Shown: positions 1 through 64,000 of the stretch, piece by piece
How the letters are laid out: the number at the start of each line of letters is the position of its first letter
How positions within the stretch are numbered: position 1 is the first letter of the stretch
Assembly (NCBI GenBank): GCA_964592075.1
Contig: CAZQDY010000001.1
Coordinates: 60,399-124,398, forward strand
Source of the DNA: an uncultured Gaiellales bacterium
GTDB lineage: Bacteria > Actinomycetota > Thermoleophilia > RBG-16-64-13
Length of the DNA: 64,000 nucleotides
Direction: 5' to 3'
The notes under the pieces: generated by a model
Databases searched by the model: none
The model's input: only the letters and a program-made list of their open reading frames with translations
Told to the model about the DNA's origin: nothing
Position numbers and translations under genes: made by a program

Positions 1-1907
1 CGCCCGGCGCGGGGCGGCGGCTTCTTGAAGGTCTTCTCCACCGCCTGAGCCGGGCGGGGCAGACGGACGACGGCATGTATGCGCGTGGTGATGAGCTCCA
101 CACCCTGCGAGACGAGACCGGCACCTGAGCCGTATAGAGTGTCGTACGAGGAGCGGAAGTCGTCGACGGCCCGGTGGAGAGCCTCGGCGGTGAGCTCCCC
201 TTGCGGGAGGCGCACCAGCAGGGTGTGCAGCCATTGACCGCTGTAGCGCATGAGCCCGTACCGCTCGATCTCCACCTCTTCTGTGTCCCTCCCCATCTGA
301 CCCATCGACGCGAGGGCCTCGCTCTCGAGCTCCGCCACCAGGCTGTTCAGCTCGTCCGCGGGGAAGGGGGCGAAGAAGAGCTGCTCCCTCTCGATGTTCA
401 GCACCAGATCGGAGGTGGAACACCCGTAAGCCGAGAGAGTGGAGGCGCCGTTGCCCAGCGGCACCACCACGTCCTTCACCCCGAGTTCCTGAGCGAAGGC
501 GAAGGCGTGGAGCGGGCCGGCTCCTCCGTAGGCGTAAACCAGGAAGTCCCGCGGATCGTATCCACGCACGACGGTCTGCTGCCTTATGAGCTCGGCCGCT
601 CTTGCGTTGTTGATGCGCACGATGCCGGCCGCCGTCTCGTCCGGGTCCAAACCCACCTGCTCTCCCAGAGCCGCCACGGCATGCACGGCGGCCTCGCGGT
701 CGAGCGGCATGCGACCTCCAAGAAATCCCTCGGCCGACAAGAGTCCCAACACCAGGTCGGCGTCTGTCACCGTTGGCTCAGTGCCGCCCCGCCGGTAGCA
801 CACCGGCCCAGGTTCGGCCCCCGCGCTCTCGGGCCCCACACGGATGGAGCGGCTGTGGGGATCGACCCGGGCCAGACTGCCGCCGCCGCAGGCGATAGAG
901 GTGGTCTCCAAGCGGGGGAGCCTGTAGCGATACTGGTCGATGACGTTCTCATCGCCCACCAGGGGCTCGCCGCCGATGATCAGGCCCACCTCGAAAGAGG
1001 TCCCGCCCATATCGGTGGCGATGATGCTCTTGTGGCCAAGCCGCCGGGCCAGAGACAGGGAGCCGATCAACCCGCCCACCGGGCCGGAGCCCAGCGAGGT
1101 GAGAGGGATCTCCACCGCCTTGCCGGCCGGCAACACCCCTCCCGACACCTGCATGACGAGAAGCGGATGCCTCAGGCCCGTCTCGTGCAGACGGTCGGCG
1201 GCCCCGCGGAAGTAGGCTGCAGAAGCCGGGGCGACGTAGCTGTTGATGACAGTCGCCACCGTCCGCTCGTACTCCCCCAGGCGAGGCGCCACCTGGTGCG
1301 AACAGCAGACATAGACATCGGGGGCGACCGCCCGGACGATCTCCATGGCCCGGAGCTCGTGAGCGGGATTCTTGAACGAGAACAGGAAGGCGATGGCAAT
1401 GGCGGCCACTCCGGCTTCGCGCACCAACCGGCGGACGGCGGCTTCGACCGCCTCCTCGTCCAGGGGCACGATCTCGTCGCCCTTGTAGTCCACGCGCTCG
1501 TCGATCTCCTCGATGAGGGCCCGTGGCACCAGAGGAGTCGGTTTCGCCGTCGCCTGGGGGTGGAACAGGAGGTCGAGCTCCAGTCCGGCCGTCCGGCCGG
1601 TGCCGCGCATCATGAGGATGGAATCCCCGTGCCCCGCCGTCGCGAGCAGTCCCGTGCGCGCCCCTCGCCTTTCCACGAGCAGGTTGGTGCCCACGGTGGT
1701 CCCCAGGCTGAAGCGTTCGGCCGCGGCGATCAGCTCAGGCGTGGTCGTCCCGCATTCCTCGGCGAGGGCGGCGAGAGCATCGAACATCCCAGCGGCGAAG
1801 TCGTCTTGAGTGGTGGCGGCCTTGGCGTAGTACAGGCGACCCGCTTCGTCCATGGCGGCGCAGTCGGTGAAGGTGCCTCCTCCGTCTACTCCGATATAGC
1901 AGCCCAC
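1..1907 (-). CDS. Hydantoinase/oxoprolinase family protein (N-methylhydantoinase A / acetone carboxylase beta-like), 3' end runs off the window
   Basis: Not in the ORF track because it has no stop in the window. Manual translation from GTG 1907 gives (M)GCYIGVDGGGTFTDC...GTTVGTNLLVERRGARTGLL...EYERTVATVINSYV...SGPVGG...DMGGTSFEV...GPESAGAEPGPVCYRRGGTEPTVTDADLVLG...YGGAGPLHA, all hallmark HyuA/OplA motifs. A purine-rich RBS lies upstream. Confidence 0.92.
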   Translation of the reverse strand, partial: MGCYIGVDGGGTFTDCAAMDEAGRLYYAKAATTQDDFAAGMFDALAALAEECGTTTPELIAAAERFSLGTTVGTNLLVERRGARTGLLATAGHGDSILMMRGTGRTAGLELDLLFHPQATAKPTPLVPRALIEEIDERVDYKGDEIVPLDEEAVEAAVRRLVREAGVAAIAIAFLFSFKNPAHELRAMEIVRAVAPDVYVCCSHQVAPRLGEYERTVATVINSYVAPASAAYFRGAADRLHETGLRHPLLVMQVSGGVLPAGKAVEIPLTSLGSGPVGGLIGSLSLARRLGHKSIIATDMGGTSFEVGLIIGGEPLVGDENVIDQYRYRLPRLETTSIACGGGSLARVDPHSRSIRVGPESAGAEPGPVCYRRGGTEPTVTDADLVLGLLSAEGFLGGRMPLDREAAVHAVAALGEQVGLDPDETAAGIVRINNARAAELIRQQTVVRGYDPRDFLVYAYGGAGPLHAFAFAQELGVKDVVVPLGNGASTLSAYGCSTSDLVLNIEREQLFFAPFPADELNSLVAELESEALASMGQMGRDTEEVEIERYGLMRYSGQWLHTLLVRLPQGELTAEALHRAVDDFRSSYDTLYGSGAGLVSQGVELITTRIHAVVRLPRPAQAVEKTFKKPPPRAG

Positions 1908-1952
1908 TCGCCGCCCCTTCCGTCCCTATGTCCCGGATCCCATGGCCACGGC

Positions 1953-3389
1953 CTATCCCGTCGCCAGGGCGATCATGTCGCGGACGTCTTCCGACTTCTC
2001 CAGATTGGCTACCGCCGCCACCAAGCGGTGCACGTTCGCGGCAGGGAGCGGATGGCCGGCGTGAACCAGGCAGTCCTCGAACTTGCGTTCGATGTCGGCG
2101 AACGAGAGCGGCCGCGAAGGGGTGCCGGTGGGAAGGTCCACCTGCTCGGTCAGCACCCGGCCGTCGGTGGTGGTGACGCTCACTCTGGCGGGCTCGATGC
2201 CCACATCCCCGCGGTTCAGCTCGGGGGCCACCTCCACGCTGATCTTCGCCGAGACATCGAGGATGTCGGGGCTCTTGATGGCGGTCTCGGTGAAGTCGTC
2301 CAGAGTCGCCCGGCGCCGGGCGAGAGCGGTCGCCACCCCCCAGATGATGCTGAACTGGGAGTCGACGAAGGTCCTCGGCCGCGCTTTCGACTCGAACGGA
2401 GTGGCCAGGAGGAAGTTGGTGCCCTCTCCGCAGTTGATGAGGATGCTCCTCGCGTCCTCGGGCCGGACGTCGTACCTGGCGACCAGAGCCAGCGCCGCGT
2501 CGATGAAGGGGTGCACGCCCCTGCAGCAGGGATACGGTTTGATGGAGACGTTCACGCCCTCGAAGCGCGTGCCCAGGTCGTTCACCAGGATCTCCCGGGA
2601 GTACGACCCTCCGTGGTAGACCTGATAGATCCCCGCTTTGCCCTCCAGACAGTTGCGCGCCCCGGTGATGCCGCGCTTCGCCATGAGAGCGGAGGCTATG
2701 CCGCCCCTCACCGCCATGCCCGGGCCCATCCTCTTGGTCAGCGCCCCGTCCTTGACGCACTGGCCGTTGCCGGATGACTGGTGATAGCCGATGCCTATGG
2801 CGTTGGTGATGCCGTCGGCGTCCAGACCCAGCAGGCGGGCGGCCACGGCGGCGGCGGTCATATAGCCATAGAGAGTGGTGAGATGCCATCCGAAGGCGTG
2901 GATGTTCTCGCCCGGCCTGGTCGCGAGACCCAGTCGGCAGATGAAGTCGGTACCGAGGGCCACCGCGGTGATGAACTCCCGCCCGTCGACCAAGCGTCCG
3001 TCCTTGCCGCCAAGATACTCGCTCATGGCCAGCGCCGTGGGAATCGTGACGACGCCCGGATGCATGATGGCGTCCTCATGCACGTCGTCGAAATCCAGCG
3101 AGTGTGCCATGGTGGCGTTGACCTGGGCGGCGTTCGGCGCCGGGAGCTTGTCTCCCCAGCGGAGTGTGCTGCTCTGGGGCGCCCCTCCCCACTCCAGCAC
3201 CAGGTCCCTCATCTCGGCCACTCCGGCCTCGGAAGACCCGCCCAGCGCCACGCCGAAGAAATCGAGGACCTGGTCTTTCGTGACCTTGACCACCTCAGGT
3301 GGCAGGTCCTCATAGTCAATGTCGCGGAAGTTGGCAACAAAAAGCTGGGTGGCGTCGAGCTTCATTTCGTTCGGACCGGTGTCTGTCAT
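1953..3389 (-). CDS. MmgE/PrpD family protein
   Basis: Motifs VLDFFGVALGG, AAQVNATMAHSLDFDDVH, HPG, GWH, KRMGPG, IKPYPCCRGVH, GTPSRPLS. Confidence 0.92.
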   Translation of the reverse strand: MTDTGPNEMKLDATQLFVANFRDIDYEDLPPEVVKVTKDQVLDFFGVALGGSSEAGVAEMRDLVLEWGGAPQSSTLRWGDKLPAPNAAQVNATMAHSLDFDDVHEDAIMHPGVVTIPTALAMSEYLGGKDGRLVDGREFITAVALGTDFICRLGLATRPGENIHAFGWHLTTLYGYMTAAAVAARLLGLDADGITNAIGIGYHQSSGNGQCVKDGALTKRMGPGMAVRGGIASALMAKRGITGARNCLEGKAGIYQVYHGGSYSREILVNDLGTRFEGVNVSIKPYPCCRGVHPFIDAALALVARYDVRPEDARSILINCGEGTNFLLATPFESKARPRTFVDSQFSIIWGVATALARRRATLDDFTETAIKSPDILDVSAKISVEVAPELNRGDVGIEPARVSVTTTDGRVLTEQVDLPTGTPSRPLSFADIERKFEDCLVHAGHPLPAANVHRLVAAVANLEKSEDVRDMIALATG

Positions 3390-3458
3390 GGCGTTCTTCC
3401 TTGTGGATCTGTATCGAGACGTCCGGCCCTTGGAGGCCGGGTCCGCCCCGCGGTCGGT

Positions 3459-4361
3459 TTACGTGAGCAGAGGTCTCGAAAGTGGAAAATGCAGATTGAC
3501 GGCCCGGAGCAGAGGGCCGAGCTCGGCACTGATCTTTTCCGCCGTTTGCAGGGTCTTCAGACCTATCTCGCGAGCCCGCTCGGGCGAGAAGGAGCCGACC
3601 GCGACCACGAATCCCGCCGCGCGCTTCAACCCCGGCTCCTCGGGGAACTCGACCATCATCACGGCGCTCACCGCGTTCAGCCCGGACCAAGTGGTCCCCA
3701 GCGCCGCCCCGTATCCCAGCCGCCGGCTCTCCTCCACCTCGGCACGCAGGGTCTCCCGGTCGATGGCGTCCCGCGCGGTCTCGCCGGCCTGGAGGATGGA
3801 GTTCTGCGACAGCCGCCGCTCCAGATCCTCGGGGGACAGCGTGGCGAGGTACGCCCGTCCGTGAGCGCCCCAAGTCAAGGGGTAGCGCTGCCCCACGTCG
3901 ATGGCGATATAGGTGCCGCCCGGCGCGTGCCGGCGGGCGGCGACGAACATGGTCTCCCCCGACACCACTCCCAGGTGGATGCTGCATCCCGTCTGCGCCG
4001 CCAGCTCCTCCAGGTAGGGCGCGGCCTCCTGCCCGATGTCGGTGTTGTTGATGAGCGCCCGGCTGAGCAGGAGCACGTTCGGTCCCAGCCGGTAGTTCTT
4101 GGTGCGGTCGTTGCGCGTCACCAGTCCCGCGTGGCGCAGGGTGTTGAGGATGGCGAGCCCCTTGCTCTTGCTGATGCCCACCTGTCTGGCCAGCTCGGTG
4201 AGTGAGGCCTCACCGCCCACCATGTTGGCGAGGGTGAACATCAGGCGGATCGACTGGTCCACGGCGGGCACCAACTGCAAGTAGGAATCCTTGTTGCCTT
4301 CCCCGGCCTGCTCCCCTGAGGGCTGTTCACTATACGGTATTGGGTTCAGTATAGCGTCCAT
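3459..4361 (-). CDS. IclR family transcriptional regulator
   Basis: wHTH SLTELARQVGISKSKGLAILNTL...YRLG, followed by an IclR effector domain (G.RYPLTWGAHGRAYLA, SRRLGY). Confidence 0.9.
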   Translation of the reverse strand: MDAILNPIPYSEQPSGEQAGEGNKDSYLQLVPAVDQSIRLMFTLANMVGGEASLTELARQVGISKSKGLAILNTLRHAGLVTRNDRTKNYRLGPNVLLLSRALINNTDIGQEAAPYLEELAAQTGCSIHLGVVSGETMFVAARRHAPGGTYIAIDVGQRYPLTWGAHGRAYLATLSPEDLERRLSQNSILQAGETARDAIDRETLRAEVEESRRLGYGAALGTTWSGLNAVSAVMMVEFPEEPGLKRAAGFVVAVGSFSPERAREIGLKTLQTAEKISAELGPLLRAVNLHFPLSRPLLT

Positions 4362-4368
4362 TCACGCA

Positions 4369-4397
4369 ATCTTATGGGGTCTCCCGCAGCCTGTCAA
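4369..4397 (-). promoter_or_regulatory. Sigma70-type promoter for iclR, probably leaderless
   Basis: Minus strand TTGACA (4397-4392), 17 bp, TAAGAT (4374-4369), 7 nt, then ATG at 4361. No SD sequence in between. Confidence 0.75.
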
Positions 4398-4430
4398 GGC
4401 CGCAGCGGGACGGCCTGGGCAAGGTCGCTC

Positions 4431-5124
<694 letters not shown>

Positions 5125-5135
<11 letters not shown>

Positions 5136-5889
5136 TCGAACCTGTACCCAGATAGGCTTTCACGACTTCCGGATCGTTCTTGATCTCGTCCGGGGTCCCC
5201 TCCGCGATCTTCCTGCCGAAGTTGAGCACGCAGAATCTCTGGCAGATGCTCATGGCGGCTCTCATGTTGTGCTCGATGAGGAGGATGGTGATGCCGCTCT
5301 TCCAGAGCCTGCGCACCAGCGCTATCGTCTCGTCGACCTCCGCGATGTTCATGCCGGCGAGGGGCTCGTCGAGCAGGAGCAGCTTCGGCCGGCAGGCGAG
5401 CGCTATGGCGATGCCCAGCATCCGTTTGTGGCCGTGCGGCAGGGACCCCGCGGTGACCCCCGCCAGCTGTGAGATCCCCACCAGTTCGAGGATCTCCTCG
5501 GAGTCCTGCCTCAGCTCCCGCTCTCTGCGTCTGGCGCCGCCGGTGGAGAACACCGTCTGCCAGAAATTGACGCCCGAGTTGAGGTGATGGGCCAAGCGCA
5601 CGTTGTCCAGCACCGTGAAGTCCGCAAAGACGTTGTCCTGCTGGAAGCTCCGGACGATGCCCGCGGACGCGACACGGTGGGGTTTCTTGCCGGTGATGTC
5701 CTTGCCTTCGAACCTCACTTTGCCCGCGCTGGGTTTGATGTAACCCGTGAGCAGGTTGAAGAAGGTCGTCTTACCCGCTCCGTTCGGGCCGATGAGGCCG
5801 ACCAGCTCACCCTGCCGGACGCCCATGTCCACAGTGCTGACGGCCGCCAGCCCGCCGAAGTTCTTCGTGAGACCCTCAACCTGCAACAT
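5125..5889 (-). CDS. livG: HAAT-type ABC transporter ATP-binding protein, LivG-like
   Basis: GPNGAGKTT, LPHGHKR, LLLDEPLAG, IEHNM, C-terminal PEVVKAYLG. Confidence 0.93.
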
Positions 5890-6853
5890 CGGTCTGCTCC
5901 TTCGCGGTCTTCCGGAACAGCCTGCTCAGCCTGTGCGGCAATCCCACCAACCCTTCGGGCATGAGGAAGATGATCAGCATGAGGATGGCGGCGTACACGA
6001 AGGGCATGTAAGACTCCAGCGGCCGCGCCACCTCGGGCAGGACGGTGAGCAGCGCCGCCCCTATGATGGGCCCCGCGAAGGAGCCCGCGCCGCCCACGAT
6101 CATGTAGATCAGTATGTAGATGGTGAACAGGAAGCCGAAGGCCGTCGGGTCGAGAGCGGACACGTAGTGAGCGTAGAACCCTCCCACCAGGCCGGCGAAG
6201 AAGCCCCCGATCGAGAAGGCCAGCACCTTGAAGCCGGTGGTGTTGATGCCCACGCTCTCCGCCAACGAATCCGCCTGCTGGATGCCCCGGAAGGTCATGC
6301 CTACTCGCGAACGCTCGATTGCCCACATTATGAGGAGCGACACGAGCATCAGGCCGAGCATGAGGAAGAAGAACGAGGTCTTCGACTTGAACTCGACGCC
6401 CCAGAAGCCGTCGGGGCGCGGGATGTTGTAGAGGCCGCTGGCGCCGCCGGTCAGACTGCGCCACTGCTGGACGGTGAGCACGATGATCTGGACGAAGAAG
6501 ATGCTCACCATGGTGAAGTAGATGCCCTTGAGCCGGCTGAAGGGGAACCCGATGAGAAAGGACACGAGGCCTGCGAAGACGGCCGCCGCGAGCATGGCCG
6601 GCCAGGTGGAGAGGCCCAGTTTCATGGCTAAGAGCGCCGAGCTGTATGCCCCCAGAGTCACGAGGCCGCCGTGGGCCAAGGAGAGCTGCCCGGAGAGGTT
6701 GATGAGGCGCAGGCTCGAGGCCAGCATCACCCGCATCATGATCAGGATGAAGACGTGCAGGATGTACGGGCCCTTGACGAACAGCCCCACCAGCACCAGG
6801 GCGACGACCAGGAGGATGGTGGTGCCGAGCCCGGCCAGCTTCCTGCTACTCAT
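5876..6853 (-). CDS. livM: HAAT-type ABC transporter permease, LivM-like
   Basis: Multi-TM protein with SGQLSLAHG, RLKGIYFTMV, LTGGASG and GGAGSFAGPIIGA. Confidence 0.9.
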   Translation of the reverse strand: MSSRKLAGLGTTILLVVALVLVGLFVKGPYILHVFILIMMRVMLASSLRLINLSGQLSLAHGGLVTLGAYSSALLAMKLGLSTWPAMLAAAVFAGLVSFLIGFPFSRLKGIYFTMVSIFFVQIIVLTVQQWRSLTGGASGLYNIPRPDGFWGVEFKSKTSFFFLMLGLMLVSLLIMWAIERSRVGMTFRGIQQADSLAESVGINTTGFKVLAFSIGGFFAGLVGGFYAHYVSALDPTAFGFLFTIYILIYMIVGGAGSFAGPIIGAALLTVLPEVARPLESYMPFVYAAILMLIIFLMPEGLVGLPHRLSRLFRKTAKEQTDVAG

Positions 6854-7706
6854 GGCCCCACAGGCCCCGCGGTCTGAACAAGAGGATCAGGATGACGATG
6901 GCGAACCCTATGAGGCTGGCCATGTACGAACTCGTCACCACGGGCACGAGGCCGTCAATGAGACCGATGATGAGCCCACCCAGCACGGCTCCGGAGATGC
7001 TGCCGAGACCGCCCAGGATGATCACCGCGATCCCCTTCATCAGTACCGTGGCGCCCATGGTCGGGGTCAGCGTGAACAGCGCCCCGACCAGGCCCCCGGC
7101 CACCCCCGCGAGAGCGCAACCGACGAACATGGCGATGGCCGAGAGACGATTGATGTTGATGCCCTGCAGCGCGGCGCCCTCTCTGTCCTGAGATATGGCC
7201 AGCATGGCCTGGCCGTTCTTGGTGAAACGGATGAAGAGGAAGAGCGCGCCTATCAGCACGAACCCCGCGATGATGATGACCAGCCGTTCGGTGGAGAGCG
7301 CGAGACTGCCTATCTTCACCACGCTCTCGAAGGGACTGCTGTACGACTTGGGCGTGCCACCCGCGATGGCCAACACGATGTTCTGGAAGACCAGTATCAA
7401 CCCGATGGACAGCACCAAGGCCTGGTCGGGCTTACCCCGGAAGGGCCGGAAGAAGATGCGCTCGAGAACGATGCCCAGGATCCCCGAGGCAAGAACGGCG
7501 ATGACGAACGCCAGATAGAAGCTGATCCCCGCGTTCACACAGAAGTAGTAGACCACGTAGGCGCCGATCATGTAGATCTCGCCGTGCGAGAGCTGGACGA
7601 TGTTCATGATGCTGAGGACGAGGCTCAGCCCGACCGCCACCAGTATGTACCAGCCGGCGCACGTCAGGCCGTTCAAGACCCCTTGTAGAACATTGCCCTC
7701 GTCCAA
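6846..7706 (-). CDS. livH: HAAT-type ABC transporter permease, LivH-like
   Basis: AVGLSL...MNIVQLSHGE, GAALQGIN, GGLGSISGAVLGG. TTG start; overlaps the livM start. Confidence 0.9.
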   Translation of the reverse strand: MDEGNVLQGVLNGLTCAGWYILVAVGLSLVLSIMNIVQLSHGEIYMIGAYVVYYFCVNAGISFYLAFVIAVLASGILGIVLERIFFRPFRGKPDQALVLSIGLILVFQNIVLAIAGGTPKSYSSPFESVVKIGSLALSTERLVIIIAGFVLIGALFLFIRFTKNGQAMLAISQDREGAALQGININRLSAIAMFVGCALAGVAGGLVGALFTLTPTMGATVLMKGIAVIILGGLGSISGAVLGGLIIGLIDGLVPVVTSSYMASLIGFAIVILILLFRPRGLWGHE

Positions 7707-7731
7707 GAACCCCTCCCTCGTCAGGCCCCGT

Positions 7732-7773
7732 CCCGGCCCGGCGATCCTCGCGCGACGCCAAGGCCGGGCCGGG
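7732..7773 (-). terminator. GC-rich stem-loop between the binding-protein gene and livH
   Basis: cccggcccggc (7732-7742) and gccgggccggg (7763-7773) form an 11-bp inverted repeat. Confidence 0.5.
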
Positions 7774-7868
7774 CAACGGCGGGAGCCGGCACATCCGTGG
7801 CCGGCCCCCGGCCGCGCTCACTCTCTCACGTAGACTGAGATCTCAGGCCGCCGTTGCCGCAGGTGGCG

Positions 7869-9161
7869 CTACTGGACGAACTCAAAGTCCAGGTTCCCGT
7901 CTTTGAAGATGGACATGAGGAGCGGCTTCTTGCCACAGTGGTTGTTGCCGTAGATCTCGGGGTGCGATCCCCATTCTCCCGGCCCGTAGATGGTATCGAA
8001 GCTCGCCATCTGGCCACTGTCGATGTAGGCCACGATCTGCTCGGTGTCGACGCTCTGCGCTCCCTCCATGGCCTGGACTAGGATGGTGAAGACGTCGAGC
8101 AGATGCAGGCTGTCCATCTCCCAGCTCGTGCCCTGCTCTTCCACGAGGGCGCGCAGCTCCTTGACGATGGGGAGCATCTTGTCGCTGTAGACGTCCGGCG
8201 CCGTGGAAAGGATGTCGGTGAGATACTCCGGCTTCACCATGCCCTTGAGGATGTTGCTGTCGCCGGCGGTGCAGGGGGCGAAGATCGGGCCGGTGAAACC
8301 AAGCTCGCGCGACTGGTTGATGACGGCGCTGGTCCACGGTGGGATGCCGTAGATCACGTCGATGGCGTCCGGCTTCGCCGCGAGAGCCTTGTTCAGGATG
8401 GGATAGTAGTCCTCGGTCCCCATCGGGTACAGCTCGTAGTAGACCTCTTCCAGCCCGCTCGCAGCCACAGTGGATTTGACCAGCTCGACGTACGTGGAGC
8501 CGCCCGGGTCGTCGGGGGCGATGATGGCCACCTTCTTCACATCCGGGTACTTGGCCGTCGCGTAATCGTAGAAAGGTTCGATGTTCTCGACGCCCGCGTT
8601 GGTGAAGAACATGTACGGGTTGCTCGGGTTCACCTCATCAGCCCCAGCCCCGAAGGACTTCATGCGGATGATCTTGCTCTCCTCACATAGCTGCGCGATG
8701 GCCAGGTTGTTGGGCATGAACATCGGAGCGTAGAGGTACATGACGCCATCCTGCATGATCTTGTTGATGGCCGTCATCGCACCGTCGGTGGTCGACTGGT
8801 CGTCGTAGGCCACGATGTCGATCGTGTAGTGCGTGTCGCCGACCGTCACCCCGCCCTTGGAGTTCAGAAGCTCCTTGACCGGACCCACAGAGTCGTAGAT
8901 GGCCTTGAAGCCGGGTGCCATGGGGCCTGTCACCGAGGTGATGACGCCGAAGATCAGGGTCTCTTCCTTGGCGGCGGCCGCCGTGGTGTCGGAGCTGGCA
9001 GGCGCTGCCGTCGTGTCGGAGCTCTCGGGAGCCGCCGTGGTGTCGCTGCTCGCGCGCGCCGCCGTGGTGGTCGTCTCTTCTTCATCTCCGCAGGCCACCA
9101 CCACCATGGCGACCAGCAGCAGCGCGACTAGGAGCCCCCCCAAAAGAAACCGTCTCTTCAT
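7869..9161 (-). CDS. HAAT-type ABC substrate-binding lipoprotein (LivK/periplasmic binding protein family 6)
   Basis: Signal peptide with lipobox VVVAC, Thr/Ser/Ala stalk, then IFGVITSVTGPMA. First gene of a livKHMGF-like operon. Confidence 0.88.
   Translation of the reverse strand: MKRRFLLGGLLVALLLVAMVVVACGDEEETTTTAARASSDTTAAPESSDTTAAPASSDTTAAAAKEETLIFGVITSVTGPMAPGFKAIYDSVGPVKELLNSKGGVTVGDTHYTIDIVAYDDQSTTDGAMTAINKIMQDGVMYLYAPMFMPNNLAIAQLCEESKIIRMKSFGAGADEVNPSNPYMFFTNAGVENIEPFYDYATAKYPDVKKVAIIAPDDPGGSTYVELVKSTVAASGLEEVYYELYPMGTEDYYPILNKALAAKPDAIDVIYGIPPWTSAVINQSRELGFTGPIFAPCTAGDSNILKGMVKPEYLTDILSTAPDVYSDKMLPIVKELRALVEEQGTSWEMDSLHLLDVFTILVQAMEGAQSVDTEQIVAYIDSGQMASFDTIYGPGEWGSHPEIYGNNHCGKKPLLMSIFKDGNLDFEFVQ
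8977..9072 (-). repeat. 27-bp coding tandem repeat (SSDTTAAxx x3 plus a partial copy) in the lipoprotein stalk
   Basis: Units begin gccgccgtggtgtc or close variants at 8977, 9004, 9031 and 9058. Confidence 0.85.
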
Positions 9162-9418
9162 CGAACTTCCTCCCTCCTGATACGACTACGTACTCGTTGC
9201 CTCACAGCTTCGAAACGCGTACCAACCAAGTCGCGATCAGCCCCCACACCTCCTATGCGTCGATGATGTCCCGGTCATCGTCCGTGCTCCGGCATTGGCC
9301 GCCGGATCGTGTGCTTCGGCGCTGACCGCCGAGTTGTGTCCACGGAACATAGTTCAGGAGTTCTTGCGCGCCAGAATACGACCGCTTCGTGGTCTTGTCA
9401 AACGTCCACGGTCCGTAG

Positions 9419-9862
9419 TCACTCGTAGCACTGGGGGACCATGCGGAGCGTGTCAAACTGCGACAACTCGTGCCCCATGATGACAAGAGCCCCTTCTTGC
9501 TGCATGTGCTTCAGCGTCACTATTGCCTGGACGGCCAGTTGGCTGCTCCAGCACATGCCGGGGGGCCAGACGGCGGTCAGGTTCTCCGCCACCTGCACTG
9601 CGTCTCCGGCCAGGACGACCCGCCCGGACCGGGGCAGGCCGACGAGGACCGATTGATGGCCCTCGGTGTGCCCCCTCGTGTCGAAACAGACCACCGACCC
9701 GTCCTCGAACACATCGAGCCGCTCGGCGTCGGGGAGTTGGAGGTAGTCGAGATCCCGGGTCTTGAGTAGGGCCGCGAAGCACATCTGCATGCCCATGGGC
9801 GTCTCGCCCTCAGCAAGCAGGTCGAGCACCTTGTTGGGCCGCAGGAACGGTCTGAAGCCCAT
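9419..9862 (-). pseudogene. AHL-lactonase-like metallo-beta-lactamase fold gene lacking the central HxHxDH region (probable internal deletion)
   Basis: 147 aa. Keeps C-terminal MBL motifs (DVFEDGSV, GHTEGHQS, LAGDA, MGHE) but has no DTG or HxHxDH. It has its own AGGAGG RBS and ATG just after the ADH stop, leaving no room for a missing N-terminus. Confidence 0.6.
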
Positions 9863-9875
9863 GGCGCCCCTCCTT

Positions 9876-10985
9876 CTAACGGTCCCGGTTGTCGATGACC
9901 GCCTTGATCTCCTTGCCGGACGCCATGTTGGCGAGCGCCTCGTTCACGTCCTCCAGCCGGTACTTGCCGCTCACGATGTCGGCGAACGCGTACTTGGCCC
10001 GGTTGGTCTTGATGAACTGCAGGGCCCTGTAGAAGTGGACGATGTGGGCAGACACGCTGCCGACTATGGTGAGGCCCTTCTCGTTGATACGGCTCACGAT
10101 GACGGGCGTCGCGGCGGCCGAAGTCTGACCCAGAATGAGGTATTTCCCGCCCTTCATGACCATCTCGAGACCTTCCGCCACGGCCGGAGGATAGCCGGAG
10201 GCCTCCACCACGTTCTCCGGGCCTCTGCCGCTTGTGAGCTCCAGGATCATCTGCCTACGCTCTTCGGGTTCTTTCTGCTCGTCGATGTCGATCACGTAGT
10301 CGGCGCCCCACTTCTTGGCGAGCTCGAGACGCTTGGCGGGGGCTCCCACGACGATGATGGTGCGGGCGCCGCTCTCCCGGGCCACGATCGTGGAATAGAG
10401 GCCGATGGGCCCGCACCCTTGGATGACGAAGTCCTCCATGAGACCCACCTTGCCGAACCGGTCGTACCCGGCGACCACAGACCGGAAGGCACAGCCTACA
10501 CCCACGGCCTCCTCTTCCGTCAGTTCATCCGGGACTCTGACCACGTTGGTCTTGGGACTGACCATCTCGTACTCGGCGAACCCGCCTCGGAGCGCGCTGG
10601 GCGGAGCCCAGCCATAACCCTGCCTTCTTGCGCAGAGCACGGGATCACGCTCGATCACGCACCAGTAACACTCTCCGCAATCGGCGTGCGCCCACATGAT
10701 GCGGTCGCCCACCGCGAGCGGCTCACCGGCCGCGTCGAAGGTCCGCCCCTCGCCCATCTTGACGATGCGCCCGATGGTCTCGTGGCCCTGGATGTTGGGC
10801 AGCGGGCTCTTGATGGTCAGCTCGCCCCTTTGCTGATGCACGTCGGTGCCGCAGATGCCGGCCAACTCCACCTTGACCAGGATGCCGCGGGGTTCGACCT
10901 CCGGGATGGCCACCTCTTGGATCTCGAGCGGCTTGCCGTACTCCACCAGTACCGCCGCTTTGCAGGTCTTGGGGATATCCGTCAT
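9876..10985 (-). CDS. Zinc-dependent (MDR family) alcohol dehydrogenase
   Basis: GICGTDVH, GHE.IG, structural Zn CGECYWC...C, NAD-binding GCGPIG. Confidence 0.93.
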   Translation of the reverse strand: MTDIPKTCKAAVLVEYGKPLEIQEVAIPEVEPRGILVKVELAGICGTDVHQQRGELTIKSPLPNIQGHETIGRIVKMGEGRTFDAAGEPLAVGDRIMWAHADCGECYWCVIERDPVLCARRQGYGWAPPSALRGGFAEYEMVSPKTNVVRVPDELTEEEAVGVGCAFRSVVAGYDRFGKVGLMEDFVIQGCGPIGLYSTIVARESGARTIIVVGAPAKRLELAKKWGADYVIDIDEQKEPEERRQMILELTSGRGPENVVEASGYPPAVAEGLEMVMKGGKYLILGQTSAAATPVIVSRINEKGLTIVGSVSAHIVHFYRALQFIKTNRAKYAFADIVSGKYRLEDVNEALANMASGKEIKAVIDNRDR

Positions 10986-11047
10986 CTGGCTGCTCCTTCC
11001 TGACCGGTCCCAGGACGACGATGGCGAGGAGTTTGCCCTCGCGCACG

Positions 11048-11074
11048 GGATAGGCTATCCTGAACGAACGTTCA
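11048..11074. promoter_or_regulatory. Two abutting palindromes, candidate TetR operator(s) in the divergent promoter
   Basis: GGATAG-G-CTATCC (11048-11060) directly followed by TGAACG-AA-CGTTCA (11061-11074), between the divergent ADH and TetR starts. Confidence 0.6.
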
Positions 11075-11098
11075 ACAACGTAGCATCAGCCTGGAGCC

Positions 11099-12502
11099 TT
11101 GTCAATGAACAAGCGCGGCGAGAGGTTCATCCGGAAGACCAAGGTCGAGCGGCAGCGGGAGATCATCGAGGCGACCGTCCAACTGCTCACCAAGTACGGC
11201 GTCCAGGGTACAACGGTGTCCCGCATCTCCGCGGCGGTGGGAGTCTCGCGCGGCGCACTCTATCAGCACTTCCCCAACAGAGAGGCGGTCCTGGAGGCGG
11301 CCCTGGCGGCCATGGGAGAGCGCTCCTCACAGTGGATATGCCGGTCTTCCGTAAAGGACGTGCCGGCCCGCCTGCTCGACATGGGCGAGGCCCACTCCAC
11401 GTGGTCCTCGACGGAATACGACACCTTCGTCCGACCCTTCTTCCAGTTGATCGCCTCCAATCGAGAGACGGGCCTTACCAGGTCCATCATCCAGAGACAG
11501 CAGCAGGACTTCCGTTACCTGGTGAACCTGGTGGACGAAGGCAAGCACCAGGGGAGCATCTCGAGCGAGGTCGACTCCGGAGACATCGCGTGGAGCATAC
11601 TCCTGCACGCGTGGGGCGAGGACATGGCGCGTCTCATGGGTGTCGACCAGTTCATCACCGAGGGCGCATCCAACCGCATCCTCACGCGTCTCCTCTCGAC
11701 CTATGCCGTCTCCCCGGCGGCCTCCTCTATCGCCCCCGCGGCCGGGCGACAGGCGCGACCCGCGCGACCCGCGCGACCCACGCGACCGGACAAGGGAGCG
11801 GGAAGCAGTGCGGGCGAGAGACGCCCGGAGTCGCGAGGGCCCGCGGCCGGCAGGAGGTCGCTGGTCGTCTACTCCTCGTACACGGGCAACACCGGCAAGG
11901 TGGCCGAGCGGATCAGAGCCACCCTCGAGAAGAACGGCTGGGCTTGCGACTGCGTCAAGATCCGCAAGCGGGCCGAGGACATCCTCCACCCGCCCTTCGA
12001 GATCGAGGACTACGGCTTCATCTGCGTGGGCTCGGGCATCAGATCCCACCTCCCCTACAACGAGATCCTCAACCTCCTGCGGAGGCTCAGGCTGGGCGAG
12101 GACCCCCGGTTCGCGCTGAGGATGAGAGACGAGACCATCCCCTATATCACCGACCCCCTCCCTGAGAAGCCCCCGCCCTGGAAGGACCCGGAGCTGGTCC
12201 ACCAGCACAGGAAGATCGAGATAGGCCCGGACTCGCCCAAGGCGGCCGTCTTCGCAACCTACGGCGGGTACGAGTTCGGCCCCAAGGAGGCGGAACCGAG
12301 CCTGCGGTTGCTGGAGCTGGAAGTCGAGCATCTCGGCTTCGAGTGTGTCGGCCGCTTCTGCTGCCCGGGCAAGTACCTCGACGACCCAACGCCCGACACC
12401 TTCCACGGCGACATCCGGGGCAGGCCCGACGAACGCGACCTGCGCGACGCTGAAGCCTTCATCGAGGAGAAGCTGGCCGCGATCGCCGACGATCCCGCGT
12501 AG
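11099..12502 (+). CDS. TetR family regulator fused to a C-terminal flavodoxin-like domain
   Basis: N-terminal TetR HTH (EIIEATVQLL...GTTVSRISAAVGVSRGALYQHF). After a low-complexity linker comes LVVYSSYTGNTGKVAERI (FMN phosphate loop), then ICVGS, FATYGG and GRPDERDLRDAEAF. Confidence 0.85.
   Translation: MSMNKRGERFIRKTKVERQREIIEATVQLLTKYGVQGTTVSRISAAVGVSRGALYQHFPNREAVLEAALAAMGERSSQWICRSSVKDVPARLLDMGEAHSTWSSTEYDTFVRPFFQLIASNRETGLTRSIIQRQQQDFRYLVNLVDEGKHQGSISSEVDSGDIAWSILLHAWGEDMARLMGVDQFITEGASNRILTRLLSTYAVSPAASSIAPAAGRQARPARPARPTRPDKGAGSSAGERRPESRGPAAGRRSLVVYSSYTGNTGKVAERIRATLEKNGWACDCVKIRKRAEDILHPPFEIEDYGFICVGSGIRSHLPYNEILNLLRRLRLGEDPRFALRMRDETIPYITDPLPEKPPPWKDPELVHQHRKIEIGPDSPKAAVFATYGGYEFGPKEAEPSLRLLELEVEHLGFECVGRFCCPGKYLDDPTPDTFHGDIRGRPDERDLRDAEAFIEEKLAAIADDPA
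11753..11788 (+). repeat. 9-bp tandem repeat (gcgcgaccc) x4 encoding ARP-ARP-ARP-TRP in the interdomain linker
   Basis: gcgcgaccc gcgcgaccc gcgcgaccc acgcgaccg read directly from the sequence. Confidence 0.85.
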
Positions 12503-12548
12503 ACAGCGCGCCGGTTGAGCGCGGCGGGCGGCGCGCCGAGGCCCCGGC

Positions 12549-13349
12549 TCAGTTGATGCAGAGGAATCCCCCGTCGTGCGGCATCACCACTCCGTTCAGG
12601 TGCGCCCCTTCCGCTGAGGCCATGAACACGCAGAGGGCTCCGATCTCTATCGGCTCGCCATATCTCCGGTCCAGGAGGGCCCTGGCGTTCCTCTCCTTCA
12701 TCTCGGGGGTGAGCTGCTCGTCGAGTCTGGAATGCGTGGGGCCAGGCATTATGCAGTTGACGCGGATGTCGTGCTCGGCGAACTCGATGGCCCACGACTT
12801 GGTGAGATGGTTGATGGCCGCCTTGGCTGCCACATACGCGGCGTTCGGCAGCTCTCTCGACCCGGAGCAACTTGCGCCGCCCACCGACGAGATGTTGACG
12901 ACGAGCCCGCCCCGGCCGGCCGTCCGCATCTCGTTACCAACCGCGTGAGTCATGTACGCGGTCCCGTTCAGGTCCACGTCGATGACCCGGCGCCACTCCG
13001 GGAGGTCCTCGTCCATGTCCAAGAAGGGTTTGACGGCGGCTATGCCGGCGTTGTTCACGAGGACGTCGATGTGGCCGAAGGAGTCGATCACGGATCCGAC
13101 CGCCATGCGGACGGACGAGAGGCTCGTGACGTCGCACTCAACGAACAGATGAGCACCGCCGGGCCCTCGCAGCGTCTCGACAACCGCCCTGCCCCCCTCG
13201 ACGTCCATGTCGAGCACCGCCGCCTCGGCGCCCCGCTGAGCGAAGGCCTGCGCGATGCCCGCCCCGATGCCGCCGGCGCCGCCCGTCACGACCACCTTCA
13301 GTCCCGACACGTCCATCACGTTGGCGAGATCGCCCACGGGTTTGCTCAT
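12549..13349 (-). CDS. SDR family oxidoreductase
   Basis: TGGAGGIG, LVNNAG, YVAAK catalytic motif, IRVNCIMPG. Start re-chosen at ATG 13349 (MSKPVGDL...); the upstream extension in the ORF track is GC-rich and low-complexity. Confidence 0.9.
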   Translation of the reverse strand: MSKPVGDLANVMDVSGLKVVVTGGAGGIGAGIAQAFAQRGAEAAVLDMDVEGGRAVVETLRGPGGAHLFVECDVTSLSSVRMAVGSVIDSFGHIDVLVNNAGIAAVKPFLDMDEDLPEWRRVIDVDLNGTAYMTHAVGNEMRTAGRGGLVVNISSVGGASCSGSRELPNAAYVAAKAAINHLTKSWAIEFAEHDIRVNCIMPGPTHSRLDEQLTPEMKERNARALLDRRYGEPIEIGALCVFMASAEGAHLNGVVMPHDGGFLCIN

Positions 13350-13483
13350 GGGCGCGCGGGCGGAGCGCCGGCCGGGCGCGCGGCCCCCATCAGAGTCCGG
13401 CGCGGCGCGTCCGGGCGCGCCCCCATGGCAGGCCCCTACTTTTCCGCCCGCTCCTCCGCTCGCCGCTGCGCTCGCCCCTGCGC

Positions 13484-13969
13484 TCACTTCCCCGCCTGCT
13501 GTCGCGCGATCTCCTGCACGTACGCCTCACCGGGGCCGGTCGAGAAATGGAAGATGGGCCTATCCACCCGGTGGATGACGAGCGGGCAGTGATAGGCGCC
13601 CTTGGGGAGGAAGATCAGGCAGCTCTTCGTGAGGGTGAACTTCTCGTCCTCGATCCAGAACTCTATCTCGCCGTGGAGTGCGTAGGGGTCGGCGAAGTCG
13701 GTGCCGAAGAAGCCGATGGTCTCGTCGTAGTCATGGGCGTGCGAGTGGGGCTCGGCGGTCTCCGGATACACGTCGCCGCCCGCCGGCCACATCCACACGC
13801 ACTCGGTGTAGGGAGAGCCCTTGAGCACGACATCGTCCAAGCCCAGGATCTTGCGATGCGACGGGGTGTTGGTCACCGACTCGGGGTCCACGCCCGGCGG
13901 CAGAGCCGCGTCGCGGGAGTCGCGGCGGCGCTCGGTGACTATGTACTTGGCGAACTTCGATTCACTCAT
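13484..13969 (-). CDS. Uncharacterised cupin-like protein with a putative His/Glu metal site
   Basis: PHSHAHDYDETIGFFG...GEIEFWIEDEKFTLTKSCLIFLPKGAYHCP resembles the two cupin motifs. RBS AAAGGA. Confidence 0.6.
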   Translation of the reverse strand: MSESKFAKYIVTERRRDSRDAALPPGVDPESVTNTPSHRKILGLDDVVLKGSPYTECVWMWPAGGDVYPETAEPHSHAHDYDETIGFFGTDFADPYALHGEIEFWIEDEKFTLTKSCLIFLPKGAYHCPLVIHRVDRPIFHFSTGPGEAYVQEIARQQAGK

Positions 13970-13984
13970 GGATAGTCGTCCTTT

Positions 13985-14926
13985 CTAGGACTCGTCGAAG
14001 AAGCTGCCCTCCCAGCCCTCGGCCCAGACGCCGGCGCCGAGCATCAACGCCAACTCGACCATGGGCCTGCGGACTTCCTTCCAGCTCAGCGGACCATGGT
14101 TCATGCCCCTGGGGACGTACACGCAGTAGGTGGTGTCGAACTCCAGCACGTCGTCGCCCACGCCGAACTGCATGGTCGCGCCCAGATCCTCAGGATGGTC
14201 GGGGTCGCCGCCGAAGTGGAAGACCATCTCGCCGTGGTTGTCGTGCCGCATCCTGCCGATGGGCCGGCTGGGCACGTCCCAGATCCACCCGAACTCCAGG
14301 TAGTTGTTCGCCGCGTTCACCTGGGTGCGGCTGAGGTACGTCATGCTGGGCAGCTGCCGGCCGCTGACCATGAACTCGGGGCCCGCCTCCCGCATGGGGC
14401 TACGGATGGCGTACTGCTCGAAGTCAAAGTCTTCCGTCTTCCTGGGGACGGCGCCAGCGCCGCCCTTCCCGGCTCTCTGCGCGCCGGCGGCGGTCCGGTC
14501 GACGCCCGCGTACGGATCGCCGCTCCCGAACACGATGCCCACCTGGAGATGGGGATGATGGAACTCCCTCCACGTGAACGGCCCGTACGGCGTCCCCTTG
14601 GGGATGTACAGTCCTGTGGTGGTGTTGAAGACGATCGGCTGGCCGCCGACGTACGCCTCCACCGTGGCGCCGAGCACCTGCGGCGTCCGGTAGTCGCCGC
14701 CGATATGGAGGAGCAGTTGGTCGTGGTCCAAGACCTGCTCCGTCGCCTGGGGACCGCCCTCGGGGATCCCGCGGATCCAGCCCATCTCGAGGTAGATGTC
14801 CGCCTCGGCGACCTGGCGGCTGCTCATGTAGATGGCAGGCGGCCAATCACGGCCCTTGACGCCGGGATCGGCCGCTTCGCGGATGGGTTCCCGGACGGCG
14901 TACTTCTCGAACTTCGATCCGGTCAT
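13985..14926 (-). CDS. Tandem (two-domain) paralog of the adjacent cupin-like protein
   Basis: True start is ATG 14926 (ATGA overlap with the upstream SnoaL stop). Internal duplication: KFEKYAVREPIREA / DFEQYAIRSPMREA and YIPKGTPYGP / YVPRGMNHGP. Confidence 0.65.
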   Translation of the reverse strand: MTGSKFEKYAVREPIREAADPGVKGRDWPPAIYMSSRQVAEADIYLEMGWIRGIPEGGPQATEQVLDHDQLLLHIGGDYRTPQVLGATVEAYVGGQPIVFNTTTGLYIPKGTPYGPFTWREFHHPHLQVGIVFGSGDPYAGVDRTAAGAQRAGKGGAGAVPRKTEDFDFEQYAIRSPMREAGPEFMVSGRQLPSMTYLSRTQVNAANNYLEFGWIWDVPSRPIGRMRHDNHGEMVFHFGGDPDHPEDLGATMQFGVGDDVLEFDTTYCVYVPRGMNHGPLSWKEVRRPMVELALMLGAGVWAEGWEGSFFDES

Positions 14927-15390
14927 GATGCGCCTCCTTCGAGTCCCGGGGTGGAGAGTCCCTCCTGCAGAAGCCGCTCGGCGATCCCGAGCTGGCTGAA
15001 GAAGGTGAACGTGTCGGCGACATCCCAGTGCTCGGCTATCTTGCCGTCCCTGACCCTGAAGATGTCGACCACGTCGTATTCGAGCTTGGCCCCGTCGGCC
15101 TCCCGACCAAGCCAGGGTCCACCGGAGTGCGTCCCGACGGTGGTGCTGTGGGCCATGACGATGTCGCCGTCGGCGACCATCTTCTTGAGCACGTACCTGA
15201 AGTCGGGCACGGCCTTGAAGATCACGTCGAAGAACTCCACGAAGCCGGCCTTGCCCTGCGGGCAGTCGGGGTTGTGCTGGATGTAGTCGGCGCACATGTA
15301 CTCGTCGAGCCGGCTCAGGTCGTGCCGGATGAACACATCCTCGTAGAAACGGGAAACGACTCCCTTGTTGACGCTGCTTTCCTCGCTCAT
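14923..15390 (-). CDS. SnoaL-like / ester cyclase (NTF2 fold) protein
   Basis: NKGVVSRFYE, DYIQHNP, ADGDIV, VDIFRVRDGKIAEHWDV. Confidence 0.88.
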   Translation of the reverse strand: MSEESSVNKGVVSRFYEDVFIRHDLSRLDEYMCADYIQHNPDCPQGKAGFVEFFDVIFKAVPDFRYVLKKMVADGDIVMAHSTTVGTHSGGPWLGREADGAKLEYDVVDIFRVRDGKIAEHWDVADTFTFFSQLGIAERLLQEGLSTPGLEGGAS

Positions 15391-15430
15391 CTCCTGGTCC
15401 CGTCCTTCCCTTCGTCCCGCTCCAAAGAGG

Positions 15431-16216
15431 TCAGTGAGCCGTCATGCCCCCGTCGACAGGCAGCGACTGGCCGGTGATGAACGACGCGACGTCTGAGCAG
15501 AGCCAGATGACCGTCTCCGCCATGTCTTCCGGGTAGCCGATGCGGTGGAGCGGAATCTCACCTTCCATATGCCCCCGGACGTCCGGGTCGGTGGACGTGA
15601 GGTACTTGAAGAGCAGGGTGTTCTGCGTCGGACCGGGCAGGATGGTGTTCACCCGGATGCCGTACTCCCCACCTTCCAGCGCCGCGGTCTTGGTGAGAGC
15701 CGTGAGCCCGGACTTGCTGGAGCTGTATGCGCAGAACCCCGGCACCGGCTTGAGCGCGCCGATGGAAGACGTGTTGACGATGGCCCCGCCCTCTCCCTGG
15801 TCGATCATCTGCTTCATCTCGTGCTTGAGGCAGAGGAAGACACCCTTGAGGTTGACATCGAGGGTGCGGTCCCAGATCTCCTCCGGGCACTCCACGATGT
15901 TCGCCACCGGGACTCGCACGCCGTCCGGACCTATGCCTGCGTTGTTGAAAGCGTAGTCGAGGCGCCCGAAGCGCCCGACGCACTTCTTCACCAACGCTTT
16001 CACGTCGGCTTCCTTCGAGACGTCGCACTGCACGAAGGCCGCCTCGCCGCCGGCCTCCTCGATCAGTCTGACGGTCTCCTCTCCGCCCGTGACGTTAGAG
16101 CCGGTCGCCACGATGACCTTGGCCCCCTCCCGGGCGAACAGTTGCGCGCCCATCCTACCGATGCCGGAGGCAGCTCCGGTCACCACCGCCACTCTGCCGT
16201 CGAAACGCTTACTCAA
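15431..16216 (-). CDS. SDR family oxidoreductase (glucose/ribitol dehydrogenase-like)
   Basis: TGAASGIG, FNNAGI, YSSSK, GIRVNTILPG, FITGQSLPVDGG. Confidence 0.92.
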   Translation of the reverse strand: MSKRFDGRVAVVTGAASGIGRMGAQLFAREGAKVIVATGSNVTGGEETVRLIEEAGGEAAFVQCDVSKEADVKALVKKCVGRFGRLDYAFNNAGIGPDGVRVPVANIVECPEEIWDRTLDVNLKGVFLCLKHEMKQMIDQGEGGAIVNTSSIGALKPVPGFCAYSSSKSGLTALTKTAALEGGEYGIRVNTILPGPTQNTLLFKYLTSTDPDVRGHMEGEIPLHRIGYPEDMAETVIWLCSDVASFITGQSLPVDGGMTAH

Positions 16217-16382
16217 CTGACGCCCCTCTCACCCGGATGCTCTGCAGGTACGGTCTACATCATAGCGCGGCGGGCTTGGACGTCCGGCGGTGCGGGGGGC
16301 CGGGCGACCCGACGGATCGGGCGGGCCGGCGGGACGGCGGGACGCTACGGGGGGCCTGGCGGGAGCGGACCGACCCCGGCCG

Positions 16383-16667
16383 CTACCAGTACCTGATCTT
16401 GCGGACCGTCATGTCCTCCTCCACCGTGATGAAGCAGGACTGGACGATCCTCCCATCCTCCAACTCCACTGCGCAGCTCCCGCAGGAACCGTAGCCCCCG
16501 CACTGGCCGGCCACAAAGTTGATGGTCTCGAGAGCGCGGAACAGCACGGTGCCGGCCGGCACCTCCAGCTTGGCCATCTCCATGCCCGTCCGGCCCAGAC
16601 AGGTTATCGTCAGCCTCCGGCCCTCGTCTCGAGGGCCGGAGGCGACTGTTTCGTTCTCGCCGGTCAC
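16383..16667 (-). CDS. 2Fe-2S ferredoxin-type protein
   Basis: CGGYGSCGSC plus a distal C (IVQSCF) in a 94-aa beta-grasp-sized protein. Confidence 0.8.
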   Translation of the reverse strand: MTGENETVASGPRDEGRRLTITCLGRTGMEMAKLEVPAGTVLFRALETINFVAGQCGGYGSCGSCAVELEDGRIVQSCFITVEEDMTVRKIRYW

Positions 16668-16680
16668 GCGACTTTGCCGA

Positions 16681-17751
16681 CTAGCGTATATACAGGTCGG
16701 GTCGGCCGTGCGCGAACATCTCGTCGACCGGCATCGGCGTCGGCAGCTTGTAGAGCTTGGCCGCGTTACCCCCGACGATGAGGTTGATCTGATCCTGGGT
16801 GGCCAGGTTGAGGTCCCTGAGGCGGTGGATCTGGTGCATCGCCCAGCCGTACCAGTCGGGGGCGTAGGGGAGCTCCCGGGGCTGGTTGTCGACCGGCCAA
16901 CAGGTGCGGTTGTAGAAGACCTGGTGCTCGTTCAGATACTTCGCCGCCGGACGCAGAGCGTGGTGCATCCAGATACGGCTGCCGGTGTCGCCGCCTCCCC
17001 AGATGAGGCGTTTGCAGGTGACGTTCTGGTCCCAGATGGCCATCTCGTAGAACTCGGCTTTCCAGTAGCCCGTCTCCAGATACACGTTGGGGAAGGAACT
17101 GGCGAACTGGATGGCTTCACGCACCTCGTTCTCTGCCTGTCCCCCGCCGTGGTTGATGAGCACCTTGAGCTCCGGATAGCTGCACAACGTCATGCCGAGC
17201 ACGTCGTAGGCCTCGCTCGGCCGGATGCCGACGGTCATGGAGCCGTAGCCGCGGTATTCGTGGAAGTGCACCACCACGTCGTGCTTGATGGCGAGTTCGG
17301 CAATGGCGGCCCATTCATAGCAGCGTTGCTCGTAGCTGGGCGGCTTGCGGATGGTGCCCATGGAGCCGGGGGCGAACTCCCCGATGCCGACGAAGACATC
17401 CGGCTCCGCCGTGATCGCCTCGTCGATCTCCTTGATGGCGTCCTCGATGGTCCACTCCTTCTCACCCCGGGCCGCCTTGATCCGCGCCGTGGTGTCCATG
17501 CAGCAGGTGCGGAAACGGTCGGGGTGCTTCTTGACCATGTCCCCATACAGCTCTTTGGTGGTACCCGTGAAGCTGGGCAGGAGGATGCCCATGTCGACTC
17601 CGTAGGCGTCCATGTCGAAGAGGGCCCAGCTGGAGCTGTCGTCCGGCACCACCTCGGCGAAAATGCCGTGCGCCGGGTTCGCATGGGGGGCGTGCGCGTC
17701 CTTCTTGCCCGAATGGATGTGGCCGTCGACGACCCATCTACCTATCTTCAT
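16681..17751 (-). CDS. Amidohydrolase family (Amidohydro_2-like) metalloprotein, paralog 1
   Basis: VVDGHIH, MDAYGVDMGILLP, VGIGEF, VHFHE, INHGG, VYLETG, IWGGGD, GGNAAKLY. Confidence 0.85.
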   Translation of the reverse strand: MKIGRWVVDGHIHSGKKDAHAPHANPAHGIFAEVVPDDSSSWALFDMDAYGVDMGILLPSFTGTTKELYGDMVKKHPDRFRTCCMDTTARIKAARGEKEWTIEDAIKEIDEAITAEPDVFVGIGEFAPGSMGTIRKPPSYEQRCYEWAAIAELAIKHDVVVHFHEYRGYGSMTVGIRPSEAYDVLGMTLCSYPELKVLINHGGGQAENEVREAIQFASSFPNVYLETGYWKAEFYEMAIWDQNVTCKRLIWGGGDTGSRIWMHHALRPAAKYLNEHQVFYNRTCWPVDNQPRELPYAPDWYGWAMHQIHRLRDLNLATQDQINLIVGGNAAKLYKLPTPMPVDEMFAHGRPDLYIR

Positions 17752-17805
17752 CGTAGTCTCCTTGCGTAGCTTGACCGCCGGCGGCGCTCGTCTGTGCGGG
17801 CGTCC

Positions 17806-18906
17806 CTAGCGTATGTACAGGTCGGGCCGGCCGTGGGCGAACATCTCGTCCTTGGGCATCGGCGTTGGCAGTTTGTAGAGCCGGGCTGCATTGCCTCCCA
17901 CGATCAGGTTGATCTGGTCCTGGGTGGCCAGGTTGAGGTCTTTGAGTCGGTGGATCTGGTGTGTCGCCCACCCGTACCAATCGGGGGCATAGGACAGCTC
18001 CTCGGGCTGGTTGTCGGCCGGCCAGCAGGTGCGGTTGAAGAGTACCTGGTGCTCGTTCAGGTACCTCGCCGCCGGACGCAGGGCGTGGTGCATCCAGATG
18101 CGGCTGCCGGTGTCGCCGCCTCCCCAGATGAGGCGTTTGCAGGTCACGTTCTGGTCCCAGATGGCCATCTCGTAATGCTCGGCCTTCCAGTAGCCGGTCT
18201 CCAGGTGCACGTTGGGGAAGGAGCTCGCGAACTGGACGGCCTCGCGTATCTCGTGCTCGAGCTGGCCGCCGCCGTGGTTGATGAGCACCTTGAGCTCCGG
18301 GTAACAGGAGCAGGTCATGCCCAAGACGTCCCAGGCGGCGCTGGGGCGAAGACCGGTGGTCATGCCGCCGTAGCCCCCGTATTCGTGGAAGTGCACCACC
18401 ACGTCGTGCTTGATGGCGAGCTCTGCGATGCCCGCCCACTCGTCCACCCGCTGCTCGTAGCTCGGCGGCTTTCGGATGGTGCCCATACAACCGGGGGCGA
18501 ACTCCCCGATGCCCACGAAGACGTCCGGTTCGGCGGTCAGCGCCTGATCGAGCTCTGCGAGGGCCGCCTCTATGGTCCACTCCTCCTCGCCGCGGGCCGC
18601 CTTTATCCGGGTGGTCGTGTCCATGACACAGGTACGGAGGCGGTCCGGATGCTTCTTGACCATGTCTCCGTACAGCTCCTTCGTGGTGCCCGTGAAGCTG
18701 GGCAGGAGGATGCCCATGTCGATGTCATAGGCGTCCATATCGAAGATCGCCAGGTCGGAGTTGTCGACCCCTTCCACCTCGCCGCCCATGAAGGTGGGGA
18801 GCCTGCGTTTACCGGCCGGTGTCTGGTCGGCGCCGACTTCCGGAGCTTTGTGGTCCTTCTTGCCGCAGTGGATGTGGCCGTCCACGACCCATCTTCCGAT
18901 CTTCAT
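17806..18906 (-). CDS. Amidohydrolase family (Amidohydro_2-like) metalloprotein, paralog 2 (tandem duplicate)
   Basis: Same motifs as paralog 1, with long near-identical protein and DNA stretches. Confidence 0.85.
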   Translation of the reverse strand: MKIGRWVVDGHIHCGKKDHKAPEVGADQTPAGKRRLPTFMGGEVEGVDNSDLAIFDMDAYDIDMGILLPSFTGTTKELYGDMVKKHPDRLRTCVMDTTTRIKAARGEEEWTIEAALAELDQALTAEPDVFVGIGEFAPGCMGTIRKPPSYEQRVDEWAGIAELAIKHDVVVHFHEYGGYGGMTTGLRPSAAWDVLGMTCSCYPELKVLINHGGGQLEHEIREAVQFASSFPNVHLETGYWKAEHYEMAIWDQNVTCKRLIWGGGDTGSRIWMHHALRPAARYLNEHQVLFNRTCWPADNQPEELSYAPDWYGWATHQIHRLKDLNLATQDQINLIVGGNAARLYKLPTPMPKDEMFAHGRPDLYIR

Positions 18907-18943
18907 CGATCTTCCTCTCTCTGGACCCGAGGCAGGCCCGCAC

Positions 18944-19651
18944 CTAGACCCCGAGGTAAGCCTTTTTGACTATGTCGTTCTGGGCCACTTCGGCGGCTGG
19001 CCCTTCCAGCACGATCGACCCCACCTCCAGCACGTAGGCCCTGTCGCTCAGAGCCAGAGCCATGGTCGCGTTCTGTTCCACGAGGAGTACGCTCAGTCCC
19101 TGCTTGCGGATGTCCACGATGATCTTGCCTACCATCTCCACCATGATCGGCGACAGACCCATACTCGGTTCATCCATGAGGAGCAGCTTCGGCTTGGCCA
19201 TGAGGGCCCGTGCGACGGCGAGCATCTGTTGCTCTCCGCCGCTCAGACTCTCGGCAAGCTGCCGGCCCCTTTGTTTGAGGACGGGAAAGTGCTCGTACAT
19301 CGACTCTATGTCCCGCTTCACTTCGGACTTGTCTTTGCGCAGGTACGCTCCCATGCGCAGATTGTCGGTGACCGTCATGGGGCCGAAGACGATCCTGCCT
19401 TCCGGAACGTGGGCAATGCCTTTCTTGACCAGGTCGTGGCCCGGGAGCTGATCGACCCGCTCGCCGTCGAAGACGATCTCGCCCGACTCGATACGCTTGA
19501 GGGCGGAGATGCTCCGTAGGAGAGTGGTCTTGCCGGCGCCGTTGGCTCCAATGAGGGCGACGACCTCCGCCTCTCCCACCTCCAGGCTTATCCCCTTGAG
19601 CGCCTGGGCCTTGCCGTAGTTGACGACGAGGTCTTTGATCTCAAGCAGCAT
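18944..19651 (-). CDS. livF: HAAT-type ABC transporter ATP-binding protein, LivF-like
   Basis: GANGAGKTT, LSGGEQQMLAVARALM, DEPSMGLSP. Confidence 0.93.
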   Translation of the reverse strand: MLLEIKDLVVNYGKAQALKGISLEVGEAEVVALIGANGAGKTTLLRSISALKRIESGEIVFDGERVDQLPGHDLVKKGIAHVPEGRIVFGPMTVTDNLRMGAYLRKDKSEVKRDIESMYEHFPVLKQRGRQLAESLSGGEQQMLAVARALMAKPKLLLMDEPSMGLSPIMVEMVGKIIVDIRKQGLSVLLVEQNATMALALSDRAYVLEVGSIVLEGPAAEVAQNDIVKKAYLGV

Positions 19652-20417
19652 CGAAGGTCCCCTTGCCCAAGTAGGCCGCGCACACCTCGGGATCGTTGCA
19701 CACCGTCTCGGCGTCCCCCTCGGCTATCTTCTCGCCGTAGTTGAGGACGACGATCCTGTCGCAGACGTCGGTCACGACCCTCATGTGATGTTCCACCAGC
19801 ATGACGGTTATGCCCTGCTCGCGGATCTTGCGGATGATCTCTACCATCGCGTTCGACTCGGTCGGGTTCATCCCGGTCACCGGCTCGTCGAGCAACAGAA
19901 GGCCGGGGCTGGTGGCGAGGGTGATGCCCACGCTCAGCATCCGCTGATGGCCGTGGGACAGATTGGCCGCGAGCTCGTCCTTGAGGTGCGTCAGCCCTAC
20001 GAACTCCAGTATCTCGAGGGCCCGCGCCTTGAACCGGGCTTCCTCCTCCCGAGCCTTCTTGCCATAGACGAAGCTGCTGGCCAGCCCGACGGTGCGGGTG
20101 CGATGGAAACCCACGATGACGTTCTCGAGGGCGGATATGTTGTCGAAGAGCACCGAATGCTGGAACAGCCGGGCGATGCCGCGCCTTGCGACGGCGTGAG
20201 CCGGGAGACCCACCAGGTTCCTTCCCTGGAATAGGATCTCTCCGCTGGTGGGCTTCTGGAAACCGCTGATCATGCTGAACACGGTGGACTTGCCCGCCCC
20301 GTTGGGCCCGATGAGCCCGAAGATCTCCTGCTCGTGCACCTCCATGTCAAGGTCCTTGACCGCCGTCAGCCCCCCGAAGCGTTTGGTGAGACCTTTGATC
20401 TCCAGGATCGTGCTCAT
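19641..20417 (-). CDS. livG: HAAT-type ABC transporter ATP-binding protein, LivG-like
   Basis: Start re-chosen at ATG 20417 (MSTILEIKGLTKRFGG). GPNGAGKST, LSHGHQR, LLLDEP, VEHHM. Confidence 0.92.
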   Translation of the reverse strand: MSTILEIKGLTKRFGGLTAVKDLDMEVHEQEIFGLIGPNGAGKSTVFSMISGFQKPTSGEILFQGRNLVGLPAHAVARRGIARLFQHSVLFDNISALENVIVGFHRTRTVGLASSFVYGKKAREEEARFKARALEILEFVGLTHLKDELAANLSHGHQRMLSVGITLATSPGLLLLDEPVTGMNPTESNAMVEIIRKIREQGITVMLVEHHMRVVTDVCDRIVVLNYGEKIAEGDAETVCNDPEVCAAYLGKGTFDAA

Positions 20418-21493
20418 GGCTCTCCTTCCGATCCGGCTCCGTCCGGCCGCTCGGCCGCGGGCTCCCCCTCTGTCGGAAGGGAAGCGGGTGCGGGTCGCTG
20501 CCGCCGGAGACGATACCCGAAGGCTCTCGCGAAGAGCCCCTGGACCTCCGACGCCGACCGGCCCCGGAAGAGCCCCATGATCCCCTGGGGGACAAAGATC
20601 AGGATGAGGATGATGATCGCGCCGGTGATCATGGGCTCGAAGCCTTTCGTGACCCTCAGGGCCTCGGGGATCACCACCAGGACCCCGGCGCCGATGATGG
20701 GACCGAGTATGGGGGCGACCACTCCGCCGAGGATCGCGTACATCTGCACGTAGATGACTTTGAACACGCCATACGAGTCCGGCATGATGTTGGTGGAGTA
20801 GTGGGCGAAGAACACTCCCATCAAGGCGGCCATGGCCGAGCAGATGACAAACCCCAGCAGGCGGTACCGGAAGAGGCTGATGCCGACAGACTGGGCCAGG
20901 TCGGTACTGAGTCCCATCGCCCGCCAGACCCGGCCGGTCCATGCCCGGTATAGAGCAAGGGTCACCACCACGACTATCACAGCGAGGACAAGCAGCAGGT
21001 AGTAGTACGAGCGCGTCGAGCCGAACACGATGTCGGCGTCGCCCGGCAGGGGGATCGTGTTCACGGGGGGGATACGGATGAGGCCCACCCGCCCCCCGAA
21101 GACCTTGAAGGTCGCGAACACGAGGGGCACGATGAAACCGAAGATCAGGCTGGGCATGATGAAGCCCAGCCCTGAGTAACGGACTATGATCGCCCCGAAC
21201 AGAGCGGCGACGCACGCGGCAATGATGATCGACAGGGGCAGTGACGCCCAGAACGAGAGACCGCCCTTGAGGGTCAGCATCGCCGAGGAGTAGGCTCCGA
21301 TCCCCCAGAAGGCCGCGATCGACATGTTCAGCATGCCCGCGCGCAGCAGGATGACGAAGGTCATCGCCAGCACCGCGTTCATCATGATAATGATGAGGAG
21401 GTGCATGTAGTAGTCGCTGCTGATGAACTGCGGTAGGGCGATCACCACCAGGAGGAAGACGATCGCCAGCGACCATCTGAGGCGCTTAGACAC
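20414..21493 (-). CDS. livM: HAAT-type ABC transporter permease, LivM-like
   Basis: Multi-TM protein with AGMLNMSIAAFWGIGAY, LAQSVGI and GPIIGA. Confidence 0.88.
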   Translation of the reverse strand: MSKRLRWSLAIVFLLVVIALPQFISSDYYMHLLIIIMMNAVLAMTFVILLRAGMLNMSIAAFWGIGAYSSAMLTLKGGLSFWASLPLSIIIAACVAALFGAIIVRYSGLGFIMPSLIFGFIVPLVFATFKVFGGRVGLIRIPPVNTIPLPGDADIVFGSTRSYYYLLLVLAVIVVVVTLALYRAWTGRVWRAMGLSTDLAQSVGISLFRYRLLGFVICSAMAALMGVFFAHYSTNIMPDSYGVFKVIYVQMYAILGGVVAPILGPIIGAGVLVVIPEALRVTKGFEPMITGAIIILILIFVPQGIMGLFRGRSASEVQGLFARAFGYRLRRQRPAPASLPTEGEPAAERPDGAGSEGEP

Positions 21494-22376
21494 GGCCGAT
21501 CTCCTCTATGTTCTTGCCCAGTAGACCGCCCGGCTTGAAGAGCAGGATGACGAGGATGACGGCGAAGAAGAGTATCTGGGCCTCGCCACTCCCCACGAAG
21601 TACTGGCCGTAGCTGAGACTCATCCCAAAGACCAGCCCGCCGAGGATGGCGCCCATCATGCTCCCCACGCCGCCGAGCATAACGACCAGCATCACGAGGA
21701 AACCATTGGAGGCCATGCTGACTTCGACTCCGAGGATAGGAGCCATGATCCCCCCGGCGAACCCGGCCAGGGCGCAGCCGATGGTGACGGCGATCATGAA
21801 CATACGGTCGGCGTTGACCCCTTGGAGTGTTGCGACGTCGGCCCGGAATGACACGGCGCGCATCGCGCGGCCTCTGCGGGTCTTTCGCAGAAGGATGTGC
21901 AGAGCCAGCAGCACCACTGCGCTGATGCCGATGACGATGACTTTGTCGGTCGGGATCCTGACTCCGAGCACTTCGATGACGGAGGTGAACACGGGCGGGA
22001 CGCTCCTTGACCCGGTCCCGAAGATCATGAGGGCGGCCTGGCCGATGATCAGCATCAGCCCGACTCCTGCGATGATGTTCGTCAGGAACTGGTTCCTCCG
22101 GAACTGTAGGGGCCGGAAGACGAGCACATAGCTGAGCGCGCCAAGGATCGCCGTCGCGATGACTGCGATGATCACCGCCAGGAGATAGTAGACTCCCGCT
22201 CTCACCTGCAGGTACCAGACCGCGAAGGCGCCCAACATGTAGAAGTCGCCGAAAGCGATGAAGATGATGTTGGGCACCGCCATGACCAGGTTGAAACCCG
22301 AGGACATGAGCATATAGACGACGCCGATGGATAGTCCGTCGACGAACAACTGGATCATCGTCCTACCCATAAGCAT
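21486..22376 (-). CDS. livH: HAAT-type ABC transporter permease, LivH-like
   Basis: GFNLV...IAFGDFYMLGA, GRAMRAVS, ATLQGVN, GGVGS. RBS AGGAGGTGA; the start could instead be 22370. Confidence 0.88.
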   Translation of the reverse strand: MLMGRTMIQLFVDGLSIGVVYMLMSSGFNLVMAVPNIIFIAFGDFYMLGAFAVWYLQVRAGVYYLLAVIIAVIATAILGALSYVLVFRPLQFRRNQFLTNIIAGVGLMLIIGQAALMIFGTGSRSVPPVFTSVIEVLGVRIPTDKVIVIGISAVVLLALHILLRKTRRGRAMRAVSFRADVATLQGVNADRMFMIAVTIGCALAGFAGGIMAPILGVEVSMASNGFLVMLVVMLGGVGSMMGAILGGLVFGMSLSYGQYFVGSGEAQILFFAVILVILLFKPGGLLGKNIEEIGRV

Positions 22377-22423
22377 TCACCTCCTGGACACCGTCTGCCG
22401 TTTGGGCTCGCGAACAGAGATCC

Positions 22424-22456
22424 CGGGGCCCGAAGGACGCCGTCCTCCGGGCCCCG
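22424..22456 (-). terminator. Stem-loop between the binding-protein gene and livH
   Basis: cggggcccgaaggacg / cgtcctccgggccccg. The single mismatch is a G-U pair in the minus-strand RNA. Confidence 0.6.
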
Positions 22457-22469
22457 TACCTGTGGGGGG

Positions 22470-23801
22470 CTAGGCCCAACCGTACGTCTTCTTGTTGTAT
22501 TCGAAAGCCCTGTCGAGGCTGAGCTCTTCGATGACCTTCCATTCGCCCTTCTCGACGACACCCATGGTGACGGCGTAGATGCAGTCGACACACTGCGGGT
22601 TGTCAAGGTCGGGGCGAGGGATGATCTTCCCATGGCCGTCGGGGCTGTCGAATTCGAAGCCTGCGTGCATCACCTCGGCCAGTTTGGTGGCGTCGAGCGT
22701 GGCGGCCTTCTCCAGAGCCGCCTTGAGCAGCCACAGTGTCTGGCTGTGGAAGATAGCCGGGTAGTCCCACTCTCCAAACTTGGCCACGTACACGTCGTAC
22801 AGCTCTTTGGCCGCCGCCGGCGGCTTGGGCAGTTCAAACAGAGCCCAACTGGAAGCGACGTTCTCATGGTTCTCGATCGGTACGACCTTCGTTGCCGAAC
22901 CCGGCACGAAGCCCACGGTGATCCACTTGGGACCCTCGAAGCCGGCCTGTTTCATAGCCTTGAAGAACTGGCCGTCGGAGACATCGCCGCCACCGCAGGT
23001 GCTGAAGACCTCGCCGCCGGAGGCGACGAGCGTCGTCGCGATGGCGCTGAAGTCAGTCGTGCCCATCGGGTACAAGATCTCTTTAACGACCTCCTGGCCC
23101 CAGGCCTTGCAGAGCATCTCGAGCTTCCTGGACTCTTCATTGCCCTGAAGGTTGTCCGGATGTCCCCCCATGACCTTCTTGACGTCGGGCCATCGCTCGC
23201 TGCACCACCCCCATATTTGGGCAGGCTTCGTATTCAGATAGGTAGCCTGGAACGTCAGCTTGTTGATCGGCTTCAGGATCTCAGGCGACGGGCTGCCCGC
23301 GATGACCAGCTTGCCGGCCTGCTCGGTGAGCGGCTGCCAGTAGTCGGTGCTCTCATCGCCAAGGATGAACTCGACCTTGTCCTCGTTCAGGAGGCGTTGC
23401 ACGGCCGAGCGGCTCGTCTCCGAGTCCCTCTTGCCGTCGTACATGATGAGGTCGACCTCGTAGGCCTGGTCGCCCACCTTGATGCCACCGGTCGAGTTCA
23501 TGTGCGGGACGTACGCTTCCATGATGTGCTGCCACATGACGTGGAGCGGGAAGGAGTAGTCCAGGATCATGCCGACCTTGAGCTTCTGCAGGCCGGCAGC
23601 CACTGTGGTGGTGGCTCCCGCGGCCGCAGTGGTCGTGGTGGCTGTGGGCTCATCGTCCCCGCAGGCCGCGACCAGGCCGCCAAGACCGGCGCCAAGACCG
23701 ATCGCGGCTCCCGCCATACCTGCCAGCTTCAGGAACTCGCGCCGGCTTACTGACCTGCCTTGTGCCTCATCGTTGAGGCTGGTATCCGGTTTCTCGCTCA
23801 T
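22470..23801 (-). CDS. HAAT-type ABC substrate-binding protein, Tat-exported lipoprotein
   Basis: SRREFLK twin-arginine motif, hydrophobic segment, lipobox LVAAC, Thr-rich stalk, then LKVGMILD. Confidence 0.85.
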   Translation of the reverse strand: MSEKPDTSLNDEAQGRSVSRREFLKLAGMAGAAIGLGAGLGGLVAACGDDEPTATTTTAAAGATTTVAAGLQKLKVGMILDYSFPLHVMWQHIMEAYVPHMNSTGGIKVGDQAYEVDLIMYDGKRDSETSRSAVQRLLNEDKVEFILGDESTDYWQPLTEQAGKLVIAGSPSPEILKPINKLTFQATYLNTKPAQIWGWCSERWPDVKKVMGGHPDNLQGNEESRKLEMLCKAWGQEVVKEILYPMGTTDFSAIATTLVASGGEVFSTCGGGDVSDGQFFKAMKQAGFEGPKWITVGFVPGSATKVVPIENHENVASSWALFELPKPPAAAKELYDVYVAKFGEWDYPAIFHSQTLWLLKAALEKAATLDATKLAEVMHAGFEFDSPDGHGKIIPRPDLDNPQCVDCIYAVTMGVVEKGEWKVIEELSLDRAFEYNKKTYGWA

Positions 23802-23899
23802 CGTGAACCTCCCCTCGAATGCCTATATGGCCTGGTGATACGCCGTGTCATAGATCTGCAGGACATCCGCTCACGCCATCCGCTACCCCGGCCGGCTCA

Positions 23900-25006
23900 C
23901 TACCCCTTCCTGTACCTGGGCGGGATCCAGGTGTCGGTCTTGTCGGACTCGGGGACCGAATCCATCCAATTGATACCCCATACGTCGGGCCTTCCGCTCA
24001 TGAACATCCGGTCGTGAGGGACGGGCAGATCCCAGAGCCGGACCGCGTTCCCTCCCAGGATCAGGTTGATCTCGTCCTGGGTCAGGTAGTCACGCAGCTT
24101 GTCGATCTGATGCAGCTCCCAGCCCCACCAGTCCGCCTGGTACGTCGGCACCTTCGGCCAGTGATGCATGGCGGTGGTGAAGGTGGGCGGGTCGGCGCCC
24201 GGGTTCATGACTATGTATTGCGGGACATGCCCGTAGTCGGCGCCCCAGATGAGCTGGCTGATCAGGATGTTCGGGTCCTTGAGCGCGTAGAGGTAGTACT
24301 GCCAAGGCCAGTTGCCCGTCTCCAGATAGATGTTCTTGCCGGAACAGGCGGCCAGTGCTCTGCGTATGACGGCAGCACCCTGAGTATACGAGCCGATCGA
24401 GTAGCCGCCGTGACAAAGAACGATCGGCACCTCGGGGTACTCTCTGGCTATGCGGGCGAGAAGAGCATAGGGATCCCACTCGTACGCCATGGTGAAGTCG
24501 TGGAAGTCAACCGTGACGCCGTACTTCTCTGCCAACTCCATGAAGGTCCGGTATTCGTTCAACCTCTCCTCGAACGTGTAGATCTTCTTGGGGTCCCAGT
24601 CCTGAGGGACGAACTCGCCGATGCCGATGAACATGCCGGTCTTGAGCGCGTTCTCCACTTCCTGCGCCGCATCGTCGAGCGACCACTTGGCTTCGCCACG
24701 GGCGATCTTGAGCTTGCACGTCTGGTCGGCGCAGAAGGCCCGGAACTTGTCAGGGTACTTCCGCACCAGATCAGCCTGGTACTCATTGGTCGTGCCCTGC
24801 ATGCTCGGTTTGAGCAGGCACATATCGACGCCGTAGCGTTCCATGTCGTAGAGGCACAGGGGCGAGTTGTCGTAATGGATCACCTCCCCCGCGTCCGGTG
24901 TCATCGGCAGGCCGTTCCAATCGTCTCCGGCATCGCCTTTGGGTTTGTAAAGGGTGGTGATATGGGCGTGGGTCTCGACCACGAACCGGCCGGCGGCTCT
25001 CATCAT
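23900..25006 (-). CDS. Amidohydrolase family (Amidohydro_2-like) metalloprotein, paralog 3
   Basis: Start re-chosen at ATG 25006 (RBS GAAGGAGG). VVETHAH, MERYGVDMCLL, IGIGEF, DFHD, LCHGG, IYLETG, IWGADYG, GGNAVRLW. Confidence 0.85.
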   Translation of the reverse strand: MMRAAGRFVVETHAHITTLYKPKGDAGDDWNGLPMTPDAGEVIHYDNSPLCLYDMERYGVDMCLLKPSMQGTTNEYQADLVRKYPDKFRAFCADQTCKLKIARGEAKWSLDDAAQEVENALKTGMFIGIGEFVPQDWDPKKIYTFEERLNEYRTFMELAEKYGVTVDFHDFTMAYEWDPYALLARIAREYPEVPIVLCHGGYSIGSYTQGAAVIRRALAACSGKNIYLETGNWPWQYYLYALKDPNILISQLIWGADYGHVPQYIVMNPGADPPTFTTAMHHWPKVPTYQADWWGWELHQIDKLRDYLTQDEINLILGGNAVRLWDLPVPHDRMFMSGRPDVWGINWMDSVPESDKTDTWIPPRYRKG

Positions 25007-25089
25007 TCCTGTCCTCCTTCCCAGACCTCGCGACGTGCCCGGATCTCTCCTTCGCGCCGCTCGCTCCGGCGATAGTGAGACTCGCCACC

Positions 25090-25156
25090 GTTGCGAAATG
25101 CGCAACAGCATGCTTGACTGGTGATACCATAACTTCGAGCCTCACCCGGAGTCAAG
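25090..25156 (-). promoter_or_regulatory. Leftward promoter and palindromic operator candidate in the IclR divergent region
   Basis: Minus strand TTGACT (25155-25150), 18 bp, TATGGT (25131-25126). Palindrome GTTGCG-AAATG-CGCAAC at 25090-25106. CTTGACT/AGTCAAG inverted pair at 25113-25119 and 25150-25156. Confidence 0.55.
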
Positions 25157-25216
25157 AGGCGCGTGATACCGTCGAGCGCGAAGCACTCCCATCAAGAAAG
25201 GGCGACCAAGGACAAG

Positions 25217-26047
25217 ATGGCCGAGACCATGGACGACGCACAGCAGGGCGGCGGCAGAGGCCCCCAGTTGGTACAGTCGCTGTCGCGGGGATTGGGCATT
25301 CTCAGCCAGTTCACCGCGGAATCGCGCAGTCTCAGCCTTGCCGACCTCAGCCGCCGGACCGGTCTTCACAGGGCCACGGTCTACCGCTTCGCCCGGACCC
25401 TCGAGACGGAGGGCTTCTTGACGTACGATCCCGATTCCGGACTCTACAGCGTCGGTCCCGCCTGGGCCGCGGCGCTGTACTCGCTGGGCACCGATACGGT
25501 CTTGGCCGAGATCCTCAACGACGACATGCACGCGCTTTCGGAGGCCGTCGGCGAGACCGTGACGCTCGCCGTGCGCCGGGGGGATCACGTACAGATCATC
25601 GCCATCACCCATTCCTCGCGCGTCTTCCGGCCGCGACTGCCCAGCAGCTCGCTCGTGGCCTTGAACGAGTTCTGGAACGTACACGCGAAGATCCACCTCG
25701 CCTACGCGAGCGACGACACGAGGCGCCGCATGCTTGCCATTCCGGCCACGCGGTACACCGAGAACACGATGACCGACCGGAAGGCTATCGCGGCCTGCCT
25801 GGCCAAGGTGGTGGAAGAAGGTGCGGCATACGACCTCGAGGAGCAGCAGAAGGGCGTGTGTGCCATCGCCGTGCCGGTCTTCGAGCGCGGGGATGTGGCG
25901 CTCGCTCTCGGGGTGGTCGTCCCGGTGGAACGCTTCGCCGAGGCCGACGTGGAACGGCTGCGGCGGGAACTGACCACTGTGGCCGGCTTGATGGGGGCCC
26001 GACTCGAGAAGGCGGCCTACGCCTGGAGAGAAGCCCTCGTCACGTAG
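25217..26047 (+). CDS. IclR family transcriptional regulator
   Basis: VQSLSRGLGIL...LSLADLSRRTGLHRATVYRF HTH and effector domain (YTENT, YDLEEQQKGVCAIAVPV). Start ambiguous (25163 GTG or 25217 ATG). Confidence 0.9.
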   Translation: MAETMDDAQQGGGRGPQLVQSLSRGLGILSQFTAESRSLSLADLSRRTGLHRATVYRFARTLETEGFLTYDPDSGLYSVGPAWAAALYSLGTDTVLAEILNDDMHALSEAVGETVTLAVRRGDHVQIIAITHSSRVFRPRLPSSSLVALNEFWNVHAKIHLAYASDDTRRRMLAIPATRYTENTMTDRKAIAACLAKVVEEGAAYDLEEQQKGVCAIAVPVFERGDVALALGVVVPVERFAEADVERLRRELTTVAGLMGARLEKAAYAWREALVT

Positions 26048-26058
26048 GAGGAGCGCAT

Positions 26059-28050
26059 TTGCCACCGCCCGGAATAACCGAGACTGATCCGCGGCCCTGG
26101 CCCTACCCTATCGAGTACGGGCAGGAGACCAGAGCCGAGTACGACGTGCTGGTGATCGGAGGTGGTGTCGCAGGCTGCCATGCGGCGATCAACGCGGCCC
26201 GGAGGGGAGCGCGCGTCGCGATCCTGGACAAGGGCGCCATCATCCGCAGCGGGTCAGGAGGGGCGGGTGTGGATCACTGGCACGCGGCCTGCCTCAACCC
26301 CTGCAGCCGGGTAACGCCCGACGACTTGGTGGAGTACGTGCACAAGTCGCCCTTCCGGCAGACCACCGAATACGGCAACGCCATCACCAGCTACATCCTG
26401 GGGCGTGAGAGCTACGACACCCTGCTCGACCTGGAACAGATGGGCGTAACGGTGAGAGACGTCGAGGACGACTTCGTGGGCTCCGACTTCCGGGACGAGG
26501 AGACCAAGCTGCTTTTCGCCTACGACTACGAAGGGCGGCACTGCATCCGCGTGCAGGGTTGGGGCGTCAAGCCGGCCCTGCATCGGGAGCTCAAGCGGCT
26601 GAAGGTGGATGTCTACGACCGGCTCATGGGGACGAGCCTGCTGACCGAGGACGGGGCGCAAGGCGCGCGCGTGACCGGCGCGACGGCGCTAAACATCCGC
26701 ACGGGGCGGTTCTACACCTTCCTCGCGAGGTCCACCGTGCTGGCCACGGCCCGTCCGTTCCGCCTGTGGGTCTTCTCCACGGAGCTGCAGGGTCTGGCCT
26801 CCAGCTTCTTCGACCCCAACTGCGCCGGCGACGGCTGCGCGATGGCCTGGAGGGCCGGCGCCGAGCTGACGCTCCTGGAGCAGAGCTTCCCCTTCAGCGG
26901 CACCTTCCGCCACGTCCCGTACGGCACCGGCAACGCGCACAACTCCTGGTACGCCTGCAACATCGTCGATAACAGAGGGCGAGAAGTCCCCTGGGTCGAC
27001 CGCGACGGCAGACCCCTCCACACGCTGGCGGAGCGCTACCGGCCCGCCCCCGGCCAGAGGTTCTTCCTGTCCTGCCCGGACGTCCCCCGCGACTACCAGG
27101 GGCCGGGGCTCATCCCCGACCTCCCCCAGCGCATCCGCGACGGGGAGTTCGAGCTGCCCCTCTACGCCGACCTCCCCAGCATGCCCCCCGACGAACGAAG
27201 GGCTCTCTTCGGGCTCATGATCGGCCACGAAGGCAATACCAGGATCCCCATCTACGCCGCGTACACCCAGGCGGGGTTCGACCCCGACAAGGACATGCTG
27301 CAGGCCAACGTGCTGCCGCCCGACGCGTACAGGTTCGGCGCTTGGTGGGCGGCCGTGCCTCCGCCTCAGTGGCGAGAGGTGGGCAAGCTGGTGCAGGGAG
27401 GCGGTCTGGTGTTCGACTGGGATCTGAGGACCACGCTCCCCGGGCTCTACGCCGCCGGCGAGCAACTCGCCTGCGGCGGCAACCACGCGGCCTCGGCCAC
27501 AACCGGCCGCTATGCAGGCCGGAAGGCGGCGGAGCACGCGTGGCAGGCGCCCCCGCCTCGTGTGAGTGAAGCTCAGGTGGAGGCCGAGAAACGTCGGGTC
27601 TACGCACCGGCTGCCCGGCACAGCGGGTTCGGCTGGAAAGAAGTGCAGGCCGGCCTCTCCCGGGTCATGCAGGACTACTGCGGTGAGTACAGGAGCCGGC
27701 AGACCTTGGAACGTGGTCTGCAATGGCTCGAGAGCATCGAAGAGAGCGAACTGGCCTCGATCCATGCCCGGAACCCCCACGAGCTGATGCGTTCGCTGGA
27801 GGTGGGCGTGCGGCTGGAGGTGGGACGCGCGATGATGCACGCCTCTCTGGCGCGCAGAGCGAGCAGCGAGGCCCTGGGCTTCAAACGCATCGACTACCCC
27901 GAGTGCGATCCTCCCGAGTGGGACAAGCTGGTGACCATCAGGCTGGAGGCAGCCGAGGTGGTCGCCGGAGAGCTCCCCTGCGACTACCCGGAGCTCCCCC
28001 CGTATGCTCCGGACTGCGAGACCAACTACCGGCTCCACTCCGGGCTGTGA
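26059..28050 (+). CDS. FAD-dependent oxidoreductase, adenylylsulfate reductase alpha (AprA)-like / SdhA-FrdA superfamily
   Basis: TTG start at 26059 after GGAGGAG. DVLVIGGGVAG FAD loop, DKGAIIRSGSGG, GDGCAMAWRAGAEL, TTLPGLYAAGE, ASLARRAS C-terminal domain. Lacks the canonical AprA RSGAVAQGL (from memory). Confidence 0.8.
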   Translation: MPPPGITETDPRPWPYPIEYGQETRAEYDVLVIGGGVAGCHAAINAARRGARVAILDKGAIIRSGSGGAGVDHWHAACLNPCSRVTPDDLVEYVHKSPFRQTTEYGNAITSYILGRESYDTLLDLEQMGVTVRDVEDDFVGSDFRDEETKLLFAYDYEGRHCIRVQGWGVKPALHRELKRLKVDVYDRLMGTSLLTEDGAQGARVTGATALNIRTGRFYTFLARSTVLATARPFRLWVFSTELQGLASSFFDPNCAGDGCAMAWRAGAELTLLEQSFPFSGTFRHVPYGTGNAHNSWYACNIVDNRGREVPWVDRDGRPLHTLAERYRPAPGQRFFLSCPDVPRDYQGPGLIPDLPQRIRDGEFELPLYADLPSMPPDERRALFGLMIGHEGNTRIPIYAAYTQAGFDPDKDMLQANVLPPDAYRFGAWWAAVPPPQWREVGKLVQGGGLVFDWDLRTTLPGLYAAGEQLACGGNHAASATTGRYAGRKAAEHAWQAPPPRVSEAQVEAEKRRVYAPAARHSGFGWKEVQAGLSRVMQDYCGEYRSRQTLERGLQWLESIEESELASIHARNPHELMRSLEVGVRLEVGRAMMHASLARRASSEALGFKRIDYPECDPPEWDKLVTIRLEAAEVVAGELPCDYPELPPYAPDCETNYRLHSGL

Positions 28051-28403
28051 AAGGGAGAGCGCTTGTGGAAGCCTGGATGGCAAGCAACCCCGAGACGCCG
28101 TGCCGAGCGGTCCTCATAGACCCGGCAGTGTGCATCGGCTGTAACACATGCGTCGAAGTGTGCAGGTCGGACGTCATGGTGCCTAGCGCGCTGGAAGGCG
28201 GACCGCCGGTAGTCCTCTACCCCGACGAGTGCTGGTTCTGCGGTTGCTGCGTCGGTCACTGCCCGACCCCGGGGGCGATCTCCATGAACCACCCGCTGAA
28301 CCAGCGCGCCGCGTGGAAGCGCAAAGAGACCGGCGAGTTCTTCCGCATCGGCATGAAGAACCCGCCTCCGCCCAATCTCCGGCCGCCCGTTGGCGGATGG
28401 TGA
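28047..28403 (+). CDS. 2x[4Fe-4S] ferredoxin, AprB-like
   Basis: CIGCNTCVEVC and PDECWFCGCCVGHCP. GTGA overlap with the flavoprotein stop; alternative starts at 28065 and 28077. Confidence 0.85.
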   Translation: MKGRALVEAWMASNPETPCRAVLIDPAVCIGCNTCVEVCRSDVMVPSALEGGPPVVLYPDECWFCGCCVGHCPTPGAISMNHPLNQRAAWKRKETGEFFRIGMKNPPPPNLRPPVGGW

Positions 28404-28472
28404 ACGGCCCGGAAGGAGCAGCGCCCTCGACGGGCGCACGCCTCGATGAACCACAGCCAAGGAGGCTCCCAT

Positions 28473-28835
28473 ATGGCAGGCAAGCTCTGTAGGGTGACAA
28501 GAGACAGCGCCTGGTTGACGGAAATCCCCAATCATGAGGGGTACCGGCTCACTCCCATGGTCAATCCCAAGTTGTGCCCTGGAGCCCAGATAGAGTTCTA
28601 TGTGGGGGAGTTCCAACCCGAGGTGGGACGCGCCATAGGCCACGTGCATGCTGAAGAGGACCACGTGTTCTACGTGCTCTCGGGGCGGGCGACGGCCAAA
28701 GTGGGTGACGAGGTGCACGAACTGGAGCCCGGCGACGCCCTGTGGGTCCCGAAAGGCGAGATCCACGACTTCGATGTGGTGGGAGGAGAGACCTTCCGGG
28801 TCATCGCCATCTTCGCACCGCCGAGGACTACGTGA
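28473..28835 (+). CDS. Cupin domain protein
   Basis: HVHAEEDHVFYVLSGRA and GDALWVPKGEIHDF. RBS GGAGG before ATG 28473. Confidence 0.88.
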   Translation: MAGKLCRVTRDSAWLTEIPNHEGYRLTPMVNPKLCPGAQIEFYVGEFQPEVGRAIGHVHAEEDHVFYVLSGRATAKVGDEVHELEPGDALWVPKGEIHDFDVVGGETFRVIAIFAPPRTT

Positions 28836-28889
28836 ACCCGGCGTCGCCCGAGCGCCCACGCGCCGGCCGGTCTTCTTGAAGGAGATGAT

Positions 28890-31532
28890 GTGGAGCGACC
28901 TCTCGAGAAGCCTGTAGAAAGGTCGGGTGAACGCACGATCGTCCGTGACATGGCGTTCCTTGGCGCTCCCTGGGGCGCCAATGCCTGCATGATCGACGTG
29001 AAGGATGGCAGGATCCTCCGCATCCGCCCGGCCCGCTACTACGACGAGTACACCAAGGAGCAGGTGGGGCCCTGGGTGATGCATGCCCGGGGCAAGACTT
29101 TCGAACCCAGCGAGAAGACTCTGCCGCCCCCGCTCAGCCTGGCCTACAAGAAGCGGGTCTACTCACCGGCCCGTATCCGCTACCCCATGAAGCGGGTGGA
29201 CTTCGACGCGAGCGGGGCCCCAGGCTCTACGGGCCCCGGTGGCCGCAACATCCACAACCGGGGCGTGAGCAAGTACGAACGCATCAGCTGGGACGAGGCC
29301 CTCGACATCGTCACGGGCGAGATGCTCCGGGTCAAGCAGACCTACGGCCCCACGGCCATCCTCTACCAGAACGACCAGCACGGCGAGAGCAAGGTGGTGC
29401 ACGGCCCGCACGGATGCGGCCGCAAGCTGCTCCGTCTCTTCGGCGGGTACACGCACCAGGTGCGCAACGCCGACAGTTGGGAGGGGTGGTGGTGGGGCGC
29501 CAAACACGCGTGGGGCTGCGAGTACCTGGGCCAGCAGAAGCCCCAGAGCAACCTGCTGTGGGACATCGCCAAGAATGCGGAGCTTCTGCTCTTCTGGGGA
29601 TGCGACCAGGAGACCACCACCTGGGGTTGGGGTGGGCAACTCCCCAGCCGCCTCAGCTACTGGTGGACGGAGCTCGGCATCAAGCAGGTCTACATCGCGC
29701 CCGACCTGAACTACGCCGCTGCGGTCCACGCCGACCGGTGGATCCCTATACTGCCCAACACCGACGCCGCTCTCTATCTGGCCATCGCCTATCACTGGTT
29801 CAAGAACGGCACCTACGACAAGGAGTACCTCGAGACTCACGCCTACGGCGTCGACGAGTTCGAAGCGTACGTGATGGGCGGCGAGAACGGAGTCGCCAAG
29901 AGCCCCGAGTGGGCCGCGCCTATCACCGGGGTACCGGCCCGCGTCATCAAGGCCTTGGCCGAGGAGTGGGCTACGAAGCGCACGACCGTGGTCATCGGCA
30001 ACGGAGGCCCGGGCATCCGCGGCCCCTACGCCACCGAACCCGCCCGGCTGCAGGTGCTGTGCTTGGCCATGCAGGGCTTGGGCAGACCGGGCTGCAACCA
30101 GGCCAAGATGATCGAGTGGGCTCTTTTCGGCAAGCCTGACAACCAGGCGGCGCCCAAGCCCGCGGTGTCTCTCAACCTGTCGGCGGCCTACCGGGGCGAC
30201 CTGCCTCCGGAATACAAGCGCGAGTCGTGCATCCCCAAGACCCTGGTGCCGCAGCTCATCCTGGACGGCGAAGGCACCTGGTACGGGAACCGCCTGGGCG
30301 CGCACAGCAACCGCGAAGACCAGTTCGTCAAGTATGAGTACCCGGCGGAGGGCGCGTCGAGGATCCACATGATCTGGACCGACTCCCCCTCATGGATCAC
30401 CTGCTGGAACGACGGCAACAACTTCATCCGGGCCATGCGCCACCCCGACATCGAGTTCATCTTCTGCCAGCACCCCTGGATCGAGAACGAGGCCCTCTTC
30501 GCCGACGTCGTCCTGCCTGTCAACACCAAACTCGAAGAGGACGACATCGGTAGCGACGTGTTCAGCGGTCAGCTCGACCTGCTCTACCCGCAACCGCGCT
30601 GCATCGAGCCGTTGGGGGAGTCGTTCAGCGACTATGAGGTCGTCTGCATGATCGCCGAGCGCCTCGGCCTGCTGGAGGAATACACGGACGGAATGACGGT
30701 GGAGGAGATCATCCGGTCGGGCTATGAGAGCTCGGGGGCGGCCGACAAGATCTCCTGGGAGGAACTGAACAACAAGGGCTACTACGTCATCCCGCCTGAC
30801 CCCGATTGGGAGAAGATCCCGGCCGGGCTCATCGGGTTCTATGAGGATCCCGAGAGCCATCCCCTCTCCACTCCCAGCGGCAGAGTGGAGTTCCGCTCCA
30901 TCGGGCTTGCGGAGCACTTCCCCGACGACCCGGAACGGCCGCCGGTACCCAAGTGGATCCAGCAGGGAGAGTCGCACGAGGAGACGCTCGGCACGGAGAG
31001 GAGCAAGAAGTATCCGCTCCTTGTCATGAGCAACCACCCCCGTTGGGGAGTGCATTCTCAGCACGACGACGTGACCTGGCTGCGCGAGATAGAGACCTGC
31101 AAGGTCCGGGCCTCTGACGGCTATCAGTATCAACCACTGTGGATGAACCCGGCGGATGCCGCCACCAGGGGCATCGAGCACGGGGATGTGGTCCGCATCT
31201 ACAACGAGCGGGGCACGGTCCTGGCCGGCGCCTACGTCACCGAACGGATCATCCCCGGGGCTGTGGGCATCGACCACGGCGCCAAGTACGACCCCATCGT
31301 GCCCGGCGAGATAGACCGGGGCGGGGTGATCAACACCATCGTGCCTCGCAACTGCACATCGAAGAACACCGTGGGAATGGCGGTCTCGGGTTTCCTTGTG
31401 GAAGTGGAGAAGGCCGACCTCGACGAGCTGCGGCGCAAGTACCCGGAACCGTTCGCAAGACAGTGTCACGTAGCGGCCGGCCCCTGCGTGGCCGGAGTAA
31501 CGGAAAACAAACACGGAGGCTTAGTCACATGA
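28890..31532 (+). CDS. Molybdopterin (Mo/W-bisPGD, DMSO reductase superfamily) oxidoreductase, pyrogallol hydroxytransferase large-subunit-like
   Basis: VKDGRILRIRP, ARGKTFEP, RIRYPMKR, YERISWDEA, DSWEGWWWG (Ser Mo ligand), NTDAAL, FADVVLP, SNHPRWGVHSQ, C-terminal molydop-binding domain. No Tat signal and no N-terminal Fe-S cysteines. Confidence 0.85.
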   Translation: MERPLEKPVERSGERTIVRDMAFLGAPWGANACMIDVKDGRILRIRPARYYDEYTKEQVGPWVMHARGKTFEPSEKTLPPPLSLAYKKRVYSPARIRYPMKRVDFDASGAPGSTGPGGRNIHNRGVSKYERISWDEALDIVTGEMLRVKQTYGPTAILYQNDQHGESKVVHGPHGCGRKLLRLFGGYTHQVRNADSWEGWWWGAKHAWGCEYLGQQKPQSNLLWDIAKNAELLLFWGCDQETTTWGWGGQLPSRLSYWWTELGIKQVYIAPDLNYAAAVHADRWIPILPNTDAALYLAIAYHWFKNGTYDKEYLETHAYGVDEFEAYVMGGENGVAKSPEWAAPITGVPARVIKALAEEWATKRTTVVIGNGGPGIRGPYATEPARLQVLCLAMQGLGRPGCNQAKMIEWALFGKPDNQAAPKPAVSLNLSAAYRGDLPPEYKRESCIPKTLVPQLILDGEGTWYGNRLGAHSNREDQFVKYEYPAEGASRIHMIWTDSPSWITCWNDGNNFIRAMRHPDIEFIFCQHPWIENEALFADVVLPVNTKLEEDDIGSDVFSGQLDLLYPQPRCIEPLGESFSDYEVVCMIAERLGLLEEYTDGMTVEEIIRSGYESSGAADKISWEELNNKGYYVIPPDPDWEKIPAGLIGFYEDPESHPLSTPSGRVEFRSIGLAEHFPDDPERPPVPKWIQQGESHEETLGTERSKKYPLLVMSNHPRWGVHSQHDDVTWLREIETCKVRASDGYQYQPLWMNPADAATRGIEHGDVVRIYNERGTVLAGAYVTERIIPGAVGIDHGAKYDPIVPGEIDRGGVINTIVPRNCTSKNTVGMAVSGFLVEVEKADLDELRRKYPEPFARQCHVAAGPCVAGVTENKHGGLVT

Positions 31533-32755
31533 GAAGGAACATCGCCAGATTCGTCGTCGACACGCATTGTCACATCACGACGCTCTACCAACCCGCCACG
31601 GACGAAGGCTGGGAACAGGTCGAAAGACAGGAATGGAACGGTCTGATGGACGAGGTCGCCCCGTTCGACAACTGCTTTCTCACCCTGTACGACATGGACC
31701 GCTACGGCGTGGACATGGCCGTCCTCCTGCCCAGCATCTTCGGGACTCTCAACGAGACTCAGGCCAAGCTGGTCAAGCGTTTCCCCGACCGGTTCAGGGC
31801 GTGCTGCTCCGACCAGAAGACCGTCCTCGCCGCCATCCGGGGCGAGAAGCCGTGGAGCTTCAAGGCGGCGCTGGAAGAGGTGGAGGAGGCCCTCAAGACA
31901 GGCTGGTTCGTGGGTATCGGCGAGTTCGCGCCGGGAGCCTACGCTCGGAGCCGCCAGCTTCCCGGGGCCGAAGGCAAGGTCAGCCTCGAACAGCGGGTGG
32001 ACGAATGGGCCGCGCTGTGCGAGCTCGGTGTCAAGTACGACGTGCCCGTCCTCTGCCACGACCAGTTCTGCCTCCCCCGCGAAGGCGATTGGACCCTCAC
32101 CCAGTTGCTCGCCAAGGTGTCGGAGATGAACCCCAAGGCCAAGATCATGCAGACGCACGGTTGCGTGGAGGACGAGTGGAAACGCGGCGAGGACGCCATA
32201 CGCGAGATGTATGAGGTGGTGGCCACTCTCGACAACGTGTACATGGAGACCGGGGGCTGGAGCGAGCGGCAGTTCGAGATCGCCTTCGAGGTCGGTGTGA
32301 GCGCCAGCCGTCTAACCTGGGGGCATGACTACGGAAACGTGCCGCAACACATAGTGCGGCGGGGTGTGGAGAGATGGGGCAAGAAGCCGAAGGAGCTCGA
32401 GTACCGCAACACAATGTCGCTCATGATGTTCGGATATAGGGACTGGCCCTCCGTGCCCACCTATCAGCCCGATTTCTACGGATGGGGGCTACGGACCATA
32501 GACAGAGTCGGCGACTGGCTGACGCAGGACGAGATCAACCTCATCCTCGGCGGAACGGCCGCCAAGCTCTACAAGCTCCCGGTGCCCTACCCCAGGATGT
32601 TCCCCGAGGGCCGGCCCGACATCTTCGGCGAGAAGTGGAGAGAGAGCATCCCGTTCATCCCGCGGGAGCAGATCAAGTACCCCGACCCCGAGGGCCTGCG
32701 CATGTCGAACGAGCCCTGCATGAAGCTCATACGGAAGACCGGCCCGGAGAAGTAG
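31529..32755 (+). CDS. Amidohydrolase family (Amidohydro_2-like) metalloprotein, paralog 4
   Basis: Start ATG 31529 (ATGA overlap with the Mo-enzyme stop). VVDTHCH, MDRYGVDMAVLLP, VGIGEF, LCHD, QTHG, VYMETG, TWGHDYG, GGTAAKLYKLP. Confidence 0.85.
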   Translation: MRRNIARFVVDTHCHITTLYQPATDEGWEQVERQEWNGLMDEVAPFDNCFLTLYDMDRYGVDMAVLLPSIFGTLNETQAKLVKRFPDRFRACCSDQKTVLAAIRGEKPWSFKAALEEVEEALKTGWFVGIGEFAPGAYARSRQLPGAEGKVSLEQRVDEWAALCELGVKYDVPVLCHDQFCLPREGDWTLTQLLAKVSEMNPKAKIMQTHGCVEDEWKRGEDAIREMYEVVATLDNVYMETGGWSERQFEIAFEVGVSASRLTWGHDYGNVPQHIVRRGVERWGKKPKELEYRNTMSLMMFGYRDWPSVPTYQPDFYGWGLRTIDRVGDWLTQDEINLILGGTAAKLYKLPVPYPRMFPEGRPDIFGEKWRESIPFIPREQIKYPDPEGLRMSNEPCMKLIRKTGPEK

Positions 32756-32853
32756 ACCCCCATTACCGTGAGGTCCCCACTCCGTGAGGTCCCGCACTGC
32801 GGTGCGACTCCCACGGAAGTGGGTCCCGCATGGAGGTGCGACCCGTGAGCTTG

Positions 32854-32887
32854 GAAGCCGGGGCGGCCGGACGGCCGCCCCGGCTTC
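32854..32887. terminator. Perfect 15-bp stem hairpin between convergent genes (likely bidirectional terminator)
   Basis: gaagccggggcggcc-ggac-ggccgccccggcttc. Confidence 0.8.
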
Positions 32888-32896
32888 GTACTCTGG

Positions 32897-35800
32897 TCAG
32901 CAGCCGCCCAGGGCGGCGTAGGCGTTACGGAACATCCTCATCCACGGGCTGCTCCGGAAGCCCCATCCGGGTGGAACCCAGGGCCATTGGCGCAGCTGGA
33001 AGCACCGCTCGGGGTGAGGCATGATCGCCAGATGGCGGCCGTCGGGGGAACAGAGCGCCGCGATGCCCTGAGGGCTGCCGTTGGGGTTGTAGGGGTACGC
33101 GGTGGTGATGCACCCCGCCGGGTCGACATAGCGCACCGGGGCCAGGCGGCTGTCGACGATCCAGTCGAGAGTGGCCGGATCGGGAACGTGGAGCCTACCC
33201 TCGCCGTGCGCCACGTACACGCCGAACACCGAACCCGCCATCCCTCGGAGCATCAACGCCGGGCTCTCTTCTACGGAGACGGTGCTGAACCGGGATTCGA
33301 AACGTCCGGAGGTGTTCCGGATGAACCGCGGCTTCAGCTCGTCGGGGAGCCCGAAGCCGGGGATACCCAGTAGTCCCATCAGCTGGCACCCGTTGCACAC
33401 ACCCAGCGAGAGAGTGTCGGGCCGCGCGAAGAAACGCGCGAACTCCTCGGACAGGCGCTCGTTGTTGCGTATCACCGAGGCCCAGCCCTTGGCCGCATCC
33501 AGGACGTCGGCGAAGGCGAACCCACCGGGGAAGGCCACCAGTTGGAAGCCCTCCAGGTCGGCGCCGCCGCCGATGAGGTCCGTCATGGTGACGTCCCAGA
33601 CCTCGAACCCGGCCGCCGCGAAGGCTGCCGCGAGTTCCCGGTCGCCGTTGCTGCCCTCTTCGCGGAGGATGGCGGCCTTCGGCGCGGCGCGGCGCGCACC
33701 TGGCGCGGCGGCGGTCGAGCCGGCGCCGGTGTCTGAGCGGGTGCCACTCGCCGGCGGCCCCGCGTCGGCGTAGGTGCCGCCCGGCGGCGCATCAGCGTCG
33801 GGGTCGAACGTCAGTCTATAGGGGGCCGTCCCGGGGGGCGCCGAATGAGACGCCCACTCCTCTTCAGCGCACGCGGGGTTCTGCTGCAGGCGTTCCAACT
33901 GGTAGGCCGTCTCCTCCCACAGCAAGTGCAGTGCCCGGGCGCTCTCCCGCATCACAGGCTGGTCATTGAAGCTCAACTCGACGTTCAGGTCTTGCACACG
34001 GCCCAGCCTGACCGCCTTGACCCCGTGGCTCTCCAGGACCCGGCCGGCCCCGAGCCGGTAGGCCACCCCGAGCCGCCCCTGCTCGGGGACCACCCCGAGC
34101 CGTCCCTGCTCGGGGACCATCCCGAGCCCCTCCCGCTCGGGGACCACCCCGAGCCCCTGCGCCTCGGAGACGACCTCCACCACCACTCCCGCCTCTTCGG
34201 CGAAAAGCGATGCGTACAGCTCGTCGCCTTCCAGGGCGACGGCCCAGCCCTTGTCGCCGGCGAAGGCCATCTCCAGCAGGGTCACTATGAGCCCGCCGTC
34301 GCTGACGTCGTGACAGGAGACGATCGTGCCCGAGCGGACCAGGTCCTGCACCGCCTCAAACACCGCCCGCAACGCACCCGGGTCTTCGATGTCGGGTGCC
34401 TCGTCGCCGAGCTGGCCGAGAACCTGGGCGAGCGCGCTCCCCCCCAGCCTCCGCTTGTCTCCCACCGGCAGCAGCCAAAGCTCGTTGCCGCTCTCCTTAA
34501 GGCCGGGAGTCACCCGGAGCTCCACGTCGGGCATGAGGGCGTACGGGGCCATCACCAGCTCCGGCGGGGCCTTGACCAGCTCTTTGCCGCCCTCGGGAGT
34601 CACGCCCTGACTGGCCATGGAGAGGCTGTCCTTGCCGCCGTCGATGGCGATGCCCAACTCCATCAGGATGTCGCGGAGCGCGCAGGCCGCGTCGTACAGC
34701 CAGGCGCCTTCGCCGGGTTGCTTCACCGCCAGCATCCAGTTGGCGGAGCACTTGATGTCGCTGATGCCGGTGATGACCGCCCCGGCCATGTTGAGCAGCG
34801 CCTCCGCGACGGCCATGCGTACCCCCGCCCCGGGGCTGATGAGACCCTTGATGGGCTGCTCGCCCAGGCTGACAGCCGTGCCCGACGGGTCGTCGTAGGT
34901 CTGAGCGATGACCGCGTAGTCGGAAAGAGGCAGGTGGCGCGGCCCCACCAGCTGCCGCTGGACGACGAGCCCCGTGACATCAAGGTCGACCTTGTTGGTG
35001 AGAAAGCGCTTGGAGCAGACGGAGGGCAGCCGCAACACCATCTCCAGCACTCGCTCCAGGTCCGAAACGGGGGGAAGGACCAGGGGCTGGAGGTCTTGGC
35101 GCGGCGCGCGCCGCTCGAACTCGAACCGCTTGGGCGGCAGCTGCCCAAGGATGTCGTCAAGGGGCAGGTCCACCGGCCTGCTGTCGTCGATGGAATCGTA
35201 GACCACCAGGATCCCGTCGCCGGTTATCCGGCCCACCACGGCTAGAGGCACGTTCTCCCGGGCGGCCAGGTCCTCCAATACCGGGAGACCTTCGGGCAGC
35301 ACCAGGAGGGCGTTCCGCTCCTGCGACTCGTTGCCCCAGATCTCGAGAACGGAAAGGGTCTTGTCGCCCACCGGGATGGCCCGCAGGTCGACCACCGCCC
35401 CGGCGGGCTCCACAATCTCGGGCAGCGCATTGCAGTCGCCGCCGGCTCCCAGATCGTGGGCCGAGACGATCGGGTTCGCCTCTCCCAGTTCGACGCAGGC
35501 CCGCATGAGGCGGTTGACCCGCTGTTCCATCTCCGGGTCGCCGCGCTGGACGGCGTTGAAGTCGAGTTCCTGAACGTTGGTGCCCTGCTCCATGCTGCTT
35601 GCCGCTCCGCCGCCCATGCCGATGCGGTAGGCCGGCCCGCCCACCTGCACCACGAGCATGCCCTTCTCTGGACCGCCCTTGACCGTGTGCTCGTCGCGTA
35701 TCTGGCCGGCTCCCACGCTGTACATGATGGGCTTGAACCAGGAACGGTAGCCATCTGGCAGGCGCAGCCCGTAGGTGCGCGTGAAACCGTAGATCAGCGG

Positions 35801-36970
35801 TTCGCCGAAGCAGTTGCCGTAGTCGGAGGCGCCGTTGCTTGCCTCGATGAGGATCTCCGTCGGCGAGGCGAGGTCGGGGGGATGGAAGTAGCCGTCTTCC
35901 TCCCAGGGGAGCATGTAGCCGGGCAGGTGGAGATTGCCCACGCAGTAAGCGGCGCCCGACGCGCACACCAGCCCGCCCCGCCCCACCGCCTGGTTGTCGC
36001 GGATGCGCCCTCCGCCGCCGGTGGCCGCGCCGGGATAGGGAGCCACACCCGAGGGGAAGTTGTGCGTCTCCGCCGTCAGCGTAGGATGCAGGAGCGTGGG
36101 CATCCGCACCAGCGGTGACGGCCCCAGCGGCGCCGAAGCGGCGAACAGGCGCACCTGGGTCCCGTGGATGGCCGAGCTGTCGTCACGAAAAGCGATGACC
36201 GAGTTCGGCCCCGAAGTCGCCAGCGGCTGCTTCACGATCTCCATGAGGTTCTTCTCCGGCACCCGCTCGCCGTCCACCCACAGCTCGCCTTTGAAGACCC
36301 AATGACGGGAGTGCTCCGAGTTGGCCTGGGCTATCTGGAACAGCTCCACGTCGGTGGGATCCCGCTCCAGCCGCCGGAAGATGCCTGCGATGAGCTCCAG
36401 GTCGCTCGAGTCCCAGCTGCAGCCGTAGGCGCGATCGAACTCTGCAAGGGCGGCACTCCCCCGCGCCAGCAGCGGGATCCGGCGCACGGGCTCCGGTGAT
36501 ATGCCGGTTTCGAAAGAGGTCAGAGGCTCGGCATAACGCATCTCGGTCATGCGGTCGTGGAGAGGCGCCAGTATCTCATCGATCTCCTCACCAGAGAGCG
36601 GTTCCGCGAACCCCAGACGGACCGAGCGCTCCAAGCGGCGCACTGAGCGCGCTCCCGACCGGCGGCAGATCTCGACGGCGTTGGACGACCAGGCGGTCTC
36701 GAAGCTCAAGCGCGGTCCGAACTCGATGATGGTGGAGAACCGCCCTTCAAGGAAGCTCTCGGGCCCGAACTGCCGTGGTTCGAAGGTCTCCGAGAGGGCA
36801 TAGTCGAGAACCGCCAGCTCATGGGCGCCCAGGGACCCCTCGGCCTCCACATAGAAGCACCATTCCGTGCCCGGCTCCTCCACGGGATGCCCGACGACCC
36901 GCTCGGCGATCGAAACGACCGCCTCGACCCGCGCCGGGGTCATGCTGGGTGTCCGGAAGAAACGTAGCAT
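32897..36970 (-). CDS. purL: Phosphoribosylformylglycinamidine synthase, large single-chain form
   Basis: QANSEHSRH, AETHNFP, GAATGGGGRIRD, DFNAVQRGDPEM, HDLGAGG, HDVSDGG. Fused glutaminase domain (REEGSNGDRE, LGVCNGCQ, AHGEG, MPHPER). Start re-chosen at ATG 36970. Confidence 0.95.
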   Translation of the reverse strand: MLRFFRTPSMTPARVEAVVSIAERVVGHPVEEPGTEWCFYVEAEGSLGAHELAVLDYALSETFEPRQFGPESFLEGRFSTIIEFGPRLSFETAWSSNAVEICRRSGARSVRRLERSVRLGFAEPLSGEEIDEILAPLHDRMTEMRYAEPLTSFETGISPEPVRRIPLLARGSAALAEFDRAYGCSWDSSDLELIAGIFRRLERDPTDVELFQIAQANSEHSRHWVFKGELWVDGERVPEKNLMEIVKQPLATSGPNSVIAFRDDSSAIHGTQVRLFAASAPLGPSPLVRMPTLLHPTLTAETHNFPSGVAPYPGAATGGGGRIRDNQAVGRGGLVCASGAAYCVGNLHLPGYMLPWEEDGYFHPPDLASPTEILIEASNGASDYGNCFGEPLIYGFTRTYGLRLPDGYRSWFKPIMYSVGAGQIRDEHTVKGGPEKGMLVVQVGGPAYRIGMGGGAASSMEQGTNVQELDFNAVQRGDPEMEQRVNRLMRACVELGEANPIVSAHDLGAGGDCNALPEIVEPAGAVVDLRAIPVGDKTLSVLEIWGNESQERNALLVLPEGLPVLEDLAARENVPLAVVGRITGDGILVVYDSIDDSRPVDLPLDDILGQLPPKRFEFERRAPRQDLQPLVLPPVSDLERVLEMVLRLPSVCSKRFLTNKVDLDVTGLVVQRQLVGPRHLPLSDYAVIAQTYDDPSGTAVSLGEQPIKGLISPGAGVRMAVAEALLNMAGAVITGISDIKCSANWMLAVKQPGEGAWLYDAACALRDILMELGIAIDGGKDSLSMASQGVTPEGGKELVKAPPELVMAPYALMPDVELRVTPGLKESGNELWLLPVGDKRRLGGSALAQVLGQLGDEAPDIEDPGALRAVFEAVQDLVRSGTIVSCHDVSDGGLIVTLLEMAFAGDKGWAVALEGDELYASLFAEEAGVVVEVVSEAQGLGVVPEREGLGMVPEQGRLGVVPEQGRLGVAYRLGAGRVLESHGVKAVRLGRVQDLNVELSFNDQPVMRESARALHLLWEETAYQLERLQQNPACAEEEWASHSAPPGTAPYRLTFDPDADAPPGGTYADAGPPASGTRSDTGAGSTAAAPGARRAAPKAAILREEGSNGDRELAAAFAAAGFEVWDVTMTDLIGGGADLEGFQLVAFPGGFAFADVLDAAKGWASVIRNNERLSEEFARFFARPDTLSLGVCNGCQLMGLLGIPGFGLPDELKPRFIRNTSGRFESRFSTVSVEESPALMLRGMAGSVFGVYVAHGEGRLHVPDPATLDWIVDSRLAPVRYVDPAGCITTAYPYNPNGSPQGIAALCSPDGRHLAIMPHPERCFQLRQWPWVPPGWGFRSSPWMRMFRNAYAALGGC
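34048..34167. repeat. In-frame tandem array of 27-bp self-palindromic repeats inside purL
   Basis: Full units at 34066-34092, 34093-34119 and 34120-34146, with partial units on both sides. Each unit carries (c)cccgagc...gctcgggg inverted arms. Encodes about (LGVVPEQGR)x3. Confidence 0.85.
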
Positions 36971-37112
36971 CCTATTCCATGCAACCTTATCACCCGGGAC
37001 CCGGCGGGAGGCGCCGGCGGCGGCCGACGGTGGCCGCCGGCATCTCGATATGCGCAATATGCGGCTTGTCTGTTATCTTGTGACATCCGCTATTCCGGGG
37101 GTATCTGCCTTC

Positions 37113-38960
37113 TTGAGGACTCCGAAGACCACCAAGAGAAGCAGGCGCCAGATCTGGCGCCGTCGCGCCCTGTTCGTGGTCGGATGCCTGGTCGTGGCGT
37201 TCCTGCTCCTCGTGCTCATTGATTCCGCCGTCTACAACAACAAGGTGCACGCCGGGATCACCGTCGCCGGGCGCAGCGTCAGCGGTCTCACCCGCGACGA
37301 GGCCGCCATCCGTGTCGAACAGTCGATCAAGGAAGTGTGGGGCACGGAGGTGACCCTCAAGAGCGGTAGCAGGACCTGGCTGGTCACGCCTGCCGACGTG
37401 GAGCTCGAGGCCGATGTGGAGACCGCGGTCGCGACCGCGATGGACATCACCCGCGAGGGCAACTTCCTCACGGACGTCGGCCGGCGCCTCAAGTTGCTCT
37501 TCACCGATGAGGACGTGGCGCTCCAGGGCACCTATGACGGCAACCTGATGGCCAGAGTCCTTTACGCAGTGGCGCAGCAGCTCGACCTGACCCCGGTGGA
37601 CGCCGGCATCGCCGTCGACGGAGGCGAGGTCAGGTTCGTGGAGGGCCGGAAGGGACTGATGGTGGACCGGGCTCTGCTCCGCGAACAGCTGAAGGCCGCG
37701 CTGCTCGCCTTCCAGCCGGTCGAGATCTCGGTCCCGATGAAGGTCAAGGAGCCGGCGCTCGCGGTCGAAGACCACCGCCGGGCGTTGGAGGACGCGAGGG
37801 CCATGGTCAGCGCCCCGGTGGTGCTGCGGAGCGGCGACAGCAGATGGGAACTGAACCCTGAGCAGATCGCCGTGTATATGGGCTTCGCGTCTGAGGATCA
37901 AGGCGGTGTCTCGACGCTGGCCGTGTTCCTCTCGGCAGACAAGATGAGCCCTTTCCTCAGGGAGGTGGCGGCGAAGGTGGACGTGGAACCCGTCGACGCC
38001 AGGTTCAAGACCAGCGGCGCGAAGGTCTGGGTGGAGCTCGGCAAGATGGGGAAGGCGCTCGACTTCGAGGATACCGCCCAGGCTCTCACGGCGGCGGCCC
38101 TCTCGACCGGAGACCGTACGGCCAAGGCGGCGATGGTCGAGGTGGAGCCCGATCTGATGGCCAGGGAGGCCGAGGCCATGGGCGTCAAAACCAGGCTCAG
38201 CACCTTCACCACCAAGTACGAGGGGACGCCGGAGCGACAGACCAACGTGCGCATCACCACCGAATACACGAGCTACGTCATCCTTGCGCCAGGCGAGGAA
38301 TACGACTTCATCAAGCAGATCGGCCCCCGCACCGCGGAGCGCGGCTACCAACTGGCGCCCGGCATCGCCTACAGGGAGATGGAGGACGTTCTAGGGGGAG
38401 GCATCTGCCAGGTGTCGACGACCCTGTTCAATGCCGCGTTCTTCGCCGGTCTCAAGATAGTCGAACGGAAGAACCACTCCATCTACATCGACCATTACCC
38501 CAAGGGCAGAGATGCGACGGCCACTTCCAACGGGCCGAACATGCGCTTTCTCAACGACACCAAACACCACATCCTAATCCGCGGCGCCTCCGACGGCATC
38601 ACCACCACGTTCGACATCTACGGAACCAACGATGGGCGCGAAGTGAGCTACTCGACCAGCGACTTCTATGACAAGGTGCCCCGGGCGGTGTGGGAGATAA
38701 AGGCGTCCTGGCTGAAGCCGGGCGTCACGCGCACAAGAGTGGCGGGCCAGGAGGGCAGGTCCATCGATGTGGTCCGCACGGTCACGGCAAAAGACGGGAC
38801 GGTGATCCACAAAGACAAGTTCACCAGCACCTGGAAGATGATCACACGGGAGATCGAGGTGGGCGTAGGCTCGACCACGACCACCACCCTCCCGGCTGCG
38901 ACGACCGGGTCAGAACCAGGCGCCACACCGGGTCCCACCACCGGGACCACCAGTCCATAA
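37113..38960 (+). CDS. VanW family protein with N-terminal TM anchor and peptidoglycan-binding repeats
   Basis: TM segment, GITVAG...VSGLTRDEA, RQTNVR, GEEYDF, GGGICQVSTTLFNA, ERKNHS, KGRDAT, G5-like GQEG.SIDVVRTV, Thr-rich tail. Start uncertain (TTG 37113). Confidence 0.88.
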   Translation: MRTPKTTKRSRRQIWRRRALFVVGCLVVAFLLLVLIDSAVYNNKVHAGITVAGRSVSGLTRDEAAIRVEQSIKEVWGTEVTLKSGSRTWLVTPADVELEADVETAVATAMDITREGNFLTDVGRRLKLLFTDEDVALQGTYDGNLMARVLYAVAQQLDLTPVDAGIAVDGGEVRFVEGRKGLMVDRALLREQLKAALLAFQPVEISVPMKVKEPALAVEDHRRALEDARAMVSAPVVLRSGDSRWELNPEQIAVYMGFASEDQGGVSTLAVFLSADKMSPFLREVAAKVDVEPVDARFKTSGAKVWVELGKMGKALDFEDTAQALTAAALSTGDRTAKAAMVEVEPDLMAREAEAMGVKTRLSTFTTKYEGTPERQTNVRITTEYTSYVILAPGEEYDFIKQIGPRTAERGYQLAPGIAYREMEDVLGGGICQVSTTLFNAAFFAGLKIVERKNHSIYIDHYPKGRDATATSNGPNMRFLNDTKHHILIRGASDGITTTFDIYGTNDGREVSYSTSDFYDKVPRAVWEIKASWLKPGVTRTRVAGQEGRSIDVVRTVTAKDGTVIHKDKFTSTWKMITREIEVGVGSTTTTTLPAATTGSEPGATPGPTTGTTSP

Positions 38961-38979
38961 GCACCCAGAGAAAGTCGGC

Positions 38980-40515
38980 ATGATGTCCACAGCATCCGAG
39001 ACAGTACCCGAAGACCTCTCCGCTGCCCGTAAGCGGATAACCGCCGCCTACGAACCCTCTCTGCTGGAGGAGGCAGGACACCGGTTGGCCGGCCTTCTGG
39101 CCGCGCATCTGGCGCGCGCCGAGCGCTCCGAGGGCGCTGTGCTGCCCTGGACCGAGCCGCCCGAGGCGGTCCGGGAAGCCGCGGCGCTGCTGAAGGGCCC
39201 TGCTACGGCGGGTGGGAGCGTCCCAGACGGTTTCGCCCGGCTCGTGACGGCCATGCTCGACCGCGGGCTCAACCTCCACGACCCCCGCTACATAGGCCAC
39301 CAGGTCCCAGCATCGGTACCGCTGGCCGGGCTTTTCGACGCGGTCGGCTCCGTGACCAACCAGGTGATGGCGATTTACGAGATGGGGCCCTGGGCGACAG
39401 CCGTCGAGCTGGCCATGATCCAGGAGCTGGGGATGATCATCGGGTGGGAGCCGGGCACCTTCGCCGGTTCCGTGACGCACGGCGGGTCGCTCGCCAACCT
39501 GACGGGGCTGCTGACCGCCCGGAACGTCGCCCTCGGCGACGCGTGGGACTGCGGCCTGCCGGGCGACAGGCCGGCGCCGGTGCTGCTGGCCCATGCCGAA
39601 GCCCACTACAGCGTGGCCCGCGCCGCGGGCATCCTCGGGCTGGGCAGCCGGCAGACCCTGCGCGTGGGGCTCGACGCCCTGGGACGCATGGACCCACAAC
39701 GGCTGGACGAAGAACTGACCCACGTACAGGCGCAGGGCCGCCCGGTGGTGGCGGTCGTCGCCTGCGCCTGCGCCACCCCCACCGGAGCCTTCGACCCGCT
39801 GGACGACATCGCGGAAGTGTGCCGCCGCCACGGGGTCTGGCTGCATGTCGACGCGGCCCACGGCGGCGCGGCCCTGCTCAGCGACCGGCACCGGCACCTG
39901 CTTACCGGCCTGCAGAAGGCCGACAGCGTGGTGTGGGACGCCCACAAGATGCTCTTCGTGCCGGGCCTGTGCGCCTTCGTGCTCTACCGGGACAAGAGCC
40001 ACGGCTTCGACGCCTTCCGGCAGGACGCGCCCTACCTGTTCGACCCGGCCGCGCCCGGCCTGGCTGAATACGACAGCGGAGTGAGGACCTTGGAGTGCAC
40101 CAAGCGGGCGGCGGCATTCGGGCTGTGGGGCGTGTGGTCGCTCTTCGGCCGGCAGCTCTTCGCCGACATGGTGGACGTGACCTTCGCCCTCGGCCGCGCC
40201 TTCTACGACAAGCTGTCTGAGGCCGACGACTTCGTCGCGTTGCACGAACCCCAGTGCAACATCCTGGTCTTCCGGCACGTGCCGGCCGGACTGCGCGACG
40301 CCCCGGCCGAACGGCTCGGCGACTTCCAGCTGGAGCTCCGTCGACGCCTGATCGAGTCGGGTGAGTTCTACATCGTGCCTTCCAAGTACGGGGGCGTCGG
40401 CGCGCTGCGGGTAACGATCATCAACCCGCTCACCACCCCCACCCATCTCGACCAACTGATGGACGCCTTGCGGCGCCACGGGCGGGAGCTGCTGGGCGGC
40501 CGGGCAGGCGCTTAG
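38980..40515 (+). CDS. Group II PLP-dependent decarboxylase (DDC/diaminobutyrate decarboxylase-like)
   Basis: LHDPRYIGHQ, HGGSLANLTGL, AHYSV, TGAFDP, WLHVDAAHGG, WDAHKM (PLP Lys). Confidence 0.9.
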   Translation: MMSTASETVPEDLSAARKRITAAYEPSLLEEAGHRLAGLLAAHLARAERSEGAVLPWTEPPEAVREAAALLKGPATAGGSVPDGFARLVTAMLDRGLNLHDPRYIGHQVPASVPLAGLFDAVGSVTNQVMAIYEMGPWATAVELAMIQELGMIIGWEPGTFAGSVTHGGSLANLTGLLTARNVALGDAWDCGLPGDRPAPVLLAHAEAHYSVARAAGILGLGSRQTLRVGLDALGRMDPQRLDEELTHVQAQGRPVVAVVACACATPTGAFDPLDDIAEVCRRHGVWLHVDAAHGGAALLSDRHRHLLTGLQKADSVVWDAHKMLFVPGLCAFVLYRDKSHGFDAFRQDAPYLFDPAAPGLAEYDSGVRTLECTKRAAAFGLWGVWSLFGRQLFADMVDVTFALGRAFYDKLSEADDFVALHEPQCNILVFRHVPAGLRDAPAERLGDFQLELRRRLIESGEFYIVPSKYGGVGALRVTIINPLTTPTHLDQLMDALRRHGRELLGGRAGA

Positions 40516-40571
40516 CGCGGGCCGGGCGCCTCCCAACCTGCGAGCCGGGCACGCCCCGCGCCCGCCCGGCC

Positions 40572-41939
40572 TCAGAGCAGTGTGTCGATGCACTCATCCA
40601 GAAGCCGGCCGTGCAGGTCCACGTCTTCGCTACTGGTGAAGGGACACATCAGCGCCATGTTGTGGAAGGGGGTCAGAAGCACCCCGCGGTTGAGCAGGAA
40701 CAGGTGGATGAAGGCCTCCAGCAACGCGTCGCGGCCTCTGTGAGCCTCACCGCCGTCGCGCGGGGCCCGAGGCAGGAACAGATACTCCACTCTGGCTCCG
40801 ATGCGGGTCACGTGCCACGGCAGATGGTGCTCTTCGAGCGCACGCCTCACGCCGTCTTCGAACCGCTCCGCCATGGCCGTCATGTGGCGGTAGTTCTCGT
40901 CGGTCATGACCTTCTCCAGCGTCGCCCGGATGGCACGCAGCTGCAGGGCGCTGCCCGCCATCGTGCCGCCGAAGCCGAAGTGATTGATCTCCTGACCCGG
41001 CTCGAAGTGCGGCAGCACCTCCCAGATCCGCTGCGCCATACCCTCCGAAGTCCCCCAGACGGCCACAGGTATGCCTCCGGCTATGCTCTTGCCGAGGACG
41101 AAGAAATCGGGATCCAGGTGATACGAGCCCGTATACCCGCGCGGGTCGGTTGAGATGGTGTGTGTCTCGTCGATGACGAGCGGGGCGTCGTACTCCCGGG
41201 TCAACCGGCGCAAAGCCTCGTGATAGCCAGGGAAGGGGGGCACCATGCCCGTGTTGGTGAGCACCGGCTCGGTCAGGACGCAGGCCACGTCGCCATGAGC
41301 CAGAGCTTCCTCCAAAGCACGCGCGTCGTTGAACTCCACAAGTCGCGTCGTCTGGTCATGGTCCATCGCGTTGGGATGCACCCCCGCTCTCGGGACCATG
41401 CGTCCCTGATCATCAAACTCCACTTGGGTCTCGTCCACGCTGCCGTGGTAGTTGCAGTTGAAGGCGACCACCTTGTTTCTGCCCGTAGCCATGCGGCACA
41501 GCCTGATGATGAACCTGTTGGCGTCGGTAGCCGAGGTGGCGACCTGCCAGTAGGGCAGGCCGAAGCGGCGCGCCAGCTCCTCGCCGACCCATATGCCGTC
41601 CTCGGTGGGCAGCATCATGGTCGCGCCCCGGCTCAGCTGGCCGGCGATAGCCTCCACCACCGCAGGGTTGGCGTGACCGAACATGGCCCCCGTATCACCC
41701 AGGGCGAAGTCCACGTATTCATGGCCGTCGACGTCGGTGAGATGAGCTCCTCGGGCCTCAGCCACATAGATGGGATAGCTGCCGGGCCACTGCTGCATCC
41801 AGTGCATGGGAGCACCGTACAGGAAGTGCCGCAGCGCCCGGCCGTAGAGATCCTTCGATTTGGGGTGCGTCACCTCGAACGCGGCGATCTCCCGCTCCAG
41901 AATCGATCTGGTCCTGTTCATGTTGATGCCCGCCGCCAC
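40572..41939 (-). CDS. Class III PLP aminotransferase (GSA-aminomutase-like fold), substrate unknown
   Basis: DVDGHEYVDFALG, SATDANR, NYHG, LTEPVLTN, VIDETH, GKSIAGG (PLP Lys), GGTMAG. Start GTG 41939 or ATG 41921. Confidence 0.85.
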   Translation of the reverse strand: MAAGINMNRTRSILEREIAAFEVTHPKSKDLYGRALRHFLYGAPMHWMQQWPGSYPIYVAEARGAHLTDVDGHEYVDFALGDTGAMFGHANPAVVEAIAGQLSRGATMMLPTEDGIWVGEELARRFGLPYWQVATSATDANRFIIRLCRMATGRNKVVAFNCNYHGSVDETQVEFDDQGRMVPRAGVHPNAMDHDQTTRLVEFNDARALEEALAHGDVACVLTEPVLTNTGMVPPFPGYHEALRRLTREYDAPLVIDETHTISTDPRGYTGSYHLDPDFFVLGKSIAGGIPVAVWGTSEGMAQRIWEVLPHFEPGQEINHFGFGGTMAGSALQLRAIRATLEKVMTDENYRHMTAMAERFEDGVRRALEEHHLPWHVTRIGARVEYLFLPRAPRDGGEAHRGRDALLEAFIHLFLLNRGVLLTPFHNMALMCPFTSSEDVDLHGRLLDECIDTLL

Positions 41940-41940
41940 G

Positions 41941-43101
41941 TCACACCGCCGGTCCGATCGAGTGGACGCCGAACTCGTGATGCCCCAGGCATTCGCTCCT
42001 CGTCGGCCTGTCCGCTGCGACCAGGAGGAGCTCGCCCAGTATCCGGTCCCCCATCTCGCCGACCGAGATGCCGGGGTCCACGATCTCGCCCGCATCGAGG
42101 TCCATGTTGTCCTTCATGTGCCCGAAGACGGCGCTGTTCGACGCCACCTTGAGCACCGGGGCTATGGCCGCCCCCAGGGGGGAGCCCCGGCCGGTGGTGA
42201 AGACGACCATCTGGGCGCCGGCCGCCAGCATCCCGGTCACAGAGACCGCGTCCAGAGCCGGGCCGTCCATGATCACGAGCCCTCGCCTCGAGGGTCTTTC
42301 GGCATACCGCACTACCTGCGCGACGGTCGACGTGCCTCCTTTGACGATGGCGCCCAGGGACTTCTCCTCGAGAGTGGTCAGCCCGCCTTCCATGTTGCCG
42401 GGAGACGGCTCGGTTCCCCGGACATCCACCCCGGTGGCGAGGATGGACGCCTCCATGCCGGCCACCACCTCGCGGATGCGTGTTCTCACCGTCTCGTCCG
42501 CGGCCCTCTTTTCGAGCAGGTGCTCGGCTCCGATCATCTCCGGCACCTCGGTCATGATGACGGTGGCGCCTTCGGAGACCAGCAAGTCGCTCGCCGCCCC
42601 GACGGCAGGGTTCGCCGTCAACCCCGACAGCGCATCGGAGCCGCCGCACTTCACTCCCACCACCAGTTCCGACACGTCAAACGGCGTCCGGCGGTCCTCC
42701 CCGGCGGCCCCTGCCAACCGGCGGGCCAGGTCGCAGCCTTTCGCGATCGCCGGGGTCGTCCCTCCCTCCCGCTGGATGGTGAGAGCCACCACCCTCCTCC
42801 GGCCGCGCGACTCCAGCTCGGCGGCCAGCATCTCCGGAGTGATCTCCTCACAGCCGAGACCAACCAGCAGGACCCCGGCCACGTTGGGGTTGGCGCAGTA
42901 ACCGGCCATGGTCCGCTCCATGTGCTCCCTGTCGGCCCCCAGATGCCCACAGCCATGTGGATGCGACACGCAGACGGTGCCGGGAACGCCGTCGCTGATC
43001 CGCCGAGCCACCGACTCCGCGCAGACGACGGTGGGGAACACGAGCACGTGGTTGCGCACTCCGACCGTCCCGTTCTCCCGCCTGTAGCCCTCCAACTTCA
43101 C
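41941..43101 (-). CDS. UxaA family dehydratase, large (catalytic) subunit
   Basis: GYRRENGTVGVRNHV, LLVGLGCE, KCGGSD, SPGNMEGGLTTLEEKSLG, FTTGRG. Confidence 0.9.
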   Translation of the reverse strand: MKLEGYRRENGTVGVRNHVLVFPTVVCAESVARRISDGVPGTVCVSHPHGCGHLGADREHMERTMAGYCANPNVAGVLLVGLGCEEITPEMLAAELESRGRRRVVALTIQREGGTTPAIAKGCDLARRLAGAAGEDRRTPFDVSELVVGVKCGGSDALSGLTANPAVGAASDLLVSEGATVIMTEVPEMIGAEHLLEKRAADETVRTRIREVVAGMEASILATGVDVRGTEPSPGNMEGGLTTLEEKSLGAIVKGGTSTVAQVVRYAERPSRRGLVIMDGPALDAVSVTGMLAAGAQMVVFTTGRGSPLGAAIAPVLKVASNSAVFGHMKDNMDLDAGEIVDPGISVGEMGDRILGELLLVAADRPTRSECLGHHEFGVHSIGPAV

Positions 43102-43388
43102 GACCTGTCGCCCCGTCCTCGCAGACCCTCGACGTTGTGGATGTGCACGTGGTCACCCGGCGCGATGGAGGCCGACGCCACCCCGATGGTCTCGCCGTAC
43201 TTGATGACCCTGCCGCCCCGCTCGATGGGTCGGAGCGCGAACTTGTGCCCCAGAGGTATGTCGTCGTTGACCGTCACCACTTCCCGGCCGGCCCCGGTCG
43301 CCGCCACCGCCTCCCCCTTCGCGATGGGCGTCACGGCAGTCGCCACGTTGTCTCTCTCGTCGGCTATGAGGAACCTGGCCAAGGCCAT
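43098..43388 (-). CDS. UxaA family SAF-domain small subunit
   Basis: DNVATA, IPLGHKFAL, VIKYGETIG, GDHVHIHN. 4-nt overlap with the large subunit. Confidence 0.9.
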   Translation of the reverse strand: MALARFLIADERDNVATAVTPIAKGEAVAATGAGREVVTVNDDIPLGHKFALRPIERGGRVIKYGETIGVASASIAPGDHVHIHNVEGLRGRGDRS

Positions 43389-43780
43389 CAGAAGAGCCCG
43401 TTGTCATTCAGCGGCGGGAAGACCTGCACGGGTATGTCCTGGATGACATCCCAGTGTTCGACGACCTTGTCGCCGTCCACTCTGAATATGTCCACTATGT
43501 GGCGTCCGGGGGTCCCTGGGATCAGTACCGAATGCACATGAAGAACCACGACGTCGCCCTCGCTGATGACCATCTTGATCTCGCTCCGCGACTCAGGGTA
43601 CTTGTCCCGGCGGAAGGCTACGAAGCGCAGCAACCCTTCCGGCCCATCGGCGACCCAGGGGTTGTGCTGGATGTAAGTATCTCCCAGGAACTGCTTGGTC
43701 TTTTCGACGTCCTTGTCGTTCAGAGCGGCCTCGTAAAAGGCCAGCACGATATCACGAGCTGATTGTTCGAATCCGGCCAT
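43388..43780 (-). CDS. SnoaL-like (NTF2 fold) protein
   Basis: YIQHNP, SEGDVVVLH, VDIFRVDGDKVVEHWDV. Start re-chosen at ATG 43780 (RBS AGGAGAGG). Confidence 0.88.
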   Translation of the reverse strand: MAGFEQSARDIVLAFYEAALNDKDVEKTKQFLGDTYIQHNPWVADGPEGLLRFVAFRRDKYPESRSEIKMVISEGDVVVLHVHSVLIPGTPGRHIVDIFRVDGDKVVEHWDVIQDIPVQVFPPLNDNGLF

Positions 43781-43846
43781 GGAGCCTCTCCTTTCCCCGG
43801 GGGGCCGGCCGGACATCCGAAGGCGCCTGTCGTACCGACAACCCGC

Positions 43847-44554
43847 TCAGACTCCGAGATAGGCCCTTTTCACGTGCTCGCTGTTCAGAAGGTCCTTCGC
43901 GTCACCGCTCAGCACCATATTCCCGGTTTCGAGGACATATGCACGCTGCGCCAGTCCCAGTGCGAGCCCGGCGTTCTGCTCCACGAGCAGAGTGCTGGTT
44001 CCCTCGCTGTTGATGCCCTCCACCACCCGTCCGATCTCCTCCACCATGATCGGGGAGAGTCCCGAGGAGGGTTCGTCCAGCAGCAGCAGCCTCGGTCTGC
44101 CCATCAAGGCGCAGGCGATGGCCAGCATCTGCTGCTCGCCGCCGCTCATGGTGCCTGCCCGCTGGCGGCTCCTCTCCTTGAGACGGGGAAAATGCTCGAG
44201 TACGTTGGCCAGGTCGCTCCGCACCTGGTCCTTGTCCTTGCGGAGATAGGCTCCCAGCCGGAGGTTCTCGGACACGCTCATGAAGGGGAACAGACCTCGT
44301 CCTTGAGGGACCTGGATGACTCCCCTCTTGACGATCTCCTGCGGTGAGAGACCGTCGATGCGCACACCGTCGAACCATATCTCCCCGGCCGTGAGGCCCT
44401 TCAGCCCGGAGACGGCGCGCAGTGTGGTGGTCTTCCCGGCGCCGTTGCTGCCAATTAACGTCACCACCTGGCCTTCCTCCAGATCCAGGGAGACCCCCTT
44501 CAGGACCTCGGCGCCCCCGTAGTGGACGTGTATATCCTTGATCTCAAGTAGCAC
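43847..44554 (-). CDS. livF: HAAT-type ABC transporter ATP-binding protein, LivF-like
   Basis: GSNGAGKTT, MSGGEQQMLAIA, DEPSSGLSP. Confidence 0.93.
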   Translation of the reverse strand: MLLEIKDIHVHYGGAEVLKGVSLDLEEGQVVTLIGSNGAGKTTTLRAVSGLKGLTAGEIWFDGVRIDGLSPQEIVKRGVIQVPQGRGLFPFMSVSENLRLGAYLRKDKDQVRSDLANVLEHFPRLKERSRQRAGTMSGGEQQMLAIACALMGRPRLLLLDEPSSGLSPIMVEEIGRVVEGINSEGTSTLLVEQNAGLALGLAQRAYVLETGNMVLSGDAKDLLNSEHVKRAYLGV

Positions 44555-45317
44555 GATTCCCCGTCCCCAAGAAGGCCTCTATCACCCTGGGATCGTCCAC
44601 GCACTCCCGCGGAGTCCCCTCCATCATCTTCTTGCCGTAGTTCAGCACGACGGCGTGTTCACACAGGCCCAGCACCGCTCTCACGTTGTGCTCCACGACG
44701 ATGGTGGTGATCCCCCGGGTGTCCCGCAGAGATCTCACCAGTCCCACCATCGCCTCGGTCTCTTCCCGGTTCATGCCGGTCAAGGGTTCGTCCAGCAGCA
44801 GAAGGCTCGGCTCGCAGCCCAGAGCCACCGCCACACAGAGAGCCCGCTGGCTCCCGTGGGGCAGGTTGACGGCCATCTCGTCCGCCAGATCCACCAGCCC
44901 GACGAAGTCCAGGATCCCCAAAGCGCGCTCCCTGAGTTTGGCCTCCCTCGACCGGACCGACCTACCTCTGTAGAAGATCTCTGAGAAACCGTGCTCGTCT
45001 CTGAGATACGACCCCGCGATGACGTTCTCGAGCACGGTCATGCTGAAGAAGAGGGCGTTGCGCTGGAACACCCGCGCGATGCCGAGCTTGGCCCGCCTGT
45101 ACGCCGGGCTCCGGGTGATCTCGGTTCCCGCGAACACGATCTTGCCGCGCGTGGGCAGATAGGTGCCGCCGATCATGTTGAGGACCGTGCTCTTGCCGGC
45201 TCCGTTGGGGCCGATGAGGCCGCAGATCTCACCCTGCTCCACCCGTAGATCGACGCTCGACACGGCCGCCAGCCCGCCGAAGTTCTTGCTCAGGTGCTCT
45301 ATCTCGAGTAGCGCCAT
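44544..45317 (-). CDS. livG: HAAT-type ABC transporter ATP-binding protein, LivG-like
   Basis: Start re-chosen at ATG 45317 (MALLEIEHLSKNFGG). GPNGAGKST, LPHGSQR, LLLDEP, VEHN. Confidence 0.92.
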   Translation of the reverse strand: MALLEIEHLSKNFGGLAAVSSVDLRVEQGEICGLIGPNGAGKSTVLNMIGGTYLPTRGKIVFAGTEITRSPAYRRAKLGIARVFQRNALFFSMTVLENVIAGSYLRDEHGFSEIFYRGRSVRSREAKLRERALGILDFVGLVDLADEMAVNLPHGSQRALCVAVALGCEPSLLLLDEPLTGMNREETEAMVGLVRSLRDTRGITTIVVEHNVRAVLGLCEHAVVLNYGKKMMEGTPRECVDDPRVIEAFLGTGNRAT

Positions 45318-45331
45318 GGGATGCCTCCGCC

Positions 45332-46348
45332 CTACCCCGTCTCGCCCGGGTCCACCGGGGCGGTCAGAGCGCCGCGTTTGCGATCCTTCCTCCAACGGAC
45401 GAGGCGGCCCGGCAGTTCCACCAAGCCCTCCGGCATCAGCAGCATGACGAGGATGGCGATCACCCCGATCATCATGGGCTGATACTCGGCGACGGGCCGC
45501 GTGAACTCGGTGATGAGCGTCATGACCACGGTGCCGACGATAGGCCCGGCGAAGCTCTTGCGGCCGCCGACCACCAAGTAGAGCAGCATGTAGATGGACA
45601 TCACGACCCCGAACCTCGACGTGGCGTCGACGGCCAGGCTGTGCTGATAGTGAGCGAAGAGCGCGCCGGCTATGCCCGCGAAGAAGCAGGCGATCACGAA
45701 ATTGATGACCATATACCGCATGACGTTGATCCCCACGGACTTGGAGAGCTCGTCTCCGTCCCGGATGGCCTGCCACTTGAAGCTGAGGTGCGAGTGCTCG
45801 ATCAGGTAGATCAGCGCCAGGCATATGATCACCAGCGGTATCGCTACGTAGTAGTAGTTGTCGACGGTCCCGAAGTCCACGGCCCCGATCCCCGGGAGGG
45901 TGATGGAGGCGGGCGGCGGTATCTCGAGGAGCCCCCAGGAGCCGCCAGTCAGGCTGGGCCAGTAGTAGGCCGTCAGACGCAGGGTCTCGGCGGTGAGCAG
46001 CGTGAGGATGGAGAAGTAGAGCCCCCGGACCTTCAGGAAGGGGTAGCTCAGCACCAGGGCGAGAAGCGCGGCCATGAGCCCCCCGAGAGGGACGGTGACC
46101 CAGAAGGGCAGGCCGACCCTCATCATGAGGAGCGCCGAGCCGTAGGCGCCCAGAGCCGAGAAGCCCACGTGTCCCAGCGAGATCTGGTTGAGCAGCAGCA
46201 CCGTCCTTAGACTGCTTACCATGAGCATCATGATCGCCGCGACCACGGCCACCGAGATCCAGTAGTCGTTGCCCCTCAGCATCTGGGGCAACGCCAGGGC
46301 GAGGATGATGACTACGGCGAGCCCCCCGGCCTTCCACGGTCTACTCAT
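45332..46348 (-). CDS. livM: HAAT-type ABC transporter permease, LivM-like
   Basis: QISLGHVGF, VRGLYFSILT, LTGGSWG, GPIVG. Confidence 0.9.
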   Translation of the reverse strand: MSRPWKAGGLAVVIILALALPQMLRGNDYWISVAVVAAIMMLMVSSLRTVLLLNQISLGHVGFSALGAYGSALLMMRVGLPFWVTVPLGGLMAALLALVLSYPFLKVRGLYFSILTLLTAETLRLTAYYWPSLTGGSWGLLEIPPPASITLPGIGAVDFGTVDNYYYVAIPLVIICLALIYLIEHSHLSFKWQAIRDGDELSKSVGINVMRYMVINFVIACFFAGIAGALFAHYQHSLAVDATSRFGVVMSIYMLLYLVVGGRKSFAGPIVGTVVMTLITEFTRPVAEYQPMMIGVIAILVMLLMPEGLVELPGRLVRWRKDRKRGALTAPVDPGETG

Positions 46349-47213
46349 GGCCGAAGAGCCCCCTGGGCCGGAACAGCAGGAACAGGATGACGAGGATGAG
46401 CGGAGCGAGCGCGGCCGCGGTCGCCCCGAACACCACGGGCACCACGCCGTCGATCAGGCCCAGGATCATGCCGCCCACCGCCGCCCCCGGAACGCTGCCG
46501 AGGCCGCCGAGCACGATGACCACCAGTCCCTTGATCATGGGTAGACCGCCCATGGACGGGTTGAGCACCAGGATCGAGCCCGCGAGCGCGCCCGCGAGCG
46601 CGGCGAGAGCGCACCCTATCATCATGGCGAGTCTCGACATGTGGTTGGGGTTGATGCCCCGCAGATACGACGCCTCCCGGTTCTGGGCGCTTGCCACCAT
46701 CGCCTGCCCCCGCCTCGTCTTCTTCAGGAACAGGTGGACGACAAGCAACATGGCCACCGAGATCCCCACCGCCAGGATCCTGTCACGAGGTATGGCGACA
46801 TCCAGGACTCTGAAGGAGCCCTTCACCAGCTTGGGGAGGCCCTTCTCGTAGAGACCGAAGCTGACCACGGCGAAGCTGCTCAGGATGAGGGTCAGACTCG
46901 TGGATATGACTATCGCGGGCAAGACCGGGTCCTGGCCGGGACGCGGCCGGAAGAGGCCCCTTTCGATCACCGCTCCGAACACCGCCATCACCAGCATGCT
47001 TATGACGATGGCCGCGTAGAGGTTCACGCCGTGCTGCCTCGCGAGCACGAAGACGATGTGCGCGCCTATCATGTAGATCTCGCCGTGAGCAAGCTGCAGG
47101 ATGCCCATGATGCTCAGTATCAGGGTGAGACCGAGCGCCATCAGCACATACAGCCACCCCATGGCAAGGCCGTTGATGATGGCCTGGATCCAGGTCTGCA
47201 GTGGTAGGTCCAA
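46341..47213 (-). CDS. livH: HAAT-type ABC transporter permease, LivH-like
   Basis: ALGLTLILSIMGILQLAHGE, RGINP, GGLGSVPGA. Confidence 0.9.
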   Translation of the reverse strand: MDLPLQTWIQAIINGLAMGWLYVLMALGLTLILSIMGILQLAHGEIYMIGAHIVFVLARQHGVNLYAAIVISMLVMAVFGAVIERGLFRPRPGQDPVLPAIVISTSLTLILSSFAVVSFGLYEKGLPKLVKGSFRVLDVAIPRDRILAVGISVAMLLVVHLFLKKTRRGQAMVASAQNREASYLRGINPNHMSRLAMMIGCALAALAGALAGSILVLNPSMGGLPMIKGLVVIVLGGLGSVPGAAVGGMILGLIDGVVPVVFGATAAALAPLILVILFLLFRPRGLFGHE

Positions 47214-47238
47214 TGATCCTTCCCCCGGCTAGAGGTGG

Positions 47239-47272
47239 GGTGGGAAGGGGCGGCGCGCCGCCCCTTCCCACC
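47239..47272 (-). terminator. Perfect 34-bp palindrome between the binding-protein gene and livH
   Basis: ggtgggaaggggcggcgcgccgccccttcccacc equals its own reverse complement. Confidence 0.7.
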
Positions 47273-47284
47273 TCGTTCACGGGC

Positions 47285-48598
47285 CTACCTGTTGGCGCTC
47301 TCGAAGTAGCCCTGGAGCATGATCTCCCCGTCCATGATCAGACTGATGGGAACGGGACGCACCAGCGCTCTGTTCACCCCGAACCTCTCCATGCCGCCCA
47401 TACGCGCGTCCCCGAACGACGTCTTCACGTCTCCCACGTTGGTCATAGAATCCAGGGTGGCGAGGACGGCGGCCGGGTCGGTGCTGCCGGCCTTCTGCAT
47501 GGCCTGCACGAGTATCCATAGCTCGTCCCAGGCAAGCAGGCAGTCCGAGATCCACTCGTCCTTGAACGCCTCCTCGTAGCGCTGCATGATGTCGGCCATC
47601 AGCTCGGTGGGTTCGCTGGGGTTGATGCCGTTGCAGAAGAAGTCGGTGCATGCCTCCGGACCGGCGACACGCACATGGACCTCCGGCCCCATCGGGGAGT
47701 TGGCAAGGATGGGCCCTGTGAAGCCCAACTGCCGCGCGGCCTGGAGCTGATAGGGGCTCTGCGCGCTCACCATGATGAATATGGCGTCGGGCTGGAAGGA
47801 CAGGAGCTTCGTGTAGGTAGGCACGAAGTCGCTGATGCCGAACGCCCACTTCTCCGCGCCTATCACCTCGAAACCACGCTCCTTGGCGGCCGCGGTGAAG
47901 TCCTCGATCTGGCCCTCGAAGCCCACGTCGGGCTGCGACACGGCTATGGTCTTCACGTCGGGGTACTTCTCCTTGAGGAAGTCCAAATCGGCTGTGTGGG
48001 CATCGTCGAAGCTGTTGCTCAACCGGACCAGAAGGTCCTTGTCGGCGCCGATGTCGGCCGGGTTGCCCGGTGTGTTGGCCGAGGCGATCACGTGAAGAAC
48101 GCCGTTCTGCTTCGCCACGTCGTAGACGGCCGCGGTGGCGCCGTCCATGACCTCGCCGAACAGGACCGTCGCCCCGTCTTGGATGAGCTTCCTCGCCGCG
48201 GCGCCGGCCGAGTCTGCCTGGCCCTTGCCGTCCTCCTTCAGGACCTTGATGGTGTAGGTGTCGTCACCGATCTTGACCCCGCCCTCTTCGTTCACCTTCT
48301 CGGCGTAGAGGTCGTAGCCCCGGTTCCAGGAGAGGCCGACGACGCTGAGCGCGCCGCTCATCGGCATGACGGTGCCCACCACCAGCTCCTTCACTTCCCC
48401 GGTGGCCTGCGTGGTCTCCGTCGAGCCGGCCCCGGTGGTGTCGGTGGATCCGCCGCCGGTGGTAGCGCTCGTGGGTGGCACCGCAGTGGTTTCGGAGCTC
48501 GAGGGGACGCCGTCCTCACCACAGCCGGCCACCCCCAGCGCGAACACGATCAGCAAAGCGCAAGCTAGATAGATTCCGATCCTCGACCAGGTTCTCAT
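47285..48598 (-). CDS. HAAT-type ABC substrate-binding lipoprotein
   Basis: Start re-chosen at ATG 48598. Signal peptide with lipobox VAGC, Thr/Ser/Gly stalk, LVVGTVMPMSGALS, INEEGG-like NEEGGVKIG. Confidence 0.88.
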   Translation of the reverse strand: MRTWSRIGIYLACALLIVFALGVAGCGEDGVPSSSETTAVPPTSATTGGGSTDTTGAGSTETTQATGEVKELVVGTVMPMSGALSVVGLSWNRGYDLYAEKVNEEGGVKIGDDTYTIKVLKEDGKGQADSAGAAARKLIQDGATVLFGEVMDGATAAVYDVAKQNGVLHVIASANTPGNPADIGADKDLLVRLSNSFDDAHTADLDFLKEKYPDVKTIAVSQPDVGFEGQIEDFTAAAKERGFEVIGAEKWAFGISDFVPTYTKLLSFQPDAIFIMVSAQSPYQLQAARQLGFTGPILANSPMGPEVHVRVAGPEACTDFFCNGINPSEPTELMADIMQRYEEAFKDEWISDCLLAWDELWILVQAMQKAGSTDPAAVLATLDSMTNVGDVKTSFGDARMGGMERFGVNRALVRPVPISLIMDGEIMLQGYFESANR

Positions 48599-48698
48599 AC
48601 CATCTCCATTCCTTGATCGTCCCCTAGATCGTCCCTCGAATCTCCTGTCGATCGTCACGTCGTCGGCCCAAGCCCTCGTCCCGCATTCACCTCCGTGT

Positions 48699-50414
48699 CT
48701 ATCCGAGTCCGTCGTCGTATACCAGCCGGCCACCCACCACGGTGGCCACGTTCTTGATCGTGTGGATCTCCTCCGGGGGTATGGAGAGGATGTCGCGGTC
48801 GAGCACACAGAGATCTGCGAGCTTGCCCGGTTCGATCGAACCCTTGAGATGGTCCATGTGGTCCTGCCAGGCGCTTCCCATTGTGAACAGCCGTATGGCC
48901 TCGCTCACCCCGATGCATTCCCGAGGCCCCCGGACCGTGCCGGTGGCCCTGGACTTGCGGAGCACAGCCGCCTCCACGCCCCGCAACCAGTCGGGCTCCG
49001 CGACCGGCGCGTCGGAGGAGCCGCTGACGTGGACTCCGGCATCCAAGAGGGAGCGCAACGGGAACTGGCGTTCGGAGGCGGCGATGCCCACCATGCGGTC
49101 CATGGCGTCAGAGAACGTCCACTTCAGAATCGGCTGAGGACAGACTCCGATGCCGTGACGCGCTGCCCGGGCGATGTCGGCCTCGTTGATGAAGTCGCTG
49201 TGTATCAGGTAGTGGCGGAGCTCGCGAGGATCCTCCTCCTGCGCCATGACTATGGCGTCGATGCACGCCTCGATGCCCTTGTCCCCCACAACGTGTATCC
49301 CGCACTGGAACCCCTGCCTGTGAGCGAACCCCACCATGGCGACGAGTTGCCGGTACCGTTCTTCCTCCGTCGCGCCCGGGGTCATTAGGCAGCCGTTGCC
49401 GCCGTCGGGGTAGTCTTCGTGCATGAGGGCGGTCTTGGTCTGCGGCACCCCGTCACCGAAGAGCTTGACGCCGCCGATCTTGAGCCACTCGTTCCCGAAA
49501 TCGGAGTGAAAGCCCATCCGGGGTATGTTCTTCTGGAGTTCCGACAGTGACAGCGACGCCCCATACTCGCCGAACAGATAGAGGATGTTCACGCGGCAGG
49601 TGAGCGCGCCTTCGTTGTGAAGGTCGTTGTAGACGCTGATGCACTCGGAGCCGAGCAGACCACCCTGGAAGTCCATGCCGCCAGGGCCCAAGGACGGGTC
49701 GGTGACGCTGGTGATGCCCCGGGAGTTGAGATCGCGCATCACCGCGACGATGCCGTCTCGCTTCTCCTGGCGGGTCCAGGGCGGCACCGCCTTCATCAGC
49801 AGGCCTTGAGCCGGCAGCTCCCGCAGCATGCCGTTAGGCAGGCCGGTCGCCGGGTCCTTGACGATCTCCGACCCCGACTCGGTCGGCGTCTCGCCTGTGA
49901 TCCCCGCCAGCTCCAGCGCCCGGCTGTTGGCCACCAACACGTGTTGGGTGAAGTCGACGAGGTACACCGGGTTGTCGGGGGCGACCTCATCGATGTCAAA
50001 GCGGGTCATGCGGCGGGACGGGTCGGCTAGACACTCCTCGAGATAGCCCTCGTCCCAGCCGTTCCCACGGATCCACTCTCCCGGCTTCGACCTCGCGACC
50101 TGTGCCCTCACCAGCTCCTTTATGTCGCCGATGGACTTCACCGCCGGGTAGCTGAGGTCCAGCGTCAGCGGCGGCCGGTTGCCTCCGTATGTGGCGGTAT
50201 GCAGATGGCAGTCGTTGATGCCCGGCAGCACCGTCCTGCCGCCCAGGTCCACGATCCTGGTGGATCTCCCCGCCAGGCCCCTCACGTCGGCGTCCGAGCC
50301 GACCGCCACGATCCTGTCACCCTTGATGGCCAACCCATCAGCGATCGAATCGTGCCGATCGATCGTCACGATCTTCCCCCCGACGTAACAGACGTCAGGC
50401 ACACACCAACCCAT
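48699..50414 (-). CDS. YtcJ/NfdA-like amidohydrolase (Amidohydro_3)
   Basis: Start ATG 50414. GGKIVT, IKGDRIVAVG, DLGGRTVLPGINDCHLH, IHVVGD, LIHSD, SSDAPV, GSIEPGKLADLCVLD. Confidence 0.9.
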   Translation of the reverse strand: MGWCVPDVCYVGGKIVTIDRHDSIADGLAIKGDRIVAVGSDADVRGLAGRSTRIVDLGGRTVLPGINDCHLHTATYGGNRPPLTLDLSYPAVKSIGDIKELVRAQVARSKPGEWIRGNGWDEGYLEECLADPSRRMTRFDIDEVAPDNPVYLVDFTQHVLVANSRALELAGITGETPTESGSEIVKDPATGLPNGMLRELPAQGLLMKAVPPWTRQEKRDGIVAVMRDLNSRGITSVTDPSLGPGGMDFQGGLLGSECISVYNDLHNEGALTCRVNILYLFGEYGASLSLSELQKNIPRMGFHSDFGNEWLKIGGVKLFGDGVPQTKTALMHEDYPDGGNGCLMTPGATEEERYRQLVAMVGFAHRQGFQCGIHVVGDKGIEACIDAIVMAQEEDPRELRHYLIHSDFINEADIARAARHGIGVCPQPILKWTFSDAMDRMVGIAASERQFPLRSLLDAGVHVSGSSDAPVAEPDWLRGVEAAVLRKSRATGTVRGPRECIGVSEAIRLFTMGSAWQDHMDHLKGSIEPGKLADLCVLDRDILSIPPEEIHTIKNVATVVGGRLVYDDGLG

Positions 50415-50434
50415 GGGACCTCTCTTCCCGATGT

Positions 50435-51427
50435 TTAAGACTGGTCCGAGGCATCCTCGCCGCTGTTCTCTTGCGGCAGTGGAGCGCCCGGCGACGAGCC
50501 AAGCAGAGGGCCGGCCGGGGCGGACTCGGCGATCTCTTGGATCGACTCCTCGTAACGCTCGATCAAGCTGTCGATGTTCACGGCGCCGCTCAGCGCGGCG
50601 TGAACGGCCATGTAGAGCCAGAGATGGGCGCGGAGCACGTCGGCCGGCGTGTAGGTGTCGTCCCAGGTGGACCGCACGTAGGTGTTGTCGAAGGCCCCCA
50701 CGAGCGCGTATGCGATGAGCTCGTCGGGAACGGGCGAAGGCGGGGCTCCCGAGGGACGCATGTCCGCGAGATCCGCCATGATATGTCCCAGCACCTTTCC
50801 CCAGGCGTTTTCGATGGGACCGCGGAAGTCGGCGTCTCTCTGTATCTCCCCCGAACGGATGAGGGTCATGACGTCCACGCCCATGGCGCGCGACCGCAGG
50901 TTGCCGGTCACCTTGTAGAGGAGCCTCTGCCCCACGTCGGCGGTGCCGGCGAGTTGGGGAGCCAGAAGGGCCATGTTGGAGTCCACAAACGCGGAGAAGC
51001 ACTCCGCCAGGAGTTGGCTCTTGCCCGTGAAATGGCCGTAGAACACGTGGGGGGTTATCCCGGCCTTCTCGATGATGGTCGATACGTGCGTGCCTTCGTA
51101 CCCGTAGGCGACGAAATGCTCGGCGGCTACCTGGACGATCCTCTGGTGGATGCGTTCGCGCTCGCGCCACGCGAGATGCGTGCTGTTCTCGTTCGCCGAA
51201 TCCACGGCCGGCCTCAGTTCCTTCTTGATCTCCGCCAGGGAGAGACCGTCCCGCTTGAGCTGCTCGATGCGCTTGAGAATCCGAACGTGGTCGCTGGAAT
51301 AGAGCGAACGGCTTGCGGCGGTCTTCGCGGCCTGCGGGAGCAGACCCCGCCGGATGTAGTAGTGGATGGTGGTACGCGTGACGCCGGTCAACCGCTCCAA
51401 GGCTGAGATCGTCAGTGTCTCGGTCAT
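50435..51427 (-). CDS. MerR-HTH / TetR double-DNA-binding-domain fusion regulator
   Basis: N-terminal ISALERLTGVTRTTIHYYIRRGLL...RSLYS (MerR), then AAEHFVAYGYEGTHVSTIIEKAGITPHVFYGHF (TetR). Confidence 0.85.
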   Translation of the reverse strand: MTETLTISALERLTGVTRTTIHYYIRRGLLPQAAKTAASRSLYSSDHVRILKRIEQLKRDGLSLAEIKKELRPAVDSANENSTHLAWRERERIHQRIVQVAAEHFVAYGYEGTHVSTIIEKAGITPHVFYGHFTGKSQLLAECFSAFVDSNMALLAPQLAGTADVGQRLLYKVTGNLRSRAMGVDVMTLIRSGEIQRDADFRGPIENAWGKVLGHIMADLADMRPSGAPPSPVPDELIAYALVGAFDNTYVRSTWDDTYTPADVLRAHLWLYMAVHAALSGAVNIDSLIERYEESIQEIAESAPAGPLLGSSPGAPLPQENSGEDASDQS

Positions 51428-51481
51428 GCGCGAGCCCCTCCCCTACGCCACGTCGCAGACGCCGATGCGGGTCACGCTCAC

Positions 51482-51556
51482 ATCCTACGACCGGGGGACG
51501 GGGTTGTCAATGACTCGGGTCTGGATTACGGGTCCTTGAGTCGGCGTAATGACTCA
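51482..51556 (-). promoter_or_regulatory. Sigma70-type promoter of the MerR-TetR gene with upstream repeated TGACTC/GAGTCA boxes
   Basis: Minus strand TTGACA (51510-51505), 17 bp, TAGGAT (51487-51482). AATGACTC occurs at 51509 and 51548; TGAGTC-N8-GACTCA spans 51537-51556. Confidence 0.7.
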
Positions 51557-51573
51557 CGGCGGGCGCACGGACC

Positions 51574-52509
51574 CTATCGCGGAACGGCCGCCTTCCCCCC
51601 TCCCAGGCTGAGGACCGCGATCCCCACGATCGCGATACCCATGCCGATCAACTTCTGGAGGGGCGGAACGTGAGCGAAAACCAGGAACTCGAACAGCGCC
51701 ACCAGGATGGAGTTGGAGCCGGTGATGGCCGTGGCCGGCCCTCCCGGTCCCTTGGTGACTGCCAGCTTCAGGAACAGCATGCCCATGGCCAGCGTGATCC
51801 CGGCCAATACCGCCCACAGAATCAGGGACGCCTCCTGCATCCCAGGCAGATGGCCGTAGCGGACAAGGCAGTAGCCGACGGCCAGCACCCCGCATACCCC
51901 GGCCGCCAGCCAGAGCACTGCCGTGGTGGTGACCGAGTCGCTGCCATGATGACCGGCGTACTTCAGCAGAAAGTTCGTCACCCCGAAGAGGGCCATAGTG
52001 GCAAGGCCGAAGAACAGGCCCCGGGCGCTGGAGCCCGCCCCGGTCCCCAGCGCCATGACGATGATCCCTCCGATGATCACCAGCATGCCGGCCACCTGCC
52101 ACCTGCTCAACCTCTCCCGGAGGATCAAGAAAGCCCCCAGCGCGACGATCATGGCGTTCGTGGAGCTGATGGCCACGATGGGGCCCTTTGCGTCGGGGTC
52201 GCTCGCCAGCCCCAGCTTCAGTGTGAGCATGGCGGCAGAGAGAGTGACGCCGGCGGCGGCCGCTACCCACACAAAACGGCGTGACGGCAGGCCCTTGTAG
52301 CCCCGGCCGCGGAGTTTGAAGACCGCCGCCGCGGCGATCCCGACCGCCCCCATGGTCAGCCAGAGGATGAAGGGCGCGGTCACCGGGGTGTCGGGGTTCC
52401 TCCCGCTCCACTCATAGATGGCGCCGAGCAGTGAGTTGGTGACGCCGTAGCAGAGGAACGACGCCAGAGCGTACGCCACCCAGGCGGGCAGTCTCAATCT
52501 GCCGGACAT
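51574..52509 (-). CDS. EamA/DMT superfamily transporter
   Basis: About 10 TM segments in two repeats (KGPIVAISSTN / GPATAITGSN). Confidence 0.85.
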   Translation of the reverse strand: MSGRLRLPAWVAYALASFLCYGVTNSLLGAIYEWSGRNPDTPVTAPFILWLTMGAVGIAAAAVFKLRGRGYKGLPSRRFVWVAAAAGVTLSAAMLTLKLGLASDPDAKGPIVAISSTNAMIVALGAFLILRERLSRWQVAGMLVIIGGIIVMALGTGAGSSARGLFFGLATMALFGVTNFLLKYAGHHGSDSVTTTAVLWLAAGVCGVLAVGYCLVRYGHLPGMQEASLILWAVLAGITLAMGMLFLKLAVTKGPGGPATAITGSNSILVALFEFLVFAHVPPLQKLIGMGIAIVGIAVLSLGGGKAAVPR

Positions 52510-52716
52510 GCTTCAGTGTGGAGCGGCCGCCTCATGCCCCGTTCCCCTCTCTGTCATACATCGGTGGCGCTCCGCAGAGACTAGGGAGCGCGGCGGCTAC
52601 TGTCAACAAGCGGCATGGACCGGCCCCACGGTCTCGTTTCGACGGAGCGCGTAAAGGCGTGCGCTCATGCGGTCGATAATCCCCGTGTGTCGCGCGCTAT
52701 GCAGAAAGGGGGCCTG

Positions 52717-54231
52717 GTGGGGATACTGCGATGGGTCGAGGGGATGACGATCCCGAATCGCGTGCGCTTCGGGTACGCGGTGGTGTTGGTGCTCATCATC
52801 GCCATGCTGATCGTGGGTGTTCTCGAGCTCAGAGCGCTCGACACAGGGTTCAGGACGCACAGCGACAAGATGCGCGTGCAGCTCGCGGCCGCCAATCAGG
52901 TGGAGCTGAAGGCGATCGACATGGTCGCAGGCTCCACAGGCCTGAACGTCGCTTCGCTCGTGACTCTCGTGAACGATCAGCAGAAGAACGGTCAGGAAAC
53001 CGGCTATCTGGGCGAGGCGGTGGCCGAACTCACACCCGTCCTTGACTCTCTCGCCACGATGGAAGCGGCCGGCTCGGAGGGTGCGGCCGCCATCGAAAGC
53101 ATGAGAAGCCTGATCGCGGAGCACGAGCAGGCCGCGAAGTCGGCCTATTCGGTGGCTTCGTCCAACATCCAGCAGGCGCTGGCCGACGTCCAGGAGCAGG
53201 TCCTCCCCGTAGCGCAGAAGCTCCAGGAGGCCGCGGGCGCGTATAGAGAGAGTGTGAACGCCCGCGAGGAGGCCGGGGCGAACGACCTCTCGCGGAAGGC
53301 CGCCACCATGTGGATCATCATGCTGGCGTTGGGCGCCTGCGTGGTGGGTCTGTGCATATTCGCCGCCTTGCGGGTGGCCTCGTCCGTCAAGAAACGGCTC
53401 CAGGAGGCCAGCCTGAGCATCAGCGGTTCCGCCACGGAGCTCAGAGCCGTGGCCTCCCAGGTGGCGGCCAGCGCCGCTCAGACGGCGGCCTCCACCAACG
53501 AGACCACAGCCACCGTGGAAGAGGTGAAGCAGACCGTGCAGATGGCCAACGAGAAGGCCTCCCAGGTGGCCGACAGCTCGCAGAACGTGACTCACGTGGC
53601 GGAGACCGGCCGGGCCACGGTGGAAGAGACCATGGCGGCCTTCGAGCGCATCCAGAACCAGATGGCGGTAGTGGGCGAGACGGTCAACCGGCTGAGCGAC
53701 CAGACCCAGGCCGTGAGCGACATAATAGGCACCGTGAACGACATCGCAGAGCAGTCGAACCTGCTCTCCGTGAACGCCTCCATAGAGGCGGCCAAAGCCG
53801 GCGACCAGGGGAAGGGATTCACCGTGGTGGCCCAAGAGGTGAAGAACCTCGCCGAGCAGTCCAAGCAGGCCGTGTCCCAGGTGCGAGACATCTTGGGCGA
53901 GATCCGGAAGGCCGGCTCCATGGCGGTGCAGGCGGCCGAGCAGGGCCGGGAGGCCATCGAAGCCGGCCGCCGGCAGTCTCTGGAGTCGGGAGAGGCCGTG
54001 CAGACCCTGGCCGACACCGCCACCGAGGCTGCTCAATCCGCCGTGCAGATCTCCGCTTCCAGCCGCCAGCAGTTAGCCGGTATGGAGCAGATCAGCCAGG
54101 CCATCGAGAGCATCAACCAAGCCGGCGCCCAGGCGGCGGCCGGCACCCGCCAGGTCGAGGAAGAAGTCCAGCGACTGCAGGAGCTCGCCTTGGGCTTGAA
54201 GCGTCTCGTGGACGCGCGCGCCACCGCGTAG
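52717..54231 (+). CDS. Methyl-accepting chemotaxis protein
   Basis: Two TM segments flank an extracellular helical domain. Hairpin tip [40 protein letters not shown]. Start uncertain (GTG 52717 after AAGGGGG). Confidence 0.92.
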
Positions 54232-54489
54232 ACGAGGCCGACCCCGAGGCTGAGAGCCCCACCGGCCTGGGTCGCGCGTCCACGCCCCAGGCCGGGACGG
54301 TCCACCCGTCCCGTATCGCGGAATACTTCTCCATGCCATAGATACCATGCTCTTCGCCGCCGATTCGCGCCGCGGGGTGGTCACGCGCTATGATGGTTTC
54401 GGGCCGCAGGGGGGATCCCACAGGACTATCCAGAGTCTCTGGGACCCCGCGTGCGCGCAACACAAACGCTTTTTGGAGGAGGGTAACCT

Positions 54490-55644
54490 GTGAGGTCCAA
54501 AACTCTACGCTCAGTCGTCCTTCTGGTGGCGGCGTTGGTCGTGGTCCTTTCGCTCGTAGCCTGCGGCGACGACGAGACGACCGACACCGCCGCGACCACC
54601 GCCACCACGGCCGGCGGCACCGAGACCACCGCCACGGCGTCGGCCCCCGACACCACGGCGACCACCGCGGCCGCCGGGTCGTTCGACGATTTCGAATACT
54701 ACGAGTTCTCGCTTTCCATGCACGACCCCGCGACGTCCAACAACGGCATGTTCTACCAGGCGTGGGCGGATGAGATCCTCGCCGCCACGGACGGCCACGT
54801 AAAAGTGGTCCTCTATCCCAGTTCGCAGCTCGCCGCCGCGGGTGACGTTGGCGAGATGGTAGAGACAGGCGCAGTGGACATCGGCTGGTTGTTCACCTCG
54901 TTCTACCCGGGCCAGTTCCCACTTACCGACGTCACGACCATCCCCATGGTCGGCTTCGGCGACGCCTTGGTCAGCACCAATACCCTGTGGGACCTCTACG
55001 AGAAGTATCCTGAGCTTCAGAACGAATGGTCTAAGTACAAGATGCTCAACCTCTACGGCAACCCGGGCATGCTCTTCTGCAGCGCCGACAAGCCCATCGA
55101 GAAGCCCGAGGACCTGGCTGGACTCGTCATGCGCACCCCGGCCGGCCCCATCACCGACCTCGTCACCAAGCTCGGCGCCAGCCCGATCGTGATGCCGCCG
55201 CCGGACATGTACGAGGCCCTGGAGAAGAAGAACATCACGGCATACGTCTTCGAACCCGCCGGCATCACCAACTTCAAGCTCGAGGAGGTCACCAAGTACT
55301 TCCTCGACATGCCGCTGTACGACGGCGCCTTCGGCCTGGTCATGAACTGGGATAAGTGGAACGCGCTTCCGCCGGAGTTCCAGGCGATCATCGAGGCCGC
55401 CACGGGCAGAACCGGCTCTCTCGCCGCCGCCCAGGACTTCAGCGACGCCGCAGCCGGTGCTCACAAGACCATCGCCGACGCGGGGGGCGAGTGGCTCACC
55501 CCGACCGCTGAAGCCGTCGCGGCCTTCCAGGCGGTCGCCAACGAAGTGAGCGCCGCCTGGCCCGCCACTGTCAAGCTCGAAGGGTTCGACGCCAACACCT
55601 ACATGCAGGATGCCGTCAACATCGCCAAGACCTACAGCAACTAG
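54490..55644 (+). CDS. dctP: TRAP transporter substrate-binding lipoprotein DctP
   Basis: Lipobox LVAC, Thr stalk, LYPSSQL, PGQFPLT, DLAGLVMRTP, PIVMPPPDMYEALEK, VMNWDKWNALP. Confidence 0.9.
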   Translation: MRSKTLRSVVLLVAALVVVLSLVACGDDETTDTAATTATTAGGTETTATASAPDTTATTAAAGSFDDFEYYEFSLSMHDPATSNNGMFYQAWADEILAATDGHVKVVLYPSSQLAAAGDVGEMVETGAVDIGWLFTSFYPGQFPLTDVTTIPMVGFGDALVSTNTLWDLYEKYPELQNEWSKYKMLNLYGNPGMLFCSADKPIEKPEDLAGLVMRTPAGPITDLVTKLGASPIVMPPPDMYEALEKKNITAYVFEPAGITNFKLEEVTKYFLDMPLYDGAFGLVMNWDKWNALPPEFQAIIEAATGRTGSLAAAQDFSDAAAGAHKTIADAGGEWLTPTAEAVAAFQAVANEVSAAWPATVKLEGFDANTYMQDAVNIAKTYSN

Positions 55645-55666
55645 GCTTGGCGCTCACGAACGCCGG

Positions 55667-55698
55667 ACCCGGCCGGGGGCATATCCCCCCGGCCGGGT
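55667..55698 (+). terminator. 13-bp stem-loop after dctP
   Basis: acccggccggggg-catatc-cccccggccgggt, followed by ttcat. Confidence 0.65.
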
Positions 55699-55761
55699 TT
55701 CATCCATCCTAGACAACGATCGCACCCGGTCCGCCGCCGGGACGAAAGGATCGAGACTCTC

Positions 55762-57060
55762 TTGTCTCCGGCAGTCATAGGCATTATCGCCATCATCATC
55801 TTCCTCATCCTCATCTTCCTGGGGATGAACATCGGGCTCGCGCTTCTGCTGGTCGGGTTCGTCGGCTACGCGGTGGTGGTCAACCCCTCCGCCGCCATTG
55901 GCCTCATCCGCAAGGTCCCCTCGACGCAAGCGAGCACCTACGCATTGATTGTGATACCCCTGTTCATCGCCATGGGCAATTTCGCGTTCCACGCGGGGCT
56001 GTCCGGCAGTCTTTACAGGGCGGGGAACCGCTGGCTGTCGTGGTTACCGGGCGGTCTCGCCGCCGGCACCGTGGCGGCGTCGGCGGGATTCGGGGCCATA
56101 TGCGGCTCCTGCGCCGCCACGTGCGCGACGATGGGCACCATCGCGCTACCCGAGATGCGCAAGCACAACTACGCCGACCGGCTGTCCACCGGGTCCATCG
56201 CCATGGGCGGCACGCTGGGCATCCTCATCCCGCCCAGCACGCCCATGATCATCTACTGCATCATGGCGGAGGAGTCCATCGGCAAGCAGTTCATCGCCGG
56301 CATCCTGCCGGGCATCATGCTGACGGTGCTCTGCATCGCCACCATCGTCGTCATGGTCAAGGCGAAACCCTCCCTCGCCCCCAAGCCGGAAAAGGCCACC
56401 TGGAGGGAACGCTTCTCTTCGCTGACGGGGCTATGGGGAGTGGTCGTGCTCTTCGGCGCTGTCCTGGGCGGCATGTTCTCGGGCTTCTTCTCGGTCAACC
56501 AGTCGGCCGCGATCGGCGCTTTCCTGGCCATCCTGCTGATGGCCGTCAACAGGAACCTGACCTGGCGGAACTTCAAGACCGCTCTCAAGGACACGGTCAC
56601 AACCTTCGGCATGACCTTTCTCATCATCATCGGGGCCAGTGTCTTCTCGAACTTCCTGGCCATCACGAAGATGCCCATGATGCTGGCCGACGGCCTCCAA
56701 TCCCTGGACGTGTCGTTCGGGGTGGTGCTGATCCTCATGACCATCGTCTACATCATCCTCGGCATGCTCATGGACGAGTTGCCCATGATCATGTTGACGG
56801 TGCCCATCTTCCTCCCCATCGTCGCCAGCTACGGGTACGACTTCATCTGGTTCGGCATCTACATCATCCTGGTCATGGAACTGGGCGCCATCGCCCCGCC
56901 GGTGGGCCTCAACTGCTTCATCATCCAGGGTGTAGCCAAGGACATCCCGCTGGGCACCATCTACAAAGGCGCCTTGCCGTTCGCCATCACGATCCTGATC
57001 GGGATCGTGCTCATCTACTTCTTCCCGCAGATCGTCCTGGTTCTTCCGAACCTTCTGTAG
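55762..57060 (+). CDS. dctM: TRAP transporter large permease DctM
   Basis: IPLFIAMG, GAICGS, GGTLGILIPPS, GILPG, PPVGLN. Confidence 0.93.
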   Translation: MSPAVIGIIAIIIFLILIFLGMNIGLALLLVGFVGYAVVVNPSAAIGLIRKVPSTQASTYALIVIPLFIAMGNFAFHAGLSGSLYRAGNRWLSWLPGGLAAGTVAASAGFGAICGSCAATCATMGTIALPEMRKHNYADRLSTGSIAMGGTLGILIPPSTPMIIYCIMAEESIGKQFIAGILPGIMLTVLCIATIVVMVKAKPSLAPKPEKATWRERFSSLTGLWGVVVLFGAVLGGMFSGFFSVNQSAAIGAFLAILLMAVNRNLTWRNFKTALKDTVTTFGMTFLIIIGASVFSNFLAITKMPMMLADGLQSLDVSFGVVLILMTIVYIILGMLMDELPMIMLTVPIFLPIVASYGYDFIWFGIYIILVMELGAIAPPVGLNCFIIQGVAKDIPLGTIYKGALPFAITILIGIVLIYFFPQIVLVLPNLL

Positions 57061-57070
57061 CAGGTGGACC

Positions 57071-57592
57071 ATGCTTAGACTTGACAAGACAGTGCGGAAG
57101 ATCACATTCGTGATGAGCCTGGTCAGCTACGCCGGCCTCCTTGCCATCATGCTGCTGAACGTCTCCGACGTGTTCACCACCAAGGCCTTCACCAAACCGA
57201 TATCCGGCGCATATGAGATCACCGAGGTGTTGCTCCTGTGCACGGTGATGGCCTCGTTCGCCTACGCGCAATCCCAGAAGACCCACATCAACATGAGCAT
57301 CGTGGTCAAGCACTTCCCCAGAGCCCTGAAGTTCGCCGTCTACGGGTTCATGGGACTGCTGGCCGCGGCGACCGCCGCCGCCGTCGGCTACGCGGCGATA
57401 CTTCAGACGCAGTCGGCCCTGGACAGAGGAGCCGAGACGGCCGTGCTCGCCATACCCATGTACCCGTTCTACATCGTCGAGGCCATCGCCATGTTCGTCT
57501 TCGCCATCGCGCTGCTCTACGACGCGTTGATGGCCTTCGGCGCCATCCGCAGCGACAGATACATGGAGTACGTGACCTCGGACTGGGCGTGA
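57071..57592 (+). CDS. dctQ: TRAP transporter small permease DctQ
   Basis: Four TM segments, PISGAYEITE, HINMSIV. Confidence 0.88.
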   Translation: MLRLDKTVRKITFVMSLVSYAGLLAIMLLNVSDVFTTKAFTKPISGAYEITEVLLLCTVMASFAYAQSQKTHINMSIVVKHFPRALKFAVYGFMGLLAAATAAAVGYAAILQTQSALDRGAETAVLAIPMYPFYIVEAIAMFVFAIALLYDALMAFGAIRSDRYMEYVTSDWA

Positions 57593-57602
57593 CGAAGGAG
57601 GC

Positions 57603-58037
57603 ATGATGGACACCATCTTGGTAGGAGTGGACGGTTCGGAAGCGGCCGGGGTCGCTTTGGAGTTCGCGGTGGAAGAGGCGACCTTGCGGGGCGCCTCACT
57701 CAGGGTGATCTCGGTCTGGGAGGCGCCGCCTCTGGCTCAGCAGGAGGCGCTCACGGCCCCCGGTCTTTTCGAGACCCTTCATCGGGGAGCGGAGATCATC
57801 GTGGCAGAGGCGATCGAGCGCGTGCACGAGCTGAACCCGGACTTACCGTGTCAGGGGGAGGCGCTGGAGGGATGGGCCCAGGCCGTCCTGGTGGAGGAGT
57901 CCAAGGGCGCCCTCCTTACCGTCGTCGGCAGAAGAGGGCAGGGCGCGCTCGCCTCTCTCTTCCTGGGCTCGGTGAGCCGGCACGTGGTAGACCACGCCCC
58001 CTGCCCGGTCATCGTGGTGCCGCCGCTGGTACGGTAG
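57603..58037 (+). CDS. Universal stress protein (UspA family)
   Basis: ILVGVDGSEAA, VVGRRGQG...LGSVSRHVVDHAPCPVIVV. Confidence 0.93.
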   Translation: MMDTILVGVDGSEAAGVALEFAVEEATLRGASLRVISVWEAPPLAQQEALTAPGLFETLHRGAEIIVAEAIERVHELNPDLPCQGEALEGWAQAVLVEESKGALLTVVGRRGQGALASLFLGSVSRHVVDHAPCPVIVVPPLVR

Positions 58038-58069
58038 GCGGTCTCTCCTCTCGGAGGCGATCCCCTCGG

Positions 58070-59539
58070 CTAGCCGTGCTTCAGATAGACCAGCTTGAGT
58101 TGGGTGTATCCTTCCGGCCCTATCACGCCGCCTTCTTTGGCCAGACCGCTCTCCTTGAAGCCGCCCCAGGGAGTCTCGGGAGAGAGGTTCATGTGCTGGT
58201 TCACCCACACGGTGCCGGCCTGCAGGCCGTTCACCAGTCTCAAGGCCCGGGCGTAGTCATTGGTCCAGACGGAAGCGCAGAGACCGAAGACGGTGTCGTT
58301 GGCCGCCTGCAGGACTTCTTCGTCCGACGAGAACCGGTGGATACCCACCACCGGACCGAACACCTCTTCCCGGGAGATCGTCATGGACTGGGTGACGCCC
58401 GTGAACACCGTGGGCATGACGTAGAAGCCCCTATCGAGAGGGGGCTGCGCCGGCCTCCGCCCTCCGGTCGCTAGGCCGGCCCCCTCTTCGATGGCCGAGG
58501 CGATGTAGCCCTCGATGCGGTCCCTCCGCTCCCTGCTGACCACCGGGCCCATCACCGTGTCGTAACCGGCGGGGTCCCCCACCTTGATCGCCTCCGCGGC
58601 CGCGACGAAAGCCGTCACGAACCTGTCGTGGACCCTTTCCTGCACGTACAGCCTGGAAGGCTGGGCGCAGTTCTGCCCGGCATTCTCGAAGGCGATGCCA
58701 CAGAGCTCCGCCGCGACGGCCTCCACGTCGGCGTCCTCTAGGACGATGGCGGGGTTCTTGCCTCCCAGCTCCATGATGAGGGTCTTCACCGTCTGGCTGG
58801 AAGCGGCGATGATGGACTTGCCGACCTCGGAGCTGCCTGTGAAGCTCACGAGATCCACGTCCGGGTGTGACGCCAGGGCGCTTCCGACCGTGCCGCCTGG
58901 ACCGGTCACGATATTGACCACGCCCGGAGGCAGATCCAGTCCGGCCAGGATCTCCGCCCACTTCAGTCCGATCCCCGAATTGATGCTGGGAGGTTTGAGC
59001 ACGCAGGTGTTGCCGGGGGCCAGGCAGAACCCGAGCTTGGTCGCGATCATGAGTGACGGCACATTCCATGGCGTGATGAGGGCGCATACGCCCACAGGCT
59101 CGCGCTGCATGTAGGCGACAGTGCTGGGACCGGCGCCGGGGGCGTCGCCCTTGCTGGAGGCGGCCGGTAGGACCTGGCCCATGAGGGTTCTCGCCCCTGA
59201 GGCCGCCAGCTCCAGGTTGCCCGCGGCGAATCCCATCATCATGGGTGCGTGCGTCGCGGTGGCGCCGTGCTCCAACACCTCGAGCCGGGCCAGCTCCTCG
59301 GCGTGCTCCCTTACGGCCGCCGCGATGCGGGCGACCACGGCGGAGCGGTCCGACTGGCTCATCATCGACCAGCCGGGCAGCGCCGCACGCGCGGCGGCCA
59401 CGGCCTTGTCCACATCCGACGCTCCCCCGAGAGGGGCCTCGGCCACCACGTCTCCCGTCGCCGGGTTGTGGGTGTGAAAAGTCATGCCGGAGTCGGCGTC
59501 GGCCCAACGGCCGTCGATCCACATCCTATAGGTGTCCAT
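58070..59539 (-). CDS. Aldehyde dehydrogenase family protein 1
   Basis: ITPWN, LKPP, FTGSSEVG, MELGGK, NAGQNC (catalytic Cys), EEVFGP, FGGFK-like WGGFKESG. Confidence 0.93.
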   Translation of the reverse strand: MDTYRMWIDGRWADADSGMTFHTHNPATGDVVAEAPLGGASDVDKAVAAARAALPGWSMMSQSDRSAVVARIAAAVREHAEELARLEVLEHGATATHAPMMMGFAAGNLELAASGARTLMGQVLPAASSKGDAPGAGPSTVAYMQREPVGVCALITPWNVPSLMIATKLGFCLAPGNTCVLKPPSINSGIGLKWAEILAGLDLPPGVVNIVTGPGGTVGSALASHPDVDLVSFTGSSEVGKSIIAASSQTVKTLIMELGGKNPAIVLEDADVEAVAAELCGIAFENAGQNCAQPSRLYVQERVHDRFVTAFVAAAEAIKVGDPAGYDTVMGPVVSRERRDRIEGYIASAIEEGAGLATGGRRPAQPPLDRGFYVMPTVFTGVTQSMTISREEVFGPVVGIHRFSSDEEVLQAANDTVFGLCASVWTNDYARALRLVNGLQAGTVWVNQHMNLSPETPWGGFKESGLAKEGGVIGPEGYTQLKLVYLKHG

Positions 59540-59597
59540 CTGTCGCTTCTCTCACCTCGTCTCTCGATTGCACGTTTGGGGGCTGGGACGCACCGGC

Positions 59598-61082
59598 CTA
59601 CCTCAGCATGTCCTCCCAGAGGGTGTGCGGTCTTCCCGCCAGGTCGATCCATAGGTGCTTCTGCATCGTGTATTCCTCGAGCGCGAGAGTGGAGTTCTCT
59701 TTCGACCAGCCCGACTCTTTGCATCCTCCCCAGGGGATCTCGGGGACTATGGCCAGATGCTGGTTGATCCACACGGTCCCGGTCTTGATCTGCTCGGACA
59801 TCACCAGGCCAAGCCGGATATCTCGCGTCCAGATCGAAGCGCAAAGGCCGTAGCGGGTGTCGTTGGTGAGGGCGACCGCTTCGTCCGGGTCCCTGAAGGG
59901 CGCCAGCCCCACGACCGGCCCGAAGACCTCTTCCTGCATCAACTCCATCTTGGGGTCGCAGTCGGCGAAGATGGTGGGAAAGACGAAGAGGCCGTTCTGT
60001 GTCTCAAGCGTATCCGGTCTCTCTCCGCCCAGAAGGAGCTTTGCCCCCGATCTCTTCGCCCCCTCGATGTATCCCTCTATGCGGTCCCTGTGTGCTTCGT
60101 AGGCCACCGGGCCGATCATGGTCTCGGGTTTCAGTGGATCGCCCACAGACAGCTTCGCGGCGGCCGTGACGAACCGTCCGGCAAACTCGTCGTAGATCGA
60201 CTCTTGGACGAAGAACCTGCTGGCCGATCCGCAGTTCTGGCCCGAGTTGAAGAACGAGCTCCAGATCGCCCCTTCGATGGCCGCGTCCAGGTCGGCGTCG
60301 CCGAGCACGATAAAGGCGTTTTTGCCCCCCAGCTCGCAGGCCACCGGCTTGACGGCCGCGCTCGCGAGACACATGATGCGCTTCCCGGTCTCGGAATCGC
60401 CGGTGAAGTTGATCTTTGCCACCTTGGGATGGGTCACGAGAGCCTCGCCTATCGAGCCGCCCGGTCCGGTGACTGTGTTAAGCACACCCGCGGGCAGGCC
60501 GGCTTCCGCAGCGAGCTCGCCGAGCCGAAGGACGGTGAGTGGGGCGCAGGAGGGGGGTTTCACGACACACGTGTTGCCGGTGATCAACGCTGGAGCGATC
60601 TTGGCGATCGCGGTCACCAGGGGGAAGTTCCAGGGGGTGATCAGCCCGACCACACCGAGGGGTTCTCTCACCGTCATTGCCCGAGCGGATGGACCTACCG
60701 GCAAGGTCACGCCCGTGAGGCCCCGTCCGACCCCCGCGTAGTACTCGAGGATCCCGGCCGCGGCGGGGATGTCGAACCTGCCCGTCTTGAACACGGGTCC
60801 GCCGTACTGCGCCGTCTCCAGCCGGACGAGCTCGTCGTGGTGGTCGCGGATGAGGCGGGCGAGTTCGAAGAGGACCCTGCCCCGATCCACGGGGTGCTGA
60901 GCCGCCCAAGCCCACTGGGCGCGCGAGGCCGCTTCGACCGCCTGATCCAGGTCTTCCGGACCGGCCTTGGGTACGCTCGCGATCACCCGGCGGTCGGCCG
61001 GGTTCACGACATCCATGGTCGCCCCGCCGGAGGCCTGGACGAGCCCGCCGTCTATCAGCATGCCGTAGGTGTGATCCATCAC
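59598..61082 (-). CDS. Aldehyde dehydrogenase family protein 2
   Basis: ITPWNFP, FTGDSETG, CELGGK, NSGQNC, EEVFGP. Confidence 0.93.
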   Translation of the reverse strand: MMDHTYGMLIDGGLVQASGGATMDVVNPADRRVIASVPKAGPEDLDQAVEAASRAQWAWAAQHPVDRGRVLFELARLIRDHHDELVRLETAQYGGPVFKTGRFDIPAAAGILEYYAGVGRGLTGVTLPVGPSARAMTVREPLGVVGLITPWNFPLVTAIAKIAPALITGNTCVVKPPSCAPLTVLRLGELAAEAGLPAGVLNTVTGPGGSIGEALVTHPKVAKINFTGDSETGKRIMCLASAAVKPVACELGGKNAFIVLGDADLDAAIEGAIWSSFFNSGQNCGSASRFFVQESIYDEFAGRFVTAAAKLSVGDPLKPETMIGPVAYEAHRDRIEGYIEGAKRSGAKLLLGGERPDTLETQNGLFVFPTIFADCDPKMELMQEEVFGPVVGLAPFRDPDEAVALTNDTRYGLCASIWTRDIRLGLVMSEQIKTGTVWINQHLAIVPEIPWGGCKESGWSKENSTLALEEYTMQKHLWIDLAGRPHTLWEDMLR

Positions 61083-61103
61083 ACAACCCTTCTCGGAAAG
61101 GCC

Positions 61104-62537
61104 CTAGGTAGCCTGGTTGATGACCACCATCTTGAGATCGGTGAACTCCTCTAGACCGCACATCGAGCCGTCTTTGCCCACCCCGCTCTCTTTGACGTTC
61201 CCGCCCCAAGGCAGCTCGGGCACCTGGATGCGGGGCATGTTGATGTAGACGCTATCCACACGCAGCCGGTCCGCAAAGCGCAAAGCCTTAGCCACGTCCT
61301 TGGTCCATACGCCGGCGACCAACCCGTACTTCGAATCGTTGGCCAGGTGTATGACTTCATCCTCGGAGGAGAACCTGAGGACAGCCGCCGCCGGCCCGAA
61401 GATCTCCTCCCTGGCGATGGTCATGCCGTGGGCGACGTCTGCCACCACGGTGGGTTGAAGGAAGTAGCCTCGTTCGGCAGCCCGCCCGCCGCCCAAGACG
61501 ATGCGGGCCCCTTCTTCCCTCGCCGACTCGATCAGTTGCTCCACCCGCTCCATCTGCTGCCTGTTCGCCATGGGTCCCATGGTGGTGCTCTCGTCAGTGG
61601 GATCCCCCACCACTATCCGCCCGGCCTGCCCGACGAAGGACTCGACGAAGCGGTCGTAGACCTTCTCGTGCACGTAGTACCTACCCGGCGTCGAGCAGTT
61701 CTGGGAAGTGTTGCCGAAGTGTCTCTGCGCCTGCCAGGTGGCCGCCTTATCGACATCGGCGTCCTCGCAGACGATCACGGGGTTGTTGCCGCCCAGCTCC
61801 ATGACGCACTTCTTCGCCGTCCGGCTCGCCACGCTCATGATCTCTTCGCCCGTCTCGCTGCTGCCGGTGAAACGGATCATGTCGACACCGCGATGACCTG
61901 CCAGAGCCTCGCCCGCCGAGCCGCCCGGCCCTGTCATCAAATTCATCACCCCCGGCGGCAGCCCCAGTTGCTCCAACAGCTCTGTGAACTTGACGGCCAG
62001 GAGCGAGTTGACGCTGGCGGGCTTCAGGATAACCGTGTTGCCGGTGACCAGAGCGGGCGTCACCATGGCGCTCATCATCAGCAGGGGGACGTTCCACGGC
62101 GTGATGACGGCGCATACCCCGACGGGGACCCGTTTCAGGTAGACTGTCGCGTCGGAGAAGGCGTCGAGCACCTGGCCCATGAGCGCGCGGCTGATGGATA
62201 CGAAGAACTCCACCTGGTCGGCCGCGCCGGCGACGAAGCCGCGGGCCATCTGGACCGGTGTGCCGTGCTCGCGCACCTCCAGATCGATCAGTTCATCCGC
62301 GGCATCCCTGATCGCCGCGCCCAGCGGATGGAGCATCTTGGCCCGCTCGGACTGGGTCAACCGCGACCATGCCGGGAAGGCGCTCATCGCAGCCTGTACC
62401 GCTCTGTCGACGTCCGCGGGGCCGCCCAGGGCCGCGCGGCCGATCTCCTCCTCAGTGGCCGGGTTCAGTACCGGGAAGGTCTTGCCCGACTCCGCATCGA
62501 CCCATTTGCCACCGACGAACAACTGGCACTTGCTCAC
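61104..62537 (-). CDS. Aldehyde dehydrogenase family protein 3
   Basis: ITPWN, FTGSSETG, MELGGN, NTSQNC, EEIFGP. Confidence 0.93.
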   Translation of the reverse strand: MSKCQLFVGGKWVDAESGKTFPVLNPATEEEIGRAALGGPADVDRAVQAAMSAFPAWSRLTQSERAKMLHPLGAAIRDAADELIDLEVREHGTPVQMARGFVAGAADQVEFFVSISRALMGQVLDAFSDATVYLKRVPVGVCAVITPWNVPLLMMSAMVTPALVTGNTVILKPASVNSLLAVKFTELLEQLGLPPGVMNLMTGPGGSAGEALAGHRGVDMIRFTGSSETGEEIMSVASRTAKKCVMELGGNNPVIVCEDADVDKAATWQAQRHFGNTSQNCSTPGRYYVHEKVYDRFVESFVGQAGRIVVGDPTDESTTMGPMANRQQMERVEQLIESAREEGARIVLGGGRAAERGYFLQPTVVADVAHGMTIAREEIFGPAAAVLRFSSEDEVIHLANDSKYGLVAGVWTKDVAKALRFADRLRVDSVYINMPRIQVPELPWGGNVKESGVGKDGSMCGLEEFTDLKMVVINQAT

Positions 62538-62669
62538 AGGACCCCCTAGCGAACTCAGATGTGGGTGGACGCAGTGACAATCGCTGCGTCCACGACAGCA
62601 GGCGCTCCAGCGCCCCGAGGCGCGGGGCAGCAGCGGGCGCCTAATGAGGACGGCGCCTGATTGTACCTG

Positions 62670-62692
62670 TTGTATGGTGACATCTGATACAA
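62670..62692. promoter_or_regulatory. Inverted repeat upstream of the ALDH cluster, candidate operator
   Basis: TTGTAT-N11-ATACAA in a locally AT-rich patch. A minus-strand TACAAT -10-like box lies at 62665-62660. Confidence 0.45.
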
Positions 62693-62771
62693 GTTCGCGT
62701 CAATGGGTCGGCAACCGACAAGGAGGGCGGCAAACGCAATCAGGCGATGATCGAGGCGAGACGCCGTATGG

Positions 62772-62806
62772 CGCCGCCGGCCCGTCGGGCAGACGGGCCG
62801 GCGGCG
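62772..62806 (-). terminator. 15-bp stem hairpin downstream of the GRE/NTF2 genes
   Basis: cgccgccggcccgtc-gggca-gacgggccggcggcg. Confidence 0.7.
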
Positions 62807-62839
62807 GCGTGACTCACTGGAGCTGTGCGCGGGAGCCCG

Positions 62840-63346
62840 TCAGACGGCCGGCCCGGTCGCGAAATAGTCGTTCGCGAGGCCGGTCAGCGCCTTGTCCTTG
62901 CAGGCCCCCCACACCTCGAAGAGGCCGCTGAGGTCGCCCTTGCTGGTCTCGGTCCAGTACTTGATCTCTTTGACCTTGAGACCGAGCGCGTCGTCCGGCA
63001 CCAGATGGTAGTGGGCGCTCGCCTGCAAGGGCGGCCACACGGTCCCGGCGTTCTCGTCGACGAACTCGAGTTGGAACTGGACAACCACTATCAGGCGCTG
63101 CAGATCGATGGCGTAGTAGTGTGGCACGAGCGCTTCGTGCATCCCGGGATGGACGAAGGTCATCAGCAGCCCTTCGCGCGACAGCGGCGGTTCCAGCCAC
63201 GGGGGCGGCGTGTACATGTTGAACTGGAAGTCGTCGGTGAAGAACTTCCTCAGATTGCGCACGGTCTCGATAGGGCCCTGGTTCTTGTTGCAGGCCTCGA
63301 AGTAGCCGTCGAACCACTTGGTCACGTTCTCGTACGTCAGCTCCAT
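62840..63346 (-). CDS. Hypothetical protein, possibly NTF2/SnoaL-like fold
   Basis: 168 aa with RBS GGAGGA and coding-like composition. The helix/strand pattern (WFDGYF...FFTDDFQF...YYAIDL...VVVQF...IKYWTE) is reminiscent of NTF2, but the fold call is weak. Confidence 0.6.
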   Translation of the reverse strand: MELTYENVTKWFDGYFEACNKNQGPIETVRNLRKFFTDDFQFNMYTPPPWLEPPLSREGLLMTFVHPGMHEALVPHYYAIDLQRLIVVVQFQLEFVDENAGTVWPPLQASAHYHLVPDDALGLKVKEIKYWTETSKGDLSGLFEVWGACKDKALTGLANDYFATGPAV

Positions 63347-63410
63347 CAGTTCCTCCGTTGGGCGAGATGAGTGTCCGCCGGCGTCGCGTCCGGCGCCTTA
63401 CCGGCTCGTT

Positions 63411-64000
63411 CTAGACCAGGTCCAGCTCGGTCCGCCGGATCAGGTCGTCTTGTATGCCCTCGTACAGCTCCACGAAATAGGCGCTGAAGCCCGCGATGCG
63501 GACCACCAGATCCTTGTGGGCCTCAGGGTTCTTCTTGGCCTCGCGCAGCTTCTCGCTGCTCGTGATGTTGAACTGCAGCTCCATCCCGTCGAGGTCGAAG
63601 TAGGTCTTCACGAGGTCGATGAGCTTCTCCCTGCCTCCGCCTTCCAGCGCCTTGGGGTGGAACTTCATGTTGAGGAGCGTGCCGTTGGCGCTGTGGCGAT
63701 GGTCAAGCCTCGACGCCGACTTGAGGGTTGCCGCCGGACCGCTGGTGTCCATACACTGCACCGGCGAGATGCCGTCGGAGAGGGCCTCCCCCGTCCTGCG
63801 GCCGTCGGGGGTCGCCCAGGTGAGCTTGCCCCACACCACGTGCGTAGCTACGGGATAGAGCCCGGCCGACCAGTGGTTGCCGCGGATGCCCACGCACGAT
63901 CTCACCTTGTCGTTGAACACCTTGGAGATCCACTCGGCGATCTCGTCCGGGTAGTCGAGGTCGTTGCCGTAGTGCGGGGTCTCCTTCATGAGGCGCTGCC
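63411..64000 (-). CDS. Glycyl radical enzyme (PFL-like family), C-terminal part; 5' end outside the window
   Basis: ATPDGRRTGEALSDGISP, NGTLLNMKF, ELQFN, and the glycyl radical loop DLVVRIAGFSAYFVEL. Confidence 0.93.
   Translation of the reverse strand, partial: QRLMKETPHYGNDLDYPDEIAEWISKVFNDKVRSCVGIRGNHWSAGLYPVATHVVWGKLTWATPDGRRTGEALSDGISPVQCMDTSGPAATLKSASRLDHRHSANGTLLNMKFHPKALEGGGREKLIDLVKTYFDLDGMELQFNITSSEKLREAKKNPEAHKDLVVRIAGFSAYFVELYEGIQDDLIRRTELDLV

Follow-up and report, generated by a model that had tools for sequence, protein, structure and literature searches.

An IclR-centred gene module of an uncultured actinobacterium that probably converts a phenolic compound without oxygen

A recurrent gene module was found at positions 16383-32755 of the window, the whole 64-kb stretch of DNA analysed here. 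We read it as a catabolic island that is complete in itself and under IclR control, carried by an uncultured, anaerobic, Thermoleophilia-like actinobacterium from anaerobic digesters. The island would take up a phenolic compound and pre-process it for a ring-cleavage pathway encoded elsewhere, and we put the probability of this reading at about 0.5. Its probable function is the oxygen-independent conversion of a plant-type phenolic by an undescribed route; the likeliest substrates are polyhydroxylated benzenoids and their carboxylic acids or esters. The first-pass annotation had regarded the gene combination as unlike any characterised pathway, and indeed we found the module covered by neither a curated family nor a solved structure nor a paper. 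None of the enzymes is closely related to a characterised one, so the catalytic assignments given below are all made at the superfamily level.

Gene content and control region

Genes were called by GC3 frame analysis and open reading frame lists, and domains were assigned with Pfam; every gene listed earlier was found again with the domain named. The single 20-kb IclR-centred cluster proposed at that stage stood only in part, as 16383-32755 was borne out as the real recurrent module whereas 12549-16216 belonged to a different conserved module. The features, in gene order, are as follows (amido1 to amido4 in the text are amidohydrolases 1 to 4).

12549-13487, minus strand: SDR, 312 aa (Pfam)
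13484-13969, minus strand: cupin, 161 aa (weak Pfam match)
13985-14926, minus strand: bicupin, 313 aa (structure model; without Pfam match)
14923-15390, minus strand: SnoaL, 155 aa (Pfam)
15431-16216, minus strand: SDR, 261 aa (Pfam)
16383-16667, minus strand: [2Fe-2S]-type ferredoxin, 94 aa, at the far end of the left arm (Pfam Fer2/Fer2_4)
16681-17751, minus strand: amidohydrolase 1, 356 aa (Pfam Amidohydro_2, 49 bits)
17806-18906, minus strand: amidohydrolase 2, 366 aa (Pfam Amidohydro_2)
18944-20417, minus strand: two ABC ATPases of LivF/LivG type, 18944-19651 and 19641-20417 (Pfam ABC_tran and BCA_ABC_TP_C)
20414-22376, minus strand: two permeases of branched-chain/HAAT type, 20414-21493 and 21486-22376 (Pfam BPD_transp_2)
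22470-23801, minus strand: substrate-binding lipoprotein with twin-arginine signal (Pfam Peripla_BP_6 and TAT_signal)
23900-25009, minus strand: amidohydrolase 3, about 369 aa, likely start near 25009 in an ORF reaching 25111 (Pfam Amidohydro_2)
25010-25216, no strand: divergent control region (palindrome, conserved blocks, promoter-like site)
25217-26047, plus strand: IclR-family regulator (Pfam HTH_IclR and IclR_C)
26059-28050, plus strand: AprA-like FAD flavoprotein, 663 aa, TTG start preceded by GGAGGAG (Pfam FAD_binding_2 and Succ_DH_flav_C)
28047-28403, plus strand: AprB-like 2x[4Fe-4S] ferredoxin, C-terminal tail conserved, GTGA-coupled (Pfam Fer4 families)
28446-28835, plus strand: single-domain metal cupin, 129 aa (Pfam Cupin_2, 54 bits)
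28890-31532, plus strand: cytoplasmic Mo-bisPGD enzyme, 880 aa (Pfam AhtL-like_1st, Molybdopterin and Molydop_binding)
31529-32755, plus strand: amidohydrolase 4, 408 aa, ATGA-coupled to the Mo gene (Pfam Amidohydro_2)

Both arms of the module showed translational coupling and short intergenic spacers. The GTGA (28047-28050) and ATGA (31529-31532) overlaps noted earlier are both real in the sequence, start and stop codons of the permeases also overlap, and the ferredoxin gene lies 13 bp past amido1. A gap of 166 bp separates the ferredoxin gene from the five genes of 12549-16216, which form the right end of a conserved module reaching left to approximately 1.9 kb. The same five genes occurred in L174 together with ADH_zinc, HpcH aldolase, IclR and PrpD, without a Mo enzyme or AprAB. 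The bicupin call was supported by a structure model (pLDDT 90.9) matching oxalate decarboxylase, MncA and quercetinase in Foldseek. As these SDR, SnoaL, bicupin, cupin and SDR genes sit outside the IclR unit, the ring reduction and cleavage steps formerly rested on them fall away.

The 207-bp region between the arms contains the palindrome GTTGCGAAATGCGCAAC at 25090-25106, a conserved block TTGACTGGTGATACCATAA, and a promoter-like TTGACT-18-TATGGT on the minus strand (25155..25126). The likely start of iclR is the ATG at 25217, while alignment with amido4 and the ribosome-binding site placed the start of amido3 near 25009 (MMRAAGRFVVETHAH, with GGAGGA ahead) rather than at 25111. The palindrome, GT(T/C)GC-N7-GC(A/G)AC, and two flanking blocks were invariant among the window, L008, L042 and L095, with the remaining spacer diverged, so that the operator was kept in three of the four loci of the same architecture. 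This conserved predicted operator and promoter block fits the earlier idea of co-regulated arms. IclR would bind the palindrome and free both arms upon encountering the substrate or an intermediate; the best NCBIfam match of the regulator was PcaR/PcaU/PobR (117 bits, where the cutoff is 285).

Molybdenum enzyme and AprAB-like pair

The Mo enzyme had been called transhydroxylase-like, and this was upheld, as its best solved relative was the large subunit of pyrogallol hydroxytransferase (PDB 4v4c, E 1.7e-134) and it scored 453 bits to transhydroxylase versus 248 to DMSO/TMAO reductases. Pyrogallol transhydroxylase is its only close solved relative and was counted toward phenolic chemistry. The N-terminus showed neither a Tat signal nor a Cys cluster. 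No beta subunit gene was detected in the 64-kb window, and a beta gene adjoined no member of this Mo clade. By sequence, the enzyme belongs to a family that is sister to pyrogallol transhydroxylase and has no characterised member. This cytoplasmic, Ser-ligated and beta-less enzyme, having a transhydroxylase-type Ser/His/Asp core with a different second pocket, would add, remove or move a ring hydroxyl.

The best solved relatives of the AprA-like protein were alpha subunits of PAPS/APS reductases (PDB 8a8o, 5.5e-33; 1jnr, 3e-24). The alignment was limited to residues 28-277 and 449-631, and the middle part of approximately 170 residues is a private putative substrate region beside a full FAD domain. 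The family counted 212 representatives among 1.84 billion at E<=1e-30. Of 80 metagenome loci, many of them truncated, 42 had the AprB-like gene behind the AprA-like one, and the steadiest neighbours of the pair were this amidohydrolase family (13/80) and ABC importers; small 2Fe-2S or Rieske ferredoxins also accompanied it. In five loci the AprB-like protein carried a fused GltD-like NAD(P)H module (Fer4_20/Pyr_redox_2). The pair thus appears to constitute an autonomous Fe-S flavoenzyme family. It would act as an independent two-electron oxidoreductase in which electrons pass between a small ferredoxin, the AprB-like 2x[4Fe-4S] protein and the AprA-like FAD, with NAD(P)H in the ferredoxin's place in relatives with the fused module. 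An organic substrate, plausibly an activated ring or enone, would be reduced at the FAD and opened by an amidohydrolase ('reduce then hydrolyse').

It had been proposed that the AprAB-like pair replaces the missing beta subunit. In the fuller form of this idea, the Mo enzyme would be a water-dependent ring hydroxylase (cf. resorcinol hydroxylase) or a reductive dehydroxylase and the pair its soluble electron module, standing in for a BthL-type beta and linking the Mo centre, by way of FAD, with another organic substrate or a pyridine nucleotide. AprA-like genes were in fact enriched near the beta-less Mo clade (7/21 loci versus 1/60 in other clades, Fisher p ~2e-4), as was the amidohydrolase family (6/21 versus 0/60, Fisher p ~2e-4), where the counts draw on related MAGs, not fully independent, and on short contigs. 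The idea is also favoured by the constant lack of a beta gene after this Mo clade, by a Mo subunit without its own Fe-S cluster, and by AprAB-like pairs adjoining other kinds of Mo-bisPGD enzymes (L119 and L170, with an Fe4S4 domain; L147 and L157). The enrichment, however, is offset by 14 of the 21 clade loci, which have neither beta nor AprAB, several carrying a nitroreductase-family gene instead. L094 holds the whole module minus the Mo gene, the pairs in L120/L121 lie beside a transhydroxylase homologue owning a beta subunit, and the majority of AprA-like loci show no Mo gene. The retained private region of AprA-like proteins and the NAD(P)H module brought by some AprB-like proteins also argue against replacement, and the classical transhydroxylase reaction does not need external electrons. 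We consider such a partnership rather unlikely and prefer the AprAB-like pair as an oxidoreductase acting independently of the Mo enzyme.

Substrate and recurrence of the module

Amido1 and amido2 were 81% identical, amido2 being a recent tandem duplicate, and amido3 and amido4 were 44% identical. No meaningful sequence relative of the amidohydrolases was found among solved structures in the PDB. The AF2 model of amido4 (pLDDT 93.6) gave a best Foldseek TMq of 0.47 at 12-15% identity and matched lactonases, ACMSD, dihydroorotase and diiron oxygenases, all about equally poorly. The earlier comparison with decarboxylases and hydratases is weakened, as the four enzymes are close to no characterised member of either kind: PDB sequence matches were lacking, TM-scores were <=0.47, and the HxH/Glu/His/His/Asp set is one seen more typically in metal hydrolases. 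The four paralogous metal-dependent enzymes would catalyse hydrolysis of an ester, a lactone, or ring C-C/C-N bonds, or, less likely, decarboxylation. In Vibrio sp. RC27, homologues of amido4 had MarR and a TAXI-TRAP transporter as neighbours, and in a Clostridiales MAG they adjoined DctPQM and a further Mo enzyme; such TRAP-type transporters and MarR seem to hint at a carboxylate or phenolic substrate. The same is hinted at by URO-D-like genes adjoining AprAB-like pairs in six loci, as the URO-D family includes O-demethylase methyltransferases of anaerobes.

The predicted Tat-lipoprotein importer was confirmed by a twin-arginine motif (SRREFLK) and a lipobox (LVAAC) in the binding protein, and the HAAT-type ABC importer with this Tat-exported lipoprotein receptor would import the compound. 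The PDB relatives of the binding protein were all distant (urea-binding proteins, 5e-14; the aromatic-acid binder 4ey3, 6e-4), and the best NCBIfam match of the cupin was ureidoglycine aminohydrolase. These urea- and ureide-type matches may be weak hints at nitrogen-rich substrates, and they agree with a reading in which an N-heterocycle or ureide is degraded by Mo-dependent hydroxylation, Fe-S flavoprotein ring reduction and amidohydrolase ring opening. Four amidohydrolases with a residue set like that of cyclic amidohydrolases, dihydroorotase among their structural matches, and a three-enzyme logic fitting the nicotinate pathway of Eubacterium barkeri and DPD/dihydropyrimidinase point the same way. 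In contrast, N-heterocycles are handled by Mo enzymes of the xanthine-dehydrogenase type, whereas the present one belongs to the DMSO-reductase/transhydroxylase type and has sister clades residing in phloroglucinol clusters. Moreover, the urea/ureide similarities are far under the family cutoffs, and Pfam revealed in the unit no genes of the urease, carbamate, allophanate or aminotransferase kind. Catabolism of a nitrogen heterocycle or ureide is therefore judged improbable, and a phenolic substrate is preferred.

For the phenolic compound, no order is implied among the amidohydrolase, Mo-enzyme and AprAB-like steps, and the product would be handed on to the ring-cleavage pathway. The complete pathway including ring cleavage envisaged earlier was not supported, as the window lacked downstream ring-cleavage genes; no homologues of DPGC, TfD, TAL or beta were found in the 64 kb. 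The unit looks like a peripheral pathway rather than a complete one.

The synteny search suggested by the first-pass annotation was run, and the IclR-centred divergent unit with the Mo enzyme, the AprAB-like pair and a distinct amidohydrolase clade did recur elsewhere. Four other loci (L008, L042, L094 and L095) shared the architecture of 16383-32755, and at least five more (L017, L001/L009, L006, L102 and L104) held the same gene set rearranged. As the unit recurs in independent loci, it is more than chance. In the four loci the ABC ATPases (73-87% identity) and permeases were syntenic, IclR homologues (58-77%) kept their position, and cupin homologues (65-91%) lay between the aprB-like and Mo genes. 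Amido3 homologues (82-84%) took the same position in L008, L094 and L095, amido4 homologues (80-85%) adjoined the Mo gene in L001, L006, L017, L042 and L104, and amido1 homologues were found in L094/L100 (74-76%). A 49%-identical ferredoxin homologue adjoined the amido1 homologue in L100, and a Rieske ferredoxin took the equivalent place in L098/L103. The closest genome loci were MAGs with digester-type isolate codes (AS10tlH2TH_230 and AnMBR.bin25), and an identical amido4 gene was present in four other metagenome samples.

In the sister genome L004/L007 the Mo gene is intact, while deletion scars around it mark the former iclR, cupin gene and amido4, with a cupin remnant in L004, suggesting that the module is ancestral at its present site. 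In L001/L006 the Mo, amido4 and AprAB genes lay beside ABC exporters, MBL-fold and nitroreductase genes and not an importer; the surroundings of the gene set are thus not in every case obviously catabolic. The merging of two unrelated modules in the original 20-kb span, the patchwork relative to the sister genome and the varied contexts of the beta-less Mo clade would suit a fortuitous mosaic of neighbouring genes without a common pathway. Such a mosaic is very improbable and appears largely refuted by the synteny data, since the gene set occurs in at least nine loci with conserved or rearranged order, each arm is translationally coupled, the operator is conserved and the co-occurrence enrichment is significant.

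Relation to known systems

Sulfur metabolism by a genuine APS/PAPS/sulfite reductase and a sulfoxide/N-oxide-type Mo reductase can be dismissed as extremely improbable: although PAPS and APS reductases are the flavoprotein's best solved relatives and source annotations name the Mo enzyme a TMAO or S/N-oxide reductase, the Mo enzyme scores favoured transhydroxylase, the aprA and aprB models scored 103 and 19 bits against cutoffs of 642 and 136, the AprA-like substrate region was unaligned with Ser at AprA Arg265, and sat, qmo, dsr and sulfate-transport genes were not found among the Pfam-scanned window genes. The window pair shares with AprAB and the PAPS reductase of Methanothermococcus thermolithotrophicus (1jnr, 8a8o) a fumarate-reductase-fold FAD flavoprotein, a small 2x[4Fe-4S] ferredoxin extended by a C-terminal tail, and adjacent, translationally coupled genes. 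It differs, beyond these scores and the central 170 residues, in having amidohydrolases, ABC importers and Mo enzymes as neighbours in place of a sulfur-metabolism context.

Like the ACMSD/gamma-resorcylate decarboxylase/LigW/LigI group, the amidohydrolases scored above the Amidohydro_2 cutoff and were modelled as a TIM barrel whose strand ends bear HxH, His and Asp. Unlike that group, they have no detectable sequence relative among solved structures and add an invariant Glu132 (IGEF, TatD-like) and His210, which suggests a different, possibly binuclear, metal site. They also exceed most of the solved amidohydrolases matched by about 40-100 residues, with a conserved C-terminal extension.

Nicotinate fermentation by Eubacterium barkeri and DPD with dihydropyrimidinase follow a 'hydroxylate, reduce, hydrolyse' logic. 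The module may resemble them in combining a Mo enzyme, an Fe-S flavoprotein reductase fed by ferredoxin or NAD(P)H, and a ring opener of the amidohydrolase superfamily, and some relatives fuse a DPD-type Fer4_20/Pyr_redox_2 module to the AprB-like protein. All three enzyme families are nevertheless of other lineages, and the comparison is one of mechanistic analogy rather than homology.

With AthL/BthL of Pelobacter acidigallici (4v4c), the Mo enzyme shares an equal-length, three-domain Mo-bisPGD large subunit with an AhtL-like first domain, the Ser175 Mo ligand with His144, Asp174 and Trp176, and the absence of an Fe-S cluster and Tat signal. It is, however, only about 36% identical to AthL, lacks the four pocket residues Arg153, Trp354, Tyr404 and Tyr560, and is partnered by the AprAB-like pair and amidohydrolases instead of a BthL-type beta; true AthL orthologues in related MAGs form another clade.

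The anaerobic phloroglucinol pathway cluster of Clostridium scatologenes comprises PGR, DPGC, TfD and TAL, and SDR, Cyclase, 3HCDH and BKACE are families of this characterised pathway (PMC10470551). The window differs in lacking DPGC, TfD and TAL, and its nearby SDRs, which are from the other module, were just 30-31% identical to the SDR of phloroglucinol clusters. The likeness lies in the sister clades of the Mo enzyme (67-77% identity), whose loci hold these same four families with an IclR regulator and a BthL-like beta; true AthL orthologues (77-81%) also share loci with such sets. The full set was carried elsewhere in the MAG of L042 (in L076) and in the sister-genome MAG of L007, where the module has decayed (in L082), and a partial set of AthL-like copies, IclR and Cyclase in the MAG of L008 (in L065). 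The module probably feeds the phloroglucinol pathway.

Gene content and boundaries of the IclR-centred unit

As the G+C content of the window is about 65%, genes were chosen by third-position GC and reading frame, and domains were then assigned with Pfam.

Genes in and next to the IclR-centred unit, with the basis of each assignment
12549-13487, minus strand: SDR (Pfam)
13484-13969, minus strand: weak cupin (Pfam)
13985-14926, minus strand: 313-aa protein, bicupin model (no Pfam match)
14923-15390, minus strand: SnoaL (Pfam)
15431-16216, minus strand: SDR, termed SDR261 (Pfam)
16383-16667, minus strand: 2Fe-2S ferredoxin, 94 aa (Pfam)
16681-17751, minus strand: amido1, Amidohydro_2 (Pfam)
17806-18906, minus strand: amido2, Amidohydro_2 (Pfam)
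Between amido2 and the binding-protein gene, minus strand: two ABC ATPases and two permeases (Pfam)
22470-23801, minus strand: Peripla_BP_6 protein with Tat motif and lipobox (Pfam, sequence motifs)
23900-25111, minus strand: amido3, Amidohydro_2 ORF (Pfam)
Starting at 25217, plus strand: IclR, HTH_IclR and IclR_C (Pfam)
26059-28050, plus strand: AprA-like flavoprotein, FAD_binding_2/Succ_DH_flav_C (Pfam)
28047-28403, plus strand: AprB-like 2x[4Fe-4S] ferredoxin (Pfam, GTGA overlap)
28446-28835, plus strand: Cupin_2 protein (Pfam)
28890-31532, plus strand: Mo-bisPGD enzyme with AhtL-like first domain (Pfam)
31529-32755, plus strand: amido4, Amidohydro_2 (Pfam, ATGA overlap)

Pfam recovered every domain named in the first-pass annotation, and the GTGA and ATGA couplings that it had reported were both present as overlaps in the sequence. 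NCBIfam analysis covered all of the 20 proteins except the four ABC ATPases and permeases, 16 in total. No specific functional model scored over its cutoff, and the models that did were limited to a generic SDR subfamily and the domain for twin-arginine signals. Neither a riboswitch nor any other RNA family was detected by Rfam in the whole window.

The first-pass annotation had treated all these genes as one cluster of about 20 kb. The genes were real, but the single unit did not hold, as 12549-16216 proved to belong elsewhere. In another locus (L174), a homologue of the 313-aa protein with 73% identity was accompanied by the same cupin, two SDRs and SnoaL, and the gene row continued with ADH_zinc, HpcH aldolase, IclR and PrpD; neither the Mo enzyme nor AprAB was found in that locus. 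The window itself carries PrpD (1953-3389), a second IclR, a second HAAT ABC importer, ADH_zinc and a TetR with a flavodoxin-like domain to the left of 12549. On the basis of this synteny and of these partner genes, 12549-16216 was assigned to a separate conserved module (1953-16216), of which it is the right end. The IclR-centred unit occupies 16383-32755. A 166-bp gap lies between the genes of the other module and the 2Fe-2S ferredoxin gene, and a convergent purL gene marks the right edge of the unit.

The label of bicupin given earlier to the 313-aa protein agreed with its confident structural model, though the protein lies in the other module. Its family comprised 375 relatives, all annotated as 'hypothetical' and lacking a Pfam match, with an invariant His/Glu/His/His site confined to the C-terminal barrel. 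The HpcH/HpaI aldolase gene, found in L174 and in a sister-genome locus (L004, 2607-4053), was mostly deleted in the window (9161-9876), where an ORF of 147 aa without a Pfam match (9419-9862) is its remnant. SDR261 was rejected as a phloroglucinol reductase, being a generic SDR of the other module with 30% identity to the SDRs of phloroglucinol clusters.

Recurrence, possible common control and decay of the unit

Homologous loci were collected by a GTDB scan with the Mo enzyme as query (79 loci) and a metagenome scan with the AprA-like protein as query (80 loci). The synteny check suggested in the first pass confirmed conservation of the unit. Its architecture, an ABC importer and amidohydrolase divergent from IclR, AprA-like, AprB-like and cupin genes, was found in L008, L042, L094 and L095, and rearranged forms were found in other loci. 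The Mo gene came next after the cupin gene in L008, L042 and L095 and was absent there in L094; in L042 it was directly followed by amido4. L017 contained the genes of the unit in a changed order, and amido4 adjoined the AprAB-like genes in L001/L009, L006, L102 and L104, all of which except L102 also contained the Mo gene.

The spacer between amido3 and iclR (25010-25216) was poorly conserved among the window, L008, L042 and L095 except for three blocks common to all four, namely the palindrome GT(T/C)GC-N7-GC(A/G)AC (25090-25106 in the window), TTGAnTGGTGATAC..TAA, and AAGTCAA. The left arm has a promoter-like site that the latter two blocks overlie, with the palindrome a short distance downstream. 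The palindrome was located by eye and by cross-locus comparison; the inverted-repeat tool reported no repeat in the control region, and the terminator and promoter scans gave signals no higher than shuffled expectation. The three blocks provide sequence evidence, short of proof, for common control of both arms. The regulator scored 116.6 bits against the PcaR/PcaU/PobR model TIGR02431, under the cutoff of 284.75. A heptamer, GTGATAC, was present at 25120-25127 and about 25166 in the control region and at 23834-23841 within the 98-bp gap that precedes the binding-protein gene, and may be a second regulatory site.

The sister genome (GCA_001577815.1 LSQX01287733; L004, the same as L005 and L007) encodes backbone proteins 82-96% identical to those of the window. 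Its Mo gene was intact, and DNA comparison detected scars around it (L004, 9575-12818), consisting of remnants of iclR (175 bp), of the cupin gene (217 bp) and of amido4 (its first 37 nt, and 106 bp near the 3' end). These deletion scars flanking an intact Mo gene indicate that the unit ancestrally occupied this site and has since decayed in the sister genome's lineage. The apparent junction of the Mo gene with the SDR/SnoaL/bicupin genes in L004 was thus left by the deletions of iclR, cupin gene and amido4, and was rejected as a functional link. Also missing from the sister genome were the 312-aa SDR, the window's 40.5-58 kb segment and, at this position, purL, which shows that genes were repeatedly lost or gained between these close relatives. 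Transporters encoded in the missing segment (40572-58037) are a third HAAT importer, an EamA exporter and a DctPQM TRAP system; its other genes encode a class-III aminotransferase, a galactarate/altronate dehydratase-like pair that is split (SAF and GD_AH), a chemoreceptor and a Usp protein. A 330-aa regulator encoded at 50435-51427 combines an N-terminal MerR HTH and a TetR_N domain in one protein.

The Mo enzyme, the AprAB-like pair and the amidohydrolases

The Mo enzyme is composed of PF21423 (AhtL-like first), PF00384 (Molybdopterin) and PF01568 (Molydop_binding) domains, and neither a Tat signal nor a cysteine cluster was found in its sequence. The best solved relative by far was the large subunit of pyrogallol transhydroxylase (4v4c_A; E 1.7e-134, 453 bits), compared with 1.3e-72 and 248 bits for DMSO reductase. 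A tree built from the window protein and 118 homologues of the loci contained four clades. Proteins with 77-81% identity to AthL, the transhydroxylase large subunit of Pelobacter, fell in clade A, whose identity to the window protein was 34-41%. A gene for the beta subunit was next to most members of the clades other than D, being BthL-like and mostly adjacent in clades B (61-72%) and C (73-77%), and was never next in clade D (77% and above), which includes the window protein. No homologue of the BthL-type beta subunit (Fer4_11 and CarboxypepD_reg-like domain) was found within the 64-kb window. As the window enzyme is about 36% identical to AthL, and the relatives with 77-81% identity are other genes in related MAGs, it is not an orthologue of the characterised enzyme.

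The AthL residues Ser175, Asp174 and His144 were kept in the window protein and all 119 aligned homologues except one gapped clade-A sequence, and these three together with Trp176 were retained across clades A-D. Arg153, Trp354, Tyr404 and Tyr560 were retained in clade A only, and were replaced in the window enzyme by Pro, Gly, a gap and a gap (Gln in the pairwise alignment). We take Ser175 to be the Mo ligand, Asp174 and His144 to be Mo-proximal, and the other four to form the substrate/co-substrate pocket, roles reportedly described from the transhydroxylase structure by Messerschmidt et al. in 2004. From the clade position, the kept and lost residues and the absence of beta, the window enzyme, with no beta subunit and a different second pocket, is assigned to an uncharacterised sister family of transhydroxylase. 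Clade A-C loci contained IclR alongside SDR, Cyclase-family, 3HCDH and BKACE proteins, the latter four being the families with which Clostridium scatologenes was shown to degrade phloroglucinol (PMC10470551). This gene context ties the sister family to trihydroxybenzene metabolism.

AprA-like genes were located beside clade D Mo genes in 7 of 21 loci, compared with 1 of 60 loci of other clades (p 2e-4), and the corresponding numbers for the amidohydrolase family were 6/21 and 0/60. The evidence including this enrichment, the recurrence of the gene set and the conserved control blocks led us to reject a fortuitous mosaic of unrelated neighbours.

Several Actinomycetota MAGs contained arrays of transhydroxylase-like genes, five in 23 kb in L025 and three each in L056, L039 and L082, consisting of an AthL orthologue and one or two uncharacterised sister-family members. 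Each copy had its own beta in the latter three loci, with phloroglucinol genes alongside, and three of the five copies had one in L025. Multi-step hydroxyl shuffling has been proposed for hydroxyhydroquinone fermentation, and the arrays are reminiscent of it. A gene for a nitroreductase-family flavoprotein was directly downstream of the clade D Mo gene in six loci (L012, L013, L019, L020, L021 and L001) and a few genes away from the Mo gene in L006 and L018; a two-component system was near the Mo gene in L018 and L021.

The AprA-like and AprB-like proteins share the AprAB-type layout, an FAD flavoprotein with a coupled 2x[4Fe-4S] small subunit (Pfam, GTGA overlap). The AprA-like protein was aligned with the alpha subunits of PAPS/APS reductases (1jnr, 8a8o) at residues 28-277 (FAD domain) and 449-631 (C-terminal helical), and the approximately 170 residues between them (278-448) had no counterpart in either structure. 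AprA Arg265 corresponded to Ser, in a part where the alignment is of low confidence. Among 1.84 billion sequences, 212 representatives were full-length relatives at E<=1e-30; beyond the best 50 or so, these were mostly shorter proteins matching in two stretches only. In the 80 metagenome loci, many of which are cut, an AprB-like gene came next after the AprA-like gene in nearly all cases, and the pairing was seen in 42. Other neighbours were the amidohydrolase family of the unit (13 loci), HAAT-type ABC importers (8-12), Mo-bisPGD enzymes of several kinds (9, among them clade D, clade A accompanied by beta, and Fe4S4-domain types), aldehyde:ferredoxin oxidoreductase-family proteins (8) and URO-D-like proteins (6), and Rieske or small ferredoxins were also recurrent. 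In five loci (8114-9943 of L112 and four similar), AprB-like was fused with a Fer4_20/Pyr_redox_2 module of GltD/DPD type; L006 (18562-20226) encodes an AprB-like ferredoxin in which this module is inserted. Such an inserted module suggests NAD(P)H as the electron source or sink for some of these enzymes.

The unaligned middle region, the recurrent neighbours and the fusions argue for the AprAB-like pair as a flavoenzyme that catalyses the conversion of an organic substrate of its own and has its own electron supply, probably more than a wire for the Mo enzyme. A redox link of the pair to Mo enzymes is a live rival, given the enrichment of AprA-like genes beside the beta-less clade D. A true APS reductase was rejected, since the scores were far under the cutoffs (103.5 bits against 641.75 for aprA, TIGR02061; 19.2 against 135.65 for aprB, TIGR02060), the substrate region was unaligned, and none of sat, qmo and dsr was present among the window genes scanned with Pfam.

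All four amidohydrolase paralogues exceeded the Amidohydro_2 gathering score of 26.4 bits (36.9-51.7 bits). Identity was 81% between amido1 and amido2, 44% between amido3 and amido4, and 36-38% between the pairs. In other loci, amido4 homologues of 80-85% identity adjoin the Mo gene. When amido1, amido3 and amido4 were used as queries against PDB sequences, no match at E<=0.01 was obtained for amido3 and amido4, and amido1 matched only a spurious sterol-carrier protein. The amido4 model was a TIM barrel (pLDDT 93.6), for which Foldseek gave a COG3618 lactonase, ACMSD, an uncharacterised Amidohydrolase 2, diiron oxygenases and dihydroorotase (E about 1e-6, TMq <=0.47); function transfer from these was rejected, as they were remote and mutually inconsistent. 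H13, H15, E132, H177, H210 and E240 were invariant and D267 near-invariant, all at strand ends of the model. While H13, H15, H177 and D267 would fit the mononuclear HxH/His/Asp site of ACMSD type, the additional invariant E132, H210 and E240 are as in binuclear hydrolases. The whole set resembles that of a metal hydrolase more closely than that of the ACMSD decarboxylases.

A more distant amido4 homologue in Vibrio sp. RC27 (L086, 10001-11206; 70% identity) had MarR and a fused TAXI-TRAP transporter as flanking genes, and in a Clostridiales MAG others adjoined DctPQM and a different Mo enzyme. These contexts point to a substrate bearing a carboxylate and, once more, to partnership with Mo enzymes. 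The Vibrio strain, if obtainable, offers a tractable entry to the substrate of the amido4 family.

Substrate, proposed chemistry and relation to known pathways

The substrate of the unit is probably phenolic, considering the context of the Mo family, the URO-D-like neighbours and the MarR and IclR regulators. The URO-D-like family includes O-demethylase methyltransferases of anaerobes. An N-heterocycle or ureide is improbable, the signs of a nitrogen-rich compound being weak: the binding protein was closest to urea-binding proteins among solved relatives, and the cupin was faintly like ureidoglycine aminohydrolase. A substrate of some other kind is slightly less improbable. The solved relatives of the binding protein were discarded as a guide to its ligand, being too distant to tell amide, urea and aromatic acid apart.

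The module is a variant anaerobic cluster for aromatic catabolism. Three families without a characterised member make it up, namely the widespread transhydroxylase sister family, the AprA-like flavoenzyme with its own substrate domain, and the structurally remote amidohydrolases. Literature on the gene combination, on resorcinol/hydroxyhydroquinone reductases and on AprA-like proteins outside sulfur metabolism yielded no description. The undescribed anaerobic pathway proposed in the first-pass annotation was upheld as undescribed, conserved and probably aromatic and anaerobic, but the specific steps proposed there over-reached. We give a probability of roughly one in four to the reading that the AprAB-like and TatD/Amidohydro_2-like metalloenzymes perform a previously unknown 'reduce then hydrolyse' opening or trimming of phenolic rings, without oxygen, CoA thioesters or an SDR-type phloroglucinol reductase, while a new, beta-less subfamily of transhydroxylase-like Mo enzymes sets the hydroxylation pattern.

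Across anoxic soils, sediments, guts and digesters, much carbon is present as polyphenols and lignin-derived aromatics, and to our knowledge few oxygen-independent routes for them are known at the gene level. If true, the proposed chemistry would add to the strategies by which aromatics are degraded anaerobically, its carriers being abundant uncultured members of the Actinomycetota and Chloroflexota in digesters, sediments and wetlands. Working out the module would supply functions for thousands of genes whose present labels are 'TMAO reductase', 'fumarate reductase flavoprotein' or 'hypothetical amidohydrolase', sharpen the annotation of polyphenol metabolism in metagenomes, and possibly provide a new dearomatising or dehydroxylating flavoenzyme. 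As the three families are in one regulated unit with its own importer, the unit is directly testable, and the module is worth experimental follow-up.

The canonical phloroglucinol cluster differs in that it combines a PGR-type SDR with DPGC, TfD and TAL (Cyclase, 3HCDH and BKACE families), a set not present in the window; no homologue of the latter three was found within its 64 kb, and the SDR matches were generic (30-31%). Clusters of this type were located elsewhere in three of the MAGs. The full set of SDR, Cyclase, 3HCDH and BKACE was found in that of L042 (L076) and a partial cluster with AthL-like copies, IclR and Cyclase in that of L008 (L065), both with an intact module, and a full cluster in the sister-genome MAG (L082), where the module has decayed. 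This distribution fits a peripheral role of the module, which may feed the phloroglucinol-type pathway.

Follow-up and report, generated by a model that had tools for sequence, protein, structure and literature searches.

A molybdoenzyme gene from an uncharacterised sister family of pyrogallol-phloroglucinol transhydroxylase, without an adjacent beta-subunit gene, in a Gaiellales catabolic island

Our analysis places the molybdoenzyme gene (Mo gene) of the studied window, a 64-kb stretch of DNA from an uncultured Gaiellales bacterium, in a sister family of pyrogallol-phloroglucinol transhydroxylase (TH), here called family 2, which comprises the GP and AC clades. By its sequence, the gene falls into the GP clade and, within it, into a subclade that lacks the usual downstream gene for the Fe-S beta subunit. 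With modest confidence, we interpret its product as a stand-alone catalytic subunit that would carry out phenolic ring-hydroxyl chemistry on a substrate other than pyrogallol. Family 2 itself is a very large, distinct and uncharacterised group, which a remodelled substrate pocket defines as a whole.

The Mo gene is a real, intact open reading frame, as read directly from the sequence, and it is under purifying selection (dN/dS of about 0.12-0.17 against four orthologs). The Pfam domains Molybdopterin (PF00384, 1.9e-19) and Molydop_binding (PF01568, 6.5e-19) were detected above their gathering scores, together with AhtL-like_1st (PF21423, the AhtL-like first domain; 33.5 bits against a cutoff of 27). 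The top solved relative in the PDB sequence search was 4v4c_A (E 1.7e-134, compared with 1e-72 for DMSO reductase, DMSOR), and the same chain was the best Foldseek match of the AF2 model (pLDDT 82.8), with a TM of 0.83 versus about 0.75 for MtsZ, DMSOR and TorA. The protein is collinear with 4V4C chain A along its whole length and is about 39% identical to the TH alpha subunit of Pelobacter acidigallici in the multiple alignment; the motifs VKDGRILRIRP, ARGKTFEPS, YERISWDEA and DSWEGWWWG are all present and aligned. Trees group the Mo gene with TH, apart from DMSOR-like representatives. The sequence-only reading, which had proposed this collinearity and a TH-like enzyme rather than a DMSO, TMAO or biotin-sulfoxide reductase, was thus borne out by the alignment, by comparison with the TH crystal structure and by the tree. 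Ser196 aligns with TH Ser175 inside the invariant D-S-W, and the first 60 residues contain neither a Tat signal or RR motif nor an N-terminal [4Fe-4S] (FS0) Cys motif, with a single Cys in this region. By these features, the protein is a cytoplasmic, Ser-ligated bis-MGD enzyme of type III of the DMSO reductase (MopB) superfamily.

For the comparison of active sites, TH residues 7-866 were rebuilt from the HMMER alignment, with a numbering that reproduces H144, Y152, R153, D174, S175, W176, W354, Y404 and Y560. In the multiple alignment, TH H144, D174, S175 and W176 are invariant and correspond to H164, D195, S196 and W197 of the Mo protein; we take His144 to be the catalytic residue of TH and Ser175 to be its Mo ligand. 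Around them, H145G, W147S, Y152G and R153P were found, alignments differ in placing G or N at W354, and gaps of 15 and 9 residues remove the Tyr404 and Tyr560 loops, respectively. The Mo protein therefore lacks five of the nine active-site residues of TH (Tyr152, Arg153, Trp354, Tyr404 and Tyr560), and these presumably hold pyrogallol and the tetrahydroxybenzene cosubstrate in TH. Because the substrate and cosubstrate residues are gone, the reaction or the substrate must differ from pyrogallol-phloroglucinol transhydroxylation; judging from the alignment, the family-2 pocket cannot hold pyrogallol and the cosubstrate in the TH manner. The earlier view that the Asp-Ser-Trp triad and the catalytic His are kept while the neighbouring substrate Tyr and Arg are replaced proved correct. 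The suggestion of a new reaction gains support from the loss of the TH residues, but the remodelling extends well beyond this gene: the pocket signature is present in all family-2 Mo genes of the 79 related loci, and thousands of family members in the databases share it. Similarly, the reported APGSTGPG insertion is real in the multiple alignment but is a polymorphic 8-aa indel, present in 15/18 beta-less, 10/42 AC-clade, 4/19 other GP and 1/22 TH-clade sequences. It leaves no gap in the pairwise HMMER alignment, as TH carries a separate 8-aa insert a little further downstream.

The family-2 signature, H-G-[NST]-[GA]-[PC]-H ... D-S-W with both the Tyr404 and Tyr560 loops absent, was found in all 89 family-2 sequences from these loci, and the Mo protein fits it with HGSGPH...DSW. 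True TH sequences (HHWYRH..DSW..W..Y..Y, all with beta) form a clade apart from family 2 with a support of 100. A database search with the Mo protein returned 5948 matches at E<=1e-20, and among representatives of clusters at 50% it matched 666 at E<=1e-30. The best 120 of the 5948 matches were 69-94% identical to the query, and none of these 120 was specifically named; JGI names on homologs include "trimethylamine-N-oxide reductase (cytochrome c)" and "S/N-oxide reductase-like," and the database names of intermediate representatives provided no anchor such as resorcinol hydroxylase. Family 2 occurs in Actinomycetota (Thermoleophilia/Gaiellales), Chloroflexota, Desulfobacterota and Oscillospiraceae, with at least 68% identity across four phyla. 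Most of its members have a beta gene directly downstream, and the beta subunits of the family match 4v4c_B at 2e-51. These beta-linked members very often adjoin genuine TH genes and genes of four families, SDR, cyclase, 3HCDH and BKACE, which are those of the published phloroglucinol pathway (PMC10470551). At least three of the four lie beside TH and family-2 genes in 11 loci, and MobA/MobB genes also adjoin family-2 genes.

The subclade that includes the Mo gene is monophyletic (18 members, SH-aLRT 100), and a downstream beta gene was found in none of the 18. It is derived and has moved into varied catabolic islands. Ten switches are specific to it at positions otherwise at least 90% conserved (S161N, L189H, G411A, T435R, G437D, A456L, E468R, E470G, N563D and A827T); the segments that hold them are regarded as pocket-lining by their sequence position beside known TH active-site residues. 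Among its neighbours, nitroreductase genes occur in 7/16 loci, FAD_binding_2 in 5/16 and Amidohydro_2 in 3/16, and a nitroreductase-family gene is the commonest occupant of the beta position. A tblastn search with about 10 family beta subunits (E<=1e-3) revealed no beta-type gene in the 64-kb window and no decayed beta remnant downstream of the Mo gene. The proposed absence of a beta subunit is consequently shown for the locus but not for the enzyme, since genomes of relatives encode beta elsewhere and, in one member of the subclade (locus L013), a full beta gene immediately precedes the Mo gene.

The surroundings of the Mo gene form a catabolic island of two divergent operons (Table 1). The start of the downstream Amidohydro_2 gene overlaps the TGA of the Mo gene as ATGA, with GGAGG at 31515, and the two genes are predicted to be translationally coupled. 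The suggestion that an amidohydrolase is coupled in place of beta is right as to the overlap, but this is not a conserved replacement: the set of Amidohydro_2 and flavoprotein/ferredoxin recurs in only about 6/19 beta-less loci, and the closest relative (locus L001, 89% identity) has neither the amidohydrolase nor the flavoprotein/ferredoxin. There are four Amidohydro_2 paralogs in the window, the others being at 16681, 17806 and 23900, and for the one coupled to the Mo gene the PDB sequence search gave no relative at E<=1. In syntenic loci, an ortholog of the cupin is 72% identical (L036), and orthologs of the paralog at 23900 are 83-86% identical (L002 and L036).

Table 1. Features of the Mo gene and its island in the window.
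Feature	Coordinates	Strand	Basis
Mo-bisMGD catalytic (alpha-type) subunit, 880 aa, GTG start	28890..31532	+	Pfam, PDB search, fold model, trees
Shine-Dalgarno AGGAG, 5 nt ahead of the GTG start	28880..28884	+	direct sequence reading
Amidohydro_2-family protein, 408 aa	31529..32755	+	Pfam PF04909, E 1.9e-9
Small cupin, ~120 aa, ATG at 28473, AGGAGG at 28460	28473..28835	+	Pfam Cupin_2, E 1.3e-14
2x[4Fe-4S] ferredoxin, 108 aa, AprB/PAPS-reductase-beta-like	28077..28403	+	Pfam Fer4 families
FAD flavoprotein, 663 aa, AprA/PAPS-reductase/SdhA type	26059..28050	+	Pfam FAD_binding_2, Succ_DH_flav_C
IclR-family regulator, opening the plus-strand operon	25163..26047	+	Pfam HTH_IclR, IclR_C
Amidohydro_2 paralog heading the divergent minus-strand operon	23900..25111	-	Pfam PF04909
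Liv-type ABC uptake system	18944..23801	-	Pfam Peripla_BP_6, BPD_transp_2, ABC_tran
Liv-type binding protein	22470-23801	-	
Liv-type permeases	21486-22376, 20414-21505	-	
Liv-type ATPases	19720-20420, 18944-19723	-	
Two Amidohydro_2 paralogs ending the minus-strand operon	16681..18969	-	Pfam PF04909

The ferredoxin and flavoprotein genes, two and three genes upstream of the Mo gene in the same operon, were absent from the sequence-only reading. The flavoprotein starts at TTG with GGAGGAG, and its best PDB matches are 8a8o_A (5e-33) and AprA 1jnr; 8a8o_C, the beta subunit of PAPS reductase (104 aa), is among the best PDB matches of the ferredoxin. Since they match two subunits of the PAPS/APS reductase type, the two proteins would pair with each other. 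No match to the ferredoxin was obtained with the family beta queries (tblastn), and we assign it, by its relatives, as the partner of the flavoprotein and not as a TH beta subunit. The window was also searched for MobA/B, nitroreductase, FMN-reductase and TatD-like genes and for those of the phloroglucinol pathway, and it yielded just generic SDR similarity. The source organism is common in metagenomes of anaerobic digesters, bioreactors and wastewater. A biogas-fermenter run labelled as RNA-Seq contains the locus, with contigs spanning the cupin-Mo and Mo-amidohydrolase junctions; its depth is low and equally even across purL and the operon, which is compatible with DNA carry-over and shows no induction.

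Based on these results, the most likely role of the Mo enzyme is a predicted hydroxyl-transfer, hydroxylase or dehydroxylase step on a phenolic compound within a catabolic island controlled by IclR. The enzyme probably shifts or removes a hydroxyl on a plant-type phenol during anaerobic breakdown. A hydroxylated aromatic ring would bind at the Mo centre, where a ring hydroxyl may be added, removed or shifted; the substrate would be something other than pyrogallol, in a more open pocket in which the TH cosubstrate site is missing. The Mo enzyme may catalyse one separate step in a pathway that IclR regulates and that handles an imported phenolic (acid); in this pathway, the coupled Amidohydro_2 enzymes could perform (de)carboxylation or hydrolysis and the AprAB-like flavoprotein/ferredoxin either a separate redox step or the supply or acceptance of electrons. 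It is expected to function without a dedicated beta subunit. As no family-2 member is characterised, homology and gene neighbourhood are the sole basis for the predicted chemistry; the local operon may say little about the substrate, given that the neighbours vary within the beta-less clade and that the amidohydrolase and flavoprotein are missing from locus L001.

A bolder version of this interpretation, which we put forward tentatively, is that the beta-less subclade consists of genuine stand-alone TH-family enzymes that have dispensed with the Fe-S subunit and catalyse a new phenolic reaction, either a redox-neutral hydroxyl shift or a (de)hydroxylation driven by non-canonical flavoprotein partners. 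Such partners could be a nitroreductase-family protein, which takes the beta position in some lineages, and here the AprAB-like flavoprotein/ferredoxin. Together with its beta-linked sisters, the subclade would then supply the long-missing genes behind further transhydroxylations, through which hydroxyhydroquinone-type and other phenols enter the phloroglucinol pathway.

Alternatively, the enzyme might still be an alpha-beta heterodimer that borrows a BthL-type Fe-S subunit from elsewhere, for example from a paralogous alpha-beta operon, so that only the gene arrangement would be beta-less; we consider this rather unlikely, although it is the rival with the most in its favour. The complete beta directly upstream in L013 and the alpha-beta pairs elsewhere in the genomes of relatives (L001/L075, from one MAG) make a beta acting in trans possible. 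Indeed, almost all MAGs that carry a beta-less gene yielded an alpha-beta locus as well (L001/L075, L002/L059, L009/L033, L010/L067 and L013/L070), genes of the sister "semi" clade come right after a TH alpha-beta pair, and arrays of the alpha-beta-alpha-alpha-alpha-beta type occur in L019 and L016. Moreover, highly conserved columns number 376 in beta-less and 390 in beta-linked GP sequences, with no decay of a large surface seen. However, each of the beta genes in these genomes is paired with its own alpha, which, with the clean tblastn result for the 64 kb and the 0/18 count, speaks against borrowing; in addition, the TH reaction is reportedly net redox-neutral, so beta would be chemically dispensable for hydroxyl transfer.

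An improbable explanation is that the Mo subunit, the ferredoxin and the AprA-like flavoprotein form a new three-component Mo/Fe-S/flavin oxidoreductase in which the ferredoxin replaces beta as the electron wire. The genes lie on one strand in one operon, the set recurs in L002, L003, L004, L012 and L036, and redox flavoproteins (nitroreductase family and FAD_binding_2) are the commonest neighbours in the beta-less clade. Nevertheless, the match to 8a8o_A/C points to a self-contained flavoprotein-ferredoxin pair, the association is limited to the few loci mentioned above and missing from the closest relative, and the gene order varies: the amidohydrolase precedes the Mo gene in L012 but follows it in the window and L036.

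Still less credence is given to the label that automated pipelines attach to the homologs, a soluble reductase of S- or N-oxides (TMAO, DMSO, biotin or methionine sulfoxide). The JGI names, the best NCBIfam match (TIGR00509, bisC_fam) and the BisC/DorA-like architecture of a single cytoplasmic subunit with no Fe-S cluster agree with it, but TIGR00509 scored 324 bits against a cutoff of 1017 and the TorA models 270-274 bits against cutoffs of 909-1465 (torA 270 against 1465). The proximity to TH in sequence, fold and tree likewise contradicts these labels, and in the alignment Asp and His occupy the positions of Tyr114 and Trp116 of R. sphaeroides DMSOR, which we take to be the oxo-binding residues. 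Finally, an ordinary TH alpha subunit, suggested by the best PDB match, the AhtL-like domain and the retained His/Asp/Ser/Trp, is effectively refuted by the alignment, with its five lost residues, and by the tree, in which genuine orthologs (nine residues plus beta) form a separate clade and share loci and genomes with family-2 genes.

How tannins, flavonoids and other polyphenols are degraded without oxygen matters for the storage of carbon in peat and sediments, as in the discussion of the "enzyme latch" (PMC10470551). It also matters for the chemistry of digesters and the gut. To our knowledge, one transhydroxylase and two related hydroxylases have been characterised so far, and the genome papers known to us label every relative "pyrogallol transhydroxylase" or "TMAO reductase." We are also aware of extra transhydroxylations in Pelobacter species that were described biochemically decades ago and never tied to genes. 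The family of the Mo gene is distinct, very abundant and highly conserved, and the gene for the Fe-S partner has been lost from one of its branches; knowing the reaction of family 2 would correct thousands of annotations and could identify the enzymes of the extra Pelobacter steps.

Among the known systems, TH of P. acidigallici (AthL/BthL, PgtL; EC 1.97.1.2, PDB 4V4C) shares with the Mo protein the fold, collinearity, AhtL-like N-terminal domain, cytoplasmic location, an alpha subunit without an Fe-S cluster, the Ser Mo ligand in Asp-Ser-Trp and the catalytic His, as well as the genomic link of family-2 members to phloroglucinol degradation. In contrast to TH, the Mo protein has Tyr152, Arg153 and Trp354 replaced and both Tyr loops deleted, and its gene belongs to a separate sister clade, in a subclade without an adjacent gene for BthL (3x[4Fe-4S] plus a C-terminal barrel in TH) and in an IclR/ABC/amidohydrolase/AprAB-like island instead of a phloroglucinol pathway. 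DorA, TorA, BisC and MtsZ, the next-best structural matches (TM of about 0.75), are likewise MopB enzymes of type III that have a Ser ligand and one catalytic subunit and lack an Fe-S cluster, and they offer a precedent for function without beta; they are far more distant (1e-72 versus 1e-134), with NCBIfam scores of at most a third of the cutoffs and the oxo-binding Tyr and Trp not conserved, and S/N-oxide reductases, BisC excepted, are mostly periplasmic Tat substrates, whereas the Mo protein has no Tat signal. A functional analogy for the dehydroxylase reading comes from the catechol dehydroxylases of gut actinobacteria (Dadh, Hcdh, Cldh and others; PMC7028382). These Mo-bisMGD enzymes take ring hydroxyls off phenolics of plants and hosts under anoxic conditions; they lie on another MopB branch, close to acetylene hydratase, have an N-terminal Fe-S cluster, are exported by Tat and work with membrane partners, and none was among the close matches of the Mo protein. 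RhL and PgtL have been placed in one family (PMC10100899), and the resorcinol hydroxylase RhLS of Aromatoleum/Azoarcus anaerobius and the 3,5-dihydroxybenzoate hydroxylase DbhLS of Thauera aromatica AR-1, compared here by description, are Ser-type MopB relatives of TH and introduce hydroxyls into phenolic rings under anaerobic conditions. Although they differ from the Mo gene as alpha-beta enzymes of denitrifying Betaproteobacteria, they set the precedent for relatives of TH being true redox hydroxylases rather than transhydroxylases.

The Mo gene of the window is intact, and its GTG start, as read in the sequence, is preceded by AGGAG at a distance of 5 nt. Three Pfam domains scored above threshold in its product: molybdopterin oxidoreductase, dinucleotide-binding, and “pyrogallol hydroxytransferase large subunit-like domain 1.” Among all PDB sequences the best match, far ahead of the rest, was the alpha subunit of the pyrogallol-phloroglucinol transhydroxylase (TH) of P. 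acidigallici (4v4c_A, E = 1.7e-134); DMSO and TMAO reductases matched at 1e-72 or weaker. An AlphaFold model, for which 44 sequences formed the input alignment (pLDDT 82.8, pTM 0.86), also retrieved 4v4c_A as its closest structure (TM 0.83; about 0.75 for MtsZ, DMSOR, and TorA), and NCBIfam models of S/N-oxide reductases reached at most one third of their cutoffs. Sequence and fold search favor TH alpha, in agreement with the sequence-only reading of the gene as TH-like rather than of DMSO/TMAO type. The identity of an S/N-oxide reductase was rejected.

For the analysis of the active site, TH residues 7–866 were rebuilt through a HMMER alignment of a TH ortholog (65–70% identical) from a related locus. 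The rebuilt sequence carries H144, Y152, R153, D174, S175, W176, W354, Y404, and Y560, in agreement with the positions that we take to be the active-site list (144, 152, 153, 174, 175, 176, 354, 404, and 560). These residues and their roles were reportedly described by Messerschmidt et al. in 2004. According to the multiple alignment, in TH numbering, the window protein retains His144 and Asp174-Ser175-Trp176, but is changed at other positions (Gly145, Ser147, Gly152, Pro153, and Gly or Asn at 354) and has gaps of 15 residues at the Tyr404 loop and 9 residues at the Tyr560 loop. Every motif quoted in the initial description was found in the protein. The reported APGSTGPG insertion does exist in the multiple alignment, as an indel of 8 residues, but its presence varies within the family (15/18, 10/42, 4/19, and 1/22 members of four clades); pairwise alignment hides it, because TH has its own insert slightly downstream.

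A word-index protein search with the Mo protein gave 5948 hits at E ≤ 1e-20; the top 120 were 69–94% identical, and none of these 120 bore a specific name (labels included “molybdopterin-dependent oxidoreductase” and “TMAO reductase”). In an exhaustive search, 666 of the 50%-identity representatives matched at E ≤ 1e-30. From one-genome-per-species contigs, 79 related loci were fetched, and ORFs were called in all of them and clustered. Their hosts are Thermoleophilia, Gaiellales, and further Actinomycetota; Chloroflexota and Dehalococcoidia; Desulfobacteraceae and Geopsychrobacteraceae; Flavonifractor, Ruthenibacterium, and further Oscillospiraceae; and one archaeal bin. The family beta is a 279-aa Fe-S protein matching TH beta (4v4c_B) at 2e-51; of the 129 Mo genes in the related loci, 89 are directly followed by the gene for it. 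True TH, with the pocket string HHWYRH..DSW..W..Y..Y, forms a separate clade in which beta is always present. The sister family falls into two clades, AC (HGNACH..DSW) and GP (HG[NST]GPH..DSW), both of which lack the two Tyr loops. Since these strings are common to the clades, the remodeled pocket that the sequence-only reading had noticed is a trait of the whole family and not peculiar to the window gene. Pyrogallol TH identity was rejected, because a TH-defining feature, when tested for, was not found and the clade is separate. The window gene belongs to an uncharacterised sister family of TH, the most likely substrates of which are hydroxylated aromatic rings.

Both FastTree and a quick IQ-TREE run placed the window gene within the GP clade, in a subclade of 18 members (L001–L013, L015, L016b, L019b, and L036 from related loci, and the window; SH-aLRT 100). 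A downstream beta gene was found in 0 of the 18, whereas basal GP members have one; in a nearby clade, designated “semi,” the alpha genes are sited directly after a TH alpha-beta pair. On a reduced tree, the “beta downstream” state underwent at least four changes. The absence of beta from the locus, as first described, held for the whole 64-kb window, where about 10 beta queries gave zero matches by tblastn. The branch that holds the window gene is derived and has no dedicated beta gene. It is under purifying selection (dN/dS 0.12–0.17), and its highly conserved columns are as numerous as those of its beta-linked relatives. It carries switches at ten positions whose conservation in beta-linked proteins of the family is at least 85–90% (window numbering: S161N, L189H, G411A, T435R, G437D, A456L, E468R, E470G, N563D, and A827T). 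Most lie 3 residues before the catalytic His, 6 before Asp-Ser-Trp, or in the stretches that correspond to the Tyr404 and Tyr560 loops; this clustering near active-site positions in the sequence suggests that the branch may have undergone a specificity shift.

In the reading that we consider most likely, and hold with moderate confidence, the Mo enzyme would stand alone and serve as one step of a modular catabolic island, in which it would transfer, add, or remove a hydroxyl group of a phenolic compound. A second, tentative explanation is that the alpha subunit uses a beta borrowed in trans: a complete beta gene lies immediately upstream of the Mo gene in L013, a member of the beta-less branch, and MAGs of relatives hold alpha-beta pairs on other contigs.

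The Mo gene lies in a plus-strand operon, next to a divergent minus-strand one.

Features of the Mo gene neighborhood and of the remaining window
Feature	Position	Strand	Remark
Liv-type ABC importer	4431–9185		
472-aa protein	11084–12502	+	N-terminal TetR DNA-binding domain and flavodoxin-like domain
Two Amidohydro_2 genes	16681–17805, 17806–18969	-	Divergent operon
Liv-type ABC importer	18944–23801	-	Divergent operon
Amidohydro_2	23900–25111	-	Divergent operon
Two SDRs and SnoaL-like protein		-	Divergent operon
IclR regulator	25163–26047	+	Plus-strand operon
AprA/PAPS-reductase-like flavoprotein	26059–28050	+	Plus-strand operon
2x[4Fe-4S] ferredoxin	28077–28403	+	Plus-strand operon
Cupin	28473–28835	+	Plus-strand operon
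Mo enzyme	28890–31532	+	Intact ORF, 880 codons
Amidohydro_2	31529–32755	+	Start within ATGA overlap with Mo gene
PurL	32897–37057	-	Single chain, 1386 aa; directly after catabolic operon
Liv-type ABC importer	43847–48904		
MerR/TetR protein	50435–51442	-	Both HTH domains in one protein
TRAP transporter	54487–57060		

The flavoprotein and ferredoxin match the alpha and beta chains of one PAPS reductase structure (8a8o), and thus pair with each other; that they form a fused enzyme with the Mo protein is improbable. This AprA/AprB-like pair (26059–28403, PAPS/APS-reductase type) has no sulfate-reduction genes near it and probably acts on an organic substrate. In L003 the flavoprotein occurs in up to three tandem copies; in L002 (7400–9600) the syntenic gene appears split into several short ORFs, possibly by a frameshift or an assembly error. 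The four Amidohydro_2 paralogs within 16 kb of the window all match Pfam weakly (E 1e-9 to 1e-13), and for the one tested a search of PDB sequences gave no relative at E ≤ 1; they are a divergent subfamily that accompanies the flavoprotein/ferredoxin pair in several loci. PurL is a large single chain in which a glutaminase domain is fused to the FGAR amidotransferase; the relatives of this genome are Actinomycetota. The 472-aa protein has an unusual regulator architecture. The three Liv-type sets and the TRAP transporter, together with IclR regulators, SDRs, SnoaL-like proteins, and cupins, suggest that islands of small-molecule catabolism are densely packed in this region.

Among the related loci, the Mo gene is accompanied by the set of flavoprotein, ferredoxin, and Amidohydro_2 genes only in L002, L003, L004, L012, and L036. 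This set is absent from the closest relative, L001 (89% identity), where a VanW-like gene directly follows the Mo gene; in the window, the VanW-like gene lies beyond purL. The commonest neighbors in 16 beta-less loci are nitroreductase-family (7), FAD_binding_2 (5), Amidohydro_2 (3), and Fer4 (3) genes. In six loci (L003, L006, L007, L013, L014, and L015) the nitroreductase-family gene is directly downstream of the beta-less alpha, in the exact position of beta in sister clades, and its product may be an alternative redox partner. Metagenomes from bioreactors, anaerobic digesters, and wastewater contain the window locus, as does one biogas “RNA-Seq” run, the read depth of which is uninformative.

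Tandem arrays in L019 (also L016, L017, L018, and L050) contain up to six transhydroxylase-family alpha genes versus only three beta genes, in the order TH alpha-beta, GP alpha, GP alpha, GP alpha-beta, IclR, AC alpha-beta; phloroglucinol-pathway genes adjoin such arrays in several loci. MobA and MobB genes also adjoin genes of the sister family. No phloroglucinol-pathway, MobA/B, or nitroreductase genes were found in the 64-kb window. In 11 loci, sister-family and TH genes adjoin an SDR, a “cyclase,” a 3-hydroxyacyl-CoA-dehydrogenase-like gene, and a BKACE gene, the same four gene families as in phloroglucinol degradation in Clostridium scatologenes (PMC10470551). The “two transhydroxylase operons” reported for sediment Chloroflexi (PMC3971608) correspond to the convergent TH pair and AC pair of L048, L049, L066, L069, and L078. 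Judging by its N-terminus, which has a single Cys and no twin-arginine motif, the window's Mo protein is cytoplasmic and without an Fe-S cluster of its own, as TH alpha is.
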